Part shown: positions 1 to 64,000 of the stretch, piece after piece | Numbering within the stretch: position 1 is the stretch's first letter | How the letters are laid out: each line of letters begins with the position of its first letter | Assembly: GCA_965209085.1 (NCBI GenBank) | Contig: OZ242376.1 | Span: 1,216,001 to 1,280,000 of the forward strand | Length of the DNA: 64,000 nt | Direction of reading: 5' to 3' | From: Nitrosopumilaceae archaeon | GTDB lineage: Archaea; Thermoproteota; Nitrososphaeria; Nitrososphaerales; Nitrosopumilaceae | Notes under the pieces: model-generated | The model's database searches: none | Told to the model about the DNA's origin: nothing | Seen by the model: the letters and a program-made list of their open reading frames with translations, nothing else | Program-made: the position numbers and the translations under genes

Positions 1-1
1 G

Positions 2-3000
2 GCATTCTCCATAACAGGTCCATACGGTTCTGGCAAATCTACTTTGGCAGTATTTTTGGAAGGGTTGTTATCTGCAAAAAAAGATCCTGCATACGAACAA
101 TCCAAGAAATTTCTAGACAGCATATCCTCAGAAGTGTCAGAAATATTGGAAGATGGTCGCCATATACTCACTGCACAAAGGAATGGATTCATACGATGTA
201 CGATAACCTCACAGTCTGAACCAGTCTCAATATCTGTAATACGAGCGCTAGATCGTGGTGCAAGAAAATATTTTGGGAATAAATATAGTAACAAGCATTT
301 TGCTACCGCCTCTGCACTTCATAATGCCATAAACGTGGTCGAAAATGCGACCATTAAAGGCAATATTGCAGAAATTCCAGATGCGCGATCTATTCGCTAT
401 ATTGTAGCAGGCATGTGTGAAAAAGCGCCAGTACTTTTGTTACTAGATGAATTTGGCAAAAACATGGAATATTTTGCAAAAAACGACAGTGTAGCAGACA
501 TGTACCTGTTGCAAATGTTAGCCGAATACGGCAGTGGTAAAAAAGCACTCCCGTTGTTCCTCATCACCTTGCAACACATGGCATTTGAAGAATATTCAGA
601 GGGCATATCTGCACCAAATCGACGTGAATGGTCAAAAGTGCAAGGTCGTTTTGATGACATCCCATTTTCAAATTCACCACAACAAACATGGGAATTAATA
701 TCAAATTCCATTGATATTAGCCCGTTTCCTCTAAGCCTAAAAACATGGTCAAAAAATCAACATAAAAAATTACTAAAAATTACAAACAAATCAATACCTA
801 GCACATTACAAATTGGTAATTGTTACCCATTACATCCCCTATCTCTAGTAACTCTCCCAGAATTGTGTACTAGATACGGTCAACATGAAAGAACTCTACT
901 CTCGTTTATGGTTGGAAGTGGTAAAAACACTGTGCATGATTTTTTGGATAATAATAATTGGGATCCACAAAACCCGTCTACAGTTGGTCTAGATGTATTG
1001 TATGATTATTTCATATCTGGACACAGATCGGTTCACAACCATACATCAGCCAATATTACTCTCCTAATGGAGATTCATCTAGTAATACGGGATTCTCACG
1101 GCCTCTCAAATCTAGCATCAAAGGTATTGAAGACAATCGGACTGCTAAACCTGTTGAGCATATCTGGACCTCTTAGGGCATCATCTAGCATGCTAGAATA
1201 TGCAATAGGCAAAGATTATCAATCAGCAATCCAGGAATTGCGACAGCGTTCCATAATTACATACAGGGAATATGCTGATGAATTTCGGGTCTGGAGGGGA
1301 ACTGATGTTGATCTCCAGTCATCAATAGACATTATACGCCACAGATATACCAAAACTCCCCTCCACGAGATCTTGGAAAAAGTTCAAAATCTTGATTCAA
1401 TGGTTGCAGCAAGACATGGTATCCGTAAAGGTACAATGCGTACCTTTGAGAGAGGGTTTTTGGACAATAAAGGGAACAGAATTTATGAACCTGAAAATGA
1501 CGACGGATTGGTTCTGTACTCTAGCGGGGATATGGTACAATCTACAAAGAAAATCGCAAAACCTGTAATCATAGTAGAATCTAGAGATGATCTTTTACCC
1601 CTGAGGCATTCTGCAATAGATGCACTATCCATAAAGGAAATTTTGGATACAGATCCCAACGTATCAAAAGATTGGGTTGCACGCAAGGAATTATGGGAAC
1701 GTATGGAATGGGCTACAAGCTCAGTAGAAGAGGAATTTCGTAGAGCATACGATCAGAATGCAACTTGGTGGTATATCAATCCACCAAATGGTAAAAAGAT
1801 CAAACTATCTGGAACAGGCGGCATGGCCATATCCCAAGCATCTGATTTAGCGTATGATATGATGCCACGCATACTCAACGAAATGATAAACAGAAATCAC
1901 CTATCAGCACAATCATCACGTGCACGTGCATTATTGGTTAATTCTATGATAAATCATGAACACGACATTCGTTTTAACATCAAAGGCTGGGGACCGGAGA
2001 GAGCAATGTATGAAGCTATTTTTGCAAATACAAAACTACACATTAAATCCAGTAAAAATTGGAATCTTGTAGAATCAGGAGGGAAATTCAAAAATGTATG
2101 GATACATGTAATGAAATATCTCGGATCAAACAAGGAGAGACGAATAAATTTGAATGAGATCTATATGGAGCTCCAAAAACCACCATTTGGGATAAAACTT
2201 GGTCTGATCCCGATAATAATAATATCAATGTTTGTGGCTAGTCACAATAAGATTGCCTTGTATGAGCATGGAACATACTGTCCGGAACTAGAACCTCAGA
2301 TACTAGAACGAATGTACAAAAACCCCAAATATTTTGAATTCAAATATTTTGGAGACAAGATGAATTTGCGACGCAGTATAATAACCGCAGTTGCAAAAGA
2401 GATGGAAATTACTTCAAAATCCAACAATGTTGAAATTTTAGACATTGTTGGAAAATTGGTAAAAACCATTGTAAAACTTCAAAAATATACCAAACATACA
2501 AAATCGTTCAAAGATAAACATACGCTAAAAGTACGCGATGCAATAATCAATGCAACAGAGCCTGATACATTGTTGTTTGATCTTCTTCCACAGGCTCTAA
2601 ACATTGATTTATTTGGAAAACATGCAAATGTTAGGACAATAAACAAATTTGCAAAAAATCTTGCTCGCTCACTGCATTTGTTAGAAAATACGTACGATGG
2701 TATGATTAATGATCTAGTCATCGAATTGTTAGATGTTTCTGGAATTGGGAAAAAAGAAGATCTAGTATCAGTTGCGGCCAATTTAAAAAATCAAATTAAA
2801 ATGGATCCAAAAATGCTCGGCATATTAAATGCCATATCTGTGGGAGATCTTGATGATTCTGATTGGATAACATACATTGCAATGGTTTTAACCGATGTGC
2901 CTCCAACCGATTGGACGGATCAGGATAAACTACAATTCAGTACAAACCTTGCAGAATTTGCAGCCAAATTCAAACGTATATTGGCAATACATGTTGATAA

Positions 3001-3238
3001 AATTAAAAAATCTGGCAGCGTACTACATCGTATTACCATTACAGAAAATACCGGACAAGAGTATATGAGCATGATACAATTAGATGATAAATATGGAACT
3101 AAATTCAAAACGGACGTACATAAATTAATCTCAAAAATAAAAAATGATAAAAATATTAAAACAGAAGAAAATGCCATTAACACAATTTTAGCTATACTTG
3201 GAAAAAAACTAGGTGTAAAAATTGCCAATACCGAATAA
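2..3238 (+). CDS. sspC: Large P-loop ATPase, SspC-like (phosphorothioation/BREX-C-related); 5'-partial
   Basis: Frame is open from base 2 and reads AFSITGPYGSGKST (Walker A) before the TTG at 44; Walker B LLLLDEFGK; EWSKVQGRF, CYPLHP, YGQHERTLLSF and PPFGIKLG motifs typical of the family; PAPS reductase nearby. Confidence 0.72.
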   Translation, partial: AFSITGPYGSGKSTLAVFLEGLLSAKKDPAYEQSKKFLDSISSEVSEILEDGRHILTAQRNGFIRCTITSQSEPVSISVIRALDRGARKYFGNKYSNKHFATASALHNAINVVENATIKGNIAEIPDARSIRYIVAGMCEKAPVLLLLDEFGKNMEYFAKNDSVADMYLLQMLAEYGSGKKALPLFLITLQHMAFEEYSEGISAPNRREWSKVQGRFDDIPFSNSPQQTWELISNSIDISPFPLSLKTWSKNQHKKLLKITNKSIPSTLQIGNCYPLHPLSLVTLPELCTRYGQHERTLLSFMVGSGKNTVHDFLDNNNWDPQNPSTVGLDVLYDYFISGHRSVHNHTSANITLLMEIHLVIRDSHGLSNLASKVLKTIGLLNLLSISGPLRASSSMLEYAIGKDYQSAIQELRQRSIITYREYADEFRVWRGTDVDLQSSIDIIRHRYTKTPLHEILEKVQNLDSMVAARHGIRKGTMRTFERGFLDNKGNRIYEPENDDGLVLYSSGDMVQSTKKIAKPVIIVESRDDLLPLRHSAIDALSIKEILDTDPNVSKDWVARKELWERMEWATSSVEEEFRRAYDQNATWWYINPPNGKKIKLSGTGGMAISQASDLAYDMMPRILNEMINRNHLSAQSSRARALLVNSMINHEHDIRFNIKGWGPERAMYEAIFANTKLHIKSSKNWNLVESGGKFKNVWIHVMKYLGSNKERRINLNEIYMELQKPPFGIKLGLIPIIIISMFVASHNKIALYEHGTYCPELEPQILERMYKNPKYFEFKYFGDKMNLRRSIITAVAKEMEITSKSNNVEILDIVGKLVKTIVKLQKYTKHTKSFKDKHTLKVRDAIINATEPDTLLFDLLPQALNIDLFGKHANVRTINKFAKNLARSLHLLENTYDGMINDLVIELLDVSGIGKKEDLVSVAANLKNQIKMDPKMLGILNAISVGDLDDSDWITYIAMVLTDVPPTDWTDQDKLQFSTNLAEFAAKFKRILAIHVDKIKKSGSVLHRITITENTGQEYMSMIQLDDKYGTKFKTDVHKLISKIKNDKNIKTEENAINTILAILGKKLGVKIANTE

Positions 3239-3254
3239 TCTACCCCCCAATATT

Positions 3255-4286
3255 ATGAAATTAAATATGACAAAATATGTTATAATATCATCGATTGTGC
3301 TTTTACTAGTTATCTCTAATGTAGGTATCGCACACATGCAAAATTCCAATACCATCCCTTCATGGATAAAAAATAATGCAAAATGGTGGAGTGATGGCGC
3401 AATTACAGATAATGAGTATATATCATCTTTAGAATATCTCATCGAACATAAAATAATAAAAATTGAAAATGATTTACAACAAAGTACAGAAATAATCGAT
3501 AATGGTGAATTTTACATAACTTATGATCCAAATCTAAACACCGCATATGAAGGGATAGATATAGCTCTCAGATATTTACAAGAGTATGAAATTTTAGAAA
3601 ATGAAGTTGAATTTCTTAATGAACATTTACGTTTACCCTATGATGTTGAAATTTTAGCTACAGAATGTGGAGAAATAAATACATTATATTATCCTGATGA
3701 AAAACAAATTGTAATATGTTATGAATTTGTAGATTATGTTTTTGAGCTATATCATTATTATAATGAATATGATGAAAATGATGATTATGTAAGTAATTAT
3801 GCATATTCAGTAATTATTGGAGCATTTTATCACGAATTAGGCCATGCATTAATTGACATATATCAATTACCAATTTCGGGTTTGGAAGAAAATGTTGTTG
3901 ATCAATTTTCTGTATATATGATGGATTTTTTTGTTGGTGATGATTATAACTGGTCAGGAGCTGATATGATACTTGCTAACGGATATAGTTATGATTTAGA
4001 AAATGCCTGGCTGAATGAATTTGAAGATGCCTATGAAGAACGCATATATCATGATACTCATGGATTAGATGCTCAAAGAAAATATAATCTGTATTGTTGG
4101 GGATATGGATCAAATATCATAGAATATGAATTCATGATAACGGAGGGACATTTGCCAGAAGAGCGTGCATATAATTGTGAATTAGAATATAGTCAAATAG
4201 TTGATGCATGGCAATATTTCTTAGATGATTATGATTACGGATTTTTTGAGTTAAATTCTGAACTAGAATGGAATTCTTCATCATAG
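3255..4286 (+). CDS. Secreted DUF4344-type zinc metallopeptidase with thaumarchaeal IPxWIKNNAxWW domain
   Basis: Signal peptide; IPSWIKNNAKWWSDGAITDNEY repeat domain; HELGHALID...LPISGLEENVVDQ; HGLDAQRxYNxxCWxYG. Confidence 0.8.
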   Translation: MKLNMTKYVIISSIVLLLVISNVGIAHMQNSNTIPSWIKNNAKWWSDGAITDNEYISSLEYLIEHKIIKIENDLQQSTEIIDNGEFYITYDPNLNTAYEGIDIALRYLQEYEILENEVEFLNEHLRLPYDVEILATECGEINTLYYPDEKQIVICYEFVDYVFELYHYYNEYDENDDYVSNYAYSVIIGAFYHELGHALIDIYQLPISGLEENVVDQFSVYMMDFFVGDDYNWSGADMILANGYSYDLENAWLNEFEDAYEERIYHDTHGLDAQRKYNLYCWGYGSNIIEYEFMITEGHLPEERAYNCELEYSQIVDAWQYFLDDYDYGFFELNSELEWNSSS

Positions 4287-4355
4287 AATGCCTGATGATT
4301 AGATATGATCAACAGAATTTAACATTCAACATTTTATTATGACCCATGTTATGAT

Positions 4356-5162
4356 ATGATCATGGGAGATATTCCAACTAGAGATGACATAAGCATAGGC
4401 TCATCAGTACATGTAATCTGCAAAAATGATCAAAAAAGTGGTAAAATCACAAAAGGTATCGTTAAAAAAATATTAACAAAGTCACACGATCATCCATATG
4501 GAATAAAAGTAGAACTTGAAGACGGTAAAATCGGCAGAGTAAATAAAATTGAAACTCGTAACATCACATCTGCAGTAATAAATAACAAAACAAATCCAAA
4601 TGAATCCATTTTTGAATTACTTGATGAAAAAATTATACCGAATACAGAAGATACACAAAATGAATTCAAAGAATTTTATCAATACGATGAAGATATGGCA
4701 AAAATACCATTAAATATGTCGAATAGAAATTCAATAATAAACACAAAAGCTAAAGTTGTTCAAAAAAGATTTGTTATTGCAGTTTGTGCATTTGGCAATA
4801 GCCAAATAGGTGGTTTTGTTTACATCGGAATCGATGCTAAAGGGAAAATTATGGGGTTAGATAGAGATATGAAATTTGGAAAATTTTCAAATTATACTGA
4901 TGAATTTGCAAATCATGTAAGGGATACACTTGGCCATTATTTGCAAAATAGATCTTTTGTTGTCAGTAAATTAAAATTTGAATTTACAAAAAGAAATGAT
5001 AAAACCATATGCATAATACAAGTATCTCCATCAGATGATGCATTATTTTTTACTGATGGTAAATTATCCGAATTTTATGTACGTGGACCAGCGCCAAGAG
5101 CTGAACATCTTACTGGTAAAGATATGGCCACATATATTATGGGCAGATTTCAAAATAATTGA
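4356..5162 (+). CDS. YwbE (DUF2196) domain fused to Schlafen/AlbA_2 nuclease domain
   Basis: N-term KNDQKSGKITKGIVKKILTKSHDHPYGIKVELEDGKIGRV = YwbE; C-term EDTQNEFK, CAFGNS.GG..YIGID, FYVR = AlbA_2. Confidence 0.8.
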   Translation: MIMGDIPTRDDISIGSSVHVICKNDQKSGKITKGIVKKILTKSHDHPYGIKVELEDGKIGRVNKIETRNITSAVINNKTNPNESIFELLDEKIIPNTEDTQNEFKEFYQYDEDMAKIPLNMSNRNSIINTKAKVVQKRFVIAVCAFGNSQIGGFVYIGIDAKGKIMGLDRDMKFGKFSNYTDEFANHVRDTLGHYLQNRSFVVSKLKFEFTKRNDKTICIIQVSPSDDALFFTDGKLSEFYVRGPAPRAEHLTGKDMATYIMGRFQNN

Positions 5163-5353
5163 TTATTAGTATAACCTAAAACAAATAGATGATATATGAT
5201 ATTTTAACACAATAAAAAGATTATATCGGATACATAATTGATCAAGTTCATAATTTTATGAGCAAAAATGACGTATTTGAACGATTATGTATACGGTCGA
5301 ATGGTTTAGAATGCCAATTATGAAATTAATCATATACATAATACTATTAAGTA

Positions 5354-7111
5354 GTGTGGCGTCTAAAATTATCTGTGGGAACTGCAAAATTAGTAGAACT
5401 AAGTGAAAAACAAATACGAGACATATTTGGACATGAACATCATTATCAAGTTCCAAAATATCAAAGAGAATATTCATGGTCAGATGAACAAATTAGTGAA
5501 TTTATGTCTGATTTGTTTGAACATGTGGATAACGAATTAGAAAATTATTATTATTTTGGAACAATTTATCTTATTGGTATTAATGATAAAAATGAGGAAT
5601 GGATGGTTGTCGATGGTCAACAACGCATAACTACATCACTCATTTTTCTTACTGTTGTTCGTGACATAATTAGAGAATTTGATAAAAATGACTATGCAAA
5701 TGAAATTGATCGATATATAAAATATCAACACGAATCAGAATATAAAATACGTTTAGAATTAAATACTAGAAATAATGATTTTTTTAAAAATAATATGATG
5801 ACAGATAGGACAACTGATCAAAAATTTTTATCGTTCAAATCTGCTGAAAGTCAAAATAAAAATCTTGTTGATGCATATACAAATATTTATGAACATATAC
5901 AGAATAAAATTAATAAATTAACAAAACAAGATATAAAATTAGAATATTTGAAAAATACTGTAGAATATTTTCTGAAATATTTTATTGTGACTCAAAATAT
6001 TGTTGAATCACATGAAGTCGTTCAAGAAATTTTCGATACAGTAAATCATAGAGGAATACAATTATCGGAAATGGATTTTGTTAAAAATGAAATACTAGAA
6101 CTAATTGAACAAGATAAAGATGAAAATGAAGATGTTGGAGAATGGAATCAACAGTGGATAGAAATTTTAAATATTCTAAATATGATCAAAGTAAAAGAAA
6201 CTCAATTTCTTCGACATTATTTATTAGCATATCATAAAAAAACTGCAATGAAAAATGTTGCCAATACAATTATTTCTATTGTTGAAGATGGAATACCACC
6301 GACAGAATTTATTAAAGAATTACGCTCTACAGTAACAAACTATGCTATACTAAAGAATCCACCATCATTCCGTGAAAACAGGAAATTACATAATAGTTTG
6401 AATGCAGTAATATCATTAGAATCACAGACATTATATCCTGCATTGTTAGTTGGATATGAAAAATTAGGAGATAGTGAACTATTTATCAAATTGACAGATA
6501 TGTTAGTAAAATATTTTTTTAGAGCTAGAACGATATATCATAAAGAATCCCACAATATTGAAAACGCCATAGTGAAAATCTGTGTTATGCTAAGAACAAT
6601 CCCAGATACTCCATCACAAGATGTCTTGGAAGGTATCAAAAACTATCTTCATTCCCCAAAAATAAATCCGTCTGATGATGATTTTGTGTCTGCTTTTAAA
6701 ATATGCACAATAAAAAATGAAAGTACCGCAATCTATATTCTAAGTAAACTAAATGAAGCAATGTCTGGTCATGATCAAATTGACAATCCATTTTTAGAGT
6801 ACATAATGCCAAAAATGATTACAGATACTAAATGGGATGAATATTTAAGGGGTAAATTAAGAATAAGTGATATCAATGATCGTAAAATTTATCATTTAAA
6901 TAATTTATATAAAATTGGAAATATGACTTTACTTAATACACAACATGTGCCCAGTTCAGATTATATCGATATAAAAATAAGTACAATATATAATGATGAA
7001 AAAATACTAATGACAAACTCTTTGAAAAAATTTATCAAGTGGGATGAAGAAGATATTAAAGAACGTCAAGAAATGTTTTCAAAGTTAGCTAGAAAAATTT
7101 GGCAATTATAG
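5354..7111 (+). CDS. DUF262-DUF1524 (GmrSD/SspE-like) protein with altered HNH motif
   Basis: PKYQREYSW, VVDGQQRITT, FDTVNHRGIQLSEMD (DUF262); C-term LEYIMP...KIGNMTLL...IKERQ (DUF1524, EHxxP His replaced by Tyr). Confidence 0.85.
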   Translation: MWRLKLSVGTAKLVELSEKQIRDIFGHEHHYQVPKYQREYSWSDEQISEFMSDLFEHVDNELENYYYFGTIYLIGINDKNEEWMVVDGQQRITTSLIFLTVVRDIIREFDKNDYANEIDRYIKYQHESEYKIRLELNTRNNDFFKNNMMTDRTTDQKFLSFKSAESQNKNLVDAYTNIYEHIQNKINKLTKQDIKLEYLKNTVEYFLKYFIVTQNIVESHEVVQEIFDTVNHRGIQLSEMDFVKNEILELIEQDKDENEDVGEWNQQWIEILNILNMIKVKETQFLRHYLLAYHKKTAMKNVANTIISIVEDGIPPTEFIKELRSTVTNYAILKNPPSFRENRKLHNSLNAVISLESQTLYPALLVGYEKLGDSELFIKLTDMLVKYFFRARTIYHKESHNIENAIVKICVMLRTIPDTPSQDVLEGIKNYLHSPKINPSDDDFVSAFKICTIKNESTAIYILSKLNEAMSGHDQIDNPFLEYIMPKMITDTKWDEYLRGKLRISDINDRKIYHLNNLYKIGNMTLLNTQHVPSSDYIDIKISTIYNDEKILMTNSLKKFIKWDEEDIKERQEMFSKLARKIWQL

Positions 7112-7283
7112 TAATAGATGATTATCAATTTAAAGATTCCAGCATACAAACGCATGACCGTTGATCATAATAAAATATTTGCTAGATGAAGAATGCATAT
7201 AGTATAAGAATTTATAATTTACATTTTATCATAAACACAACGAATACAATCTCCAAAGTAACAATTACCCCACATTATTGTTT

Positions 7284-8322
7284 CTAAAAAATTAGATAAT
7301 CGTGCAGTTTGACAAGTTTCATCTGTTTGGACAGTATGACCTTGTCAATTTTCTTTTTCAGGTGTCTGATCGATTCAAAATGCCCATTTGATATGCATTT
7401 TCGTAAAACACGCCACTGGATTTCTATAGGATTCAGCTCTGACGTATACGGTGGAAGATAAATTAACCTGATTCGTCCTTTTCTAGATTTGACGTATTCG
7501 AATACGTCACAGTGGCGATGATAAGAGGCATTATCGTACACTATTGTCACATGATCAAACTCTTTTTCCAGGATTTTTATAAAATCCAAATGGCTGTCTT
7601 TGTTTGCTTTATCGTAAAACTCGAATATGAAAGAATCCTTGTTCAAGCTCCAAACATGGTTATTCTGTGTCTAGTCGGATCCAATGGAACTTGGGGTTTG
7701 CTGCCTATGAGGTACCATGTGTCACGGATATTGGTTGTTGGATGCAGATGAATCTCATCCATAGCCACGGTTACTGCTCAGTGTGCCTCTCTGCCAATGT
7801 GCCTAGCTTTTTTCTAAAGTGCTCCTGTTCACTCTTTGATGCATCTTTGGGATGGTACTGACGGGGTTTTTGAATTGTAAATCCAAGACGTTTGAGTAGA
7901 TTTTGTACAAAACGAGGGACATATTTTACTTTGAATTTTTTTCAGATGTGATCCGTTACCATTACAGTAGACCATGCGGACTGACCATATCTGTATTTTT
8001 CAGGTACGGCAATCAGATCCTTTGTTAGTTTTTCAAGCTGTTTTTCTAAAAAATAGCATCCCCTGCCAAGATGTTTTATGTTGTATCTGAAGGTTAGTCA
8101 TCCTCCATTACCCGTATGAGCCATTTGCATATTGTTGTCTTTTTTACGCCAAGTTCCTCGCCAATTTCCTCTCATTGTTTTACCCTATTTTCTTTTAATC
8201 CATGAGAGAAGACGCTGTTTTGCAACTGGAATCTTTTCTTTTGCATGACAATTTCTAAGATATGCGATGCTCATGTTTGGCATGAACTTGATGCCTGCCG
8301 GAATTCTGTTCTGTCGTGTCAT
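7284..8322 (-). pseudogene. IS630-family transposase, fragmented
   Basis: C-term DDE_3 motifs IVYDNASYH and LPPYTSELNPIEIQW (7284-7646); N-terminal part (MTRQNRIPAG..., ATG 8322) broken by stops/frameshifts. Confidence 0.85.
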
Positions 8323-8413
8323 ATTTGCTCTGAAACCTGATGCGATCTAAACGTAGCGGTCAAATTTTTGTTAGAGTGGTTGAATGTAATTGACAACTTC
8401 TTATGCTATATCA

Positions 8414-10162
8414 CTAGTTTTCTAACGTTTTCATTAATTCAGCAAGACGCCTACTCCAATCAAATCTGACATTTCTTAAATTTCTCAGTTCATCATCCGA
8501 TAGACTATGATTTTCATAATATGCCCAGGATACAAACATCAAATTTATAGCTACACGTAACTTATTCATGATATTTTTGATATCCTTCATATCAATATCT
8601 TCTGGAATTTTTTCAATGGCTCCAACTATGTGCTTATAGGCTGGATGAAGTTCATTTAATGTTATTATAGTAAGTCCACTTTGAAAATCAACATCAAAGA
8701 AATAATTGTTAGCTAATTGTGCAGTTATAAGTTGAGTTTTCACTTTGTTCGTTAACATTAGTTTAGCTTCTACAGATGCTTTTTCAGGATCAAATATTTT
8801 GGAAAGTGCTTCAGTTAAAACTTTTTCTTTCTCATCATTTGACATGTTTTCTTGTTCTTCAGTCCTAGTTGGACTTGTGTCTGTATCAGGATAAAGATTG
8901 GAATCACGGTCAGAATTTTTTTTAGGACCCGCATTTGTACGCTTAATTCTAGTTCTCATGGCACGAATTCTAGCGTTTATGTGTATCACTAATTTTCGTA
9001 AATCGTCTAAGTCATCATCATCATCATCATAATCTTGTTGTTCTTCATTACGAGATATTGCACCAATTTCCTGAGTCATAGCAGAAAAATTATTGGCATC
9101 CTGTTTAGTATTGGATACACCAAACACATCATCTAATGCAGTAGGAAATTCTAGTTCAACACCCCACCATCGTTCTAACGGATCATATGTTTGGCACAAG
9201 TTGGTATCGACGTATAACTCTCGATTTGCACGTATTAATGAGACTCCTAGGTTAGAATTAGCATGTTTACCATGAGTGAGACTTCCTGCTAATTGACCGT
9301 TTATCGGTGTTCTTGCTTCTTTGGTTGCAAACGTACAGCGGATTATTACATCATGACCATCCACAGATACAACATCCTCTAATTTATCACCATCAATCTG
9401 AAACATGGGGGTTTTGTCCCACGGGGTCGGTAGCCTTGTCGGAACCATTTGATAAAGTGGATCATTTGGGTGTATGTTATGAGTTTCAGCCATTTCATTA
9501 GTGTCAAGATCAAAAGTTACAACACTGATTTTAAGATTATTATTATGGATAAATTTTCGATATATTCTACCAACAAGTTTTTCTAAATTTTTTACCAATG
9601 TTTTTGATTTTTTAGATCGAATTTTATCTATATCTTCCCAAATAACCATAGTTCCTGATTTTGAATTTTTAAGATATTTGGATTTATTTTTCCAAAGTTT
9701 TGGCAATTCCGTTTTTTGTGGTTCCGTGGATCCTAAACCATCGGTAATACTATCAATAATGTTTATTTCTGAAAATAATACTTCATTAGGATTTAACCAT
9801 GAATATACAGTAACATGTTTACATTGGGACATAGATGATTGTGGGAGTCCTAATCCAAATTTACCAATTCCTTTTGTTTCACGATGTGTACCAGCACCAG
9901 CTGTAAGAGAATCCCACAATTCATTTTTATTCATTCCAACGCCATCATCGATTATTGCAATTTTTTCTAAACGTTTTGTAATCCTCTGGGATGAATAATT
10001 TTGTTTTTCTGCACATAAGATCTCAATATGTTTGGATTCGGCCTCTACTGAATTATCTATTATTTCGGCAAGTGCATATATTGTATTTCTATATGAAACA
10101 CTACGCATCGATGTAGCAAGTTGCTGGCCAGTATAAACGGGACGAATGTTAGTCATTACCAA
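8414..10162 (-). CDS. MORC-type GHKL ATPase (HATPase_c_3); candidate SspFGH-type effector subunit
   Basis: Bergerat-fold motifs ALAEIIDNSVEA, IIDDGVGM, IGKFGLGL, SGTMVIW; LDDVFGVSNTKQ; overlaps upstream helicase stop. Confidence 0.85.
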   Translation of the reverse strand: MVMTNIRPVYTGQQLATSMRSVSYRNTIYALAEIIDNSVEAESKHIEILCAEKQNYSSQRITKRLEKIAIIDDGVGMNKNELWDSLTAGAGTHRETKGIGKFGLGLPQSSMSQCKHVTVYSWLNPNEVLFSEINIIDSITDGLGSTEPQKTELPKLWKNKSKYLKNSKSGTMVIWEDIDKIRSKKSKTLVKNLEKLVGRIYRKFIHNNNLKISVVTFDLDTNEMAETHNIHPNDPLYQMVPTRLPTPWDKTPMFQIDGDKLEDVVSVDGHDVIIRCTFATKEARTPINGQLAGSLTHGKHANSNLGVSLIRANRELYVDTNLCQTYDPLERWWGVELEFPTALDDVFGVSNTKQDANNFSAMTQEIGAISRNEEQQDYDDDDDDLDDLRKLVIHINARIRAMRTRIKRTNAGPKKNSDRDSNLYPDTDTSPTRTEEQENMSNDEKEKVLTEALSKIFDPEKASVEAKLMLTNKVKTQLITAQLANNYFFDVDFQSGLTIITLNELHPAYKHIVGAIEKIPEDIDMKDIKNIMNKLRVAINLMFVSWAYYENHSLSDDELRNLRNVRFDWSRRLAELMKTLEN

Positions 10163-11790
10163 ACATCATCCCATTTAAAAAAAGCGTCTACAGGATCAGT
10201 GAATTGTGATAACGCATTATCTTTAATTACACGTATGTCACATTCTTTATTTCCGCCAACATTAATTCCACGCATAGCTCTGCCCACCATTTGACTGTAC
10301 AAAACAAGCGATTTTGTCGGTCTTGCAATTACAACTGCAGATGTTTTTGGGGCATCGAATCCAGTAGTAAATACTCCAACATTACACATGATTATTACAT
10401 CATCTGTTTCGGATTTATATTCGTTGATTAGTTGACTTTTAGTAATTGGATCAGTATCTGCATCAATATGGAATGATTTATGTTTAAGATACGTTAGAAT
10501 TATAGATATATCTCTAGAATTTTTAACACTAGCACCAAATACAATTATTCTTTTATGTTTTTCTGAGTTTATTAGATCTTTGATCTGACCGATAACCCGA
10601 ATGGTGCGACTAATATCCTTACCAATCTTATCAAGTATTGTATCCGGAATATCCGTGGGGGAATTAAAAATTTTTATTAAATCATCATCAGTTAGTTTTA
10701 TGTCGGATCGTATAGGTGTAATTTTTGGTTTAGACAAATATCCTTTTTTTATAAGATATTTTATTGGATTTTTATATCCAGATATTGTCAAGCTTACCTT
10801 ATTACAATTAAAAAATGATGACAATTCATCACTTTTTGATATCGAGGTTCTTCCAGGAGTCGCACTTAACCCCAATAACGGTATTTTATTAAAACGTTTT
10901 TCTGTTAATTGTTCTAAAATTTCCAAATATGTTGGCGCTATTGCTTGATGGGCTTCATCCATTATCACTAAATCTACACGATCAGCTAACTTACTAAGAA
11001 ATAATTCATCCCGTTTACTTTTTTGAAAAATTTTTCCTAAACTAGCTACAATTAAACCATCTTTATCAACATCAGTATATTTTATTAAATTAGTAGAATG
11101 ATTTCGAAAAAAACGAAATATGCGTATATTTCTATCTCCTGCATTGATCCACGTTTGTTTAAATTCATCAATTGCTTGCTCGCAAAGTTCTTCACTATAT
11201 GCCAACCAAATTATTAATACAGGTTTAGTTCTTGAAAAAAATGTCGATATTACTCGCATTGCAGTAATTGTTTTACCAGAACCAGTGGGCATATGTAAAA
11301 TACAACGCCGTCCATCATCATTATCTAAATAATTTACAATTTCCTCATATGCTTTTCTTTGATAATCAAATAATGATCTTTTTGGCATCACATTTTCTAT
11401 ATCACTTAATGTGGGAGGTTCATCTAATTCTATAGGAATTTTTTCCCCAAAAAATTCAAATAAAATTTTTTCAGATGTACTGTTTTTATTAAATGGGATA
11501 TTATGCATTTCTCTGTATACGTTATCCTCATTTAACTGAACATTTGTTATTTTTTGTAATAATTTTATTAATTCTGACGGACGCATACTATTTAATAATA
11601 ATTCTCTGATTTTTTTAGTTCGTAACATCTCTAGATGTGTATAATGTGAGGAAATGCATTGGCGTAATTTATGTGGATGTTGTAATTGCTCATCACTCAT
11701 CAATTGTATTATTTTAATTGCTTCTTTACTTATGAAATGATCTTGAATGGCAAGTTCACCCAATCGGTTAAAAATATCATCTAATTTCAA
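10156..11790 (-). CDS. SF2 DEAH (ResIII-like + Helicase_C) helicase; candidate SspFGH-type subunit
   Basis: MPTGSGKT, DEAH, GLSATPGR, VFTTGFDAP, QMVGRAMRG. Confidence 0.9.
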   Translation of the reverse strand: MKLDDIFNRLGELAIQDHFISKEAIKIIQLMSDEQLQHPHKLRQCISSHYTHLEMLRTKKIRELLLNSMRPSELIKLLQKITNVQLNEDNVYREMHNIPFNKNSTSEKILFEFFGEKIPIELDEPPTLSDIENVMPKRSLFDYQRKAYEEIVNYLDNDDGRRCILHMPTGSGKTITAMRVISTFFSRTKPVLIIWLAYSEELCEQAIDEFKQTWINAGDRNIRIFRFFRNHSTNLIKYTDVDKDGLIVASLGKIFQKSKRDELFLSKLADRVDLVIMDEAHQAIAPTYLEILEQLTEKRFNKIPLLGLSATPGRTSISKSDELSSFFNCNKVSLTISGYKNPIKYLIKKGYLSKPKITPIRSDIKLTDDDLIKIFNSPTDIPDTILDKIGKDISRTIRVIGQIKDLINSEKHKRIIVFGASVKNSRDISIILTYLKHKSFHIDADTDPITKSQLINEYKSETDDVIIMCNVGVFTTGFDAPKTSAVVIARPTKSLVLYSQMVGRAMRGINVGGNKECDIRVIKDNALSQFTDPVDAFFKWDDVW

Positions 11791-12011
11791 ATCATTATTT
11801 GATCAATTATATAGTATAAAATGTTACCGTGAATACAGCTCTGTTCATGAATGAGTATTTTTTATAAAAATCCGATCAAATTCATTCAAAATCATGCAAC
11901 ATGTACACCAATTCATCATCATCAAGCCCTGCTCATCTTGCCAGTATTGCAAATATTGTGTTTTAGAGTATAGCATACGCTAGGATAGCATCCAACACAA
12001 AGTGTCAGAAT

Positions 12012-12860
12012 CTAGACTGCGGCAGCTAAAATGGGAATATTATGGCACAAGACAAAAAAGCCCAATTCAATTTTCTGTGTTGCAAATTTGCTGGCACTTA
12101 GAATAGAAGAAACCTTCTCTTCATGGATGAAAACATGGCCTCTACATTGCTGCGTTTGTAGTATATGGATAGAAATTCATCAGGATTATCAAGATGCCAT
12201 CGTATCCATTGCGTCAAATCCACGTACACGAACACCTTTTCTTGGCATTATTACAGGAATTTGTCCGGTCTTTTCTATTAGCGTGCATATGTTGCGTGAA
12301 AGGTATGCTGCATCAAGCATCACGTGACCGGAACCGTGCGGCAGTGTGCCACATATTTGCTCAAATATTGGTACATCATGGCATCGTGTATGGGTAATAT
12401 CATATGATATGATGATTATGCTGTTTTCAGCAGTTACAATATACAATTTGCGATAATCCCATCTGAACCTTGATCCATTTTTTGCATAAAGCCACGTGTT
12501 ATGCCCGTTTATTGCAATTCCTGTAGAAACCCAGTACAGTGTACCTTTCATTCCAGGTCTACCTGCAGAATTTATCATCCATGTGATGAAATGCTCATCA
12601 ATTCTAGTAAATGTTACCTGCAACACCGACCTTGACGGCACTCTTTTCAAGCCCAGTATTGATAGTAAACGTGGTGAATCTTCAAGATAATCTACGAGTT
12701 CATCATATAACAATTGTTGCATTGTCTTTAGGGCAATATACGTAGTCATTCCCAGGGGCTGTTTCTAGCGGCGATCTGTATTGGTTTTTGACTCAAATCC
12801 ATTGCGGTGTACATTGTCTTTTTCGTGGTTTGAGGGATTTTTGATTTTTTTGTACATACC
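12012..12860 (-). pseudogene. IS4/IS5-superfamily (DDE_Tnp_1-type) transposase remnant
   Basis: LGLKRVPSRSVL, YRKLYIV, HD, MLDAAYLS in 12189-12749; frameshifted tail YYKRSNVEAMFSSMKRR (Y-x2-R-x3-E-x6-K); in-frame stop near the 5' end. Confidence 0.8.
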
Positions 12861-12959
12861 ACCTCATTGTACAGGGGTCCGCACCATTATGCATACGGTT
12901 TACTGCACAAGATGTTTGACCTTGCCAAAAAGATTATTTATTGGATACCAAGGTGTAAT

Positions 12960-14006
12960 ATGATGCAAATTAAGGATATTTTTGGAATGTTACAATATAA
13001 TAAATCGTCTAAAAATAATAATTGTAGATTCAATACCAATATTGATCTTATAAAATTTATCCAACAACGCTCTACAATAATTCATAAATCACGTCATCAA
13101 GAAATTAATAAAATATTAAAAATTGCTAATTTTATAAATAATACATTATATAATATTCCTACTTGTTATACATCTAGATGTGGTCATCAAATTGTACATG
13201 ATCCTGATCAACAATATTCTGAACATGATACATCTAGACAAATTAGTTCTCTATTAATTCGTGAATTTGATGAGTTATTAGTAAACCTATATTCTGGTTC
13301 AAATATGTCAGCACTTAGAATAGCACGTTCTATGATGGAGTGTTTATTACTTGTTGTTGCTGCAATTTCAGATCAATCAATATTTTACGAATCTTCTTCA
13401 AATAAAAATAAGCCGATGTGTTTTGCAGCTTTGCAGCAAACATTACGAGTACAAAAAATTGTTAAATCAGCTAAAAAAAATGGATTCCCAACAAAAAAAT
13501 TGCAAAATGATATGATGGGTATTGATAAATCGGTTCCAGCATTGGCATATTATTTCAATGCTAAAATCCCAGATGGAATAGGAAAAATCCCTAATGCATT
13601 AAATAAAAAAATAATAAATAATTTCGCAATAGTTGACTCTGATACTAAAATGAATGAATGTGGCAGTCAAGCTCTATACTCAATTTATAAATCATTATCA
13701 GAATATGTTCATATTGATCTAACTAAATTATATGATCAAAAATATGATAATTCAATACAATCTAACAATTTAGATGAATTTGATGAAATATTTCCAATAT
13801 TACTTACAGCCATAGATACAGTTATCTATTTTTATATAATTTTACTAGACATAAATAATTATAACGATGATGTTATTTTAAGAACATATATAACTAAACA
13901 TTTTCCAAAGATAAAATACAAAGATAACACATTGTATGCATGCTCAAAATTATTAAATAGTAAAAATTGGAAAAACAAAAATATGAAATTCACTGATCCA
14001 TATTAA
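12960..14006 (+). CDS. Hypothetical protein, possibly DUF5677/HEPN-like
   Basis: Long AT-rich ORF; SALRIARSMME and YKSLSEYVH resemble DUF5677/HEPN-like signatures; ATG 12960 has an AT-rich box ~25 bp upstream. Confidence 0.55.
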   Translation: MMQIKDIFGMLQYNKSSKNNNCRFNTNIDLIKFIQQRSTIIHKSRHQEINKILKIANFINNTLYNIPTCYTSRCGHQIVHDPDQQYSEHDTSRQISSLLIREFDELLVNLYSGSNMSALRIARSMMECLLLVVAAISDQSIFYESSSNKNKPMCFAALQQTLRVQKIVKSAKKNGFPTKKLQNDMMGIDKSVPALAYYFNAKIPDGIGKIPNALNKKIINNFAIVDSDTKMNECGSQALYSIYKSLSEYVHIDLTKLYDQKYDNSIQSNNLDEFDEIFPILLTAIDTVIYFYIILLDINNYNDDVILRTYITKHFPKIKYKDNTLYACSKLLNSKNWKNKNMKFTDPY

Positions 14007-14009
14007 ATT

Positions 14010-15379
14010 AGAGTTTATGCACAATCAATCCCATAGACATACGATTCTGACTGTGGCATTACCATGATCAAAACGCATAGTGAATAAAGTTCTCAAGCAG
14101 ACAACAAAATAAATCAAAATGTCATATATATGACAAAAAGCAAAATATTATGCGTGACCGTGTGCACAAAAATGTACTATTTGATTTGCGGGCAGACTCT
14201 CTCCAACGGTTCGATGTATTTACGATCCTTTAACATGTTATGCAGATTGGTCAGTCCTGTAACCACTTGGATTTCTGTATAAAACGCATCCATTGTATCA
14301 TCACATATGGCACTCATTCTACGGAACCATTTGAGCCGGTTTATGGCATGCTCTATTTTTATGCGCTTACGACTGATCCTCTTGCTGTATTCGCGTTCCG
14401 TCTCTGTCAGCCCCTTACCCTTTGGTTTTTTGTACGGCTACTTTAAGATAATTCCAGGATAGTCTTTTTCCACGGACAAGTATCCCTTGTCGGTGTAGAG
14501 TGTAATTTGGTACTCTTTTTTGGTATCAGAGTTTTTCATACCATCGGTCCATTTGCCAAAATTTGGCAGATTACGTCGCAGTACCTTCATGTCGTGTGCC
14601 GAGCCCTCTTCGGGTCTGCCAATGTCAAGTACCAGCCCATCCTTGTTGGATGTTATCTGTACGTTGTAGACGTACCTCTTACGCTTTCCAGAGTATACTA
14701 CCTCTTGGCTCTCCTGCGGTCTTTGAACCTGTACAGATGTGGCATCAAGATACAGATCTCCACCACCCCTGCCTGATGCGAATTTTTTAAACGACTCGAC
14801 GGTACGCTCTTCCCGTATTGCAGCACCAACATTCTCAGCCGTTGGAAGAATATTCATCAACAATTCATCAGAAAAGGTCAGATATCGGCTGATGGTACTC
14901 TGATCAACGCCGGCAATGACCGCAAGCATTTCCTGTTGGGGGTTATTGCGCTTGTGGCAGTGTGACAAACAAAATTTGTGGCGCAGTAAGGATACATGTA
15001 TTTCCCGGATCGTCGACATATTCTGAAAAGCGAGGGGTTTCTGGCGAGTCTACAGCGTTTATGAACCGTTCCTGAATCCATTCAAATTCTTCACGATCCA
15101 TTCCAGTCATCCCGTATAGATAATTATCATCATCAACCATATGGTTCAAGTATTAGTAAGCAGATTGTTTTTCGGTCTTATCCCCATCTATCATTTTTTT
15201 GTAGCGTTGATTTTCTGCTTCAAGATTGGAGATTCTTTTTTCCAACTTGGAGATTATTCTTTTTTCCAACTTGGAGATTATACGTTTGTCTGTGGCACAC
15301 ATGTTGTGTGGTTGTAATACTTGATCATAGATCTTTCGATTCATCAAAATTGCTTTTTTGGTTAATATGCACAAACTCT
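14010..15379 (-). mobile_element. IS5-family (ISL2/IS702-like) element, degraded copy
   Basis: Ends AGAGTTTATGCACAATCAA (14010) and TATGCACAAACTCT (15379); ATT direct repeats at 14007-14009 and 15380-15382; transposase broken into 15153-15374, 14943-15149, 14438-15019 and a tail; close homolog of 17055-18251. Confidence 0.9.
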
Positions 15380-15428
15380 ATTGAGTGTTCATGTATTATT
15401 AACAATATAATTTACACCACATATTTTA

Positions 15429-16256
15429 CTACAAATGACACATTGTACACGATTTTGCGTCATCTTCATCATCTAGCGCTTCAGATAAAACATCAACCAA
15501 TGGCAAGTTTTTTCGACTAGATTTTGCTTTTAAAAGTGCAAGTTTATGTTTTTCTTCAATTTCAGAACGCCTACCAATTAATTCTGGCAATGTTTCCCCC
15601 GGAGACCAAGAATACTGACGTTCTTTCATAGCATGATCTTCAAATGAGGATTTTCCATCATTCATTACTTTTTGTTCTATAGCTACGGCCTGTTTAAATA
15701 AATCAGGATGTTTATCAGCTAGTCCTACCCATTCGGATTTTCTCTGAAAAAAACAAAAATAACAACCAGAACGTGTGCGCCATTCATAATAATCAGGCAA
15801 ACCTATTCCAGATTCTTCCAGTATGCGTAATATGTCCACATGTTCCATATTGTCATCTATAAAAGGAAATTTAGTTGTAATGTTGGGTTTTGACGAAATA
15901 TGTCCTTTACGGTTTTTTTCATCTGCACGAATTGCCACATATGATACAGTTTCATCATCCCCAATCCATTCTTCTAGTGGTTTGATCTTTAATAATTTAG
16001 TACACCATCGCATTTGGGGGGATGGTAAAGTTCCACGAAATACCTCAAAATAATGATCAAATCCCCTCTTAGAATTAAGTCGGGCTATAGGTTTGCCAAG
16101 CACTGTTTCTAATTTTTTCAAATAAGTATAAGTCTCTGGAAGCTCAGCTCCGGTATCACAGAAAAAATACTCCATTTCTGGAACTTTTTCACGCATATAC
16201 ACTGCTAATGCACTAGAATCCTTCCCTCCAGATATACCACAAACATGTCTAACCAT
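15429..16256 (-). CDS. sspD: PAPS-reductase-family protein, SspD-like (DNA phosphorothioation)
   Basis: ISGGKDSSALA, DTGAELPETY, RWCTKLLK, RSGCYFCFFQ, C-terminal CTMCHL; short form without DndC extensions; SspC-like ATPase in same island. Confidence 0.75.
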   Translation of the reverse strand: MVRHVCGISGGKDSSALAVYMREKVPEMEYFFCDTGAELPETYTYLKKLETVLGKPIARLNSKRGFDHYFEVFRGTLPSPQMRWCTKLLKIKPLEEWIGDDETVSYVAIRADEKNRKGHISSKPNITTKFPFIDDNMEHVDILRILEESGIGLPDYYEWRTRSGCYFCFFQRKSEWVGLADKHPDLFKQAVAIEQKVMNDGKSSFEDHAMKERQYSWSPGETLPELIGRRSEIEEKHKLALLKAKSSRKNLPLVDVLSEALDDEDDAKSCTMCHL

Positions 16257-17021
16257 GCCTAATGTTATAGAGTCATGATTTTAAAACTTTTATTTGGAAA
16301 CTATCAATTTCATAACTAATGGATGAAATAAGCCCATGGGGGTAATGCTAGAATATATAAAATATGGGGATCTGAAAAAATACCCGATATTAGATCTGGA
16401 AGTAGTTTTATTGTTATGGGATATGCAAAATATAATAGCATATTAAAGAAAAATAAATCATTTTCGTTAGAACCGGATCTAGTGGTTGTAGATGAAGCTC
16501 ACCAAATCATCGTCAAAAAATATGTAAAATTATTACATTTGCTCACACCATTTTTGAAAGGTACGAGAGTAATTGTATTATCTGCCACTCCAGGTAGAGG
16601 TACAAAAATAGAACAAAATTTGAAACTAGTAGAATAATTTAACGATAATATAGAAAGAATCAGCGTTCCTAATGAATCGACTGAAAAATTAGATGATCAT
16701 AATGTAATTGCACATTTAGAAGAGCAAGGAATTCTATCCAGGATTGATCCTGACCCATTGATGACAAATATTAGATTTGATCTTTCAGATAAGGTTTGAA
16801 AACGTTTTGTCAAAATGATTGGAGATAAATATACTGATTTTGAAGAAACTGATCTTGTAAATCTTACCAAAAATATTCATAGAAATGCATTGACAGCACA
16901 ACGAATAATAGAATTATTAAAAAAGAAAAAAAGAATTTTATATTTTTGAACCACAAGCGAACAAACGTTGTTAATGTATGCGGTGATTTTAAAATTAGGA
17001 TATAATGCAGGATATGTTAAT

Positions 17022-18418
17022 AGACCTCATGCATAATTAACTAAAAAATCAATTTTGGCAAATCGAAAGATCTATGATCTAGTATCATGTGAGCATAGCA
17101 TGTGCAAATCAGACAAACGCATGATCTCTAAACTGGAAAAGACGATCTTAAAGATGGAAAAGACGATCCTAAAGATGGAAAAGAATAGCTCCAGGCAGGA
17201 ATCAGAAATTCAACACTACAAAAAGATGGCACAGAGTAGCAATGATGACAAAAGACAACATGTCGATAAATATTTGAACAAGGGAATTGGGAATGATGTT
17301 CATCTATATGAAATGACAGGAATGAACCGTGAAGAATTTGAATGGATTCTAGAACGGTTCAAAAAAACCGTAGAAAATTCATCAGAGATTCCCCGCTTTT
17401 CAGAATATGTGGACGATCCTGGAAACACCTGTATCCTTACCGTAAAGCAAGTTTTGTTTATCGTATTGTGCCGCAAACGCAATAATCTCAAACAGGGAGC
17501 ACTTGCGTTCATTGCAGACGTTGATCAGAGCACCATTAGCAGATATCTGACATTTTCTGATGAACTATTGATGGATATTCTTCCAACGGCTAAGAATATT
17601 GGTGCTGCAATACGGACAATACGTACAAGCGAGTTGTTTAAAAAATTCGTACCCGGCAGAGGCGGCGGCGAGCTATATCTTGATGCCACGTTTGTACAGG
17701 TTCAAAGACCGCAGGAGAATCAAGAGGCAGTATATTCTGGAAAGCGCAAAAGGCACGTCTACAGCATACAGATAACCTCCAACAAAGATGGAGTGGTAAA
17801 TGACATTGGCGGTCCAGAAGAGGGCTCAGTACATGACATGGAGGTACTGCGGCGTAATCCGCCAAATTTTGGCAAATGGACCGATGGCATGAAAAACTCT
17901 GATACAAAAAAAGAGCGCCAAATTACACTCTACACCGACAAGGGATACTTGTCCGTGGAAAAAGACTATCCTGGAATTATCTCAAAGCAGCCATACAAAA
18001 AACCAAAGGGTAGGGGATTGACAGAGACAGAACGCGAATATAGCAAGAGGATCAGTCGTAAGCGCATAAAAGTAGAGCATGCCATAAACCGGCTCAAATG
18101 GTTTCGCAGAATGAGTGCCGTATATGATGACACAATGGATGCATTTTATACAGAAATCCAAGTGGTTACAGGACTGACCAATCTGCACATCATGTTAAAG
18201 GATCGCAAGTATATCGAACCGTTGGAAAAAATTTGCCCTCAAATCAAGTAGCACATCTTTGTGCATACAGTCACGCATAATATCCTGCTTTTTGTCATGC
18301 ATATGATATTTGGATTTATTTTGTTGTCTGCTTGAAGGTTTTAGGCCATATGTACTTTGATCATGACAGTGTCATAGTAGGAACCGTATGTCTTTGCAGT
18401 TGATTATGCATGAACTCT
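17022..18418 (+). mobile_element. IS5-family (ISL2/IS702-like) element, apparently intact
   Basis: Imperfect TIRs AGACCTCATGCATAATTAACT / AGTTGATTATGCATGAACTCT; AAT target duplication at 17019-17021 and 18419-18421. Confidence 0.92.
17055..18251 (+). CDS. DDE_Tnp_4-type transposase with HTH and N-terminal coiled coil
   Basis: VDQSTISR (HTH), LDATFVQVQRP, YSGKRKRH, GSVHD, DKGY, RIKVEHAINRLK. Confidence 0.92.
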   Translation: MANRKIYDLVSCEHSMCKSDKRMISKLEKTILKMEKTILKMEKNSSRQESEIQHYKKMAQSSNDDKRQHVDKYLNKGIGNDVHLYEMTGMNREEFEWILERFKKTVENSSEIPRFSEYVDDPGNTCILTVKQVLFIVLCRKRNNLKQGALAFIADVDQSTISRYLTFSDELLMDILPTAKNIGAAIRTIRTSELFKKFVPGRGGGELYLDATFVQVQRPQENQEAVYSGKRKRHVYSIQITSNKDGVVNDIGGPEEGSVHDMEVLRRNPPNFGKWTDGMKNSDTKKERQITLYTDKGYLSVEKDYPGIISKQPYKKPKGRGLTETEREYSKRISRKRIKVEHAINRLKWFRRMSAVYDDTMDAFYTEIQVVTGLTNLHIMLKDRKYIEPLEKICPQIK

Positions 18419-18766
18419 AATGCAAAAACAGATAAAGAATTTAGAAAACAATTCATCATCAATAATTTTAGGGGTGGTGAAATTGACATTATTTTCAATC
18501 ATTCTGTATTTATCACATGATTTGATGCACCAGAAACTGACGTAATTTTTATTGCACGACCAATCTGCTCTCCAATATTAATATCTCAAATGGTTAGCAT
18601 AGGATTAAGAGGGTCCAATGTTGGAGGGACCAAATCATGTACGTTAGTACAAGTTGTAGATGAACTCAACAATCCATCTGAATTTGATCCGTATGCCAGC
18701 TATAGAATATTTCATCCGTATTGGCAAATTGATTCAGAATAATTTTTTCAACAGTACAAAATTTAT

Positions 18767-19786
18767 TTACATACGTCTTTCCATAAACCCATATTCTTTA
18801 CAATTGTTATAATGTCTCTTTATTTCAGGTTCCCAGCCACGGCCCAAATCTAGCGTAGCAAGTGATTTTTTTAATACAGGTATTTGATGTTCATATTTAA
18901 TATTACGCTCTATCAGATAATTTAAAAACTTGAATTGGGCTAGAGAATTACTTTTTTTACAATTGCATTCCTGACATGCCAGTACAAGATTCCATGCACT
19001 GTCTTCAAATATGTAAGACCAAGGTATGAAATGATCCACATGTGTTGAAGGCATTTCATTCAATGTGCCATTACAGTAAAAACAATGTTTGACATCCTTG
19101 TATGTATTTAGATAATGGGTTAACGAACGTCTTCGTGCTTCTTCGGTTTCTATTTTTGCAATAAGTCTAGGAAATGTGTTGATTTTTTCAAGAAATTTAG
19201 ACCATTCCAATATCACTGTTTTAAACAAAACGGCATAATTTTGATTTAAAAAAACTGCAGCTTGTGGGAACAAAGTTATGTATTGTTTATCATCATCAAA
19301 ATCATAAAATATATTTTTCTGCATTACTTTGGCACCGATTCTCACATTTTGAAATCGCGGGACAACTAGAGATGTTTTTATGCGGGCATGTCCAAATACT
19401 TTTTTTAATATCTTTTTCCTTGCAGTTTTTACCAAATTATTTTCATTTTGTGCATATTTAGAAAACCCTTCTGGAATATACTGATCACCGAACGTACTGC
19501 GTAATATTTTAATGACTGATGGGGGCCTTTCATTGTAAAAATTTTGTTTTATCCTGTATCTGAATTCTTGATGCCAATAATATCTCAAAAATGCGTCTGC
19601 TAGCTCTTCATAACGTATGATGATTGTTTCATTAGTTTCCACCATCTTTGATAATCTGCTTGCAGGTAGAGCATTGCAATAATCCAAAAGAAATCTTGCT
19701 AACGCAAATTTGTAGGTATTATTTTTGTAACCGTGCGTCATAATGTGTATGAAAGTTTTTCTCAACTCGTCGGATTGATTCATCAT
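18767..19786 (-). CDS. HNH endonuclease with N-terminal recognition domain (putative type IV-like restriction enzyme)
   Basis: NTYKFAL N-terminal motif; CFYC...HVDHFIPWS...WNLVLACQECNCKKSN. Confidence 0.85.
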   Translation of the reverse strand: MMNQSDELRKTFIHIMTHGYKNNTYKFALARFLLDYCNALPASRLSKMVETNETIIIRYEELADAFLRYYWHQEFRYRIKQNFYNERPPSVIKILRSTFGDQYIPEGFSKYAQNENNLVKTARKKILKKVFGHARIKTSLVVPRFQNVRIGAKVMQKNIFYDFDDDKQYITLFPQAAVFLNQNYAVLFKTVILEWSKFLEKINTFPRLIAKIETEEARRRSLTHYLNTYKDVKHCFYCNGTLNEMPSTHVDHFIPWSYIFEDSAWNLVLACQECNCKKSNSLAQFKFLNYLIERNIKYEHQIPVLKKSLATLDLGRGWEPEIKRHYNNCKEYGFMERRM

Positions 19787-19984
19787 GCATGCATGGTAGA
19801 CATACAGAGATTTAAGATCTCGTCTTATTTTTTGACAGATCTGCCACAAACACCTCATTGATCATGGTAGACGTTCATTGAAAACTTTAACGAATTAGGT
19901 AAAAATTACAATATTTAAGGCAATCTGTTTTCATAAAGTCCATTTCAATAACAATATAACGAACATCCAATAGTAACATAATTC

Positions 19985-21019
19985 ATGGCAATGATGATTT
20001 TCTTTAAAGTTGCCAGTATGTATTTACATCATTATTTGATTATTCTATTTTTTATCATAATTGCATTTTCAATTACGCCCTATGTGTATCCAGAATTAGA
20101 TTGTATGGATTACGGCCAAAAGCATGATGGTATTGGGCATGAAATTATAAAAAAAATTAATACATCCGACACCCATTTTTTTCTATCATTATGTTAGATC
20201 GTTGATAATGAAATATACGTTGGTGAGTCAATAACGATATATGCCAAAATTTATGGTCCACATTATGAAAATAATATAAATTATGATTACATAACCATTA
20301 CATTTCTTGATACATATCTAAATTATTGGAATGAATATTCCGATGATGTAATGAACAATTACATACAGGGTCCCCGTTATGAGAACATAACAAAAATTTA
20401 TGAGGTGGATTACATAGATAACAATGATGTTGATAGATTAAAATATAATTATACAAATAAAATAATTGCATATCCGAATTTTAATCATACGTTATTCAAA
20501 TCCGAACCAATAAATTTAAAATTTATTGTACCTGAGATAATAGATGTGACGTATTGCGAGTATCCATTAATTAAAAAATGTGATGTCATACACAATATTA
20601 TCAAACCTGCCTCATATGATCTAGGTGAAAGACTTCGAACTAATAATATACTTAAAGATGATTCAAAAAGTCTTATTTTTTTAGTAGATCAGTCATCGAC
20701 GATTGCAGTTGTTGGAATTGCAATTTCCATGGGTTTATCAGTAATATCATTAATATATTTAATTTATCCTTATAACCGATCAAAGAATATTCTGAGTTCG
20801 TTTTTGAAACAATCAAGATATGAACTTAAAATTCCAATCAGTGGCGAAAATAAACTTCAAGATTCAACTGATATGTCATACTTATTCCCTAATCACAGAT
20901 CGAAAAAATATCGCATAATTATGATATGGATTTTTAGCGGATTAACAATAATTTTGTCTATCATTTTGGTCAATACGGTAAGTCGTATTCAGGAATTCTA
21001 TGAAAAAATACAACCATGA
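19985..21019 (+). pseudogene. Membrane protein of unknown function interrupted by one in-frame TAG
   Basis: ORFs 19985-20197 and 20351-21019 share a frame and 20198-20350 is open; N-terminal and two C-terminal hydrophobic segments. Confidence 0.7.
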
Positions 21020-21074
21020 TATTAACAATATTTTATTTTATATGTATACGATTACCAATATAATAGTGCATACA

Positions 21075-21377
21075 TTATTTAATCTTCGATACATCCGCGC
21101 ACATCTTTGAGCGCCTTTTAGTAAGATGTGCAGATGCATCTTTTTTCCCCATATACTTTACGCACTCTAAAATGTTCTCGGCGTATTTTTTCATCTGCTT
21201 GTCTATGGTCTTGTTAAACTCGGCTGCAGCCTTTATCAGGCTCTCCTGGCTATAGTTTGCTGGATCGCCTTTTCTGCCTAGAAAGAACTGTTTTTTGCCG
21301 GCCAAAATGTAGACGTATTCCTCACCGCTCACTTCCCTAACAAATAACCCCATTACAATCTTTAAATTGTAATCCAT
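21075..21377 (-). CDS. Small basic protein divergent from integrase (possible excision/regulatory factor)
   Basis: Position next to integrase; LFVREVSGEEYVY...FFLG beta-rich motif. Confidence 0.6.
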   Translation of the reverse strand: MDYNLKIVMGLFVREVSGEEYVYILAGKKQFFLGRKGDPANYSQESLIKAAAEFNKTIDKQMKKYAENILECVKYMGKKDASAHLTKRRSKMCADVSKIK

Positions 21378-21445
21378 TAAATAACTTATCTACAAGGTAT
21401 AGATTATAAACGCTTAAATATATCGCCTATAATGTATAGATTGTA

Positions 21446-22732
21446 ATGACAACACAACCCGATCAGGATAAAGGTAAAATAACCGCTTATTGCCATAATA
21501 CAACTAATGAAGTCGCCGCAAGGTTGACCGATGTGGGAAAAAAAATGCAAGCGGTCAACACTACAATTAAAAATACAAAAAAAGCTAGAATGTTGAGCAA
21601 TCCAGACATAAAGCGATGGTTTGACAACAATGCTAGAGGCAGCAAACCAAGTGCAGAATCAAAGCTACGAAGATTGGGCATATTTTGTCAAAATCACCAA
21701 ATGACACCCATGCAAGTGGCAGAGTTGGGCATGAAGGACGTAAAGACCATAACGGATCTACTAGTGGATCACGTCACAATCATGGAAGAGAAAGGCTATG
21801 CACCAAGCTATATTCTGGCAATTCTCAAGGCTGTAAAATCATGGCTCAGGCACTTTGATGTATACGTACAGCGCAAAATCCAAGTCACAAACTCGCACAT
21901 GACGCCTACTTTAGAGAATGAACGGGTTCCAAATGCTGCAGAGATGACAGAAATATTCAACAGTGCATCCCAAAGAGATGCCATCATCATATCACTCATG
22001 GCAAAATCCGGACTCAGACCGGAAGTCATAGGCAATCATGATGGAACAGATGGACTCAAAATGAAAGATCTGCCAGATATTGCAATACAAGGTGGAGTGG
22101 CAATCTGTACTCAAAAACCAATGCGTATCATAGTCAGAGCAGAACTGTCAAAAACAAGACACCAGTACTTTACTTTGGCAACAACGACGGCCACCTGTAG
22201 AATACTCTCGTACATAAACGAGAGACTCTCAAGGGGCGAGGCGTTGCACGGAAATACACCATTAATAGCTCCTGAATCAGGCACAAACAACCGCAGAGGT
22301 TTAAACAGAGACAAACCATTTCTGCCGACCATGCACATCAGCCGCAGGGTACGCCAGGTATTCAGACCAAGATTTACCTGGAGGCCATACGTTCTGAGAG
22401 CATACTTTGACACACAGCTCTTAATTGCCGAATCCAAAGGATTGATTGCACACGACTTTCGCGTATTCTTTATGGGTCACGTTGGCAGCATAGAGGCAAC
22501 GTACACGACAAATAAGACAATGCTGCCAGAAGATCTTGTGGATGCAATGCGTGATTCATTCAAACGTGCAGAAAAATATCTGGACATTGAGACCATGCAG
22601 GAAGACAAAACAGCAGAGACAAAAGAAAAGGCACATACGCACATTCAAAACGCAAAACCGGACGAGCTTGAAGCTATACTAGAGGCACTTGAGAAACTCA
22701 AGGCCGGTAAAATGCTCCAAGTCAGCGCGTAG
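21446..22732 (+). CDS. int: Tyrosine recombinase / archaeal site-specific integrase
   Basis: SGLRPE (R), LSKT (K), RPYVLRAYF (Y/H-x-x-R), FMGH, EATY (catalytic Y); adjacent to tRNA. Confidence 0.93.
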   Translation: MTTQPDQDKGKITAYCHNTTNEVAARLTDVGKKMQAVNTTIKNTKKARMLSNPDIKRWFDNNARGSKPSAESKLRRLGIFCQNHQMTPMQVAELGMKDVKTITDLLVDHVTIMEEKGYAPSYILAILKAVKSWLRHFDVYVQRKIQVTNSHMTPTLENERVPNAAEMTEIFNSASQRDAIIISLMAKSGLRPEVIGNHDGTDGLKMKDLPDIAIQGGVAICTQKPMRIIVRAELSKTRHQYFTLATTTATCRILSYINERLSRGEALHGNTPLIAPESGTNNRRGLNRDKPFLPTMHISRRVRQVFRPRFTWRPYVLRAYFDTQLLIAESKGLIAHDFRVFFMGHVGSIEATYTTNKTMLPEDLVDAMRDSFKRAEKYLDIETMQEDKTAETKEKAHTHIQNAKPDELEAILEALEKLKAGKMLQVSA

Positions 22733-22869
22733 TCGATTCAGATACAGCCGAGAAACTAATCGAGAAAGGCTGGAAATTCACAGGTGTTTTGCCTAATGGT
22801 AGAGTCATTCTAGCAAAAGTATTGTGATCGCTGCGCATGAAATATCCGGGGTTACAGCCTTGGGGGGAG

Positions 22870-22944
22870 CGGACCCGAGGGGATTCGAACCCCCGACCTA
22901 GCACTTCGGAAGCGCTCGCACTATCCACGCTATGCAACGAGTCC
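22870..22944 (-). tRNA. tRNA-Arg(CCG), no intron, CCA not encoded
   Basis: Cloverleaf: acceptor GGACTCG/CGGGTCC, D stem GCAT/GTGC, anticodon arm AGCGC-TTCCGAA-GTGCT, T arm GGGGG-TTCGAAT-CCCCT. Confidence 0.96.
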
Positions 22945-22985
22945 AACATGTAGAAAAAATCTCCTCTTAATGTTAGTTTTTACAC

Positions 22986-23693
22986 CTAGGCAGAAGATTC
23001 GGATTTTACCACGTAAATGTAATTCATCATCACGCCGGCAATAATGCCGCCAACTATCGGAGCTGCCCAGTACATCCAGTGAAATTCCCAATATCCGGAC
23101 AACAGTGCGGGTCCAAACGTACGGGCGGGGTTTATTCCCGCATTTGTGAGCGGAATTCCAACCAAATGGGTTAAAAATACAGTACCGCCTATGGCAAGGG
23201 CTGCCATGCCAGAGGTTGCTTTTTTGTGCACAGCTGCCATAAATATGACCATAACCAAAAAGAATGTCAGCAATGCCTCTACAAGAAAACCGCTAGCTAC
23301 GCTGTTGTTTATGATATCCTGTGGACCCATATGTACACCAAAGTTTACTTTTTTACCAAGCTCTGGCAGAATTATTGCCAACGTGGTAGATGCCACAACA
23401 GCACCGGTCAATTGTGAGCCAATATATGCAATTCCATCTTTAACGCCTATTTTACGCGTTATAATCATGGGTATTGTAACTGCGGGGTTTATGTGAGCGC
23501 CAGATACGTGTCCAAATGCCAGTACCATCAGGGCAATTGTCGCCCCGTGCGTAAAAGATATGAACAAAACCGACATTGTGGTCAGACCTTCCTCAAAGTA
23601 TGCTAATGCCAGGATAATTGAGAGTGGTCCAAAGAATACTAGTGCAAACGTCGCAATAGCTTCAGCTAGCCATGCACGGGGATTTACACTCAT
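22986..23693 (-). CDS. Aquaporin (MIP family)
   Basis: SGAHINPAVT and GINPARTFGP NPA boxes; six TM segments. Confidence 0.95.
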   Translation of the reverse strand: MSVNPRAWLAEAIATFALVFFGPLSIILALAYFEEGLTTMSVLFISFTHGATIALMVLAFGHVSGAHINPAVTIPMIITRKIGVKDGIAYIGSQLTGAVVASTTLAIILPELGKKVNFGVHMGPQDIINNSVASGFLVEALLTFFLVMVIFMAAVHKKATSGMAALAIGGTVFLTHLVGIPLTNAGINPARTFGPALLSGYWEFHWMYWAAPIVGGIIAGVMMNYIYVVKSESSA

Positions 23694-23777
23694 AACGCAC
23701 GCGCATTTTTGTTGATATATAAAATGTCGTATTGATCAAAACCAAAGAAAAAAATACCCCATGATCAATTTAAAATC

Positions 23778-24239
23778 ATGCTTAAAGAGGGCGATAAGAT
23801 TCCAAGTTTTTCAATACCGGATGAGAACGGTAAGATTGTAAAATCATCAGAATTAAAAGGGAAAAATATTGTAATCTATTTTTATCCAAAAGATTTCACC
23901 CCAGGGTGCACCACCGAGGCTGATGAATTCTCCAGAGATCATGCAAAATTTACAAAGGCTAGCATACGTGTGATAGGGATTAGTCCAGACGATCCGGAAA
24001 AACACAAAAAGTTTTGCGACAAAATGGGAATAAAATATACGCTTTTAGCCGATACTGAGAAGAAAGTTTCAAAGATGTTTGGTGTGTGGGGCATGAAAAA
24101 ATTCATGGGCAAAGAATACATGGGGGTTGTAAGGAGCACATTTTTGGCCGATAAAAATGGCAAAATATTCAAAGTATTCTCAAAGGTAAAACCGGCGGGG
24201 CACTCTAAGGAAGTTTTAGAGTCCTTCAAGGACGTATAA
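23778..24239 (+). CDS. bcp: Peroxiredoxin Bcp/PrxQ
   Basis: YFYPKDFTPGCTTEA; VVRSTFL. Confidence 0.93.
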   Translation: MLKEGDKIPSFSIPDENGKIVKSSELKGKNIVIYFYPKDFTPGCTTEADEFSRDHAKFTKASIRVIGISPDDPEKHKKFCDKMGIKYTLLADTEKKVSKMFGVWGMKKFMGKEYMGVVRSTFLADKNGKIFKVFSKVKPAGHSKEVLESFKDV

Positions 24240-24428
24240 TCAGTCAGGCTCCCAAAACTGCATAATGTACATGCAATTGTTGCACCGCCATATGCGTACA
24301 TTTACCCCGTTTTCAAGGTCTGCTCTATAACCCTCATCTGACTCGTGCAAGCTTGGCACGTAATGAAGACCCGGACTTTGCATCCATTCTTTTTGTCCGC
24401 AGTTTGGACATGTGTTTTCAGGTGGCAT
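24240..24428 (-). CDS. Small zinc-ribbon protein
   Basis: CPNCG ... CNNCMY. Confidence 0.7.
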   Translation of the reverse strand: MPPENTCPNCGQKEWMQSPGLHYVPSLHESDEGYRADLENGVNVRIWRCNNCMYIMQFWEPD

Positions 24429-24508
24429 GTTTTATCATACATGATACTGTAAAAAATAGTTTGGGTATGTAATATTGCATACAGGATGTAAAAGGTAAAA
24501 ATTACGAA

Positions 24509-25462
24509 CTAAAAGCCTTTAGGAAGCGTACCCTTTGGTTTTGCAGTAGCTGCAGCTGGTGCAGGTTTGAAACCTTTGGGAAGTGAACCCTGGGTTTTTG
24601 CCTGTGCAGGTTTTGGCTCTGGAGGTTTTGATTCTACTTTTGGAGGAGGTGCTTTGAAATTTTTGGGAAGCGTGCCCTGGGTTTTTGCCTGTGCAGGTTT
24701 TGGCTCTGGAGGTTTTGATTCTACTTTTGGAGGAGGTGCTTTGAAATTTTTGGGAAGCGTGCCCTGGGTTTTTGCCTGTGCAGGTTTTGGCTCTGGAGGT
24801 TTTGATTCTACTTTTGGAGGAGGTGGTGGTGCTTGCTGTACTTGGGCAGAACTTACCGCTTTAATCCCATAACCGTTAAAAGTTTTCACAGCCGGATGGT
24901 ATGCAAGTCTTTGTTTTGTTGCAAAGTATTGATCAGACGGTGCCGTGTAACCTGTAATTGCTTTTTTCTGCAGATTCCAGTCTTTGGTTGCAGTTTTGCC
25001 AACAACGCCGTGTAGTCTTGCAAAATAACGGTTTGATGCAGGAGTATAACCTGGAGTCTTTGCCTTGTAGTCTGCCGTGCTTGTCATTGGCCAGTTTTGG
25101 TACGCGTTTTCAAGCACCTGGGCCATGTTTGCTGGAGCAGTTGTCTTTGCAGATTCAGGAGCCGGTTTTGGCGCATCGCTGGTACCTTTTGGTAAAGTGT
25201 CTTTGGGTTTTGTAGGCTCTGCGGGTTTTGGCGCATCGCCGACACCTTTTGGTAAAGTGTCTTTAGGTTTTGTAGGCTCTACGGGTTTTGGCGCATCGCC
25301 GGCACCTTTTGGTAAAGTGTCTTTAGGTTTTGGTGCATTACCTGCACCTTTGGGTTTTTGAGGCGCTGTTTGACTGGCTACGGATTCTGTAAGTTTTTGG
25401 AGTTTTTTCTCAAGAAGGGAAATCTTGGCCTCTAGATCTTTTTTGGTAGTTCTTGCTGCCAT
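24509..25462 (-). CDS. Pro/Lys-rich repetitive protein with N-terminal coiled coil
   Basis: Repeated 'TLPKG' modules; central TPASNRYF/TAPSDQYF duplication. Confidence 0.75.
   Translation of the reverse strand: MAARTTKKDLEAKISLLEKKLQKLTESVASQTAPQKPKGAGNAPKPKDTLPKGAGDAPKPVEPTKPKDTLPKGVGDAPKPAEPTKPKDTLPKGTSDAPKPAPESAKTTAPANMAQVLENAYQNWPMTSTADYKAKTPGYTPASNRYFARLHGVVGKTATKDWNLQKKAITGYTAPSDQYFATKQRLAYHPAVKTFNGYGIKAVSSAQVQQAPPPPPKVESKPPEPKPAQAKTQGTLPKNFKAPPPKVESKPPEPKPAQAKTQGTLPKNFKAPPPKVESKPPEPKPAQAKTQGSLPKGFKPAPAAATAKPKGTLPKGF
24588..24825. repeat. ~3 x 87-bp coding tandem repeat (PPPKVESKPPEPKPAQAKTQGTLPKNFKA)
   Basis: Near-identical units read directly. Confidence 0.9.
25164..25335. repeat. 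~3 x 60-bp coding tandem repeat (PKDTLPKGxGDAPKPxEPTK)
   Basis: Units aligned in successive 60-nt lines. Confidence 0.9.
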
Positions 25463-25537
25463 GAACTGTATGTAAAAACGTAGGTTATATAGTTTAACGC
25501 AAGATGTGCAGATTACAGGGATTATCTTTATAAGATA

Positions 25538-25930
25538 ATGGGATCAATTACAAACATGGACGATTTTGAACGCGATTATCCCGGATTTGACTGGAAAAAT
25601 ATTCCAGCATACAAGCATCCGGGAGGCAAGGACTGTCCGTGCCCCAAACACGAGTATGTCCGCGAGCAGATAAAATTCACAAAACAGGTGCACGATTCTG
25701 GAGGAAAGTCAGCTGCAGTGACGCTAAAATTTTGTCCGGATCACCACAGAGTCTATTTGAACGAGGTGGTTCCATCCATGCCACTAAAATACCGCATTAT
25801 GACAAAAATTGCTCTAAAGATAGGGGCGATACGCATTGAACTTTTGGATCATATGAAATCGGATTTGTGTTTTTACTGCAAATACGGTTCTGGCGGATAC
25901 GGGAAAAAGAACGAGTTGCCTCCGATTTAA
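25538..25930 (+). CDS. Hypothetical Cys/His-rich protein
   Basis: CPCPKH, CPDHH, CFYC. Confidence 0.7.
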   Translation: MGSITNMDDFERDYPGFDWKNIPAYKHPGGKDCPCPKHEYVREQIKFTKQVHDSGGKSAAVTLKFCPDHHRVYLNEVVPSMPLKYRIMTKIALKIGAIRIELLDHMKSDLCFYCKYGSGGYGKKNELPPI

Positions 25931-26184
25931 ACGGGTCTGGCTACAATCTTTACCTTGTTTGGCGTATCATGATGGCATTTTTTACTGCATACGGGACACG
26001 TCTTTCGGTCCAATAAAATGCACTGGCACGTATGCGAAGCAAGAAAAGCTTCGGCAGCCTTTGTATGCTCGCCGGTACCGTTGCAAAACTGGCACGGGGT
26101 GTCAAGCAGTTCTATATGGCCAATACCTTTGCATACGGGACAATGTGACAATATAATGCAGACATTCTGCCGTGTAAAAAACAT
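25927..26184 (-). CDS. Small Cys-rich protein with DnaJ-like CxxCxGxG repeats (start may be ~26151)
   Basis: CPVCKGIG, CQFCNGTG, CPVCSKKCHH. Confidence 0.7.
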   Translation of the reverse strand: MFFTRQNVCIILSHCPVCKGIGHIELLDTPCQFCNGTGEHTKAAEAFLASHTCQCILLDRKTCPVCSKKCHHDTPNKVKIVARPV

Positions 26185-26234
26185 TCAGGGGGGTTTTAGA
26201 TAGAATTATACGGAAAACTTGCGCAATACATTTC

Positions 26235-27668
26235 ATGCCCATAGAGGATGTCGACGAGCTAGTAGAGGCTTTGGAGAATGCCGGTAAGCTAAAACGCATA
26301 AAGGCACAGGTGGACACGGATTTGGAGATTGCGGAAATTTTACGCCGCATCATGTATGCAAAGGGACCGGCAGTATTGTTTGAAAATGTCAAAGGGTATG
26401 ATATGCCAGTTCTTGGTAATGCGTTTGGTTCTGAGAAAATGCTGCAAATCGGTCTTGGCATGGAGGATTTTACAGAAATTGGATCAAGAATAGTTGAGAT
26501 GACCCGGATGGAAATGCCATCAAGCACTCTTGGGAAAATTAGAAAACTGCCAGAGCTCTCAAAGATGGGCGGCGCATTTCCAAAGCTTGGAAAAAACGGT
26601 CCAGTCACTGCCGTTATAGAGAGTAATCCGTCATTTTCAAAAATACCCATACTGAAAAGCTGGCCAAATGATGCGGGTAAATTTATCACCCTAGGTCTTG
26701 TTGCAACAAAACATCCAGAGACAATGATTAGAAATTTGGGCGTATACCGCATACAGATACTAGATGGAACGCACGCCCTAATGCACTGGCAAAAACACAA
26801 ACGCGGAGCAGCGCATGCACAGATGAACAAAGGTAAGACAGAGGTTGCAATTATCATAGGTGCTGACCCAGCTACAGTCTTTTCTGCAATCGCGCCAGTA
26901 CCTGAGGGTCTTGACAAGTATTTGTTTGCAGGAATTACAAGAAAATCCGGGATAAAGACTGTAAAATGTAAAACCATTGATTTGGATGTTCCTGCAAATG
27001 CTGAAATTATTCTTGAAGGATATGTGGATTCAAAGGATACGCGCCCCGAAGGACCGTTTGGAGATCATACAGGATACTATACTCCAGTAGAGCCGTATCC
27101 TGTCTTTACCCTTACGGGTATGATGAGGAGGGAAAACCCGACATATCTTACAACAGTTGTAGGAAAACCAATACTAGAGGATGCATACATTGGTAAAGTA
27201 ATAGAGCGCTCATTTTTGCCCCTACTGCAGATGCTCCAGCCGGAAATTACTGACTTTGCAATGCCTCCTGCAGGATGGTTTCAGGGATTGGCAATAGTTG
27301 CAATCCGTAAAAAATATCCCGGGCAGGCCAAAAAGGTAATGATGGGAATGTGGGGAACAGGCCAGCTTGCTTTAACAAAGACTATCATCGTGGTTGATGA
27401 GGATATAGATGTTCATGACATGGATGATGTAATCTGGGCCATGAGTACAAGGGCAGATGCTGCAAGGGATACTGTAATTATAGATGGAACCCCAACTGAC
27501 ACGTTGGATCCGGCATCACCGAGGGTAAACCACGGCTCAAAGATGGGCATAGATGCAACGCAGAAAACCGCAGAAGAGGGGTATGAAAGAGAGGTGCAGG
27601 TTCTCGTAAGTGCAGATAAGGAGACTGTAAAACTTGTCAGCGGGCGCTGGTCTGAATACGGATTTTAG
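26235..27668 (+). CDS. ubiD: UbiD-family decarboxylase (menaquinone biosynthesis)
   Basis: EGPFGDHTGYY, RNLGVYR, DTLDPAS, KMGIDAT. Confidence 0.93.
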   Translation: MPIEDVDELVEALENAGKLKRIKAQVDTDLEIAEILRRIMYAKGPAVLFENVKGYDMPVLGNAFGSEKMLQIGLGMEDFTEIGSRIVEMTRMEMPSSTLGKIRKLPELSKMGGAFPKLGKNGPVTAVIESNPSFSKIPILKSWPNDAGKFITLGLVATKHPETMIRNLGVYRIQILDGTHALMHWQKHKRGAAHAQMNKGKTEVAIIIGADPATVFSAIAPVPEGLDKYLFAGITRKSGIKTVKCKTIDLDVPANAEIILEGYVDSKDTRPEGPFGDHTGYYTPVEPYPVFTLTGMMRRENPTYLTTVVGKPILEDAYIGKVIERSFLPLLQMLQPEITDFAMPPAGWFQGLAIVAIRKKYPGQAKKVMMGMWGTGQLALTKTIIVVDEDIDVHDMDDVIWAMSTRADAARDTVIIDGTPTDTLDPASPRVNHGSKMGIDATQKTAEEGYEREVQVLVSADKETVKLVSGRWSEYGF

Positions 27669-28831
27669 CGCGTACGTATTGTTTTGTAGAAATTATCGCG
27701 CTCTAAAACAGAATATCCCATTTTATGTATGGAATCAACTATGCGTTTGTCAGTTAGTTCAGTTGAGCGCGAGCCCGTGCACGATACCACCTCTTCGCCT
27801 ATGAGCGTGCCGCCAAAGTCATTTGCTCCATGCTGCAAGGCAATCTGCGCCATACCCACCCCGTTTGTAAGCCACGAGGATTGGATATGCGCTATCTGGC
27901 CGTAAAAATACAGCCGGGATATTGCAATCATGCGCAGCAGTTTTAATCCGCCAATCCCATAGTTTGCTCCGGGGTCATCTTGCATCTCTGTGTTGTTTGG
28001 CTCAAAGCTCCACGGGATAAACGCCATAAATCCGCCGGTTTTCTCCTGCAGTGATGATACTAGCTCAAAATGGGTTGCAATATCTGAATCAGATTCCACA
28101 TGTCCGTACATCATTGTAGCTGATGAGGGAAGTCCCACCTCGTGAGCTTCGCGCATTATTCGCAGCCAGTCAGCGCTTTTGATTTTTTTCGGGCTGATTA
28201 TATTTTTTACAGAATCCACCAATATCTCAGCGCCAGCTCCTGGTACAGACTGCAATCCGGCATCCTTTAATCGTGAGAGGACTTCTTTTGTCGAGGATTT
28301 TTCCACCTTTGATATAATGTCCAGCTCTGATGCTGAAAGTCCGTGTATTCCAATCAGCGGATATTTTGAGCGCATCATTTTGAATGCATCCTCGTAATAT
28401 TCTATCGGAAGATCCGCGTTGTGTCCCCCCTGTATGAGTACCTGCCGTATGCCAAACATGTCCCATGCCGTTTTAATCCGGGATTCTATCTGCTCTAGTG
28501 TCAGAGTGTACGCCTCATCGTGTCCCGGAGGCCGGTAAAACGCGCAAAATTTACAGTCAGTTATGCAGACGTTTGTGTAATTTAAAATAATATTATTTAC
28601 AAAAGAGACAGTTTTTCCGTAGAGTTTTTGCGTCAAGTGTCCGGCAACCATCCCCATCAGATGCACGTCAGGGGAGCGCAGCATTCGAATACAGTCGTCT
28701 TTTTCAAGCTTTGTTCCAGATAGGGATTTCTCCAAAATATCTCCAATATCACTTTCCGAGATGCTCTGTTGAACCTGGGCCAATACTTGCAAATTGTTTG
28801 TTTGGTTAATAACCTTTGAGTTTGAGTGCAT
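27665..28831 (-). CDS. mqnC: Radical SAM CofH/MqnC-family, likely dehypoxanthine futalosine cyclase
   Basis: NYTNVCITDCKFCAF, PGAGAEIL, ATMMYGHVE, AFIPWSF. Confidence 0.82.
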   Translation of the reverse strand: MHSNSKVINQTNNLQVLAQVQQSISESDIGDILEKSLSGTKLEKDDCIRMLRSPDVHLMGMVAGHLTQKLYGKTVSFVNNIILNYTNVCITDCKFCAFYRPPGHDEAYTLTLEQIESRIKTAWDMFGIRQVLIQGGHNADLPIEYYEDAFKMMRSKYPLIGIHGLSASELDIISKVEKSSTKEVLSRLKDAGLQSVPGAGAEILVDSVKNIISPKKIKSADWLRIMREAHEVGLPSSATMMYGHVESDSDIATHFELVSSLQEKTGGFMAFIPWSFEPNNTEMQDDPGANYGIGGLKLLRMIAISRLYFYGQIAHIQSSWLTNGVGMAQIALQHGANDFGGTLIGEEVVSCTGSRSTELTDKRIVDSIHKMGYSVLERDNFYKTIRTR

Positions 28832-29393
28832 TTTGGTGAGTTCAATCTCTAGTCGTTATACTGTTTTATTCATAATGAAATTTGATGTGGTGCTGTCAAG
28901 ACCCGGGTCTGGTTATGAAATATGGATCTTTATTTGATTCAATTCTCTAAAATTATTCAAGGCTATAGTAGTTTAATACACATTTGATATTATTGGCATA
29001 TGGATGGATCAACTGAAAAAATGGATTTAATGCGAAAAGCTGTAAGTTTACATCAGGATATAAAGAGTATTTTGAATGGCAATACATCATCTCATATAGA
29101 ATTGCCAAAAAAGAATGACGGTAAAGGAGCTATCGGATTTACACGCTATGCAAATTTGCATTTTGTATCAAAGTTTTCCATTTGTTTAGTTAAACAGCTT
29201 TAATTTTTGAGGATTCTGTGGATGTTTTTTCATCAAAACCTAGGTGTTCTGTTTCTGAATAGAATACGCATTGGGGCAATTTAGCGGGTGCAGGTGTGGA
29301 TGAATTTGATTTTATGCTCCTACAATCGCTTTTACGATATGGGGGATCAGTGTATTTACATACAAGACCACGATGAATGAAAAAATAATTTTT

Positions 29394-29780
29394 TTATTCA
29401 GAATTAAAAAACATGGGATGAAAATTGATATGTTTGAGTCTAATTTCTTTGAGTTTTTTACATCCAGCTTTACTCATATGTTCACAAGAAGTTTTTAAAT
29501 TTCCATTGGAATCCAACTCTTTGCTTCTATAACACCCTCTTTTCTCTTTCTGTGCATCATCACAGTTTACACATATTTTTTTTCGGTATTCTTCCCCATG
29601 TATTTCAAACAATCGAATTATGTTTTCTCCATTTTCATGCCAATCGATAAGTCTATTTTGATAAATTTCTTGTAATGGGTTATTTTTGACATCGATGAAA
29701 TTCAAAGATGCTTTTTCCATATTTTGTGCCAATTTAAATTTAGCTAAAAATGTTTCTATTGTATAAATTAGATACGGCAA
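29394..29780 (-). CDS. Hypothetical protein in AT-rich islet
   Basis: 128-aa ORF with CVNC...C...C...C cluster; no family recognised. Confidence 0.45.
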   Translation of the reverse strand: MPYLIYTIETFLAKFKLAQNMEKASLNFIDVKNNPLQEIYQNRLIDWHENGENIIRLFEIHGEEYRKKICVNCDDAQKEKRGCYRSKELDSNGNLKTSCEHMSKAGCKKLKEIRLKHINFHPMFFNSE

Positions 29781-29788
29781 TCAATTTT

Positions 29789-30050
29789 GGCGATTATAAA
29801 TTTAATTCTCCCAACCATTATTAATCAATAATTGAAAAAAACGCTCAACATATTCAAATTTGCAGAAATCATTCAAAGCAAGTCAAATGCGCTACAGTTT
29901 CTGTATGACACATTTGGGAAAAAGAAAACAATCCTCTGCCTGCATTACCGCTGCAAGGATTACTATACAATGTCCATATGGTTGAGTTCATGTATAAAAT
30001 TCGTGGTGTGGGATCAAATGACAATTGTAAAAGTGTTGCAAAATCACTAA
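29789..30050 (+). pseudogene. Possible IS1595-family transposase N-terminal remnant
   Basis: GGCGATTAT-type end followed by LNIFKFAEIIQSKSNALQFL and a degenerate Zn ribbon. Confidence 0.35.
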
Positions 30051-30307
30051 AAAATATTTTGGTCATACGTTAAAAAATGAACAGGGTAATTTTTATGAAT
30101 ACACAGATACTACGAATATATTTACACATTCTAATGCAAATAAACTTGCACATAAAATAGAAGAAGCGTATCCAGGCATGATCGAATCTAGCACATATAG
30201 TCCAACATTAACCAATTTGATTGTGCCCATAATGAGCAATGCAAAGATCATAATTTGTACAAATCTTATGCACACTATTATTAAGAGGGTTTAGGGTACT
30301 GATTTTC

Positions 30308-31090
30308 ATGGTAAGCGGTCTTGAAATACGCATGAATCGCATTATGAACCAGGGACGTATGCTGTGCATACCCATGGATCATGGAATATCAGACGGTCCA
30401 ATACCCGGTCTTGAGGATCCGCACGGGGCAATAGCAAAGTGTGCAAATCATGGACTAACCAGCGTCATAGTAAACAAGGGAATTTTAAAATCAATGCCAA
30501 AGCCTACAAGGATTGGAATTTTAGTGCATTTCTCATCTAGTACATCACTCTCATCGCAGCCAAACCGCAAGGTTTTGACCGGAACAGTTGAGGAGGCCCT
30601 AAGACTTGGAGCGGACGGCGTTTCACTTCACATCAATATAGGCGGCAGCGACGATGCTGAAATGTTATCACAGCTTGGAGAGATATCAGATGAATGCCAC
30701 ATGTGGAACATGCCACTTTTGGCAATGATGTACCCGCGCGGCGAGAATGTCAAAAATCCGCACGATCCGGAAATAGTAGCTCATGTGGCAAGAATTGGCG
30801 CAGAATGCGGGGCAGATATTGTAAAAACAGTATACACGGGGGATGTTGAATCATTTTCAAAGATTGTAAAGAGTACTCCGGCGCCCATTGTGGTTGCAGG
30901 CGGCCCAAAAACCAAAACCGACGAGGATCTCTTAAAGATGACACATGATGTAATGCAGGCAGGTGCCAAAGGCGTCACATATGGCAGAAATATTTTTGCA
31001 CACAAAAATCCCGCGGCAATATCCAGCGCCCTATCTGATATAATATTCAGAAACTGTACCGTAAATGATGCTAAAAAACGGCTGAAATAA
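30308..31090 (+). CDS. 2-amino-3,7-dideoxy-D-threo-hept-6-ulosonate synthase (DhnA-type aldolase, AroA')
   Basis: PMDHG, LAMMYPRG, GADIVKT, VVAGG, GRNIF; first gene of archaeal aro cluster. Confidence 0.9.
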   Translation: MVSGLEIRMNRIMNQGRMLCIPMDHGISDGPIPGLEDPHGAIAKCANHGLTSVIVNKGILKSMPKPTRIGILVHFSSSTSLSSQPNRKVLTGTVEEALRLGADGVSLHINIGGSDDAEMLSQLGEISDECHMWNMPLLAMMYPRGENVKNPHDPEIVAHVARIGAECGADIVKTVYTGDVESFSKIVKSTPAPIVVAGGPKTKTDEDLLKMTHDVMQAGAKGVTYGRNIFAHKNPAAISSALSDIIFRNCTVNDAKKRLK

Positions 31091-31091
31091 A

Positions 31092-32135
31092 ATGAAAGAG
31101 CTCATCGTGGCACCAAAGGTGGCAAAATCAAAAATAGACGCATTCCTAACCCGGATAAAACAAGAGGGAATAAAGACAGTGTATGCTGACCCCAAAGACA
31201 TTACAGGCTCGAAAATGGACGCACTGTGGACCTCAAAGCAGGCAAAATATGTAATCGCCAAAAAAGATGCGCCAAAATACAGGGGCAAAAAAACAGGCAG
31301 GCGTTTTCAGGTAAGAACAAATGAGGATATAGAGGATATTTTACTCCAGTCAAAAAAAGGACTTGATTTTGTCATTATAGAGGTAAAAGACTGGAAAATA
31401 ATACCCCTAGAGAACATTATTGCAAAACTCCACAGGCTGCATACTAGGATATTTGCCATTGCAAAAAATCCAGCAGAGGTGAGAAAAATGTTTTCAATAC
31501 TTGACGTGGGAGTTGACGGGGTCATATTTGCAGCATCCTCTGTATCGCAGGTGAGAGAAGCCTTGTTGTACATGGGGACTAGGAGCTTTGAGATGCAAAA
31601 GGCCACAATAACTGAGATAAAGGAAGTTGGGGATGGTGAGCGCGTCTGCGTTGATACTGCATCCATGCTGCACAGAGGAGAGGGAATGCTGATAGGAAGC
31701 AGATCAAATTTCATGTTTTTGGTTCATAATGAATCAGTTGGATCATCTTTTACATCCCCAAGGCCCTTTCGCGTAAACGCCGGTGCCGTGCACTGTTATA
31801 CGCTTGGAGTTGATGGTACGACAAAATATCTCTCCGAAGTTGAAACCGGTACAGAGGTGTTGGTGGTTGACTCAAAAGGTAAGGCAAGGCGTGCAACAGT
31901 TGGAAGATCAAAGATAGAGAGGCGCCCAATGCTCATGATAAAGGCAAAGGTGGGTTCAGAAATTGGCGGAATAATAGCACAGGATGCAGAGACGATACGC
32001 TTTGTGCGCCCCGGAGGTGGACTAGTTTCAGTTACGCATTTGAAAAAAGGGGATTCCGTTTTGGTCCATGCAAAACCTGCCACAGGACGGCATTTTGGCA
32101 TGGAAGTATCCGACGAGTATATTTTAGAGAAATGA
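31092..32135 (+). CDS. aroB: 3-dehydroquinate synthase II (AroB')
   Basis: WKIIPLEN, RVCVDT, RPFRVNAG, KIERRP, AETIR, RHFGM...EK. Confidence 0.93.
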   Translation: MKELIVAPKVAKSKIDAFLTRIKQEGIKTVYADPKDITGSKMDALWTSKQAKYVIAKKDAPKYRGKKTGRRFQVRTNEDIEDILLQSKKGLDFVIIEVKDWKIIPLENIIAKLHRLHTRIFAIAKNPAEVRKMFSILDVGVDGVIFAASSVSQVREALLYMGTRSFEMQKATITEIKEVGDGERVCVDTASMLHRGEGMLIGSRSNFMFLVHNESVGSSFTSPRPFRVNAGAVHCYTLGVDGTTKYLSEVETGTEVLVVDSKGKARRATVGRSKIERRPMLMIKAKVGSEIGGIIAQDAETIRFVRPGGGLVSVTHLKKGDSVLVHAKPATGRHFGMEVSDEYILEK

Positions 32136-32797
32136 AATACAAAATGTGCGCAAGTATTGCGCAAAAAACTCCACGTTCTGCAAATACCATGCTTTGCCGG
32201 GCGCTTGCAGTATGCGATTATGCAGAACTGCGCCTTGATTTTTTAAAACCAGAGGATGTTCCAAAAATGCTTGAATTCTCAAAAAAACACCTCTCAAAAA
32301 CCGTGTGTACCCTGCGGCCAAAATCCGAAGGTGGTCTCTTTAATGGGAGTGAAAAAGAGCGAGTATCCATAATAAAATTAATTGCCGAATACAATCCATA
32401 TCTTTTGGATGTTGAATATTCAACACTGCTAAAAAATCCAAGCCTTTCTAAATACATATCAAAAACAAAAACAAATGTGCTCTGCTCATGGCATGATTTT
32501 AAAAAAACTCCAAACATTGCACAGCTGCGCTCAAAGATGGCACTTATGGCAAAATATGGCAAATATGTAAAAATTGTAACCACTGCCAAAAAATCAACTG
32601 ATGCTGCCGCAATCCTATCCCTGTATTCGGGAGCATCAAAGATCAACCTTGTGGCGTTTGCAATGGGCGATTCTGGCAAAATCTCGCGTCTTTTGTGCCT
32701 GTATCTTGGCAGTCCGTTCACATATGTCTCACTTGGAAAACCCGTGGCTCCGGGGCAGTTTTCAGCAAAACAGTTGTTGGAAATTTTAAAAAAATAG
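32132..32797 (+). CDS. aroD: Type I 3-dehydroquinate dehydratase
   Basis: ELRLD, TLRPKSEGG, SWHDF, AMG..G..SR, APGQ. Confidence 0.93.
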   Translation: MKYKMCASIAQKTPRSANTMLCRALAVCDYAELRLDFLKPEDVPKMLEFSKKHLSKTVCTLRPKSEGGLFNGSEKERVSIIKLIAEYNPYLLDVEYSTLLKNPSLSKYISKTKTNVLCSWHDFKKTPNIAQLRSKMALMAKYGKYVKIVTTAKKSTDAAAILSLYSGASKINLVAFAMGDSGKISRLLCLYLGSPFTYVSLGKPVAPGQFSAKQLLEILKK

Positions 32798-32818
32798 CCA
32801 AATGGCGCATGCGGTATG

Positions 32819-34651
32819 TTATGCTCTTTTAATCTGATTTTTGCCGTACAGGAATTCAAATACTGAAACCATATTTTCAAAATTATCATCGGTGGGTTCT
32901 GCCTTTGCAAATTCAACTAGACTGCATGTTCCAAGTGCCTGTGATATCTGCATGAAATTTTTCATCGTGTGATCCAAATGATTCAACAGTTCCCTGTTTG
33001 TAACTTCCTTGTTTAATCCCAGCTGATAGCTCACAAGCATTCGGATTGCGCGCCCGCTGTTGGCAAACGCATCCTTGTACTCTTTTCTTTTATGATCCTC
33101 TTGTGCAATAGCCATCAGCCGTCTTGCCTCCATCCTGTAATCAAAGGGCACGCCTCCTGCAAGTCCTGATGCGCCATCCCTGCGGTATTTTCTATACAAA
33201 ATATATGCAATCAGACCGACAATGCCCCACAGGGGTATAATCCACCACAGAAAATCAAACGGGGAATCAGAGCGCTCTAAAACAACCTGCTTGAGCTCTT
33301 CCTCTTCAAAATCGCCCGTAATGGTTGCAGTCACGTTTGTTTCGGGGTTTTCATATTGAACTTTAACCTTTGTCTTTTGGGCATCTTTTGTTTCAGATGC
33401 ATCACTCTTGCCGGAATCCTCACCGGTATTTTCAGCATTCTCTCCCTGGTTTTCAGAGCTCTCTTCGGGATTCTCTGTACCATCTGGATTTTCAGCACTT
33501 TGCTGGTTTTCAGAACCTTCAGAGTTTCCTGCACCCTCTCCCTGGTTTTCAGAACCTTCAGAGTTTCCTGCACCCTCTCCCTGGTTTTCAGAACCTTCAG
33601 AGTTTCCTGCACCCTCTCCCTGGTTTTCAGATTCAGACTCTTGGCCTGCCATACCTCCTTGCTGTATGCGGTTTTGCGCATCAAATTCCGTACCTGTTTC
33701 TACAAATCCATCCTCAAGTAACTGCTGATCTAACTCTTGAAAGGATTCACTAGATCGGAGATTTTCATTCATGGCCTCTTGTGATACCTGGGTCTGTTTT
33801 GTGAGCTCTTCAAGATTTCCATCCTCCATCGCACCTTGCACACTTGCCCACTGACCCTGCGGATTTTGATAGTCCAAGGTAAAATTTCCAGTATCATTTG
33901 ATTGGGTATTAAAAACAGAATCTTTCAGGTCGTATCCTTCTTCTTGCAGCTCTTTGCTTAATTTTTCAAAATTTTCATTTTTGAGCAAATCTTCTTTAAA
34001 CTGCTTTTCTGCCTCCTGAGCCGCTTTAACATCATCCTGGAATTTTTGCCGCAATGCTTCCCCATCTTGTGGAATTTGGTTGTTTTGCAGTTTTGATGAT
34101 ATCTCTTTGGAGAGAGGATCCCTTGATTGTGAGTTTTGCTGCTGACCCTGCTGCGAGTTTTGCTCATCTCTCCCCTGATTTGCACCCTGTTGCTGCTGTG
34201 AGTTTTGTTGTGATGAGCTTTGGGAGGGATTATTTTGGTTGTTTTTCTGCGAATTATCTTCAACTATATGCACGGTAAAATCATGCTCTAGGGTGTACTC
34301 TTCCATATCAGAATATGTTATTTTTAGCGTGGTTTGCAGCGTTGTGGTGCTCGGATATCTGCCAAACTGTATCAGCAGCTGCTGAATTCCAGGATTAATT
34401 TGCACAGGCGAATTGCCGACGTTTGTATTTGTTGTCTGTATGTTCGGCTGCCGTACCGTAACGACTGTTGTATATGCGATATCACCTGAAAGTGTATTGG
34501 TAAAAGTGCTGTTTAGTGTTGTAGCTACTGCCGCATCTTCCCCTATGAGAAAATAATAGTCTGTTTGATCCGTACTCATTGTAACGTTTTCGCCAAATGC
34601 CTGCTGCGATGCAAACACTAGAAAAATCCCAAGCAGGATGAATTTTATCAT
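32819..34651 (-). CDS. Secreted/membrane-anchored protein with Gln/Asn- and Glu/Ser/Gly-rich linkers; last gene of moxR cluster
   Basis: Signal peptide, low-complexity linkers, TM WWIIPLWGIVGLIAYILY, DUF4129-like tail (LVEFAK). Confidence 0.75.
   Translation of the reverse strand: MIKFILLGIFLVFASQQAFGENVTMSTDQTDYYFLIGEDAAVATTLNSTFTNTLSGDIAYTTVVTVRQPNIQTTNTNVGNSPVQINPGIQQLLIQFGRYPSTTTLQTTLKITYSDMEEYTLEHDFTVHIVEDNSQKNNQNNPSQSSSQQNSQQQQGANQGRDEQNSQQGQQQNSQSRDPLSKEISSKLQNNQIPQDGEALRQKFQDDVKAAQEAEKQFKEDLLKNENFEKLSKELQEEGYDLKDSVFNTQSNDTGNFTLDYQNPQGQWASVQGAMEDGNLEELTKQTQVSQEAMNENLRSSESFQELDQQLLEDGFVETGTEFDAQNRIQQGGMAGQESESENQGEGAGNSEGSENQGEGAGNSEGSENQGEGAGNSEGSENQQSAENPDGTENPEESSENQGENAENTGEDSGKSDASETKDAQKTKVKVQYENPETNVTATITGDFEEEELKQVVLERSDSPFDFLWWIIPLWGIVGLIAYILYRKYRRDGASGLAGGVPFDYRMEARRLMAIAQEDHKRKEYKDAFANSGRAIRMLVSYQLGLNKEVTNRELLNHLDHTMKNFMQISQALGTCSLVEFAKAEPTDDNFENMVSVFEFLYGKNQIKRA
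33503..33631. repeat. 3 x 39-bp perfect tandem repeat (ENQGEGAGNSEGS)
   Basis: CTGGTTTTCAGAACCTTCAGAGTTTCCTGCACCCTCTCC x3. Confidence 0.95.
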
Positions 34652-35598
34652 TGAATGATCTTACCTTTGCCGTACCGCAGGTAGATTTGAACCAAAAGTA
34701 GCGCCAATCCAATGGCGAAGAACCATTCTTTAATGTAAACCTCTTCTTTTTCACGCTCAATATCCTGCCCTATGGTCTCGTATATTTCGTTGAGCGTATC
34801 CTTGTCGATTGATTTGAAATACGTACCTCCAGTCTGTTTTGCTATCGCCTTTAGCGTATTCTCGTCCAATTCTGCGTACGCGGGCCGGCCATATGCGTCA
34901 TGGCCTATCATTGTCGGAGTTTCAGAACCCAATCCTATGGTGTATACTTGGATCACGTTTGCCTTTGCAAATTCTATGGCCTCATTTGGGGATATTACTC
35001 CGGCATTGTTTACCCCGTCGCTAAGCAAAATAACAATTTTTTTCTTGTTGGGTATGGATGTGGCCATGTCCACCCCCAAGCCTAGTCCGTCGCCAAGCGC
35101 AGTCTGCCCCGTTTTAGAGGATATTGCAAAGAGACTCTCCCTGACTCTTTCTTTGAACGGGCTAAGGTATGCTGCAGTTGTAGCCCCGTTTTCAAATATT
35201 ACAATTCCTGCATGATCCTTTTCCTGTAGAGAATCAAGCAGTACTGCAACTGAGCTTTTTGCAGCCTCGAGCCGGTTTGGCGTGTAATCAGTTGCTAGCA
35301 TGCTGCCAGAATTGTCAATGACAAACACCACGTTGACGCCCTCTTTGCTCTGCTCCAATGGTATGTGCGGATCGGCAAATCCGATTATCATGAGTGCGAT
35401 TACGGCAAGTGATATCATAAAGAGCCACATATCGCGCCGGGATTTTTTCCGGTTTCCTGCTGCGGATTTTACAAACATTAGGTTGCTGAATTTGATGGCA
35501 GCTTTTTTCCTTTTTTTGATCATTTGGCTGTAAATCATGTACAGTACCGGAAGAACCAAAAGTCCAAGCAAAATAATTATAGAATCAAAACCGGCCAT
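34648..35598 (-). CDS. BatA-like vWA domain membrane protein
   Basis: MIDAS DNSGSM, PNRLEAAK, TALGDGL, LLSDG; N- and C-terminal TMs. Confidence 0.9.
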   Translation of the reverse strand: MAGFDSIIILLGLLVLPVLYMIYSQMIKKRKKAAIKFSNLMFVKSAAGNRKKSRRDMWLFMISLAVIALMIIGFADPHIPLEQSKEGVNVVFVIDNSGSMLATDYTPNRLEAAKSSVAVLLDSLQEKDHAGIVIFENGATTAAYLSPFKERVRESLFAISSKTGQTALGDGLGLGVDMATSIPNKKKIVILLSDGVNNAGVISPNEAIEFAKANVIQVYTIGLGSETPTMIGHDAYGRPAYAELDENTLKAIAKQTGGTYFKSIDKDTLNEIYETIGQDIEREKEEVYIKEWFFAIGLALLLVQIYLRYGKGKIIQ

Positions 35599-35601
35599 AA
35601 A

Positions 35602-36489
35602 TTACACCGTTCTATACCTGAATAATTTTCGCAGCGGAATTTCATACGGCTTGTCTGATAAAACTTTGGCAAATCCCACACCTAACTTTCCAAATTTTTT
35701 GACCAGATCCGCCTCGTGTTTTTCAGTTATTTTGCAGTATTCTTTGCGAAATTCCTCATCAGATGTGTCAACTAGCATCTGCTCGCCAGTCTCCTCATCT
35801 TCCAGCTCGATTAGACCCACGTCCGGAATGGCCTGTTCTCGCTCATCAACTATCATTATGGATACAATATCGTGCTTTTTGGACAAAACCCGGAGCTCTT
35901 TTGCATAATTGCTAGAATCAAAAAAATCCGAGATTATAATCAGCATTGAGGGTTTTTTCAGTATTTTTGAAATCTTGTGCAGGCAGACGGCAATGTTTGT
36001 ATTTTTGGATTTTGGTACATACGAGTTTACCGCGTACAGTATTTGTAGCAGGTGTTTTTTGCCCCCTTTGGCAGGAATGAATTTCTCAACTGTATCTGTA
36101 AACAAAAAAGCGCCCACCGTATCATTGTTCCGTATTGCATTAAACGCAAGGGATGCGGCAACCTCTAGTGCCTTGTATTTTTTTGAGACATTATTCCCAA
36201 AACTTCCCGAACCGGACATGTCAAGCATCAGGTATACTTGGAGATTTCTCTCTTCGATAAACTCTTTGATGTGAGGTACGTTCAGTCTAGCGGTAACTTT
36301 CCAGTCAATTGCCCGAACATCATCCCCTATGCGGTATTCGCGAATTTCTGAAAATTCCAGTCCCTGTCCTTTGAATACAGAATAATAGTTTCCGGATAAT
36401 GTCCCGTACGCTTTGTTTTTTGTGGAAAGATCTATGCGTTTTATCTGCTTTAGGACATCCTTTACACTGTTTTGGCCCATTATATCCAC
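35602..36489 (-). CDS. DUF58 domain protein
   Basis: GLEFSEIREYRIGDDVRAIDWKVTAR, EER, ISDF. Confidence 0.93.
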   Translation of the reverse strand: MDIMGQNSVKDVLKQIKRIDLSTKNKAYGTLSGNYYSVFKGQGLEFSEIREYRIGDDVRAIDWKVTARLNVPHIKEFIEERNLQVYLMLDMSGSGSFGNNVSKKYKALEVAASLAFNAIRNNDTVGAFLFTDTVEKFIPAKGGKKHLLQILYAVNSYVPKSKNTNIAVCLHKISKILKKPSMLIIISDFFDSSNYAKELRVLSKKHDIVSIMIVDEREQAIPDVGLIELEDEETGEQMLVDTSDEEFRKEYCKITEKHEADLVKKFGKLGVGFAKVLSDKPYEIPLRKLFRYRTV

Positions 36490-37482
36490 CTAAGGAATTT
36501 TAACTGCCTTGAGAATTTTTGCAATTATATTATCAGAGGTAATGTTTTCAGCCTGTGCCTCGTATGTTAGAATTATCCGGTGCCGTAAAACCTCGTATAT
36601 GACAGCCTGTACATCTTCAGGTATTACGTATCCCCTGCCGTTTTGCATTGCATGCGCCTTTGATCCCAAAGCTAGCCACAGCGAGGCTCTAGGGGATGCC
36701 CCATATTCTATCTGGCCTTTAATGTCTAGTCCGTATTCTTTTGGATGACGGCTTGCATCAACAATTTCAGCAATGTAATTTTTGATCTTAGATTCTGCAT
36801 GCACCGTATGGACAAATGCCTGCACTTCCATCAGATGAGCTGATGAGATTACGATTGTAGTCTTTGGAATGTTCCCTTCTGTAAACCGGCGGATGATTTC
36901 AACTTCCTGCTCTTTTTTTGGATGCGTAATGATCAAATTAAACATAAAGCGGTCCACTTGGGCTTCTGGCAGGTTGTATGTTCCCTCCATTTCCACGGGG
37001 TTTTGCGTGGCCATGACAAAAAATGGAAGATCGATTTTGTGCGTCTCCCCCTGGATGCTGACCTGCTGCTCTTGCATTGCCTCTAGCAGTGCGGACTGGA
37101 CCTTTGGCGGAGCCCTGTTGATTTCATCCACTAGGACAAAATTTGAAAATATCGGCCCCCTGACGGTTTTAAACGAGGTTGTGTTGTGATCGTAAATTTT
37201 TGTTCCGATAATATCTGCAGGTAATAGATCCGGTGTAAACTGGAGCCGTACAAATTCCAAATCTATACAGTCAGCTAGTGTCTTTATGAGCAGCGTTTTT
37301 GCAAGGCCGGGCACCCCTTTTAGCAAAACATGCCCCTGGGTGGCAAGTGCCAAAATTAGATTCTCAATGATATCATCCTGGCCTACAATGACCTTGCTCA
37401 TTTCAGCATGAATGTTTTTGAGCATTTTTGAATATTCCTGGGCTTTTTTATTCAGTTTTTCAATTTCCGGACTGTGATTCAT
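36490..37482 (-). CDS. moxR: MoxR-family AAA+ ATPase
   Basis: GVPGLAKT, QFTPDLLPAD, DEINRAPPKVQSALLEAM, ATQNPVE.EGTY.LPEAQ.DRF, GASPRA. Confidence 0.95.
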   Translation of the reverse strand: MNHSPEIEKLNKKAQEYSKMLKNIHAEMSKVIVGQDDIIENLILALATQGHVLLKGVPGLAKTLLIKTLADCIDLEFVRLQFTPDLLPADIIGTKIYDHNTTSFKTVRGPIFSNFVLVDEINRAPPKVQSALLEAMQEQQVSIQGETHKIDLPFFVMATQNPVEMEGTYNLPEAQVDRFMFNLIITHPKKEQEVEIIRRFTEGNIPKTTIVISSAHLMEVQAFVHTVHAESKIKNYIAEIVDASRHPKEYGLDIKGQIEYGASPRASLWLALGSKAHAMQNGRGYVIPEDVQAVIYEVLRHRIILTYEAQAENITSDNIIAKILKAVKIP

Positions 37483-37672
37483 ATCAACGCGTCCATATAT
37501 TCGCTTTAAAAATTAATTGCCTGATGGGGCGTATTTTATCATCTTTTGGATACAAACGGATATTGGACGCATATTTGCTGCAGATTTATTCGATTCTGCA
37601 GTATGTGAGGGGCACAAATGCGGCAAAATCCTTGATCGTTTAAATCGCCATTATGTGTATTATACAGCATAC

Positions 37673-38476
37673 ATGGCTGGAACGTATGCAGTTATTGGCG
37701 ATCCGATTGAGCACTCCATGTCTCCCCTTGTACACAATGCAGCATTCAAGGAGCTTGGGATGGATTCATCATATATGGCATACCGCATAGAAAAAGGCGA
37801 TCTCGAAGATGGCATTGAATCGCTGAAAAGCGCCCGCATTGCCGGATTCAACGTTACGATACCGCATAAAGTGGACGTTTTAAAATATCTGGACACGTAC
37901 GATGATGACTGTAAGTTGATTGGAGCTGCAAACACTGTGGAAATTTCCAATGGAAAACTTGCAGGGTATAATACTGATGTGGAAGGATTTTTGGATCCGC
38001 TGCGTGAGCGCGAGATAGAACTTTACGGATTGAACGTGCTTTTGCTTGGCGCAGGCGGCGCTGCAAGGGCCATAGTTGCAGCCCTTGCAAAACAAAAATG
38101 CTCCATTACAATTGCAAACCGTACAGTAAAATCAGCATATGCGCTTGAAGAATTGGGCAATGTTTGCGTAAAATCCATAAATGATGCAGCAGATCTTGCA
38201 AAGAGTGCATCTTTAATTGTAAATGCAACCTCGCTTGGTTTAAAGGGAGAAAACAGTCCGATACCTGCAGAATCCATGAATGCGGATCAGATCATATACG
38301 ATATTGTTTACAGACCGATGAAAACTGAACTGTTACGCGAGGCATCAAAGGCTGGAGCCATTGTAGTTTATGGATATGAGATGCTGCTTGGACAGGCGTG
38401 CAGATCTTTTAAAATATGGCATAAAAGGGATGCGCCAAAAAACATTATGAAACGGGCAATACTTGGAGGGTTTTAA
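37673..38476 (+). CDS. aroE: Shikimate dehydrogenase
   Basis: HSMSP, NVTIPHK, AANT, NTD, GAGGAARA; ATG 37673 has a TTTAAA box ~30 bp upstream. Confidence 0.95.
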   Translation: MAGTYAVIGDPIEHSMSPLVHNAAFKELGMDSSYMAYRIEKGDLEDGIESLKSARIAGFNVTIPHKVDVLKYLDTYDDDCKLIGAANTVEISNGKLAGYNTDVEGFLDPLREREIELYGLNVLLLGAGGAARAIVAALAKQKCSITIANRTVKSAYALEELGNVCVKSINDAADLAKSASLIVNATSLGLKGENSPIPAESMNADQIIYDIVYRPMKTELLREASKAGAIVVYGYEMLLGQACRSFKIWHKRDAPKNIMKRAILGGF

Positions 38477-39334
38477 ATGTCAGATGCGGCACTCGCTAGA
38501 GTCAACGGTGCAATCTCTTTGGTAAACGCCATTGCTGCCAAAAAAGGCGCAACTTTGGGAATAGCGCTGGTAACTGAGGCGATTGTGAAAAAATCAGAGG
38601 GTTTAGGGATTATTGTAAATGCGCCAAAAAACTCGCCTGGCAGAAAACTTGTTGCCATGACAGTTGAAAAATCCATTACCCGGTTGCAGTTAAAATCCCA
38701 TAAAATCACAGTATCATTAAAGACGCAGATACCTTCCGGATACGGCCTGAAAAGCTCTAGTGCAATATCCACAGCTGTTGCGCTTGCATGTGCAAAATTA
38801 TTTTCAAAAAAAATAAATGATAAAAAGGTAATACGCGCCGGCGTTGATGCATCCATCAAAGCTGGTGTGAGCATAACTGGCGCATACGATGATGCGTGCG
38901 CGTGTTATTACGGCGGATTTTGCGTAACAGACAACCGTGCAAAGAAACTGGTTGCTGCAAAAAAATCGCCGCGCAACACGTATGCTGTAATATACATACC
39001 CTACAAACGGGCGCGCGGCAATCCAAAACATCTGCGCACCATGTCCAAAACATTCAGACGCGCCTGGAATATGGCACTCTCCGGTGACTATTGGAACGCT
39101 ATGATCTTAAACGGCGTTGCATCATCAGCTGTGCTCAATACGGATCCAAGCCTTGTTGGAAAGATGATATATGCCGGAGCCCTTGGAGTTTCAGTATCCG
39201 GAAACGGTCCAGCAGTTGCAGCAGTTGTCAAAAAAGAAAATATTCTAAAAGTGAAAAGACAGTTTCCAAAATCACAGGGCCGCATAATCACAGCTTCTTT
39301 AAACTGCAAAAAGGCGAGCGTTCATGATCTGTAA
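38477..39334 (+). CDS. aroK: Archaeal shikimate kinase (GHMP family)
   Basis: PSGYGLKSSSA, TGAYDD, SGNGP. Confidence 0.92.
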   Translation: MSDAALARVNGAISLVNAIAAKKGATLGIALVTEAIVKKSEGLGIIVNAPKNSPGRKLVAMTVEKSITRLQLKSHKITVSLKTQIPSGYGLKSSSAISTAVALACAKLFSKKINDKKVIRAGVDASIKAGVSITGAYDDACACYYGGFCVTDNRAKKLVAAKKSPRNTYAVIYIPYKRARGNPKHLRTMSKTFRRAWNMALSGDYWNAMILNGVASSAVLNTDPSLVGKMIYAGALGVSVSGNGPAVAAVVKKENILKVKRQFPKSQGRIITASLNCKKASVHDL

Positions 39335-40592
39335 TGTTAAAAGATCAAATCTTGCAGGAGTCATAAAATGCCCTCCAAGTAAAAGCTACACCCACAGGGC
39401 GGTATTTCTTGCATCCTTGGCAGATGGTACAAGTACCATATACAATCCGCTGTTCTCAAATGATACGCGTGCAAGCATGTCAGCGTGCGAAAAATTTGGA
39501 GCGCTAATTGAAAACAAGGATGGGAAATTGCAGATAACCGGCACGCAGGAGGTAAAGGCTGCAAAAATTGATGCGGCAAATTCGGGCACGACCATGAGGA
39601 TATCGGCAGCTGTTGCATCCTTGGCAAAAGGCACAAGCGTGTTAACCGGGGATGAGAGCCTCTCAAAGCGCCCGATGGGATCCCTTTTGAAAGCTTTGTA
39701 CCTTTTGGGCGCGCAAATTGATTCAAACGATGGCATGCCGCCAGTTACAATAGGCGGAACCATCAAAGGCGGCAGAGTTGAAATTCCAGGAAACATTTCA
39801 AGCCAGTACGTCTCAGCCCTTCTCATAGCGGGGGGCGCCACCAGGGATGGAATTATGGTGGATGTTGAAGGTCCGCTTGTTTCAAAAGATTATCTTGGGT
39901 ATACTATAGAGAGTATGAAACGGTTTGGCGCCAAAGTAGAGGTGAGCGAATCAGTATACTCGTGCATTGCTCAAAAATACAGTGCCGCAGAGTTTACAGT
40001 TCCGCACGATATGTCCATACTTGCGCTTCTTGTTGCAGCCAAAGCCCTTGCAGGCTCCAACATGAAAATAGATACGGGTGTGAAATCAGATAATGGGCCA
40101 TTTGAGAGCTCGCACGTTGCAGAAATCTGCTCAATGATGGGAGTCAATATTCACTTTGAAGAAAACATGTGCAATGTGGAATGCTCAGAGGGAGCCAAAG
40201 TAAAAACTGTAAATTTGACAGATCAGCCAGACTTGCTTCCTGCAATTGCAATACTGGCACTAAAAAATGAAGAAAAGACAGTCATAAACGGCATTGGGCA
40301 TACAAAATACAAGGAAACTGACAGGATTGCAGTGATTAGTGAAGAGCTTGCAAAGACTGGAGCTGTGATAAACAGCACAAATGATAGCATGAGTATAGAG
40401 TGTGCAGGCAAATTAAAACCAGCAGAATTTGATTCAAGAGGGGATCACCGGCTGTTCATGGCGTTTTGCATAGCCGGCATGTACATTGGAGATTGCACAG
40501 TAACTGATCCTGAATCAGTGGCAGTATCGTATCCGAATTTTATCCAGGATATGCAGGCAGTTGGCGGGAAAATATCTACGTATAAAATCTAG
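39324..40592 (+). CDS. aroA: EPSP synthase
   Basis: PPSKSYTHR, NSGTT, SSQY, KETDR, DHR, SYP. Confidence 0.95.
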   Translation: MICNVKRSNLAGVIKCPPSKSYTHRAVFLASLADGTSTIYNPLFSNDTRASMSACEKFGALIENKDGKLQITGTQEVKAAKIDAANSGTTMRISAAVASLAKGTSVLTGDESLSKRPMGSLLKALYLLGAQIDSNDGMPPVTIGGTIKGGRVEIPGNISSQYVSALLIAGGATRDGIMVDVEGPLVSKDYLGYTIESMKRFGAKVEVSESVYSCIAQKYSAAEFTVPHDMSILALLVAAKALAGSNMKIDTGVKSDNGPFESSHVAEICSMMGVNIHFEENMCNVECSEGAKVKTVNLTDQPDLLPAIAILALKNEEKTVINGIGHTKYKETDRIAVISEELAKTGAVINSTNDSMSIECAGKLKPAEFDSRGDHRLFMAFCIAGMYIGDCTVTDPESVAVSYPNFIQDMQAVGGKISTYKI

Positions 40593-41335
40593 TTTTCAAT
40601 GCGCGGGGCAAGATAATATGAGACTTTGGTCATGGACGGCATTTCAAATAATAGTTTTATCGGCGTCTGTGAGCCGTACTCTATTCCGACATTGTTGCAT
40701 GATTTTCCAATTGTCCGTACAAGCTGCGTCAGGTATTCTATATTGTATACGGAACTGGCATTCTCTTTGACTTCCAAGGATGATAAATCCTCCTTTAGCA
40801 CGTTGATTTTCGCATCTCCAATGTCGCCTTTGCCTGAAAACTGGATTCGTTTTGTGTTTGAATCAATGGTTACATGCTCTGAGACTTTTTCAATGTTTGA
40901 CATTACGCGGGAGAGCGCTTCGGGGGATATTTTTATTTTTGATGCAGCCTCTATCTTTGGTACCGGAGTATTTACCTCGCGGCCCTCGAGCAGTTTGAGA
41001 TTGTATTTCATGTCAAGTGAGCCTGAAAATGTAATGCGGAGTTTGTCCTTGCCCTCTATGGCAAGAGTCACCTTGTCGTTTGGCGATGCAGCAGCTAGGA
41101 CGTTTTTAAAATCCTCAATTTTTATGCCAAACATCGAGGTATCAGCCTTTAGTGATTCAAAGGAGCGTTTTGGAAAGGATACATCAAGCAGTGCCACATG
41201 GGCAGCGTCCATGCCGCGGAACGTTATCCCATCCTCGCTGCATATGAACATTGCATCCTCTACGATGTTTCCGATCGCTGTAAGAACCGATTTCCATTCC
41301 CCCAGGTTTGCTATTACAGCCTCAAACACAGACAT
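40589..41335 (-). CDS. pcn: PCNA sliding clamp
   Basis: GMDAAHVALL, YYLAPRIE. Confidence 0.93.
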   Translation of the reverse strand: MSVFEAVIANLGEWKSVLTAIGNIVEDAMFICSEDGITFRGMDAAHVALLDVSFPKRSFESLKADTSMFGIKIEDFKNVLAAASPNDKVTLAIEGKDKLRITFSGSLDMKYNLKLLEGREVNTPVPKIEAASKIKISPEALSRVMSNIEKVSEHVTIDSNTKRIQFSGKGDIGDAKINVLKEDLSSLEVKENASSVYNIEYLTQLVRTIGKSCNNVGIEYGSQTPIKLLFEMPSMTKVSYYLAPRIEN

Positions 41336-41446
41336 ACACATTTTGATATGGCGTATTAACCTTTTTTGTACAACTTTGATCGCATAAAATGCACAAACGT
41401 ACGCAATTATCCAAAAGTTATATGCAATACATTTGCATAAAATACA

Positions 41447-42559
41447 ATGTCAAGCTCCATAGGTAAAAGGCTGGTATTGACCAGCTTTGGAGAAAGTCAC
41501 GGAAAATGCATAGGGACGGTTCTTGACGGATGCCCTGCAGGATTAAAGCTAAACGAGGGGGACTTGCAGCCCATGCTCAACTGGCGCAAACCGGGGCAGT
41601 CATCGATTACCACACAGAGAAAAGAGGGTGATATTGCAGAGATTGTTTCCGGCACTTTTAGAGGAAAAACGACCGGTGCACCCATTGCCATATTGATATG
41701 GAACAAGGATCAGGATTCGCGCACGTATGAAAACCTCGAGGAGGTTCTGCGGCCTGGCCATTCAGATTATCCGGCAATGGTAAAATATTCCAAATACAAC
41801 GATTACCGCGGAGGCGGCAGATTTTCCGGCAGACTGACTGCCACTCACGTGATGGGGGGCGCAATTGCGCGCAAACTTTTAGAGCAGACTCTGAAAATTA
41901 AAACAAATTCGTATGTGATTCAAATCGGTAAAAATAAAATGCCAGAATCAAATACAGTCCCATCTCAGCAAAAGATCTATTCAACTGATACGCGGTGTCC
42001 GCATGCTGCATCTTCGGCAAAAATGAAAAATGCAATATTGGATGCCAAAAAAAACGGCGACTCGCTTGGCGGTGTGATAAAATCCATCACATATGGTGTT
42101 CCCGTCGGAGTGGGCGAGCCCGTATTTGATTCGATAGAATCAGATTTGGCAAAGGCGATATACTCTATACCATCCGTAAAGGGGGTTGAATTTGGATCAG
42201 GATTTGCAGGGTCTGCTACAAAAGGCTCAGAGAACAATGACATTTACAAAATAGATTCAAGGAAAAAAATCACCACGCATACAAATAATTCCGGCGGCAT
42301 ACTTGGAGGACTCTCCGTTGGGATGCCGATTGTCATGAACGTTGCATTCAAACCGGCATCCTCGATATCAATTCGGCAAAAAAGTGTAAACATTAAAACA
42401 AAAAAATCTGCAAATCTGCAGGTAAAGGGAAGACACGACCCGTGCGTCGTACCCCGCGCACCTCCCGTAGTGGATGCGCTAGTCTCCCTGACCATCGCGG
42501 ATCTTGCAATACAGGGCGGTTTTATACCGCAGGTGATCACATCTCATGGCAGAGATTGA
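41447..42559 (+). CDS. aroC: Chorismate synthase
   Basis: GESHG, RPGHSD, NNSGGILGG, FKPASSI, GRHDPC. Confidence 0.96.
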   Translation: MSSSIGKRLVLTSFGESHGKCIGTVLDGCPAGLKLNEGDLQPMLNWRKPGQSSITTQRKEGDIAEIVSGTFRGKTTGAPIAILIWNKDQDSRTYENLEEVLRPGHSDYPAMVKYSKYNDYRGGGRFSGRLTATHVMGGAIARKLLEQTLKIKTNSYVIQIGKNKMPESNTVPSQQKIYSTDTRCPHAASSAKMKNAILDAKKNGDSLGGVIKSITYGVPVGVGEPVFDSIESDLAKAIYSIPSVKGVEFGSGFAGSATKGSENNDIYKIDSRKKITTHTNNSGGILGGLSVGMPIVMNVAFKPASSISIRQKSVNIKTKKSANLQVKGRHDPCVVPRAPPVVDALVSLTIADLAIQGGFIPQVITSHGRD

Positions 42560-43916
42560 AAATCTGCGCGGGCAAATTGACAAGATTACCGTGCAAATGA
42601 TGGAGCTTTTTAAAAAACGCGGGGATGCTGCGCGTCAGATTGGAGCCATAAAGGGCGCAAGCGGTAAAAACGTGCTAGATGTGGAGCGCGAGGAGCAGCT
42701 GCGGGCAAAAGTGCTCAAAGCATGCTCAGAGATTGATCTAGAAGATGGTGCCGGTACAAGACTGCTGAATTTTCTTTTAAATGAATCAGTAAAGGTCCAG
42801 TCAGATGAGGTTCCGCAAAGCACCCATTTGTCCATATTTGCAAAAGCAAAAAAAATGGAAAAAGACGGTGCAAAAATCATCCACATGGAAGTGGGCGAGC
42901 CGGATTTTTCCCACCCGGCTAAAATTGCAGAGCTGCTAAATGCTGCGTGTAAAAACGGGCGCGTAAAATATGGCGCACCTGAAGGCGATGCTGAATTTCG
43001 GACAAAGATTGCAGAGCATGCATCATCTGCATACGGTGTAAAAATAACACAGGAGAATGTTTTTGTGAGTGCTGGTGCAAGACATGCAATATACCTTGCA
43101 ATGGAAACTTTGTTAGAGTGCGGCGATGAGGTAATAATCATAGAGCCGGCATGGCCCGCATACGTGCAGTGCGCCACAAATGCCGGTGCAAAGGCAAGAA
43201 TAGTCCGGACAGTTATTGAAAACGGATGGGAGCCGTCCATACAGGAGATAAAATCAAAAATAAATTCCAATACAAAGATGATCATTTTAAATTATCCAAA
43301 CAATCCTACAGGAAAAATACTGCCAAATGATCTTTTGGATTCGGTATTAAACGTGGCAAAAGAAAACAATTTGTATGTTTTAAGCGACGAGATTTATTCC
43401 CGGTATGCTTATTCCATACCGCACAAGAGCGTTGCATCATACGGGTATGAAAAATCCATTGTGACGCAGTCGTTTTCAAAATCACACGCCATGACAGGAT
43501 TCCGCATAGGGTATGCAATAGCTGGAATTGACATTGTAAAAAAAATGGCCAAACTGCAGGCACTGTGCATGACAAGCGTCTGCGAGCCGGTCCAGTATGC
43601 GGCAATGAATGTGTTAAACGATGATGTCTCATCAAATGTCCGCATAATACAGGAGAGGCTTGATGCACTAGGCAAGGCATTGGATGGAACGCGATTGCAG
43701 GCATTTACACCAGATGGGGCAATGTACGTATTTTGCCGCCTCCCCGGAGGTCTTGACGGTACAGCACTTGCTGAAAAACTCCTAAAACACGGCGTGGCAG
43801 TGGCTCCAGGAGAGGCTTTTGGCCAATACCGCGATTATATTCGTATTTCTGCGTGCACAAATGTTGGACAGTTAAATAACGGTATAAAAATAATATCAAA
43901 CGTGGTAAACTCGTAA
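42546..43916 (+). CDS. Chorismate mutase fused to class I/II aminotransferase
   Basis: N-term LRGQID...RE (AroQ); GEPDF, NYPNNPTG, SDEIY, SFSKSHAMTGFRIG. Confidence 0.9.
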   Translation: MAEIENLRGQIDKITVQMMELFKKRGDAARQIGAIKGASGKNVLDVEREEQLRAKVLKACSEIDLEDGAGTRLLNFLLNESVKVQSDEVPQSTHLSIFAKAKKMEKDGAKIIHMEVGEPDFSHPAKIAELLNAACKNGRVKYGAPEGDAEFRTKIAEHASSAYGVKITQENVFVSAGARHAIYLAMETLLECGDEVIIIEPAWPAYVQCATNAGAKARIVRTVIENGWEPSIQEIKSKINSNTKMIILNYPNNPTGKILPNDLLDSVLNVAKENNLYVLSDEIYSRYAYSIPHKSVASYGYEKSIVTQSFSKSHAMTGFRIGYAIAGIDIVKKMAKLQALCMTSVCEPVQYAAMNVLNDDVSSNVRIIQERLDALGKALDGTRLQAFTPDGAMYVFCRLPGGLDGTALAEKLLKHGVAVAPGEAFGQYRDYIRISACTNVGQLNNGIKIISNVVNS

Positions 43917-43917
43917 A

Positions 43918-44781
43918 ATGACCAAAGCTGTAAAAACCTTGGCAATACTTGGTGCTGGAGGAAGCATGGGCACATGGTTTTCAAAATATTTCCTAGGTCT
44001 AAAATACAAAGTTATCGGTTTTGATTCTGAAAAAGAGATAAAGGTAAAGGGAGTTGTCGGTGCAAATTCGCTTGTGGGTGCAATACTCACAGCAGACTAT
44101 GTACTCTTGTGTACCCCGCCGCGCAAAACTCCAGAGATAATACGGCTCATTGCAAAAGAGATGAAACGCGATGCGTATCTTATAGACATTGCATCACAAA
44201 AATCAAAGACATCATCAGCTTTAGCAAAGATACCTGCAAAAATAAATCCCGTATGCATACATCCAATGTTTGGACCCACGAGCACATCATTAAAGGGCAA
44301 AAATGTAATATCAATTCCAATACGCGATGCAAAAAAAGAGCTTACCCTAACAAAGGGTCTTTTTGAGGGCGCAAACTTTGTCACAATAGATGCAGCCGAA
44401 CACGACAAGAAAATTGCAGCCATACTCGGACTCACCCACATGGTCAACCTCATATTTGCAAACATCATATCAAAGGATGACAAGGCCGGCCTTACAGATA
44501 AAATGGCAGGTGCCACGTATAAAACGCAAAAGGTACTTGCCGAGGGAATCATGACCGAATCCCCGCAGCTCATAGAGGCAATCATATCAAATCCGGAACT
44601 GCGCCGTCTAGCTGAAGAGTTTTGGAAAGACATGGGCAGGATGCTCACAAGCGTGCAGGATACAAAGATTGAAGAAATTGTAACTTATATCAATACGTGC
44701 AAAGAACGCCTGAATGCAAATTCAGATGTTGCATTATCTGCTAAAAAAATGGCAGCCATATCGCGCGTACTAGAAAAATAA
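43918..44781 (+). CDS. tyrA: Prephenate dehydrogenase
   Basis: GAGGSMG, DIASQK, HPMFGP, EHD. Confidence 0.9.
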   Translation: MTKAVKTLAILGAGGSMGTWFSKYFLGLKYKVIGFDSEKEIKVKGVVGANSLVGAILTADYVLLCTPPRKTPEIIRLIAKEMKRDAYLIDIASQKSKTSSALAKIPAKINPVCIHPMFGPTSTSLKGKNVISIPIRDAKKELTLTKGLFEGANFVTIDAAEHDKKIAAILGLTHMVNLIFANIISKDDKAGLTDKMAGATYKTQKVLAEGIMTESPQLIEAIISNPELRRLAEEFWKDMGRMLTSVQDTKIEEIVTYINTCKERLNANSDVALSAKKMAAISRVLEK

Positions 44782-44820
44782 ATACATTATACATTGTATG
44801 TGATTGTAATTTTATGCACT

Positions 44821-46179
44821 CTATGGTGTCTCGGTTCTAGCTGAATCCTGGGTTTTTTGCACCAGTTCTGACGGCTCATCTTTATCGTATTTTCTTTGCT
44901 GCGGGAGCATTACATAGACGCATGCGCCGCCGCACATTGTACACGGGACGTTGTTCCCAGGATGCTGCCCCGTACGTGAGTGTATGCGGGCAGCCTCTTC
45001 AGGATCAATAGATAGGGCTATCTGCGATTCCCAGTCAAGAGTGCGCCTAGCTTCGGTCATCTTTTGATCCCATTTTATGGCCTTTTCCCGCATCTTTACA
45101 AGGTCTGCTGCGTGTGCTGCAATTCTATATGCAATAAGACCTGCCTTTACCTCCTCAGAGTTTGGCAGTGCAAGATGCTCAGAGGGCGTAAGATAGCAGA
45201 GCAAATCCACACCCTCGCTTGCAGAGATTGCAGCTCCTATTGCGCTTGCAATATGATCGTGCCCTGATGCAATATCAGTTACAAGCGGACCTAGAACGTA
45301 ATATGGAACATCCCCGATGAGTGATTTTGCAAGGCGCACGTTTGCTGCAATCTCATTTAGCGGTACATGACCCGGTCCTTCAACCATTACCTGCACGTCT
45401 TTTTCATGCGCCCGTTTTGTCAGCCGTGCAACGTTTACCATCTCTTGCACCTGCAGCTCATCGTGTGAATCAAGAATGGATCCCGGACGCAGCGCATCGC
45501 CAAGACTGAATGTTACATCGTATTTGCGCGCAACCTCTACAAGATAGTCATAGTTTGAATAATACGGATTTTCTTTTTCGTATTTTAACATCCATGCGGC
45601 AGTAATAGTTCCGCCCTTGCTTACCACGCCGCCGTACCGCTTTACGTGCATTATGCGTTTTGCAATATCTTTTGTAATTCCCGCGTGTATTGTTGTATAA
45701 TCGACCCCGTCTTTTGCATTGTTTTCAAACGCGCGCAGAAAATCATCCTCGGTCATCTTCATCGGGTTTTTGTGATCCACTATTGCCTGATTGTACGCCT
45801 CGTATATTGGAACCGTGCCAAACGTTATGGGGGCTTCGGCCATCAGTGAGCGCCGTATATCCCCGACGTTGCCGCCATCGCTCAAATCCATTATTGTATC
45901 AGCATGATATTTCATCGCCGTATGCGCCTTTGCAATTTCAGCATCCAAATCAACGCTCAGGGTGGATGTGCCGATGTTTACGTTGACTTTGGTCTTCATG
46001 CCACGGCCTATCCCAACATTGTGTATGTGTTGAGGCCGTGCAGTATTGCTTGGTATTATTACAGAGCCTTTTGCAATGGCACGCACAAGCCATGTAAGCT
46101 CTACATCCTCATCGCGCGCAACCTGCCTCATCTGATCCGTTGGAACCCCGCGCCTTGCAGAGGACATCTGTGTTGCCAT
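44821..46179 (-). CDS. thiC: Phosphomethylpyrimidine synthase
   Basis: TKVNVNIGTS, MDLS, GTVPIY, SLGDALRPG, EGPGH, CTMCG...C. Confidence 0.97.
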   Translation of the reverse strand: MATQMSSARRGVPTDQMRQVARDEDVELTWLVRAIAKGSVIIPSNTARPQHIHNVGIGRGMKTKVNVNIGTSTLSVDLDAEIAKAHTAMKYHADTIMDLSDGGNVGDIRRSLMAEAPITFGTVPIYEAYNQAIVDHKNPMKMTEDDFLRAFENNAKDGVDYTTIHAGITKDIAKRIMHVKRYGGVVSKGGTITAAWMLKYEKENPYYSNYDYLVEVARKYDVTFSLGDALRPGSILDSHDELQVQEMVNVARLTKRAHEKDVQVMVEGPGHVPLNEIAANVRLAKSLIGDVPYYVLGPLVTDIASGHDHIASAIGAAISASEGVDLLCYLTPSEHLALPNSEEVKAGLIAYRIAAHAADLVKMREKAIKWDQKMTEARRTLDWESQIALSIDPEEAARIHSRTGQHPGNNVPCTMCGGACVYVMLPQQRKYDKDEPSELVQKTQDSARTETP

Positions 46180-46461
46180 GTACAAGGGGTGCACCTATGT
46201 GTGATTTAAGTAATAGCGTGATTGTCGATGTATTTGATCATTTGGGAAAATTATGACGACACAATGTTTCCTTAAAAACGAGGAAGGGTTGTAAGTGAAC
46301 TTACATGACCATATTCCAGATCCCCTTACCTAACTGTATATAGTTATTATATTATATTAATATTTCAAAAATATTTGTGCCTAGCCCCCCAAGATGTTAC
46401 AAAACCGTGCCCTCATGTCCGCAACCGTTAGATAATTAGAATGCCCCGCTGTAAAAATGCC

Positions 46462-47757
46462 ATGAATGCGCTCACGATTGCCGGCTCAGACCCATCTAGT
46501 GGTGCAGGAATACAAAGGGATTTGCAGGTCTTTGAGAGACTTGGCCTTTACGGACTCTCTGCAATAACGGCGATAACTAGCCAGAATACGCGCGCATTTT
46601 ACAGGACAGAGTCAGTATCTGCAAAATCAGTTTCTGAGCAGATTGGTGCGATTTTGGAGGATTTTGATGTATCAGCTGTAAAAATTGGTATGCTGCACAC
46701 GATACCTGTGATGCGTGCCGTACAAAAACGCCTTAGAGATGTGAAATGTCCCATCATAGTGGATCCGGTTGTCTCATCCACCACAGGAGGTGTGCTGCTT
46801 GCAGCAGATACGATCAAAGAGTTTCAAAAGTGCATAATTCCCCTAGCGTACGCCATGACCCCAAACATGCGCGAATGCAGCATTATATCTGGTACAAAGT
46901 GCGGCAGTATTCAGGAAATTGAATCATCCGCATCCGCTCTAACTTTGATGGGAGCTAGAAACGTCATAGTTACCGGTGCAGTGTCAGGGAATATTGTGCG
47001 CGATTACATATTTGGTGAGAAAAAATTTTCCGTATCATACAAGAAAATACCAGCTGAGAATCACGGAGGCGGATGCACATTCTCATCTGCACTTGCAGGG
47101 TATATGGCATCAGGTAATTCTTTTGAAAAATCCGTCAAAATGGCAGGCAGTTTTGCCCAGAAATTTATAAAAAATGCCAAAAAGATTGGCGGCGGAATTG
47201 CCGTTGCAGGATCAAAGAGGGATGACTCATCAAGAGTTGAGCTTGCAGATGCCATCTGTGCATTCTCAAATATGAAAAATACATGCACCCTGATACCTGA
47301 ATGCCAGACAAATTTTGTGTACGCATCACCAAATCCAAAAACTGCAAAGGACGTACTAGGCGTTCAGGGGCGTATAGTGCGCACAGGTCAGAGTGTTACA
47401 GTATGCGGGGTAATAGCTGCCGGCGGCTCTAGGCACGTGGCATCAGCTGTAATTGAAATGTGTGCAAAATTTCCAACAGTGAGGGCGGCCATAAACATCA
47501 GATATGATGAATCAACCATAAAACGAATGAAAAATGCAAAAATGCGCACTGCCATGTATGAGAGAAGTTCAGAGCCGCCTAGCATCAAAAAGGCAAAAAG
47601 CGGGAGCATTCCATGGGGAATACGTATGGCAGTTAAAAATTCAAAAACTCCCCATGATGCAGTATATCATACGGGGGATCACGGAAAAGAGCCCATGATT
47701 TTGATTTTCGGCAGGACCCCATCGGATGTATTAGCCAAGGTTGCAAGGATAATCTAG
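46462..47757 (+). CDS. thiD: HMP/HMP-P kinase fused to ThiN (ThiDN)
   Basis: TIAGSDPSSGAGIQ, HGGGCTFS; C-term IPECQTN, GGSRHVA, GKEPM. Confidence 0.92.
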   Translation: MNALTIAGSDPSSGAGIQRDLQVFERLGLYGLSAITAITSQNTRAFYRTESVSAKSVSEQIGAILEDFDVSAVKIGMLHTIPVMRAVQKRLRDVKCPIIVDPVVSSTTGGVLLAADTIKEFQKCIIPLAYAMTPNMRECSIISGTKCGSIQEIESSASALTLMGARNVIVTGAVSGNIVRDYIFGEKKFSVSYKKIPAENHGGGCTFSSALAGYMASGNSFEKSVKMAGSFAQKFIKNAKKIGGGIAVAGSKRDDSSRVELADAICAFSNMKNTCTLIPECQTNFVYASPNPKTAKDVLGVQGRIVRTGQSVTVCGVIAAGGSRHVASAVIEMCAKFPTVRAAINIRYDESTIKRMKNAKMRTAMYERSSEPPSIKKAKSGSIPWGIRMAVKNSKTPHDAVYHTGDHGKEPMILIFGRTPSDVLAKVARII

Positions 47758-47804
47758 CACGTGTATTTTGTGGTGCTTAAATAGTTCATAGAGCATTTAC
47801 ATGC

Positions 47805-48506
47805 ATGAAAGCGGTAATACTTGCAGGCGGTCTTGGAACAAGGCTGCAGCCGTACACGATGTTTGTGCCAAAGCCCATGCTTCCTTTAGGGGAAAAACCG
47901 CTTCTTGATCACATGATACGGTGGGCAAAAAAAAATGGCATAAAATCATTCGTTTTGTGCACGAGTTATCTTCACAGGGTCATAGAGGATTATTTTGAAG
48001 ACGGTGCAAGATTTGGCGTAAACATTGAATATTCAACTGTTGACAAACCGCTTGCGACTGCCGGACAGTTAAAGACCGCAGAAGAATTAATCGATGATAC
48101 GTTTGTCTGCATGTATGGGGATTCCGTCTTTGATTTTCCGCTGCGCAGTATGATATCGCGCCACAAACAGACCAAATCGTTTGTAACCATGGGTTTGTAC
48201 GAATATGAGACAAAGCTTGCATACGGCGTAATAGAAACGGGTCCGGGAGGCAGGGTGAAAAAATGGAGTGAAAAGCCGGCCATAAAGGCAAATATCAACA
48301 TGGGATGTTATGTTATGGAGCCGGGAATATTTGATTACATTCCAAAGGGCAAGCCGTACGGCATGGATGATCTTGTAAAAAAATCAATAGCTGCAAAAAA
48401 AAGGATTGGCAGTTTTACCACCAAAAAAGGATTTACGGATATAGGGGACAAGGATTCGTACCGTCAGGCAAATCAAATGTTTGTTCGAAAATTAGGAAAG
48501 ATTTAG
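47805..48506 (+). CDS. Sugar-phosphate nucleotidyltransferase
   Basis: LAGGLGTRLQPYT..PKPM. Confidence 0.92.
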   Translation: MKAVILAGGLGTRLQPYTMFVPKPMLPLGEKPLLDHMIRWAKKNGIKSFVLCTSYLHRVIEDYFEDGARFGVNIEYSTVDKPLATAGQLKTAEELIDDTFVCMYGDSVFDFPLRSMISRHKQTKSFVTMGLYEYETKLAYGVIETGPGGRVKKWSEKPAIKANINMGCYVMEPGIFDYIPKGKPYGMDDLVKKSIAAKKRIGSFTTKKGFTDIGDKDSYRQANQMFVRKLGKI

Positions 48507-48508
48507 CA

Positions 48509-48943
48509 TTGAAGGAGCTGCAGGTACGCAGATTGGAGCGCGGCGATTTGGAAAACGGTTTTTTAAAATCCCTTGATTCGCTGCGCCAAGCTTCCGGAAT
48601 AAGCGCAGCAAAGGCAGACGAGGTCTTTGAGCGCATAGAGTCAAATCCCAATCATAGTATTTTTGTCGCATTAAATGGGAGTAAAATAGTCGGCACGTGC
48701 ACACTTTTGATAGAATCCAAGTTTATTCATGAGGGCAGCATTGTTGGACACATAGAGGATGTATCAATTGATGCAGATTGCCAGGGTATGGGAGTCGGAT
48801 TATACCTGGTAAAGGCGGTGCTGAATGCGTCAAGTGAGATGGGATGCTACAAGACACTTTTGGATTGCCAGGATAATGTGGTAAAATTTTATGAAAAGAT
48901 TGGTTTTAAAAAATCCGCAACCACCATGAGATTTGACCACTAG
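48509..48943 (+). CDS. GNAT acetyltransferase, glucosamine-6-phosphate N-acetyltransferase-like
   Basis: ESKFIH....GHIEDV, GCYKTLLDC, FYEKIGF. Confidence 0.88.
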   Translation: MKELQVRRLERGDLENGFLKSLDSLRQASGISAAKADEVFERIESNPNHSIFVALNGSKIVGTCTLLIESKFIHEGSIVGHIEDVSIDADCQGMGVGLYLVKAVLNASSEMGCYKTLLDCQDNVVKFYEKIGFKKSATTMRFDH

Positions 48944-48988
48944 TACTTGTGTAAAATAATGCTGCAATATTGCAAGTAAAAGAGATCC

Positions 48989-49429
48989 TCAAAGATATCC
49001 TTTTTTGAGGCGTCGTACTTTACCCCGCAGTAAAAGCGTGCCGACAATAATTGTCGGAATGGAGACAGCTACAAGCACCAGAGGCAGCACCAATACAGAG
49101 GTGGTCAAATATGTATCATCCACGCCGCCAAGCTGCACTAGCGCTGTATACAGCATGCCAGCAAGCAGTACGCAGCCGCCCATGATTATCATATAGCCTA
49201 CAGGTTTTGAGCCATACCGCCTTGTCATGATAAACGAGACTGCGGACATTATCGAGGCCGGAGCCACGCCTATGGATATGAACTGGAGTATCTTTGGTTC
49301 AGGTTCTAGTATGAGTCGTAACAGGGTTTCAGGAGCTTCCTGCATAAAGTGATACAGTGTTATTATTTCCATTACAAATATCACATACAGTGCAAGTGCA
49401 GCAGCTGCAATGTATTTTTCAATGGCCAT
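48989..49429 (-). CDS. Hypothetical membrane protein (4 TM)
   Basis: Hydrophobic segments; follows galT. Confidence 0.75.
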   Translation of the reverse strand: MAIEKYIAAAALALYVIFVMEIITLYHFMQEAPETLLRLILEPEPKILQFISIGVAPASIMSAVSFIMTRRYGSKPVGYMIIMGGCVLLAGMLYTALVQLGGVDDTYLTTSVLVLPLVLVAVSIPTIIVGTLLLRGKVRRLKKGYL

Positions 49430-50446
49430 TTACTCTATACCCACTAACACTGCAAGTTCTTTTCTGGACGTTTCTCCGAGTTTTTTTGCCGCATCCTCTG
49501 GAGATACGTTATTCAGGCATATGCCATATCCGCGCTCAAGACCTGACGTGGGTTCCATTATAGGATAAATCTCCACATGCCAGTGTATCTGTTTGCTGTG
49601 TTTTTTTTCCGGCGAGAGGTGAAATACAATATTGTATGCAGGATTGTTTGCCGTTTTTGCCAGTCCCCCAAGGACGGATCGCATCATGAGCGCAAGATCG
49701 TTTATTTCTTTTTGGGATATTTTTGCAAAGTTTGTCTCATGGCGTTTTGGACATATCCACATCTCATACGGATGCGCCGATTCCCACGGACATATTGCAG
49801 TAAACCCCTCTGTCTGTAAAACCTGTCTTGAACTCTTGGATTCGGATTCTATTATTTTGCACATTGGACAAAAGCCCTGCTCGTTTAGTATGTGTGCAGA
49901 TATGTCAATTTCCCGCTCTATGGCAGGAGGTATCGTCGAGAGGGTTATAATGTTCATGTGCGGATGCGGATACGTGCTTCCCGCAGCTTCTCCGTGGTTT
50001 GCATATATTGAAACGTATGTTACGCCTTTTTGCGTGTAAAGCCACCGCAGCCGGTCCTGGAGTACAACTAGGACGTTTGACCACTGATCAACTGCAATGT
50101 TTGAAAACGTATCATTTGCCTTTGGCGATGCTGCCACGACATAATGGTATCCGTATGCGGGATCTTTGGCGCACGGACCATCCTCGTAATCGTTTCCTGC
50201 ATCGAGTGTGACAATGGGGTTTTTGCTTTCAAATACGCGAATAGACCAGTTTTTTACAAACTCATCCTCGTTATCCTGCATCCTCTGCAGCATGCCGTCT
50301 TTTTCCACAAGCGAGAGAACCGAGAGATTTGTCATTGATTCGTTTCCAGGAGCTAGCGGTGATTTTTTGGGATCAGTTACAATGTCGTCTTTTTTCCGTA
50401 CAACCATAAAGTGATCCGAGAGATAACCCCTCCGTATGCTAGCCAT
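49430..50446 (-). CDS. galT: Galactose-1-phosphate uridylyltransferase-like HIT protein
   Basis: NHGEAAGSTYPHPH, CPMC, HWHVEIYP, GLERG. Confidence 0.85.
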   Translation of the reverse strand: MASIRRGYLSDHFMVVRKKDDIVTDPKKSPLAPGNESMTNLSVLSLVEKDGMLQRMQDNEDEFVKNWSIRVFESKNPIVTLDAGNDYEDGPCAKDPAYGYHYVVAASPKANDTFSNIAVDQWSNVLVVLQDRLRWLYTQKGVTYVSIYANHGEAAGSTYPHPHMNIITLSTIPPAIEREIDISAHILNEQGFCPMCKIIESESKSSRQVLQTEGFTAICPWESAHPYEMWICPKRHETNFAKISQKEINDLALMMRSVLGGLAKTANNPAYNIVFHLSPEKKHSKQIHWHVEIYPIMEPTSGLERGYGICLNNVSPEDAAKKLGETSRKELAVLVGIE

Positions 50447-50608
50447 CAAAAATGATGAGACGGTGCGTGGGTTTAAACTCTTTGTTGTTTGCATATGCGC
50501 TTGCAAATCCGCATGGTATGAGATGGCAGTATTGAATGCGATCAAATGGTTTGTATTTTACTCAAAGTATAAAATATCCCGCACGAGTTTCAAAAATAGT
50601 GGTGCATT

Positions 50609-51886
50609 ATGGATAACTCTGAAATTCACATGGTATACGTTTTACTTGACGGAGTTGGGGATCTGCCCCATCCGGATTTAAACGGTAAAACCCCCCTGCA
50701 GGCAGCCCTTACGCCAAACATGGATAAAATTGCAAAGGCTGGAAGCATGGGAGAGGTCATATCCGTTGGAGAGGGAATTGCCCCGGAATCTGACATTGCA
50801 GTCTTTAACATGCTAGGATACAAATTCCGTCATGCAGATTATGTTGGCCGCGGCGTCATAGAGGCAATCGGAATTGGTACTGATTTCAAGGACGGAGATT
50901 TGGCGCTGCGCGGCAATTTTGCCACACTTGATGAAAACGGAGTGATTACAGACCGCAGGGCCGGAAGACATATCGAAAGAAAAGACGCACTTTGTGTGGC
51001 CAAAGAGCTTGAAGAAAAGATAAAATTTTCAGAGCCTGGCGTATCAGTTAGGGTACTGCCCACGATAGGCCACAGGGTTACTGTAATAATTAGTGCAGAT
51101 TGCAAAAATCTTTCATCAACGATAACCAATACGGATCCAGCGTATGCAAGAGTTGACGGCATGGGAATAGCAAAGGCGGTGGGTGACTTTTTACGCATAG
51201 ATAAATGCCATCCGATTGGCGAATCATCAGAGGCGGCACTGACTGCAAAACTGGTAAACGAGTTTACCGAACAGTCAATTGACATACTAGGTAAAAGTGC
51301 CACAAATGAATCCCGTAAAATGGCGAACAAAAAACAGCTTGGCTGCATACTGTTGCGTGATGCAGGTAACAGATATCCGGACGTTATGCCGATAAACGAG
51401 AAATATTCCATGAATTTCTCATGCATAGTTGACATGCCAGTTGAGATTGGCATATCCAAAGTTTTGAAAATGAAGGCATACGAGGCGGGAGGATTGACAG
51501 ATTATGAGGAAAAGGCAAGTGTTGCAGCCAATGCAATGCAGACTCAGAATGCAATATACGTGCACATCAAAGGTCCCGATGAGTTTGGCCACGACGGGGA
51601 TGCTACAGGAAAGATGCGCAATATTGAGGAGATTGACAAGAGATTTTTTGGAACGCTTCTTGAAAAAATAGACATTAAAAAGACCGCGGTTGTAATATCC
51701 GCGGATCATTCCACTCCGTGCATAAACAAAGGGCACAGCGACGATCCGGTTCCGGTAATAATATCCGGATGCGGTACGAAAACTGACGGCTCTGAGCGCG
51801 TTACTGAAGAATTTGCAAAAAAAGGCAGAATCGGACTGTTGGTAGGGGCGGACGTTCTTGCCAGAACCCTTGATGAGATTAGATAA
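50609..51886 (+). CDS. apgM: 2,3-BPG-independent phosphoglycerate mutase, archaeal type
   Basis: LDGVGD, GKTPL, PESD, DRRAGR, HIKGPDEFGHDG, ADHSTP, HS.DPVP. Confidence 0.93.
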   Translation: MDNSEIHMVYVLLDGVGDLPHPDLNGKTPLQAALTPNMDKIAKAGSMGEVISVGEGIAPESDIAVFNMLGYKFRHADYVGRGVIEAIGIGTDFKDGDLALRGNFATLDENGVITDRRAGRHIERKDALCVAKELEEKIKFSEPGVSVRVLPTIGHRVTVIISADCKNLSSTITNTDPAYARVDGMGIAKAVGDFLRIDKCHPIGESSEAALTAKLVNEFTEQSIDILGKSATNESRKMANKKQLGCILLRDAGNRYPDVMPINEKYSMNFSCIVDMPVEIGISKVLKMKAYEAGGLTDYEEKASVAANAMQTQNAIYVHIKGPDEFGHDGDATGKMRNIEEIDKRFFGTLLEKIDIKKTAVVISADHSTPCINKGHSDDPVPVIISGCGTKTDGSERVTEEFAKKGRIGLLVGADVLARTLDEIR

Positions 51887-52439
51887 GAAACGGCGCCATG
51901 TTGCCGGATTCGCGCATGTCAGTTACAGTTGAGCGCAGCGCATCAATGTTGATTCTGCAGTATTCACCATTTGAATTGTTTAATTTTTCCAAAGCTCTGC
52001 CCAATATTGACGAGCATATATCATCTTCAAATTTTTGATGGTGCACCAATGCTGCAGCCACCAGTATGATTCCCTGTACAAGGGTTTTCTCCTGTCCGTC
52101 GCATTCTTTCCATACGCTCTCCAAAACTTCGTGGCATTCCCAAAACCTTTGGGTGTTAAAATATTCCACACCAAGTTTTATGGCATCATCTTTTGGAATG
52201 TATTTTTCAGTTATCAGGTTTGCACGCTCCAGTGACCCTATCGGCAAAAGCCTCTCGACTAGCTCATCAGTGGTCTTTGCATTGATTGAAATGTCAAATT
52301 CCACGCATTTTGCAGAAACCCTGCAGTCACGCACGATCATGTCCATTCCAGAACACATCTGCCTTGCATCATCCAAAAGTCGTTTTGCATTCTGCGGCAC
52401 GTATGCGCCGTTTACAAGATGCATCATATATCGTGCCAT
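51879..52439 (-). CDS. DUF309 domain protein
   Basis: FN..RFWECHEVLE..W, QGII. Confidence 0.88.
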   Translation of the reverse strand: MARYMMHLVNGAYVPQNAKRLLDDARQMCSGMDMIVRDCRVSAKCVEFDISINAKTTDELVERLLPIGSLERANLITEKYIPKDDAIKLGVEYFNTQRFWECHEVLESVWKECDGQEKTLVQGIILVAAALVHHQKFEDDICSSILGRALEKLNNSNGEYCRINIDALRSTVTDMRESGNMAPFLI

Positions 52440-52525
52440 ATGCAGTCATTCTTTTTTGCTCATCTAAAGTTTCACATTAAAATTCAATTAAGGTTTATAT
52501 GCGCTTTTAGTAACGTTTTTTTTAA

Positions 52526-53005
52526 ATGTCGGCAATTCAGGGAAAAACAGACTTTGAGAATACATTTCTATCCAGACGTGAGATTACGTGTGATTTTAAC
52601 GGTCTTGGAGGCAGTCTGACAAAATTGCAGGCTCTAGAAATGGTGACAAAGGAATACAACCTTGGTGGCAAAACCGTTATTCCAATCATACTTAAAAATC
52701 ACGTGGGAAGAACCCAGATTACTGGCACTTTTTACGTATACGAGGATGAAAAATTGGCAAAATCCCACATCATTCCAAACATACTTGCAAGACTTGAAAA
52801 GGCAAACGCCAAAGCTGCAGAAAAGATCGAAGCTGCGGCAAAAGAAAAAGCAAGTGCTGATGAGGCTGCAAAAGAAAAAGCAAGTGCTGATGAGGCTGCA
52901 AAAGAAAAAGCAAGTGCTGATGAGGCTGCAAAAGAAAAAACTGATGCTCCTGCAAAAAAGGATGATAAACAAGATGCAAAATCCGATAAAGAGGTCTCAT
53001 CATAA
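52526..53005 (+). CDS. rps24e: 30S ribosomal protein eS24 with repetitive C-terminal extension
   Basis: ENTFLSRREI, YVYEDE; precedes rps27ae. Confidence 0.9.
   Translation: MSAIQGKTDFENTFLSRREITCDFNGLGGSLTKLQALEMVTKEYNLGGKTVIPIILKNHVGRTQITGTFYVYEDEKLAKSHIIPNILARLEKANAKAAEKIEAAAKEKASADEAAKEKASADEAAKEKASADEAAKEKTDAPAKKDDKQDAKSDKEVSS
52841..52930. repeat. 3 x 30-bp perfect repeat (KEKASADEAA) in eS24 tail
   Basis: AAAGAAAAAGCAAGTGCTGATGAGGCTGCA x3. Confidence 0.95.
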
Positions 53006-53172
53006 TGGGCAGTAAAGGGTCCAGTCCCAAAATATCCGGATATTACAAAATAGATGGAGACAAGTTAATTCGGGAGAAAAAGATCTGTTCTAGATGCGGC
53101 AGAGGCGTGTTCATGTCAAATCACAAAGACAGACGCTCGTGCGGCAAGTGCGGTCTGACTGAATTTATCTAG
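53005..53172 (+). CDS. rps27ae: 30S ribosomal protein eS31 (S27ae); 55 aa, absent from ORF track
   Basis: MGSKGSSPKISGYYKIDGDKLIREKKICSRCGRGVFMSNHKDRRSCGKCGLTEFI. Confidence 0.95.
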   Translation: MGSKGSSPKISGYYKIDGDKLIREKKICSRCGRGVFMSNHKDRRSCGKCGLTEFI

Positions 53173-53876
53173 TAACTTTTCCGCCGTATAATTTTCTCGC
53201 TAATCTTTTCCATCGTGTCAAGTTTTTCAAGCAGTGTCTCATCCAAGTTTATGCGTGCAAGGGACTCGGCGGATACTTTTGTAGTGTTTGAATCTGCCAT
53301 AACTTCAATCTGCGGCAGTCCGGCATCAATCCAATGTTTTACAGTTTTATCCTCCAACTTGTAGTCGTGAAATCCGGCAGGAAACCGTTTTGTAATATGC
53401 CGCAGCAGTGTTCTGTCGGCGAAAACGGCTCCAGCTTCAAACAATCGCGATTCATCAGCGTATGCACTCTCAAAGAGATTTCCAGTTATCTCATCAGAGA
53501 GCACCCGCATGCGGCCTATGCGGTGAAGCAGTTCTAGATAGTGCAGAAATTCATGGGCAAGTATTGCATGAATCGTTCCCTTTAGACCGTATGCTATGAG
53601 CGGAGCAGATATCTGAATTACAACCTGTACGTCAGATTTTGTAACTACTGGAATTGTACGGGCAAAAAACACGCCATACTGGTATGATTTGGCGCCCTGC
53701 CGTACGATTATTGCCGAAGGATCAACGTATGCTACGGGGTATTGTATTCCAGATGCCCGCTCTATGCGGGTGATTCCAGAAATGGCAAGATCAAATCTTT
53801 TGGATATCAAATTGTATATATCATCGCCAAGGGCGCCCCGTTTATGAGCCTCTTTGATCTTTAAGAGCGGATCCAA
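53169..53876 (-). CDS. Hypothetical protein with zincin-like HExxH
   Basis: AILAHEFLHYLE. Confidence 0.75.
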   Translation of the reverse strand: MDPLLKIKEAHKRGALGDDIYNLISKRFDLAISGITRIERASGIQYPVAYVDPSAIIVRQGAKSYQYGVFFARTIPVVTKSDVQVVIQISAPLIAYGLKGTIHAILAHEFLHYLELLHRIGRMRVLSDEITGNLFESAYADESRLFEAGAVFADRTLLRHITKRFPAGFHDYKLEDKTVKHWIDAGLPQIEVMADSNTTKVSAESLARINLDETLLEKLDTMEKISEKIIRRKSY

Positions 53877-53981
53877 CTGTTCAAATGCAGATAATTGCCG
53901 CTAAAAATGTATTTTTGAGGCAATCTCAAAATACATCCTGGGCACAAGTATTTGAAATCATACAGTTGAAATGTTCGTGTA

Positions 53982-54077
53982 TTATTTGGGTTTTCCGCGT
54001 TTGGCCTGTTTTACACGCCTGCGGTGTTCGCCCTGATCCGCCCTACGTTCGTGCTTGCCTTTTTTTCGAAGTGGCAT
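53982..54077 (-). CDS. Very basic 31-aa small protein
   Basis: MPLRKKGKHERRADQGEHRRRVKQAKRGKPK*, 30 bp after pus10 stop. Confidence 0.55.
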   Translation of the reverse strand: MPLRKKGKHERRADQGEHRRRVKQAKRGKPK

Positions 54078-54107
54078 AAATGAGCAAATCATACAAGGGT
54101 ATTTGTG

Positions 54108-55256
54108 TTATGCGGTCACCTCTACGCCATAAAAATCAAAATATTCACACTCACATGCGGTTTCAAGCATGTCCGTCAGGTTTGGAAATACAGTATCCCC
54201 GCCCACAAATTTTTTTATCGGCAGGCCCCCGTCCACTTCCAAGGTTATGGCAAGCGATTTTGGGCCTGATTTTCTGTATCGTACGGAATAGACTGATTTT
54301 TCGTTGCGGCGGGATTTCTCGTATACTGCAATGCCAGAGTGCCGCATTTCTTTTACCTGTTTTAATCCCCCATCTGATATCTCATCCTGGGTGCTCACCA
54401 AGACTTTGATTATTGAGCGGAATTTTACAGGCATCTTTGGGGGTGATTTTATATTTTCCAACTGGACGATATTTAATCCGTCTGCGAGGTTTTGGCGTTT
54501 TGGGGGACGCGGTTTGCGTTTTTTTGGATTCATCATTTGGGCAAAAAATGGCCTGCCGCTTCCAAGTACAAGACTTGATTTATCCTCTCCGCCGACCCAC
54601 GTAATTTTTGAACTCTCTGCTTCAAATATGCCGCACAGGTATTCGGAAATATTAGTCTCCACACTCTCCCGCGTTCCAGAGCATTTTATGCACCCGCTCC
54701 CGTCGCATTCGGGACATTTTGCAAGTTTTTGCGGCATGCCACGTTTTTCCTTCAAGTATCGGCCCGAAACGTATGCCGGTGCGGATCTTGCGTGCACAGA
54801 ATCCGTTCTCAAATTTACAGTCAGCCAGAGATCCGGCGTTAAAATTTTCAGTTTTGTTTTTGTACTGCGCGAGAGCGACTTTGAGAGATCGTGTGCAAAT
54901 GCAGATTTTACGCTTTCTGCCCCAATCAGATGAAACTTTGAGCGTATAAAATCATCCTTGTCTACGACTGACGGGCGCATTGTCACGCCAAGTAAAAACG
55001 TCTTAAATTCATATCTTGTTGCAGATTCCAAAACCATTTTATGAACTGATTGCACGCCATCAAAGAGTCCTCGGCATATGTGGCATTTTTTACATTCTTT
55101 GATTTTTAAATCCCCGCGGAGTTTTGCTCCAAGCCGGCGCGGCAGGCAAAGTGAGAGATTTTTTGCAAACAGCCGTCCAAGGCATGAATTGCACAGATCA
55201 TACTGTGCGGTTATGTTTTCAGATTCTGCAAGTACTTTGTTATAATCTGCCCCCAT
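54108..55256 (-). CDS. pus10: tRNA pseudouridine(54/55) synthase Pus10
   Basis: LC..CLGR, GRYLK..R..PQ, GGEDK...LGSGRPF, DGGLPIK. Confidence 0.88.
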   Translation of the reverse strand: MGADYNKVLAESENITAQYDLCNSCLGRLFAKNLSLCLPRRLGAKLRGDLKIKECKKCHICRGLFDGVQSVHKMVLESATRYEFKTFLLGVTMRPSVVDKDDFIRSKFHLIGAESVKSAFAHDLSKSLSRSTKTKLKILTPDLWLTVNLRTDSVHARSAPAYVSGRYLKEKRGMPQKLAKCPECDGSGCIKCSGTRESVETNISEYLCGIFEAESSKITWVGGEDKSSLVLGSGRPFFAQMMNPKKRKPRPPKRQNLADGLNIVQLENIKSPPKMPVKFRSIIKVLVSTQDEISDGGLKQVKEMRHSGIAVYEKSRRNEKSVYSVRYRKSGPKSLAITLEVDGGLPIKKFVGGDTVFPNLTDMLETACECEYFDFYGVEVTA

Positions 55257-55302
55257 TGCAAAAAAATGCCGCCTAGGAGTTATAGGCGTATGCCCGCATT
55301 TG

Positions 55303-56628
55303 TTAATTCAGGCCCATCTTGCGCAAAAGACCCTGCATCTGCCTGCCTTTTGAGGCCTTCATTACACCTTTGGAGTTTTTGTAATTTTTGAGCATCTCTT
55401 TTACCTCCTGCCGCATCTGTCCTGAACCACGTGCTATGCGGTCTATGCGCGAGGCGTTTAACAAATCAGGATTAGCTTTTTCTTTTTTATTCATGCTTTG
55501 TATGATAAACCGCCATTTTTTCATTCGATCCTCCATTTTATCCAAATGCCCCTCCTGTACTTGGCCGCTCATTCCTGAAACACTCTCCATTATACTCTTC
55601 AAGGATCCAGCCTTGCCGACCTCTTCTAATTGGTAATAGAAATCATCCATGTTCATCTTTCCTCCGGCTATGCGTTTCATGCGGACATCATCACCTTCAG
55701 ATTCCAAACGTTTTGCCATGTCCAATATTGCCTGCACATCGCCCATTCCAAGCATACGGCCGACGAATCTTGTGGGGGAGAATTTTTCAATATCATCAAT
55801 CCTCTCGCCGGTTCCGATGTACATTATCTGCGCGCCCGTGGCAGCTGATGCTGCAAGCGCTCCGCCCCCTTTTGCAGAGCTGTCAAGCTTTGTCACCACG
55901 ATGCCTCCCACCGGAACGATTTTGTGAAATGCCGAAGCCTGATTTGAGCACTGCCGTCCAATGGTTCCATCGATAACAAGCAATGCAAGATCCGGATCCG
56001 CCACTTTGTTGATTTGTTTCATTTCATCCAGCAATTCACGCTCTTCTTTGTGCCTACCGGCCGTATCAACTAGAATAATGTCAAGATCTGATCCTTCAAA
56101 ATGACGCAGTCCATTTTTTACAACATTTGGTGAATCTTTGTTTGACTCTTCCCCGTACACCTCTACTCCGGCTTTTTCACACATTGTACGAAGCTGTGCT
56201 AGTGCGCCGGGCCGAAACGTATCAGCTCCTATCACGCCAACTTTGTAGTCCTGTTTTGTAAGATATTTTGCAAGTTTTGATGACATTGTTGTTTTGCCGC
56301 TTCCCTGTATTCCAAGCATCAAAACCTTGTTTGTTTTGCCGGCTTTGAATTCAAATTCAGAATCCTTGCCAAAAAGTCTTGCAAGCTCATCATATAAGAT
56401 TTTAACAATGTGATCCTTGTACGGCAGACCGGGGGGCGGTTTTTCGTTTATCGCCCTATCTTTGATCTTTTCTGTAACCTCTAGTACAAATTTTGTCTCA
56501 ACATCCCCCTGTAGCAGCGCGATTTGAACATCGTGTACGAGTTGTTTTATGAGATCCTCGTTGACGCCTGAGGAGTTGACTATTTTTTTAATTGCCGCCT
56601 GCAGGTTTGTTTTTAGACTCTCTAGCAT
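55303..56628 (-). CDS. srp54: Signal recognition particle protein SRP54
   Basis: [30 protein letters not shown]. Confidence 0.96.
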
Positions 56629-57301
56629 ATTCGCCAAGACTTGCCGCTTCTATTTCAAAGATTCCCCTATAGCCGTCCCACACGGGTTTGGCAGCATCTA
56701 TGACAAGTTCCCTTGAAAACAGCGGACAGTCAAGTACCAGTGTTTCAGCCTCGCCGCCCTCAAAGTTTAGGTTAAAGCTGTGCTTTATTGAGAGTGCGTG
56801 CAATACTTTGAGGGATGCTGAATCCATTTTGCGTCCAAGCCATGAGTCATCAAGTCCTCCGGCAGATACTGCAGTTATTACAAATGAGAAATTAAAATCA
56901 AGCAGCGAGCGCATGTACTGTACCGGTTCCATCCCCCAAACAGGTCCTATCGGGGACAGATTTGCAGATTCGCATGCGATGGTGAATTGTTCTTTCTGGT
57001 ATACGCTTGCAATTCCCCCATGTACTGCCCCAGTTATTCCGTATTTTGATGCAGCCTGTTTTAGTAATGATGCAACAGAGTCCAGTTCGTTTTCAGGATT
57101 GGTTTGTATTGTAAAATGTTCCAGTCCCATGGATTTTGCCTGCAGTGATGCAAGGCGGATGTTTGGGTAGTGCAACAGTTTGCTCTCGGCGGATTCAGGC
57201 TCTGCTGTAATCAGGCATTTTAAATCGTGTCCTGACTGTTTGGCAAGGTATGCAGCATACGTGCTGTCTTTGCCTCCTGAGAATAATACTGCAACTTTCA
57301 T
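56588..57301 (-). CDS. dph6: Diphthine--ammonia ligase
   Basis: FSGGKDS, S.YQK, EGGEAETLVLDCPLF. Confidence 0.88.
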   Translation of the reverse strand: MKVAVLFSGGKDSTYAAYLAKQSGHDLKCLITAEPESAESKLLHYPNIRLASLQAKSMGLEHFTIQTNPENELDSVASLLKQAASKYGITGAVHGGIASVYQKEQFTIACESANLSPIGPVWGMEPVQYMRSLLDFNFSFVITAVSAGGLDDSWLGRKMDSASLKVLHALSIKHSFNLNFEGGEAETLVLDCPLFSRELVIDAAKPVWDGYRGIFEIEAASLGEYARESKNKPAGGN

Positions 57302-57388
57302 GAAAACCCCAGCAGTATTGTAGATGCCTCATCACTCATAATCGTCATCATAATTCAGACGGCTTTTCCGCTCATCATCAGCATCCAA

Positions 57389-57799
57389 TTAACCTTTGAC
57401 GCGCATTATTTTTGTCTTGTCCAAGACTTTCCAGTATTCTACGTTTTGTCCGTTTTCAAGCGTACCTTTTACTTCATCCTCAATCATGTTCACATCGATT
57501 GTCTCAAAAGTTTCAGAATCCATCAGCTGTATCACATCTTTAGTCATTGAAATTATCTGGCCTATTCTTTTGTCTATGAGCGGTACGTGAATCTGCATGC
57601 TTACCGGACCCACGTGGGGTCTTTTTTGCCCGTCAAATATCCCCACACCCACTATGCGCGCTTTGGCTGCCCCGTGTTTGCCAGGTTTGCTTGTATCATA
57701 TTCGGATATCCGGGACGGCGCACCCGTAGGCTGATCAGATACCGGTAAAAGTATGTACGAGCCGATCTTTAGTGAACCCAAATCTGCAGGCTTGCTCAT
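57389..57799 (-). CDS. eif5a: Translation factor aIF5A
   Basis: SKPGKHGAAKA hypusine motif. Confidence 0.96.
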   Translation of the reverse strand: MSKPADLGSLKIGSYILLPVSDQPTGAPSRISEYDTSKPGKHGAAKARIVGVGIFDGQKRPHVGPVSMQIHVPLIDKRIGQIISMTKDVIQLMDSETFETIDVNMIEDEVKGTLENGQNVEYWKVLDKTKIMRVKG

Positions 57800-57860
57800 G
57801 AACGGTTTGCTTGATGTTGGATATTTAACTTTATCAACCCCGCACGTTAGATCAGATTTG

Positions 57861-59147
57861 TTGGCCGATAAATCCAAGAATCTGTATGCAAGGGCCAAAG
57901 AGATCATCCCATCGGGGGTAAACAGTCCCGTCAGATACTATTCACCGTATCCGTTCTTTGCATCAAAGGGCAGGGGCGGATTGATTTGGGATGTAAACGG
58001 AAAAAAATATGTTGATTTTTGTTGTGCATACGGGGCTCTACTGCTTGGACACTGCAGAGCTGAAATTCTCAAAGCTGTCTTTGATCAGATGAAAAAAGGC
58101 ACGCTTTTTTGCACCCCGACAGAATTAGAAGTTGACCTAGCATCTTTAGTTAGGAGTTTTTATCCAAGCATGCATAAAGTAAGACTCGTTAACACCGGCG
58201 GTGAGGCAACCATGACTGCAATACGGCTTGCGCGCGGATACACAGGTGGTAAAAAAATAATAAAATTCGAAGGATGCTATCATGGAGCCCATGATTCGGT
58301 TCTGGTAAAAGCTGGTTCAGGTTCAGCGCATGCGGGAATTTCCACATCCGATGGCGATTTAAAAGACTCTACAAAAAACACGCTTGTGGTACAGTATAAT
58401 AATTTGGAAGAGCTTGATTCTGTAATGGGCAGACACAAAAATGATTTGGCAGGAATCATTGTAGAGCCCATACTTGCAAACATGGGACTCATACTTCCCA
58501 AGAAAGAATTTTTGTCAGGATTGCGCAAGGCGACAAAAGAGTACGGTGTGCCGCTTATTTTTGATGAGACTGTTACAGGATTTCGCGTCGGCTCAGGTGG
58601 CGCGCAAGAATACTTTGGGATTAAACCGGACATCACCACGCTTGGCAAAGCGCTTGGCGGCGGATTTGCCATAGCGGCAGTAGGCGGCAAACGGCAGATT
58701 ATGGAACAGCTTGCCCCGTCAGGTAGGGTATATCAGGCAAGCACGTTTGCTGGAAATCCCATAGCAGTTAGCGCAGCTTTGGCATCACTTAAAGTAATAC
58801 GCAAACTTGGCAAACGCATGTATGCAGAATTAGAGAGGCGCTGCTCGCTCATGGTATCAGCTATTGATGATGCAGCAGATGATAATCACGTGCCCCACCA
58901 GATTAATTTTGCAGCATCCATGTTTCAGATATTTTTTACCGACAAACCTGTTACCGACTATAAGAGCTGTAAAAAGGCAGATACTGCAAAGTTTGAGAGA
59001 CTGTTTAAATTGCTTTTAAAAAAAGGTGTTTTTATGGCACCGTCTCAGTTTGAAGTTGCATTTTTATCAAATGCCCACAGCAAAACGGATCTTAGCCTGA
59101 CAGCGGAGGCGTATGCTGAATCCATAAAAGAGATGAGCCGTACATGA
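57861..59147 (+). CDS. hemL: Glutamate-1-semialdehyde 2,1-aminomutase
   Basis: GVNSPVR, FEGCYHG, IFDE..TGFR, GK.LGGG, PSQFE. Confidence 0.95.
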   Translation: MADKSKNLYARAKEIIPSGVNSPVRYYSPYPFFASKGRGGLIWDVNGKKYVDFCCAYGALLLGHCRAEILKAVFDQMKKGTLFCTPTELEVDLASLVRSFYPSMHKVRLVNTGGEATMTAIRLARGYTGGKKIIKFEGCYHGAHDSVLVKAGSGSAHAGISTSDGDLKDSTKNTLVVQYNNLEELDSVMGRHKNDLAGIIVEPILANMGLILPKKEFLSGLRKATKEYGVPLIFDETVTGFRVGSGGAQEYFGIKPDITTLGKALGGGFAIAAVGGKRQIMEQLAPSGRVYQASTFAGNPIAVSAALASLKVIRKLGKRMYAELERRCSLMVSAIDDAADDNHVPHQINFAASMFQIFFTDKPVTDYKSCKKADTAKFERLFKLLLKKGVFMAPSQFEVAFLSNAHSKTDLSLTAEAYAESIKEMSRT

Positions 59148-60079
59148 AATACCGCATAGGAACGCGCAAAAGCAGACTCTCTTTGGTTCAGACAGAACAG
59201 GTGGTATTAGAGTTACAGGCTGCAAATGCAGATGCTGAATTTGAAATCGTAAAGATTACCACAAAGGGGGATACTGACTCGCGCCCGTTCTTTGCCATTG
59301 ATCAAAAAGGGATATTTGAAAAAGAGATAGATAATGCGGTTGCATCAGGCGAGATTGACTTTGCAGTGCACAGTATGAAGGATGTCCCAACAGATCTTGC
59401 ATCAGGTCTTGTTCTTGCATGCGTACCAAAACGTGAGGATGTAAATGATGTAATCGTATCTTCAGATGGGGTCAAACTTGGCGATATAAAGAGCGGCAGT
59501 GTAATTGGAACTAGCAGTCTTCGCCGAGCGGTTCAAGTTTCAAGAAAAAGGTCCGATCTTGAGGTAAAACCTGTCCGCGGCAACATAGATACCCGTATTG
59601 AAAAAATCGGCAACGAATATGATGCGGTGATATTGGCACAAGCTGGAATAACAAGACTGAATATTGATGCAAAATACAAACCGCTGTCGCTATCGGATTT
59701 TCTTCCATCGCCAGGGCAGGGAGCGCTTGCCATAGTTGCACGTGCAGAAGAGAAAGAAACTATCTCAATGTTAAATAAAATAGAAAGTTTTGATGCAAAA
59801 GCTGAAGCGCTGGCCGAGAGGGCGCTGTCTGCATCCATCGAGTCAGGATGCCAGTTCCCCGTCGGGGCAATCGCCGGAGTTGATGCCGGGATAATATCGA
59901 TAAACGCTGTTGCTTATTCAGTGGACGGCAAAGAGGCCATTTATGCAGAGCAGAGCGGTCCAGTATCAGAAGCTGCAAAAATTGGATACATGGCAGGCAA
60001 AGAGCTAACTGACGGAGGGGTTGGCAAACTTGCATCAAGTTGGAGAGAAAAGTTGGCAGAGTGGAACAAAGATGGCTAA
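59144..60079 (+). CDS. hemC: Hydroxymethylbilane synthase
   Basis: GTRKSRL, VHSMKDVP, GTSSLRR, RGNIDTR, PSPGQG, SGCQ. Confidence 0.96.
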   Translation: MKYRIGTRKSRLSLVQTEQVVLELQAANADAEFEIVKITTKGDTDSRPFFAIDQKGIFEKEIDNAVASGEIDFAVHSMKDVPTDLASGLVLACVPKREDVNDVIVSSDGVKLGDIKSGSVIGTSSLRRAVQVSRKRSDLEVKPVRGNIDTRIEKIGNEYDAVILAQAGITRLNIDAKYKPLSLSDFLPSPGQGALAIVARAEEKETISMLNKIESFDAKAEALAERALSASIESGCQFPVGAIAGVDAGIISINAVAYSVDGKEAIYAEQSGPVSEAAKIGYMAGKELTDGGVGKLASSWREKLAEWNKDG

Positions 60080-60815
60080 AGGCATAGTGTATCTTGCTGG
60101 AGCGGGTCCTGGGGATACAAAACTTCTCACACTTCGTACGGCAGAACTGTTGGGCAAAGCTGACATTGTACTGTATGATATGCTAGTGGGCAGGGGAATA
60201 TTGGGCATGATTCCAAAAAAAACTGAGCGCTTTTACGTAGGACGGATTGCCGGCGATGATCCAACAAATCAGGACAAAACCAACGAGATGATGTTCAAAT
60301 ATGCAAAAAAAGGCAAAAAAGTTCTAAGGTTAAAGGGCGGGGATCCGGCCATGTTTGGCAGGGGCGGCGAGGAGGCTGAATACCTCAAAGAGCGCAAGAT
60401 AAAATACGAGATTATTCCCGGAATTACGTCCGGTTCCGGATCCGCCACGTATTCTGGCATACCTTTGACGCACCGTAATTTTTCATCATCAGTTGTTTTC
60501 GTTACAGGACATGAGAATCCATCAAAGCGTGCAGAATCCGTAAAATGGAAACGCATGGCAAAGGCGTGCGATACAATTGTAATCATGATGGGATTGGCAC
60601 GGATTGGAATAATTTGCAAACAGCTTGTATCCGGAGGCATTGAAAAAGGCACGCCCGTGGCTGTCATACAAGAGGGAACAACTGCACGGCATAAAATGAT
60701 CACAGGTACTGTTTCAAACATTGCCGGTAAAATAAAACGTGAAAAAATCAAGTCCCCGGCAATAATCATAGTTGGCAGCGTGGTGAATCTTGCAGACCAT
60801 ATAGGATGGAGATAA
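60072..60815 (+). CDS. cobA: Uroporphyrinogen-III C-methyltransferase
   Basis: GAGPGD..LLT, RLKGGDP..FGRGGEE, GIPLTHR. Confidence 0.95.
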   Translation: MAKGIVYLAGAGPGDTKLLTLRTAELLGKADIVLYDMLVGRGILGMIPKKTERFYVGRIAGDDPTNQDKTNEMMFKYAKKGKKVLRLKGGDPAMFGRGGEEAEYLKERKIKYEIIPGITSGSGSATYSGIPLTHRNFSSSVVFVTGHENPSKRAESVKWKRMAKACDTIVIMMGLARIGIICKQLVSGGIEKGTPVAVIQEGTTARHKMITGTVSNIAGKIKREKIKSPAIIIVGSVVNLADHIGWR

Positions 60816-60819
60816 TTTC

Positions 60820-61620
60820 ATGCAGATAACAGGAAAAACAATTGCCATAACGCGTCCAGCATATGATGCTCAGGAATTTATCAGCGCGGTGCAATCCGGC
60901 GGAGGGTATGTCATACCCCTGAAAACCATCGAGGTTGCAGCAAATACTGAAACAATTGCAAGAGAGTTTCTCTCACAGCTTGAAAAATTTGATCCAGACT
61001 ATACTGCGTTTCTAAGCTCAAAATCCGCAAGTGTGCTCTTTGAATCGGCAAAAAAAGAATCCATATATGATGAAATGGTATCGGCGGTTAAAAACACGTC
61101 AGTTGTGGCAGTGGGTCCAAGAACGCAAAAAGAATTAAAATCAATTGGAATTAAAACCGCACACATGCCGGATAATTATTCATCCATAGGTCTTGGAGAA
61201 ATGTTCACATTAATGTGTGCAGAAGATAAGAAAATAATCATGCCAAGAAGCACAGCCTCCAAATCGTTTCTAAAGGAACTGCTTGAGAAAATTGGAATGC
61301 GCGTGCTCGAGGTACGTACGTACGGGGTGCGCGCCGCATCAGATACCTCAGAGTGGGACGGTTTTGCGGTAAGATTTTTTGGCGGCAGTGTGGACTGTAT
61401 GGCCCTTACCAGCGCATCCTCTGTAAGGGCGTTCTTTGAGATACTTGGATCAAGGGGATTTTCCAATGAAAAGATACTTGGGAAACTTGCAGATATGGAC
61501 GTGTTTGTTATCGGATCGCAGGTAGACGAGGAATGCAAAAAAATGCGCATAAAAAAGACCCACGTTTCAGACGTCCATACCATAGAGGGTCTAGCAAATG
61601 CGATCAAGGCGTGCCCGTAA
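60820..61620 (+). CDS. hemD: Uroporphyrinogen-III synthase
   Basis: AITRP, AVGPRT, TSASSV; hem cluster context. Confidence 0.88.
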   Translation: MQITGKTIAITRPAYDAQEFISAVQSGGGYVIPLKTIEVAANTETIAREFLSQLEKFDPDYTAFLSSKSASVLFESAKKESIYDEMVSAVKNTSVVAVGPRTQKELKSIGIKTAHMPDNYSSIGLGEMFTLMCAEDKKIIMPRSTASKSFLKELLEKIGMRVLEVRTYGVRAASDTSEWDGFAVRFFGGSVDCMALTSASSVRAFFEILGSRGFSNEKILGKLADMDVFVIGSQVDEECKKMRIKKTHVSDVHTIEGLANAIKACP

Positions 61621-61724
61621 AATGAAAACAAAAGATCGCCGCATATTGCAAAATTATATGGGTATTTAATTAGCTGTACCTTATTTTAAGTATATTATTA
61701 TAACAATTTAAGACACAACCATTC

Positions 61725-63125
61725 ATGACCGCAGAAAACATGGATATGGATTATTCAAAATATGATTTCAAAGATTCCACAGAATTGTATGTTCATTTGA
61801 GTAAAAAAGGCCTCTCTAAAGACGTGGTTAAAAGCATTAGCAAACTAAAAGATGAGCCGCAGTGGATGCTCGATTTCAGACTGCGTGCATATGATATATT
61901 TATGAAAAAACCCATGCCAACTTGGGGTGCCGATCTTAGTACAATTGATTTTCAAAACATATTCTATTACGCAAAGGCCACGGAAAAAACAGAGAAAAAT
62001 TGGGATGATGTTCCAGCAGACGTTAGAAATACCTTTGACAAGCTTGGAATACCAGAAGCAGAGAAAAAATTCCTCGCTGGAGTTGGAGCCCAGTATGAAT
62101 CAGAAGTTGTATATCATAGCCTTCGCGAGGATTTGAAAAAACAGGGCGTAATATTTACAGATACTGATACGGCTCTAAAAGAGCATCCAGAGCTTTTGAA
62201 AAAATACTTTGGCAAGATCATACCTCCGGAAGATAACAAATTTGCAGCATTAAACAGCGCAGTGTGGAGCGGCGGATCTTTCATCTATGTTCCACCTGGA
62301 GTCAAAATCGACATGCCATTGCAAGCATACTTTAGAATAAATGCTGAAAACATTGGACAGTTTGAGAGAACGCTCATACTGATTGACGAGGGTGCAGAGT
62401 GCCACTATATCGAAGGGTGTACAGCTCCGGTTTATTCGTCCGAATCACTACATTCTGCAGTAGTAGAGCTTGTTGCACACAAGGATGCAAAACTGCGCTA
62501 TACTACGATACAAAACTGGAGTAACGATGTGTACAATTTGGTAACAAAGCGTGCGTATGCATACGAGGGTGCAACAGTCGAATGGATTGATGGAAACCTT
62601 GGAAGCAGGATTACTATGAAGTATCCTGGAATATACCTCCTAGGCGAGAGGGCATACGGTGAGACTTTATCCGTAGCGTTTGCTGGGAAAAACCAGCACC
62701 AGGATACTGGTGCAAAAATGGTACACCTAGCTCCAAATACGACATCAAAGGTCACATCCAAATCCGTCAGCAGGTTAAACGGCCGCTCCACATACAGGGG
62801 ACTCTTAAACATAGCAAAGGGGGCAACTGGCGTAAAATCCACCGTGCGCTGCGATGCATTGCTGCTTGATGATACCTCAAAGACTGACACATATCCGTAC
62901 ATGGAGATAAACGAGGATGATGCTACCGTAACGCACGAGGCAACTGTGGGTAAAATTGGTGATGAGCAGATATTCTACCTTATGACTAGAGGATTTAGCG
63001 AAGAGGATGCACTAGGTCTTATTGTAAACGGATTCATGGAACCATTTACCAAAGAGCTTCCAATGGAATACGCTGTTGAATTAAACAGACTGATAAAATT
63101 AGAAATGGACGGTTCTGTAGGCTAA
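61725..63125 (+). CDS. sufB: Fe-S cluster assembly protein SufB
   Basis: [32 protein letters not shown]. Confidence 0.96.
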
Positions 63126-63139
63126 TTGCACGAGATGGC

Positions 63140-64000
63140 ATGTTACATACTGTACTCTCAAAACTTGATTCGGATTTAATATCAAATATATCGTCGCTTA
63201 AAAACGAATCAGACTGGTTGCGTAAATACAGAAACGAATCGTTGCAAATGTACAAAAATCTCCCCCTTGAGACTTCGCAACTTTACAAAAAATACACGGA
63301 TGCGGCACGCATGAATCCGGAATTGGTAAAAATTGCAGCAAAAAGTGATGGTGCAATCCCGGCATTTTTACAAAAAAGAACCGACGAGTTGAAAGATTTG
63401 CCGCACATAATACAGATTGGCACAAATATTCACAGCGTGCACATACCTGCAAAAATAAAAGATGAGGGTGTGTGCATATGTCATATTGATGAGGCGCTTG
63501 CCGATGGGTCAGCAAAAGAGATAATCGAATCAGTGGATGTATCCGAGGACAAGTTTACTGCGTTAAATTCTGCAGCGTTTAATTCTGGAATATACATTAG
63601 CATACCAAAAAACGTACAGGTGGAGGATCCAATACACATAATCTCATGCCTAGCGGATGATGGAATATCTGTTATATCGCGCAATGTGATATCAGCTGGC
63701 CAGAGCAGCTCATCAACGGTGGTTCAGGAAATGTACTCTCCAAAATCACAGGGACAGCAGGCATACATTGAACTGTTAACTACCGACGTGCAGCAGAATG
63801 CAAAAATCGACGTTACCTCGCTTCAAATGATGGATCAATCTTCGGTAAACTTTTCAACCCGCACTACAAACATGGCAGCGGATTCAACAGTAAACTGGTA
63901 TTTGGGATTGTTTGGTACCATGCTCTCAAGATACCGCATAGTGTACAATTTGAACGGTTCAGGTGCAAATGTAAACGATTCAGAGGTGATATTTGGTAAT
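63140..64000 (+). CDS. sufD: Fe-S cluster assembly protein SufD-like; 3'-partial
   Basis: Open frame from ATG 63140 (MLHTVLSKLD...ESDWLRKYR...LYKKYTD...DKFTALNSAAF) to window end; follows sufB. Confidence 0.85.
   Translation, partial: MLHTVLSKLDSDLISNISSLKNESDWLRKYRNESLQMYKNLPLETSQLYKKYTDAARMNPELVKIAAKSDGAIPAFLQKRTDELKDLPHIIQIGTNIHSVHIPAKIKDEGVCICHIDEALADGSAKEIIESVDVSEDKFTALNSAAFNSGIYISIPKNVQVEDPIHIISCLADDGISVISRNVISAGQSSSSTVVQEMYSPKSQGQQAYIELLTTDVQQNAKIDVTSLQMMDQSSVNFSTRTTNMAADSTVNWYLGLFGTMLSRYRIVYNLNGSGANVNDSEVIFGN

Follow-up and report, generated by a model that had tools for sequence, protein, structure and literature searches.

Does a marine-type archaeon possess a complete Ssp system for the phosphorothioation (PT) of its own DNA, and which of the genes around it would act as the effector? 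These questions are raised by a 64,000-nucleotide stretch of a Nitrosopumilaceae genome (assembly GCA_965209085.1, contig OZ242376.1, positions 1,216,001 to 1,280,000), hereafter the window. A preliminary description, made from the sequence without database searches, proposed that a writer of the SspABCD type lies in an archaeal, tRNA-integrated island and is equipped with two known effector types, SspE and SspFGH. All four writer genes are found with their motifs intact, and neither effector is present. The writer genes are as follows, with L001 coordinates referring to the locus extending left of the window:

L001:17611-18861, + strand, sspA, cysteine desulfurase adjoining sspB (PADLOC SspA, 3.9e-125)
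L001:18851-19804, + strand, sspB (SspB, 2.3e-83; DUF4007, 1.4e-77)
1..3238, + strand, sspC, ATPase of 1145 aa, its gene starting ~200 bases before the window (PADLOC SspC, 3.6e-272)
15429..16256, - strand, sspD, intact PAPS-reductase-family protein of 275 aa (PADLOC SspD, 4.7e-108)

The reading frame open from base 2, previously likened to SspC, is indeed sspC, full length with Walker A (GPYGSGKS at residue 73) and Walker B motifs present. It closes an overlapping sspA-sspB-sspC run, and the 3.5 kb to the left of base 1 contain sspA, sspB and a divergent phospholipase D-type (PLD) nuclease gene. The presumption that SspB (DUF4007) and a desulfurase would be encoded left of the window was therefore correct, both being directly upstream of sspC. 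The assignment of 15429-16256 to SspD likewise holds, as the SspD model (359 bits) scores far above those of BrxP (9.7e-10, 35 bits) and DndC (7e-6, 23 bits). The protein contains the SGGKDS and Cys motifs and is 95% identical to its counterpart in genome G001, with a dN/dS of 0.05. Catalytic motifs are intact in sspA, sspB, sspC and sspD, and dN/dS values of 0.05-0.14 relative to G001 for sspA-D and the PLD gene indicate purifying selection on both writer and nuclease. SspABCD writers typically, though not necessarily, have sspBCD in a single three-gene operon, and their hallmark is single-strand PT at 5'-CCA-3' in host DNA. Here, 12 kb separate sspD from sspC, and the two genes are on opposite strands; they are convergent and 0.5 kb apart in G001, and co-directional in G017 and G019. 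The system is not BREX, as PglZ (PF08665) has no match in the 98% complete genome (the control matched 2/14). None of the 24 scanned locus ORFs matched BrxL, and membership of BREX type 4 was dropped given the absence of PglZ from the genome. Thus, this archaeon has a complete, intact Ssp gene set and is predicted from its sequence to sulfur-mark its own DNA.

The candidate for SspE is a single gene:

5354..7111, + strand, DUF262-DUF1524 protein of 585 aa (GmrSD_N/DUF262 and GmrSD_C/DUF1524; GmrSD/DndI-like, not SspE)

Its two domains had been recognized correctly, but its identification as SspE is rejected. In PADLOC, the protein matches HEC-06 over its full length (1.1e-80) and SspE only over residues 24-135 (1.3e-14), an N-terminal match of 112 residues to positions 17-138 of 766, and SspE models are ~770 aa long. 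Its sole PDB relative is DndI (9JFL). The PxYQ and DGQQR motifs, associated with PT sensing and NTPase activity in SspE and DndI (PMC13251355, PMC11662687), are retained; PxY/FQ and DGQQR also occur in nearly all DUF262 homologues. The HNH site is not intact: the His is replaced by Tyr (EYIMP where G002 and G028 carry EHIxP), and Val occupies the position of catalytic N541 of DndI, as placed by a weak alignment. With two HNH residues lost, the protein is predicted to be nuclease-dead. Nor does it consistently accompany the helicase, MORC-like ATPase and PLD nuclease described below, and it would at most serve as a non-cutting accessory.

The genes earlier combined into an SspFGH module, and the mobile elements around them, are:

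8414..10162, - strand, MORC-like GHKL ATPase of 582 aa (HATPase_c_3), intact
10156..11790, - strand, SF2 (RadD/ResIII-like) helicase of 544 aa (ResIII/DEAD/Helicase_C), intact
16353..18742, + strand, helicase pseudogene of a second lineage (MORC-first clade) with four in-frame stops and an IS inside
17021..18419, + strand, intact-looking IS (DDE_Tnp_4) bounded by terminal inverted repeats, with five further copies >99% identical
14007..15371, - strand, broken, inverted copy of this IS, 81% identical to 17021-18419
7197..8373, - strand, IS630-type transposon remnant (DDE_3); four other near-full copies at 93%
11875..12857, - strand, degenerate DDE transposon (DDE_Tnp_1) with multiple genomic copies

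Membership of SspFGH is refuted by sequence, with positive controls that worked. Genome-wide searches with one model each found no SspF or SspG, with 3/3 control genomes positive, and the complete set of PADLOC models for SspF, SspG and SspH gave no hit on 24 locus ORFs. FtsK-like SspH is likewise absent from the genome by a model that hits locus L079 at 5.6e-95, and 967 fetched residues of a real SspH showed no similarity beyond Walker A. As the three genomes positive for SspF and SspG, and the one locus positive for SspH, also bear a helicase-MORC pair, the modules must differ. Wang (2021) describes SspF as a Walker-A protein and SspH as FtsK-like, and names no GHKL or SF2 subunit (PMC8092258).

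The 'second paralogous helicase' proved to be a truncated pseudogene split by the 1399-bp IS at 17021-18419. Of its nearest relative, only residues 242-565 are represented; the N-terminal ~240 aa are missing, as is a MORC gene of its own. Contigs from runs X1 and X2, one of them possibly the source of the window, span the pseudogene with few or no differences, indicating that its breaks are not assembly errors. It is probably what is left of an alternative motor pair, and the locus may record a swap, with one pair live and the other dead. Reciprocal loss from an ancestor with both pairs, an idea suggested by G001, was dropped as unproven: the pseudo-helicase is 36% identical to the G001 helicase where the flanking sspD and HNH gene end are 94-95% identical, and in-place replacement fits equally well.

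The proposed coupling of MORC-like ATPase and SF2 helicase is confirmed, with the helicase stop overlapping the start of the MORC gene. Motifs Q, Walker A, DEAH, SAT and VI are present in the helicase, for which RadD is the nearest solved structure (1.2e-46), and the SauUSI entry 7clg also matches (2.9e-24); in PADLOC, the strongest match is the helicase portion of PbeA, shared by all 51 aligned helicases. The ATPase has MORC2/3/4 as its best PDB sequence hits, and its model (pLDDT 86.7) matches Hsp90/SMCHD1/MORC folds. E33, N37, D72 and the G-motifs are invariant, and residues 306-316 fit the MORC signature GhXhhpXXRhl of the S5 domain at all but one position; the protein may be a MORC or a paraMORC. 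The third member of the trio was outside the view of the preliminary description:

L001:16545-17543, - strand, PLD nuclease gene, divergent from and upstream of sspA

Its residues H97, K99, N114 and E130 are invariant in 51/51 sequences, and the catalytic residues in 83/83. Foldseek returned no PLD match at E <= 0.001; a wide structure search gave clear matches of the N-terminal domain to SauUSI, BfiI and Nuc (Z 11-12), that to Nuc having Z 12.2 and an rmsd of 2.8 over 132 aligned residues. The C-terminal part, in a five-sequence model, resembles winged-helix domains of the FokI, BrxA and SspB type at no more than Z 5.8-7.3; a search of the ESM Atlas with it returned only hits below 0.9, all to unnamed clusters or ones of the PLD family. 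SauUSI, a restriction enzyme, matches the helicase as well as the HKD domain. The trio is scattered in this genome, with the PLD gene 11 kb from the helicase-MORC pair; one MORC-PLD fusion was found (L070). No NCBIfam model scored above cut-off for helicase, ATPase or PLD nuclease, neither PADLOC nor NCBIfam has a matching system, and the literature searches turned up no account of the trio together with PT genes.

Across phyla, the trio is tightly linked to ssp or dnd genes. A cross-phylum set of 79 loci was fetched by ATPase from the best 80 of 549 confirmed hits, and, as these loci are closest to the window ATPase, the following rates do not describe the other 469. The GHKL ATPase adjoins an SF2 helicase in 72/79 loci, sspB, sspC or sspD lies within 10 kb of it in 58/79, and a PLD gene is present in 55/79. 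Of the loci flanked by 8 kb or more on each side, 40/48 carry sspB, sspC or sspD; a PLD gene occurs in 33 of these 40 and in two of the eight ssp-negative loci (kin not being independent), leaving seven ssp-positive loci without one within 10 kb. The trio is often inside the operon, in the order sspB-C-D-helicase-MORC-PLD-sspA, on the same strand with overlapping genes in many phyla; an annotated locus on a cyanobacterial plasmid is one contiguous bacterial example. Five Anaerolineae/Chloroflexota loci contain helicase and MORC genes with neither PLD nor ssp, indicating that the pair can persist alone; another modification system was ruled out there, as the neighbours are metabolic genes. No methylase or other modifier was present among the 26 recurrent neighbours scanned. 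In the host's family (301 genomes), 27 genomes carry the ATPase, 28 sspC and 22 both, with the two genes within 12 kb on one contig in 19 of the 22. The ATPase occurs in only one of the 238 family genomes lacking both sspC and dndC, where it abuts sspD. Four other family genomes have the trio beside dnd genes, and dndC is also carried by 22 of the 28 sspC genomes; the genome studied here itself has dndBCDEA. In G028, the whole trio accompanies sspD, sspA and sspB with no match to sspC or dndC. Nuclease and motor pair show no co-evolution. A single archaeal nuclease lineage is common to two helicase-ATPase lineages, and motor pairs and writers thus appear to have been swapped. The suggestion that MORC and helicase form an Ssp-linked effector holds, but the module is an unnamed one of helicase, MORC-like ATPase and PLD nuclease.

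The trio and writer are situated in a low-GC island, with the following further features:

21446..22732, + strand, integrase-like gene of the tyrosine recombinase type, next to the tRNA (weak match to archaeal XerA, under the cut-off)
22869..22944, - strand, tRNA-Arg(CCG), right border of the island
3222..4286, + strand, DUF4344 putative metallopeptidase (PF14247), passenger
4356..5162, + strand, DUF2196/YwbE and Schlafen AlbA_2 protein (domain matches), recurrent trio neighbour in the host's family
12867..14006, + strand, DUF5677-like ORF (weak PF18928, below cut-off), passenger
18767..19858, - strand, HNH endonuclease of 363 aa (HNH_4), recurrent trio neighbour

That the island is tRNA-integrated was proposed earlier and is supported by the tRNA-Arg(CCG) and integrase-like ORF at its right end, beyond which GC content is 0.44, and by a degenerate, att-like copy of the tRNA 3' end on the other side, 52 kb left of the tRNA and 29 kb left of base 1 (genome C1:1186955). 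The integrase-like gene is 67% identical to an ORF at the far end of a second tRNA-Arg island. GC content is 0.32 in the helicase-MORC pair versus 0.385-0.40 in sspABC and the PLD gene. The locus is not a single operon: sspD and sspC are on different strands, and 7197-18419 contains four IS elements or remnants. The DUF4344 gene is absent from the corresponding G001 locus. A protein cluster whose representative shares the domains of the DUF2196/YwbE-AlbA_2 protein occurs in 15/101 fetched loci, and has also been seen adjoining the PLD gene. Close homologues of the HNH endonuclease occur in nine fetched loci, two of them duplicates, and sequence searches for a sulfur-binding-domain nuclease gave generic HNH matches only. 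A Mokosh-like set and other nucleases are present in the same island, with viperin nearby.

The intact sspABCD set is predicted to phosphorothioate host DNA, and the trio is likely its restriction arm, cutting unmarked DNA. The MORC-like ATPase would clamp DNA in an ATP-gated manner and provide a scaffold, the SF2 protein would move along DNA, and the single-HKD nuclease would dimerise to cut, reading DNA via its C-terminal winged-helix module resembling those of FokI, BrxA and SspB; host PT marks would block or release the complex. Operons of MORC, SF2 helicase and nuclease genes have been predicted to be restriction systems (PMC2292703). Against this, a strictly self-toxic enzyme should not tolerate the state of G028, and the separate evolution of nuclease and motor pair weakens the case for a fixed three-protein complex. 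The scattering of the trio in this genome, the GC difference between its parts, the orphan Chloroflexota pairs and the seven ssp-positive loci lacking a PLD gene count against it too. G028 and the orphan Chloroflexota pairs, which persist without a full writer, would suit an antiviral effector activated by host PT and otherwise harmless, in the manner of PbeABCD or SspE. The helicases match PbeA, a PLD-helicase fusion whose system is PT-dependent and non-toxic to PT-less cells (PMC6459918), and the trio is found with ssp as well as with dnd writers, which mark different motifs. Such licensing by PT is nevertheless unlikely: the nuclease is mostly missing without ssp (present in 2/8 versus 33/40), a pattern that would follow if it damages the cell's own DNA when unmarked, and the locus has no PbeB/C/D-like partner.

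It is improbable that the trio serves the writer rather than defence, for instance by unwinding DNA or by processing or repairing SspB nicks during modification. Its position between sspD and sspA in many operons, the repair helicase RadD as nearest solved relative and the role of MutL-like ATPases in repair (PMC2292703) are consistent with such a task; however, IscS/SspBCD alone suffices to write PT in E. coli (PMC8092258), the trio also occurs beside dnd genes, which have no SspB, and the motor pair is exchanged among close relatives in which the writer is conserved, better fitting a conflict gene than a housekeeping helper. Equally improbable is an independent defence system merely sharing islands with PT genes. 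The Mokosh-like set, nucleases and viperin in and near this island and the frequency of dndC among sspC genomes point to defence-rich lineages, but same-strand, overlapping placement inside ssp operons of many phyla, the near absence of the ATPase from writer-less family genomes (1/238) and the lack of a modifier among the scanned neighbours argue against it. Most improbable of all is the original proposal of SspE (the DUF262 protein) and SspFGH (MORC and two helicases) on one archaeal writer: the PxYQ and DGQQR motifs that favour it are near-universal in DUF262 homologues, no SspF/G/H match exists, the second helicase is broken, and the 112-residue SspE match belongs to a protein with lost HNH residues.

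The trio is a concrete three-gene effector candidate for ssp loci, testable with point mutants, and if it is a restriction arm, the prokaryotic MORC-like ATPase would gain a testable job in reading a DNA mark. More tentatively, the trio may be a widespread, unnamed restriction arm of PT immunity and the usual Ssp partner in ammonia-oxidising archaea, its ATPase being present in 22/28 sspC carriers of the host's archaeal family and in many bacterial phyla. It may also be plug-and-play, one archaeal nuclease lineage with a FokI/BrxA/SspB-type domain working with either of two distant helicase-ATPase lineages. If it works with either Ssp or Dnd writers, it would sense the sulfur mark itself, not one motif; the movement of the module between these writers in archaea raises the question of whether the effector reads sulfur or sequence.

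Several known systems resemble parts of this locus. SspABCD-SspE and SspABCD-SspFGH share the four writer genes, overlapping sspA-sspB-sspC and adjoining effector genes; the present locus differs in its archaeal host, detached sspD, lack of SspF/G/H or a true SspE, and partner of helicase, GHKL ATPase and PLD nuclease (PMC8092258). The same source reports that both known effectors are missing from ~84% of sspBCD loci and expects further effectors. DndI (9JFL; PMC11662687) and HEC-06 resemble the DUF262 protein in size (~590 aa), DUF262 and DUF1524 domains, PxYQ and DGQQR, from which the window protein departs by Tyr for the HNH His and no residue matching N541. SauUSI, BfiI and Nuc share the PLD N-terminal fold and the likely order of a nuclease domain then a recognition domain; the PLD protein of the trio has no fused helicase, and its C-terminal domain appears to be of the winged-helix type. 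In the MORC/paraMORC operons of Iyer et al. (2008; PMC2292703), a GHKL ATPase neighbours a Rad25-like helicase and in some cases an HKD domain, and restriction is predicted; the operons as described there have DNA methylases as partners, with PT genes unmentioned, whereas the HKD protein of the trio is encoded separately and includes a DNA-binding-like C-terminal domain. Among archaeal PT defences, Dnd-Pbe is the one tested to date. DndCDEA-PbeABCD (Xiong et al. 2019; PMC6459918) similarly combines PT linkage with a PLD domain and a ResIII-type helicase, but membership is rejected, as the locus has no PLD-helicase fusion and none of PbeB, PbeC and PbeD had a hit among the 24 locus ORFs scanned (very small ORFs left out). 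The PLD nuclease and the helicase are encoded separately, at a distance of over 11 kb, the helicase matches PbeA partially (1.3e-25, ~200 of 672 profile positions), and a GHKL ATPase takes the place of the ABC-type ATPase and two small proteins of Pbe. Unlike Pbe, the trio is mainly Ssp-linked.

The SspABCD gene set of this archaeon is complete, and the writing of DNA phosphorothioation (PT) marks is predicted from its sequence. Its genes, and those of the helicase, ATPase and nuclease found with it (together the trio, of which helicase and ATPase form the motor pair), are arranged as follows; L001 and L002 are stretches of the same genome left of the window, and L034 contains a second tRNA-Arg island.

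L001:16545-17543, minus strand: PLD nuclease, 332 aa, divergent from sspA
L001:17611-18861, left of the window: sspA (PADLOC 3.9e-125)
L001:18851-19804, left of the window: sspB (PADLOC 2.3e-83; DUF4007 1.4e-77)
from about 200 bases left of the window into its left end: sspC, 1145 aa (PADLOC 3.6e-272)
8414-10162, minus strand: MORC-like GHKL ATPase
10156-11790, minus strand: SF2 helicase
15429-16256, minus strand: sspD, 12 kb from sspC on the opposite strand (PADLOC 4.7e-108)
L034:11880-18002 (G000:C1:1116880-1123002), minus strand: complete dndB-C-D-E-A, in the second island

The PADLOC scores bear out the SspC and SspD assignments of the preliminary description, and sspB and sspA lie left of the window, where it had presumed SspB (DUF4007) and the desulfurase to be, if not host-supplied. 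Across sspA, sspB and sspC each gene overlaps the next; SspA, SspC and SspD possess their catalytic motifs, SspB matches its models at full length, and writer dN/dS relative to the same-genus genome G001 is 0.05-0.14. BREX, named beforehand as a competing outcome, is not borne out: a search of the genome for PglZ gave no match, which excludes BREX type 4 and identifies the writer as Ssp.

The PLD gene product has no Pfam or NCBIfam match. In its structural model (pLDDT 75.9, from an alignment of five sequences), the N-terminal domain adopts the HKD nuclease fold, matching Nuc (Z 12.2, rmsd 2.8, 132 aligned), SauUSI (Z 11.8) and BfiI (Z 11.1); the C-terminal part matches N.BspD6I, BrxA, FokI and SspB over ~130-140 residues (Z 5.8-7.3), which may reflect a common arrangement. 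PLDc_2 is matched by 42 of 51 aligned homologues, and all 83 of the 83 homologues compared keep the H, K, N and E residues. The intact helicase resembles RadD/ResIII, and both the sequence and the fold of the ATPase are MORC-like; in PADLOC, 51 aligned ATPases match MzaB alone, weakly, and 51 aligned helicases match generic helicase parts only, with PbeA on top.

The window spans C1:1216001-1280000 of the host genome (one contig, 1.69 Mb, 98.35% complete). The host is a thaumarchaeote, as proteins from genomes of its family cluster with, or are identical to, entries labelled Nitrosopumilaceae/Cenarchaeum. The ssp and trio genes lie in a low-GC island (0.35 versus 0.415) that ends on the right at tRNA-Arg(CCG) (22869-22944) with an integrase-like gene alongside; 52 kb to the left of this tRNA its 3' end recurs in degenerate form, in agreement with the tRNA-integrated island described beforehand. 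The same island contains a Mokosh-like set (L002:12619-17379, plus strand) of an 857-aa helicase (MkoA, 8.8e-87), a 375-aa unknown protein and a 362-aa PLD protein with DrmC/MkoB matches. By eye, a NurA-like ORF (L002:11509-12309, plus strand) adjoins the far attachment-like site and a similar one adjoins the other tRNA-Arg island; just past the far site is a prokaryotic viperin gene (L002:465-1310, minus strand; pVip 4.8e-88), which the G001 locus likewise has in its vicinity. Two low-GC ORFs (L001:13410-16221, plus strand) precede the PLD gene on its left side: one of 327 aa, which fits no family clearly and whose start looks SIR2-like by eye, and one of 574 aa with DUF4209 and a weak PDC-S39 match. 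A repetitive proline/lysine-rich ORF (24509-25462, minus strand) lies outside the island, and the genome has a heavy IS load with a recent burst (a 1399-bp element in six copies, >99% identity).

Among 301 sampled family genomes (each at least 85% complete; kin not independent), sspC occurs in 28, the ATPase in 27, PLD in 28 and dndC in 57. SspC and ATPase genes co-occur in 22, lying <12 kb apart on one contig in 19 and on separate contigs of fragmented assemblies in three. Five genomes have the ATPase without sspC; the trio adjoins dnd genes in four, and in G028 it stands beside sspD without sspC or dndC. The ATPase is found in 1/238 genomes lacking both sspC and dndC and in 4/35 with dndC only, and four of the six sspC carriers without it have split or partial sspC matches. 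PLD-selected metagenome loci (n = 22, likewise a sample including kin) contain dndB, C or D in ten cases and sspBCD in two. Two proteins recur beside the trio in the family and may be further parts of the system: a DUF2196-AlbA_2 protein (4356-5162) and an HNH nuclease (18767-19858) whose N-terminal domain is conserved but carries no annotation.

Dnd and Ssp writers coexist in this genome, a combination found in 22 of the 28 sspC carriers of the family. Its dnd island is flanked by an integrase-like gene on one side and tRNA-Arg(GCG) on the other, and includes another DUF262 protein; four co-directional ORFs downstream of dndA (L034:8462-11803, minus strand; 273, 252, 351 and 241 aa; no PADLOC matches; by eye, the first ParB-like and the third metallo-beta-lactamase-like) are a possible unnamed Dnd partner. 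Perhaps another PT-type system is encoded in genome G002 (L023:17558 to L024:3549) and apparently also in G017, by a PDC-M33-like cluster that includes a DndB-like gene and a second protein with a PAPS-reductase domain.

The linkage is also seen in other phyla. When GTDB contigs were scanned with an alignment of the ATPase, at least 549 stretches were confirmed; the best 80 gave 79 loci, which include the helicase in 72, sspB, C or D in 58 and PLD in 55. The usual order, sspB-sspC-sspD-helicase-MORC-PLD-(sspA), is found in Cyanobacteria, Actinomycetota, Proteobacteria, Armatimonadota and others, and a single cyanobacterial record (L070) has a MORC-PLD fusion. In 48 of these loci both flanks reach 8 kb or more, and 40 of the 48 have ssp genes; PLD is present in 33 of these 40 versus two of the eight ssp-negative loci, three of the six losses being in related Chloroflexota.

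The preliminary description had assigned the MORC protein and two helicases to an SspFGH-like module, which is rejected. SspF is a Walker-A protein and SspH is FtsK-like (PMC8092258, in the part available); SspF, SspG and SspH models have no match in this genome, while SspF and SspG match 3/3 control genomes and SspH matches locus L079. Loci matched by these models hold the helicase-MORC pair too, indicating distinct modules. The pair also occurs in eight divergent ssp loci (L045, L047, L053, L055, L062, L079, L083 and L111), where the gene in the SspD position scores weakly or is cut off; three of their genomes also have SspF/G matches. The second helicase (16353-18742, plus strand), proposed as an effector subunit, is a pseudogene: ~240 N-terminal residues and its own MORC gene are missing, it has four stops, and an IS interrupts it, of which the genome has five more nearly identical copies; contigs of two public runs agree with this broken sequence.

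The DUF262 protein (5354-7111) likewise fails as SspE, which it matches over residues 24-135 only (1.3e-14), versus 1.1e-80 over its whole length for HEC-06, which is GmrSD-like. PxYQ and DGQQR are retained; the HNH motif, presumably EHxxP, has Tyr for its histidine, as in 11 of 37 other homologues (P0002-P0038). Most of these Tyr-for-His DUF262-DUF1524 proteins keep DGQQR and are possibly nuclease-dead sensors. The sole PDB relative of the window protein is 9JFL, which is DndI (PMC11662687, in the part available); the window protein has no residue matching DndI N541.

From gene identity and linkage as the base, we infer all subsequent steps of the mechanism. Predicted MORC-SF2-nuclease restriction operons (PMC2292703), SauUSI and PbeA (PMC6459918; both sources in part) suggest by analogy that the trio would scan DNA, driven by ATP, and probably cut DNA that carries no PT marks. 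A PT-licensed, non-toxic mode of action is unlikely by comparison. Mere co-residence in the island is improbable given the recurrent gene order across phyla, and a helper or repair role is just as improbable. Five Chloroflexota loci, with the helicase-MORC pair alone amid metabolic genes, count against linkage. The copy of the trio described here may be decaying, since IS elements stand between the motor pair and sspD.

The motor pair appears to be exchanged, whereas the writer and the nuclease persist. In a tree of 101 helicase rows, built by a quick search with SH-aLRT as its sole support measure, the main division follows gene order. The intact helicase of the window belongs to a helicase-first group of bacterial and archaeal members; the window pseudogene and the G001 helicase belong to a MORC-first group of 24 rows (support 99), in which dnd- and ssp-linked loci are mixed. 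The PLD tree (FastTree) departs from this split, placing 35 rows, close archaeal ones included, in one group (99). The nucleases of this locus and of G001 are 88% identical with differing motor lineages, as is the case for the close pair L058/G061, and the close pair G293/G277 differs in partner (dnd versus ssp). The intact motor pair is lower in GC than writer and PLD genes, and sits in a 12-kb block missing from G001.

No description of the trio together with PT genes was found in the open literature searched, and the word 'GHKL' was not found in the accessible parts of PMC10853773 and PMC12839542. Sponge thaumarchaea carry dnd and DUF262 genes (PMC7848895), the available portion of that source giving no 'ssp'. 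The present locus adds an archaeal census of the trio, its pairing with Dnd besides Ssp, one nuclease lineage with two motor lineages, and a predicted winged-helix-like domain on the nuclease.

Follow-up and report, generated by a model that had tools for sequence, protein, structure and literature searches.

Gene organization of the locus

We analysed a window of 64,000 nucleotides from a Nitrosopumilaceae archaeon (contig OZ242376.1, positions 1,216,001 to 1,280,000), and the coordinates given below are those of this window. The gene under study, F0, is an intact open reading frame at 4356-5162 on the plus strand, which runs from ATG to TGA and encodes a YwbE-Schlafen fusion protein of 268 amino acids. 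An SspC-like ATPase gene is located upstream on the plus strand at 2-3238 (PADLOC SspC, 3.6e-272), with its 5' end outside the window, and the SspA (3.9e-125) and SspB (2.3e-83) genes lie just upstream of the window in the genome (PADLOC, locus L106). The gene immediately upstream of F0, at 3222-4286, encodes a putative DUF4344 metallopeptidase and matches no PADLOC model. A GmrSD-type gene comprising DUF262 and DUF1524 (Pfam GmrSD_N and GmrSD_C) is found on the same strand at 5354-7111, 192 bp downstream of F0; the HEC-06/Orf5 models of PADLOC match it over its full length (1.1e-80), while the SspE models match residues 24-135 only (E 1.3e-14). The first-pass annotation had placed F0 between defence genes, which is right for the downstream side, but on the upstream side the SspC-like gene lies beyond the DUF4344 gene. 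A complex prediction for the F0 and GmrSD proteins gave a score of 0.01 (mark 0.32), and we counted it neither for nor against.

Further downstream, the minus strand carries F1, a GHKL/MORC-like ATPase gene of 582 aa at 8414-10162 (Pfam HATPase_c_3, 6.8e-20), and F2, an SF2 helicase gene of 544 aa at 10156-11790 (Pfam ResIII, DEAD, and Helicase_C), which overlaps F1 by 7 nt and of which only the helicase part is matched by the PADLOC PbeA model (1.3e-25). The same strand encodes a PAPS-reductase-like SspD at 15429-16256 (PADLOC SspD, 4.7e-108; Pfam PAPS_reduct) and F4, an HNH endonuclease at 18767-19858 (Pfam HNH_4 and HNH). F4 is a homologue of the HNH gene that belongs to the cassette elsewhere, and it shares 39% identity over 348 aa with the F4 protein of locus L101 (tblastn, E 3.7e-58). 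The remaining member of the cassette, F3, a separate HKD (PLD-type) nuclease, was sought in the window by tblastn and not found. Insertion sequence (IS) fragments are present at 7284-7646, 12189-12749, 14438-15019, and 17055-18251; together with the GmrSD gene, IS fragments separate F0 from F1, and a second helicase gene of the island is split. The cassette is thus degraded in the window.

Domain architecture and relatives of the fusion protein

Pfam assigns residues 6-65 of F0 (nucleotides 4371-4550) to DUF2196, the YwbE family, with an E value of 1.4e-24 and 86.2 bits against a cut-off of 25, and residues 98-243 to SLFN_AlbA_2 (PF04326) with an E value of 7.5e-10 and 39.8 bits against a cut-off of 25.3. 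Both matches are far beyond chance. We found no further Pfam domain in F0, a helix-turn-helix (HTH) domain included, and no PADLOC model matching it. The predicted Schlafen nuclease domain as a whole spans residues 98-268 (4647-5159) and is connected to the YwbE domain by residues 66-97 (4551-4646). This segment had been described as a short linker; a linker it is, although at about 30 residues not a short one, with pLDDT values below 50 at residues 68-83 and gappy alignment columns. Its length varies among the relatives of F0, and SAP motifs are inserted there in P0116 and P0099.

The open reading frame proposed as a YwbE-AlbA_2 fusion is genuine, and both domains occur in 96 of the 104 near-length homologue clusters of F0. 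The fusion is, by sequence comparison, a recurrent family, whose hosts are mostly ammonia-oxidising archaea; one homologue (P0001) is 95% identical to F0 and equal in length. Close relatives of the F0 AlbA_2 domain are fused to TIR/TIR_2, AbiTii, GmrSD, Mrr_N, a STAND-like ATPase, TPR, or a DEAD-helicase with MZB. One chain (P0113) combines GmrSD, YwbE, and AlbA_2, and DUF262/GmrSD is joined to Schlafen in a single polypeptide in both P0113 and P0139. When the whole fusion was used as query, 1843 cluster representatives matched at E ≤0.001, and among the matches listed most were short stand-alone YwbE proteins. The ESM Atlas search returned YwbE clusters only, and a word-index search for longer YwbE-containing proteins gave only close relatives among its matches. 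Scanning of viral contigs with the F0-family alignment yielded 27 pattern matches, none of which encodes a relative.

The YwbE domain

The N-terminal 65 residues of F0 match the full stand-alone YwbE profile (PF09962, TIGR03833) with 45-61% identity to stand-alone members, and the Pfam alignment covers profile positions 2-61 of 61. Thirteen positions (V18, K23, T32, G34, L40, T41, H46, P47, G49, K51, V52, L54, and G57) are invariant between F0 and 33 stand-alone YwbE proteins, and the family-invariant residues L40, T41, H46, P47, G49, and V52 are all present in F0. The host genome also encodes a stand-alone YwbE copy. The stand-alone genes of the relatives have housekeeping-type neighbours (PGK, NifU, KARI, and zinc-finger genes) and no defence context, whereas in F0 the YwbE domain is a module of a putative nuclease. 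None of the papers listed for DUF2196/YwbE contains the term DUF2196, and, judged by titles and the opening lines of abstracts, none of those listed deals with the protein.

When modelled in isolation, the YwbE domain forms a four-stranded small β-barrel (pLDDT 85). Foldseek gave no match for this domain at E ≤0.001, the best values being 0.17 or higher and the matches weak and mixed, and VIA-align gave none at Z ≥5 (best Z 4.4). The model thus indicates a generic small barrel of the SH3/Tudor/KOW/Sm-like kind, which provides no functional lead. It had been proposed that the domain binds RNA or the ribosome, for which neither the structure matches nor the N-terminal modules of the relatives give specific support. 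One relative (P0144) carries a ribosomal S17e domain where YwbE would sit, and in others the DNA-binding modules Mrr_N, SAP, and GmrSD replace YwbE at the N-terminal position; with modules so mixed, the N-terminal position gives no specific indication of RNA.

The Schlafen domain and its predicted active site

Fold analyses were based on the AF2 model of F0 (mean pLDDT 88.5). In VIA-align, the AlbA_2 domain of the model matched the hSAMD9 effector domain (7ksp) with a Z score of 13.1 (162 aligned residues, rmsd 3.6), the rSAMD9 tRNase (9o0d) with 12.6, and the catalytic lobes of SLFN13/11/14 with 8.7-11.6 (9uie 11.6; 5yd0 8.7), the range over SLFN11/12/13/14 being 8.2-11.6. The best structure match was DIP2311, an AlbA_2 protein of unassigned role (Z 13.3); the top 20 rows were all AlbA_2 proteins, after which Z fell to 4.4. 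Foldseek matched the model to SAMD9 and SLFN structures with E values of 8.8e-05 to 9.1e-04, and a profile search of the PDB with F0 retrieved 14 SLFN entries (SLFN11/14/12/5/13). The model therefore places the C-terminal domain in the AlbA_2/Schlafen fold, as the first-pass annotation had anticipated.

The active sites of AlbA_2 domains contain three to four acidic residues (PMC12680541; PMC10246899), and Ex4(E/D)xK is described in a recent survey as the catalytic motif of prokaryotic Schlafens (pSlfns), the mutation of which kills the tRNase activity of RorSlfn5 (PMC13056530). In F0, the corresponding sequence EDTQNEFK (4647-4670) provides the catalytic-type motif E98-x4-E103-F-K105. Among 41 aligned relatives, E103 and K105 are conserved without exception and E98 in 40. 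Of the 17 distinct F0 loci, 16 retain the motif, and one relative (L093/G335) has lost its EFK part. Two further acids are conserved, D111 in 39/41 relatives and D171 of 'GLxxD' (4866-4868) in 41/41. The Schlafen residues had thus been correctly read as intact with regard to E-x4-E-x-K; the D of YIGID, which had been added to them, is D160, with an Asp at this position in no more than 5/41 relatives; some acid is found within 160-162 in 37/41, and the invariant acid is D171. In the HMMER alignments, the loop 158-GIDAKG-163 aligns with 'GVDDKS' of SLFN, and D171 aligns with a Glu of SLFN11, SLFN12, and SLFN14. This comparison of the candidate third and fourth acidic active-site residues with the SLFN13 D248-type loop and with the SAMD9 E218/D241-type residues was made by sequence alignment. 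The AlbA_2 domain of the F0 family also contains an insertion of about 19 residues downstream of EFK, bearing a conserved QYD motif. Because HMMER's pairing of the EFK region with SLFN14 is displaced by this insertion, the motifs were equated by way of the SLFN14 wild-type and E211A rows, in which the changed residue is the E of 'EFK'.

Association of F0 with an ATPase-helicase-nuclease cassette

Comparison of 17 distinct F0 loci revealed F1 and F2 within 5 kb of F0 in 14 of them, and F3 in 12 of those 14. The cassette adjoins phosphorothioation genes, either DndA/D/E or SspA-D. The relatives lie in defence contexts in 14/17 loci, in agreement with the neighbourhood expected at first pass. The neighbourhood is retained among F0 proteins whose mutual identity is no more than 35-50%, and the regions flanking the cassette vary from locus to locus. 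In five loci F0 and F3 run in the same direction, separated by -95 to +9 nt, and in eight F0 and F1 diverge from a spacer of 72-110 bp. Compact loci among the relatives include those of the L101 type, with Dnd genes and F1-F4, and those of the L001 type, with GmrSD, F0-F3-F2-F1, and SspD together with SspABC. The association with the cassette, which the first-pass annotation had missed, is the main new result on F0.

In a sample of 401 genomes of the phylum, F0 was found in seven, F1 in nine, and both in six, all of which belong to the window's own family. Within 57 genomes of this family, F0 and F1 co-occurred with p = 1.5e-5 (Fisher's exact test), a value to be read with the kinship of these genomes in mind, as kin are not independent. 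Three of the nine genomes (G036, G317, and G323) have F1/F2/F3 without F0, and another genome (L002/G020) has F0 without the cassette, among housekeeping genes. F0 co-diverges only weakly with F1 (rho 0.33) and with F2 (rho 0.39), whereas F1 and F2 reach a rho of 0.89, and between loci L097 and L102 the F0 proteins are 5% different while the adjoining F1 proteins are 71% different. The weak co-divergence and this mismatch argue against a tightly co-evolving protein complex, and the tie of F0 to the cassette is loose.

Comparison with known defence systems

The first-pass annotation had taken as established that Schlafen domains cleave tRNA/rRNA and that prokaryotic versions with fused accessory domains occur in defence islands; antiviral tRNase activity has since been published for pSlfns, which are classified as pSlfn1-55 (Perez Taboada et al. 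2026; PMC13056530). F0 shares with this family a single AlbA_2 domain with Ex4(E/D)xK, a fused accessory domain, and a defence-island setting. The accessory domains are different: pSlfn5 is Ig-like-Slfn (RorSlfn5) and pSlfn7 is DUF262-Slfn (EcoSlfn7), a fusion that protects E. coli against phages, while that of F0 is YwbE/DUF2196. DUF2196 is absent from the 55 pSlfn domain compositions, and DUF2196/PF09962 from the annotation workbook of that survey (PMC13056530). F0 also differs from pSlfn7 in that its DUF262/GmrSD is a separate downstream open reading frame, 192 bp apart, and not part of the same chain.

The SAMD9/SLFN group has an antiviral role through tRNA cleavage, as outlined in PMC10246899 and PMC13056530. 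The tRNase SA domain of SAMD9/SAMD9L and the C-lobe of mammalian SLFN11/12/13/14 match the predicted fold of F0 at 14-26% identity, but F0 contains one AlbA_2 domain rather than a two-lobed Schlafen core, and the helicase, STAND, and SAM parts of SLFN and SAMD9 are absent. Schlafen RNases linked to BREX-type loci are described in at least 1017 taxa as backup effectors (PMC12839542). They resemble F0 in that an RNase is found at the edge of a DNA-modification restriction locus and is proposed to be a second, suicidal layer; they differ from F0, whose partner domain is YwbE and whose locus is an Ssp/Dnd island with a GHKL-helicase-HKD cassette.

PbeABCD, SspE, and SspFGH are restriction-type partners beside Dnd/Ssp modification genes (PMC6459918, PMC10853773, PMC8092258). 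We rejected the identification of the cassette with PbeABCD, because it lacks the CxC ABC ATPase/DndE pair that is the hallmark of Pbe, its HKD nuclease is separate (F3) and not fused to the helicase as in Pbe, and F2 matches only the helicase part of PbeA; Pfam and PADLOC found no PbeC-type ATPase next to F1/F2 in the window. The identification with SspFGH was also rejected, since there was no PADLOC match to SspF/G/H and a GHKL ATPase, an HKD nuclease, and a Schlafen gene are present instead.

Proposed role of F0 and alternative explanations

Based on these observations, we suggest, as the reading that the evidence somewhat favours, that F0 is a pSlfn metal-dependent nuclease which accompanies a phosphorothioate-linked restriction island facultatively, as an accessory or backup effector. 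Its recurrence beside an ATPase-helicase-nuclease set that accompanies DNA-sulfur genes makes F0 a probable second-line antiviral effector, of a type so far uncatalogued. We infer that the nuclease most likely cuts tRNA or rRNA; DNA could also be its substrate, because double-stranded DNA is a further ligand of the AlbA_2 domain of SAMD9 (PDB 7ksp title; PMC10246899). The island holds the Ssp/Dnd marking genes with F1, F2, and F3, frequently joined by an HNH or a GmrSD gene, and in the proposed mechanism the DNA-directed cassette would attack unmarked invading DNA as the first layer. The Schlafen nuclease would form a second layer of the abortive-infection type, remaining inactive until it is triggered by a viral cue; once activated, it would cut RNA of the translation apparatus and thereby halt growth. 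Accessory domains of prokaryotic Schlafens are thought to be sensors, and the small YwbE barrel may be a regulatory, sensing, or docking module on the N-terminus of F0.

It is possible, but rather doubtful, that F0 is an autonomous single-gene abortive-infection system as the first-pass annotation had it, in which YwbE would sense and Schlafen would execute, with the proximity of the cassette reflecting general clustering of defence genes. The single pSlfn genes RorSlfn5 and EcoSlfn7 suffice for defence in E. coli (PMC13056530), and the solitary F0 of L002/G020, the three of nine cassette genomes that lack it, and the weak co-divergence, with near-identical F0 proteins beside very different F1 proteins, agree with such independence. 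However, generic island clustering would yield varied neighbours, whereas the neighbour is specifically F1-F2(-F3) in 14 of the 17 loci despite divergent F0 proteins and differing outer flanks, and in five loci F0 and F3 are packed in the manner of an operon.

A reading that we regard as unlikely takes the YwbE-Schlafen protein as the guard of an undescribed phosphorothioate-linked machine composed of the GHKL/MORC ATPase, the SF2 helicase, and the HKD nuclease; YwbE would dock onto or sense this machine or sulfur-marked DNA, and the tRNase would be released when a virus disables restriction. The PrrC anticodon nuclease is a latent tRNA nuclease in the EcoprrI type I restriction locus that is unleashed once a virus disables restriction, and the guard would resemble this arrangement, built from unrelated parts. 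The likeness of F0 to PrrC/RloC is one of logic only, as Pfam finds neither an ABC-type ATPase nor a PrrC-type nuclease domain in F0. If the guard reading were true, DUF2196/YwbE would acquire a first function, that of a sensor or adaptor module, and the wide occurrence of stand-alone YwbE proteins would be explained.

Quite improbable, in our view, is a non-catalytic F0 that binds nucleic acid, either as a regulator of the divergent cassette or as a reader of (modified) DNA that recruits the neighbouring nucleases. The divergence of F0 from the F1 operon over 72-110 bp in eight loci is a layout common for regulators, the role of DIP2311, the best structure match, is unassigned, the SAMD9 AlbA_2 domain was crystallised with DNA (PDB 7ksp), and relatives carry the DNA-binding modules Mrr_N, SAP, and GmrSD at the N-terminal position. 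On the other side, the near-invariant E98, E103, K105, D111, and D171 are predicted by a metal-dependent active site and are not needed by a pure binding domain, and Pfam finds no HTH domain. Finally, the IS fragments that riddle the island, the missing F3, the split second helicase gene, and the loss of the motif in L093 might suggest a decaying, functionless remnant of a broken island, which is highly improbable given the full-length F0 with all family-invariant residues, the 95% identical homologue P0001 of the same length, and the intact open reading frames of F1, F2, GmrSD, SspA-D, and HNH.

The fusion provides the first testable context for YwbE. Not until 2026 were prokaryotic Schlafens demonstrated to act as antiviral tRNases, and the F0 family adds to them an accessory domain, YwbE/DUF2196, that had not been catalogued. 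The setting is that of ammonia-oxidising archaea, whose antiviral systems have hardly been studied. In addition, genes of the F0 family lie at the border of a GHKL-helicase-HKD cassette, which is found in company with Ssp as well as Dnd genes. Since 83.9% of sspBCD loci are without a known restriction partner (PMC8092258), this type of locus could help to define the missing restriction arm, and it could show how DNA-directed and RNA-directed layers of defence are combined.

Gene product and predicted nuclease domain

The F0 gene (4356-5162, + strand) is an intact ORF of 268 amino acids in which Pfam places DUF2196/YwbE at residues 6-65 (E 1.4e-24, 86.2 bits, cut-off 25) and SLFN_AlbA_2 at residues 98-243 (E 7.5e-10, 39.8 bits, cut-off 25.3). 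The AlphaFold2 model, based on an alignment of 41 relatives, has a mean pLDDT of 88.5, and predicts an N-terminal barrel of four strands and a well-defined alpha/beta domain at the C-terminus, with disorder at residues 68-83 (pLDDT below 50) between them. Since the ORF, both Pfam domains and the model agree, the first-pass annotation was correct in describing YwbE and AlbA_2 domains within one ORF.

When the F0 model was compared with the PDB using Foldseek, 14 matches were obtained at E <= 0.001, every one an AlbA_2 protein, namely DIP2311, the DNA-binding/tRNase domain of SAMD9, SLFN11, SLFN14 and SLFN13. The Z values from VIA-align were 13.3 for 3lmm, 13.1 for 7ksp (hSAMD9), 12.6 for 9o0d (rat SAMD9 tRNase), 11.6 for 9uie (SLFN14) and 8.0-9.4 for SLFN5/11/12/13, and dropped to 4.4 beyond the 20 AlbA_2 entries. 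Residues 84-233 were superposed by VIA-align on residues 181-323 of SLFN13 and 188-327 of SLFN11, which form the active-site lobe. In addition, a sequence profile of the F0 family matched 14 Schlafen entries in the PDB, with SLFN11 as the best (8.5e-08). The C-terminal domain of F0 is thereby predicted to be a Schlafen-type nuclease domain, and the AlbA_2/Schlafen fold claimed at first pass is borne out by these matches to SAMD9 and SLFN structures.

Catalytic-type residues

The Ex4ExK motif, named as catalytic in the 2026 survey of prokaryotic Schlafens (PMC13056530), corresponds to E98-DTQN-E103-F104-K105 in F0. In the profile alignments, the SLFN14 rows read HVEFK for the wild type and HVAFK for the E211A entries, indicating that the catalytic Glu is the E of EFK. 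Among the 41 aligned sequences, E103, F104 and K105 are each present in all 41 and E98 in 40; the further acids D171 and D111 are found in 41 and 39, respectively. AlbA_2 active sites have been reported to contain three or four acidic residues (PMC12680541; PMC10246899). The D of YIGID (D160), previously taken as the third catalytic residue, is Asp in just 5 of the 41 sequences. The loop around it (residues 158-163) is aligned with the Schlafen loop GVDDKS and contains an acid somewhere in 160-162 in 37/41, while the position of D171 is Glu in SLFN11, SLFN12 and SLFN14 in the profile alignments. Relative to mammalian Schlafens, the F0 family is longer by about 19 residues in the segment from EFK to the AFGN helix, and a QYD motif is conserved there.

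One F0 copy (L093, 9724-10497, genome G335) shows a degraded motif, NKF-EFY instead of NEFKEFY, and several substitutions at positions otherwise invariant. This copy is probably inactivated, yet it lies beside an intact cassette of the neighbouring genes described below.

A fusion family and a shuffled module

When near-length homologues were clustered at 90% identity, both Pfam domains were found in 96 of 104 clusters, PF04326 alone in seven and PF09962 alone in one. Among the 50%-identity representatives, 1843 matched at E <= 0.001 and 24 at E <= 1e-30, and the majority of the best 150 of the 1843 were short stand-alone YwbE proteins. The YwbE-Schlafen fusion is a recurrent family and no one-off.

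Among 32 relatives of greater length or unusual make-up, Pfam revealed GmrSD_N, GmrSD_C, DUF2196 and AlbA_2 in one protein (P0113), GmrSD with AlbA_2 (P0139), three or four Mrr_N with wHTH and AlbA_2 (P0117, P0119, P0125), TPR with AlbA_2 (P0118, P0136), AlbA_2 with an AAA/STAND-like domain (P0123), TIR_2 with AlbA_2 (P0167), AbiTii with DUF2196 and AlbA_2 (P0044), and DUF2196 with SAP and AlbA_2 (P0116, P0099). A DEAD helicase-MZB-AlbA_2 protein of 1115 aa is encoded on a metagenome contig (L095). These architectures show that the AlbA_2 subfamily of F0 is a shuffled module. P0113 shares 43% identity with F0 across 207 residues, and aligns over its full length with the GmrSD protein of the window at 23% identity; by sequence, this fusion ties together the adjacent F0 and GmrSD genes of the window. 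P0144 (315 aa) combines ribosomal S17e (63.3 bits, cut-off 22.8) with AlbA_2, S17e occupying the position of YwbE, and represents a single cluster with one member.

The AlbA_2 part was found in seven genomes of the 401-genome phylum sample, all of the window's own family, and in 6/56 family genomes besides the window's own; the distribution of F0 is patchy and accessory. Loci with relatives include Nitrosopumilus and Cenarchaeum, and a scan of the viral contig collection yielded no relative.

A cassette associated with F0

We called ORFs and clustered proteins in 21 loci holding a relative (the window, genome loci and metagenome contigs), and the F0 proteins were grouped at 95% identity into 17 distinct groups. 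In 14 of them, F1, a GHKL/MORC-like ATPase of ~580 aa (HATPase_c_3), and F2, an SF2 helicase of ~540 aa (ResIII/DEAD/Helicase_C), lie within 5 kb of F0. The distinct loci without F1/F2 are L002 (= L092), where F0 lies amid housekeeping genes, L003, a 1.4-kb contig, and L095, which carries the helicase-MZB-AlbA_2 protein without YwbE. F3, an HKD nuclease of 320-350 aa, accompanies F1 and F2 in 12 of the 14 cassette-bearing groups; its H-x-K ... GN-x-S pattern, typical of single-HKD (PLD-type) nucleases, is invariant, PLDc_2 is matched weakly, and the C-terminal half is conserved. F4, an HNH protein of ~337 aa, occurs in 10/21 loci, near-duplicate and Cenarchaeum loci counted. The cassette is flanked by the phosphorothioation genes DndA/DndD/DndE or SspA-D, and the genes past it vary between loci. 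Two layouts were observed: F3 directly 3' of F0 on the same strand with a gap of -95 to +9 nt (5 loci), and F0 and F1 divergent with 72-110 bp between them (8 loci).

The cassette was seen at 8414-11790 (-) in the window and in L001, L089-L094, L097-L105 and L107-L109. On the other side of F0, L094, L101, L102 and L103 share recurrent neighbours, namely an MBL-fold + RMMBL protein (~467 aa), HIT, HD + OB, and HD + HD_assoc (dGTPase-like) proteins.

In the 401-genome sample, F1 was found in nine genomes, F0 in seven and both in six, always side by side (Fisher's exact p = 1.5e-5 over 57 family genomes, which as relatives are not independent). F1-F2(-F3) with Ssp or Dnd genes occurs without F0 in three genomes, and F0 without the cassette in one. 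The pairwise divergences of F1 and F2 are strongly correlated (Spearman 0.89), and that of F0 is weakly correlated with F1 (0.33, Mantel p 0.005) and F2 (0.39, p 0.002). Between L097 and L102, the F0 proteins are 5% apart while the F1 proteins are 71% apart. Based on the absences either way, the weak co-divergence and the L097/L102 mismatch, F0 is a facultative companion re-assorted with varied cassette versions, and no co-evolving core subunit; the association is specific but loose. The F1 of L097 resembles that of L104 (27% different), unlike that of L102, and this mosaic suggests recombination at the short divergent spacer between F0 and F1.

Comparison with known systems and proposed working

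PbeABCD consists of an HKD-helicase fusion, a small protein, a CxC ABC ATPase and a DndE cognate (PMC10853773; PMC6459918), and we rejected it as the identity of the cassette on account of this composition. SspFGH comprises a Walker-A protein and an FtsK-like translocase (PMC8092258); this identity was rejected as well. The PADLOC Ssp restriction models did not match F1-F4, and the cassette falls outside what the PADLOC models for Pbe, SspE and SspFGH describe. Among the literature matches listed, none united phosphorothioate, MORC, SspABCD and PLD. The cassette may serve DNA phosphorothioation as a restriction partner that has no name yet and is probably undescribed so far.

Perez Taboada et al. 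(Nat Microbiol 2026, PMC13056530) catalogued 5,930 prokaryotic Schlafens in 55 domain compositions, and reported that DUF262-Slfn and Ig-like-Slfn fusions protect E. coli, the latter being a phage-activated tRNase. In that work, 'DUF2196', 'PF09962' and 'YwbE' are absent from the annotation workbook (supplementary file 21) and a YwbE class from the list of 55 compositions; the 1,020 proteins classed there as 'unannotated fusion' could include members of the F0 family. The YwbE-Schlafen architecture is thus missing from the published catalogue and the kind of system itself is already known, and by its sequence F0 is a new, YwbE-bearing variant among the established prokaryotic Schlafen effectors.

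The earlier interpretation of F0 as a sensor-effector antiviral nuclease stands in part: the Schlafen-type domain with its conserved Ex4ExK was retained, and D160 as a conserved residue was not. Most likely, F0 would act as a prokaryotic Schlafen nuclease that YwbE either restrains or directs to its target, forming a second, RNA-directed layer beside the DNA-directed, phosphorothioate-linked restriction cassette; we infer its nuclease activity, substrate and trigger. The closest analogue of this arrangement in logic is the classical pair PrrC-EcoprrI. The layered concept has precedent: at BREX-type loci, a backup effector role has been described for Schlafen RNases (PMC12839542), and DUF262-Slfn fusions are protective in E. 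coli. The F0 family may point to layered defence in ammonia-oxidising archaea.

The YwbE domain

Modelled alone, the YwbE domain forms a small beta-barrel (pLDDT 85). Foldseek returned nothing at E <= 0.001, and the best Z against 48,161 chains in VIA-align was 4.4, with weak matches to a mixture of Tudor, SH3, KOW, Sm and ribosomal-protein barrels; the predicted fold points to no specific ligand. These matches neither bear out nor contradict the first-pass proposal of a YwbE module that binds RNA or the ribosome. Among the literature matches listed, none contained 'DUF2196' and titles and abstract starts indicated no paper about the protein; the YwbE-Schlafen fusion offers a first handle on it.

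DUF2196 is present in 20/61 family genomes, stand-alone or fused, and the stand-alone form in relatives adjoins housekeeping-type genes. In a tree of 73 YwbE domains (63 alignment columns, stand-alone set chosen from matches to F0), the fusion-borne domains cluster, with 5 label changes vs ~24 in shuffles, though not strictly as one clade. The stand-alone paralogue of the window's genome (G000:C1:1186680-1186859, - strand; an 87-aa ORF at 1435-1695 of L110) lies ~34 kb upstream of F0 and adjoins an rve-type IS.

The island in the window

The island in the window is an IS-riddled version of the cassette island. SspA and SspB lie just upstream of the window (L106), and SspC occupies 2-3238. F0 is followed by the GmrSD gene (5354-7111), F1 (8414-10162, -) after a transposase fragment, F2 (10156-11790, -), SspD (15429-16256, -) after more transposase fragments, and the HNH gene (18767-19858, -); a tblastn search of the window for F3 was negative. 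The gene directly upstream of F0 (3222-4286, +) encodes a putative DUF4344 metallopeptidase with a hydrophobic N-terminus and shares 17 nt with the end of SspC; neither the 20 related loci nor the PADLOC models contain anything that corresponds to it. The Ssp genes lie dispersed, with SspABC to one side of the island and SspD ~12 kb off on the opposite strand.

A second F2-like helicase gene was observed at 16335-17021 and 18419-18667 (+), around 17055-18251. In tblastn, F2 residues 228-439 and 439-520 matched either side of the transposase, and an IS with a DDE_Tnp_4 transposase appears to have split this gene, which also seems to be without its 5' part. Transposase genes or fragments are also located at 7284-7646, 12189-12749 and 14438-15019 of the window and at 7322-9620 and 12314-13075 of L106, and the types in and around the island are DDE_3, DDE_Tnp_1, DDE_Tnp_4 and rve.
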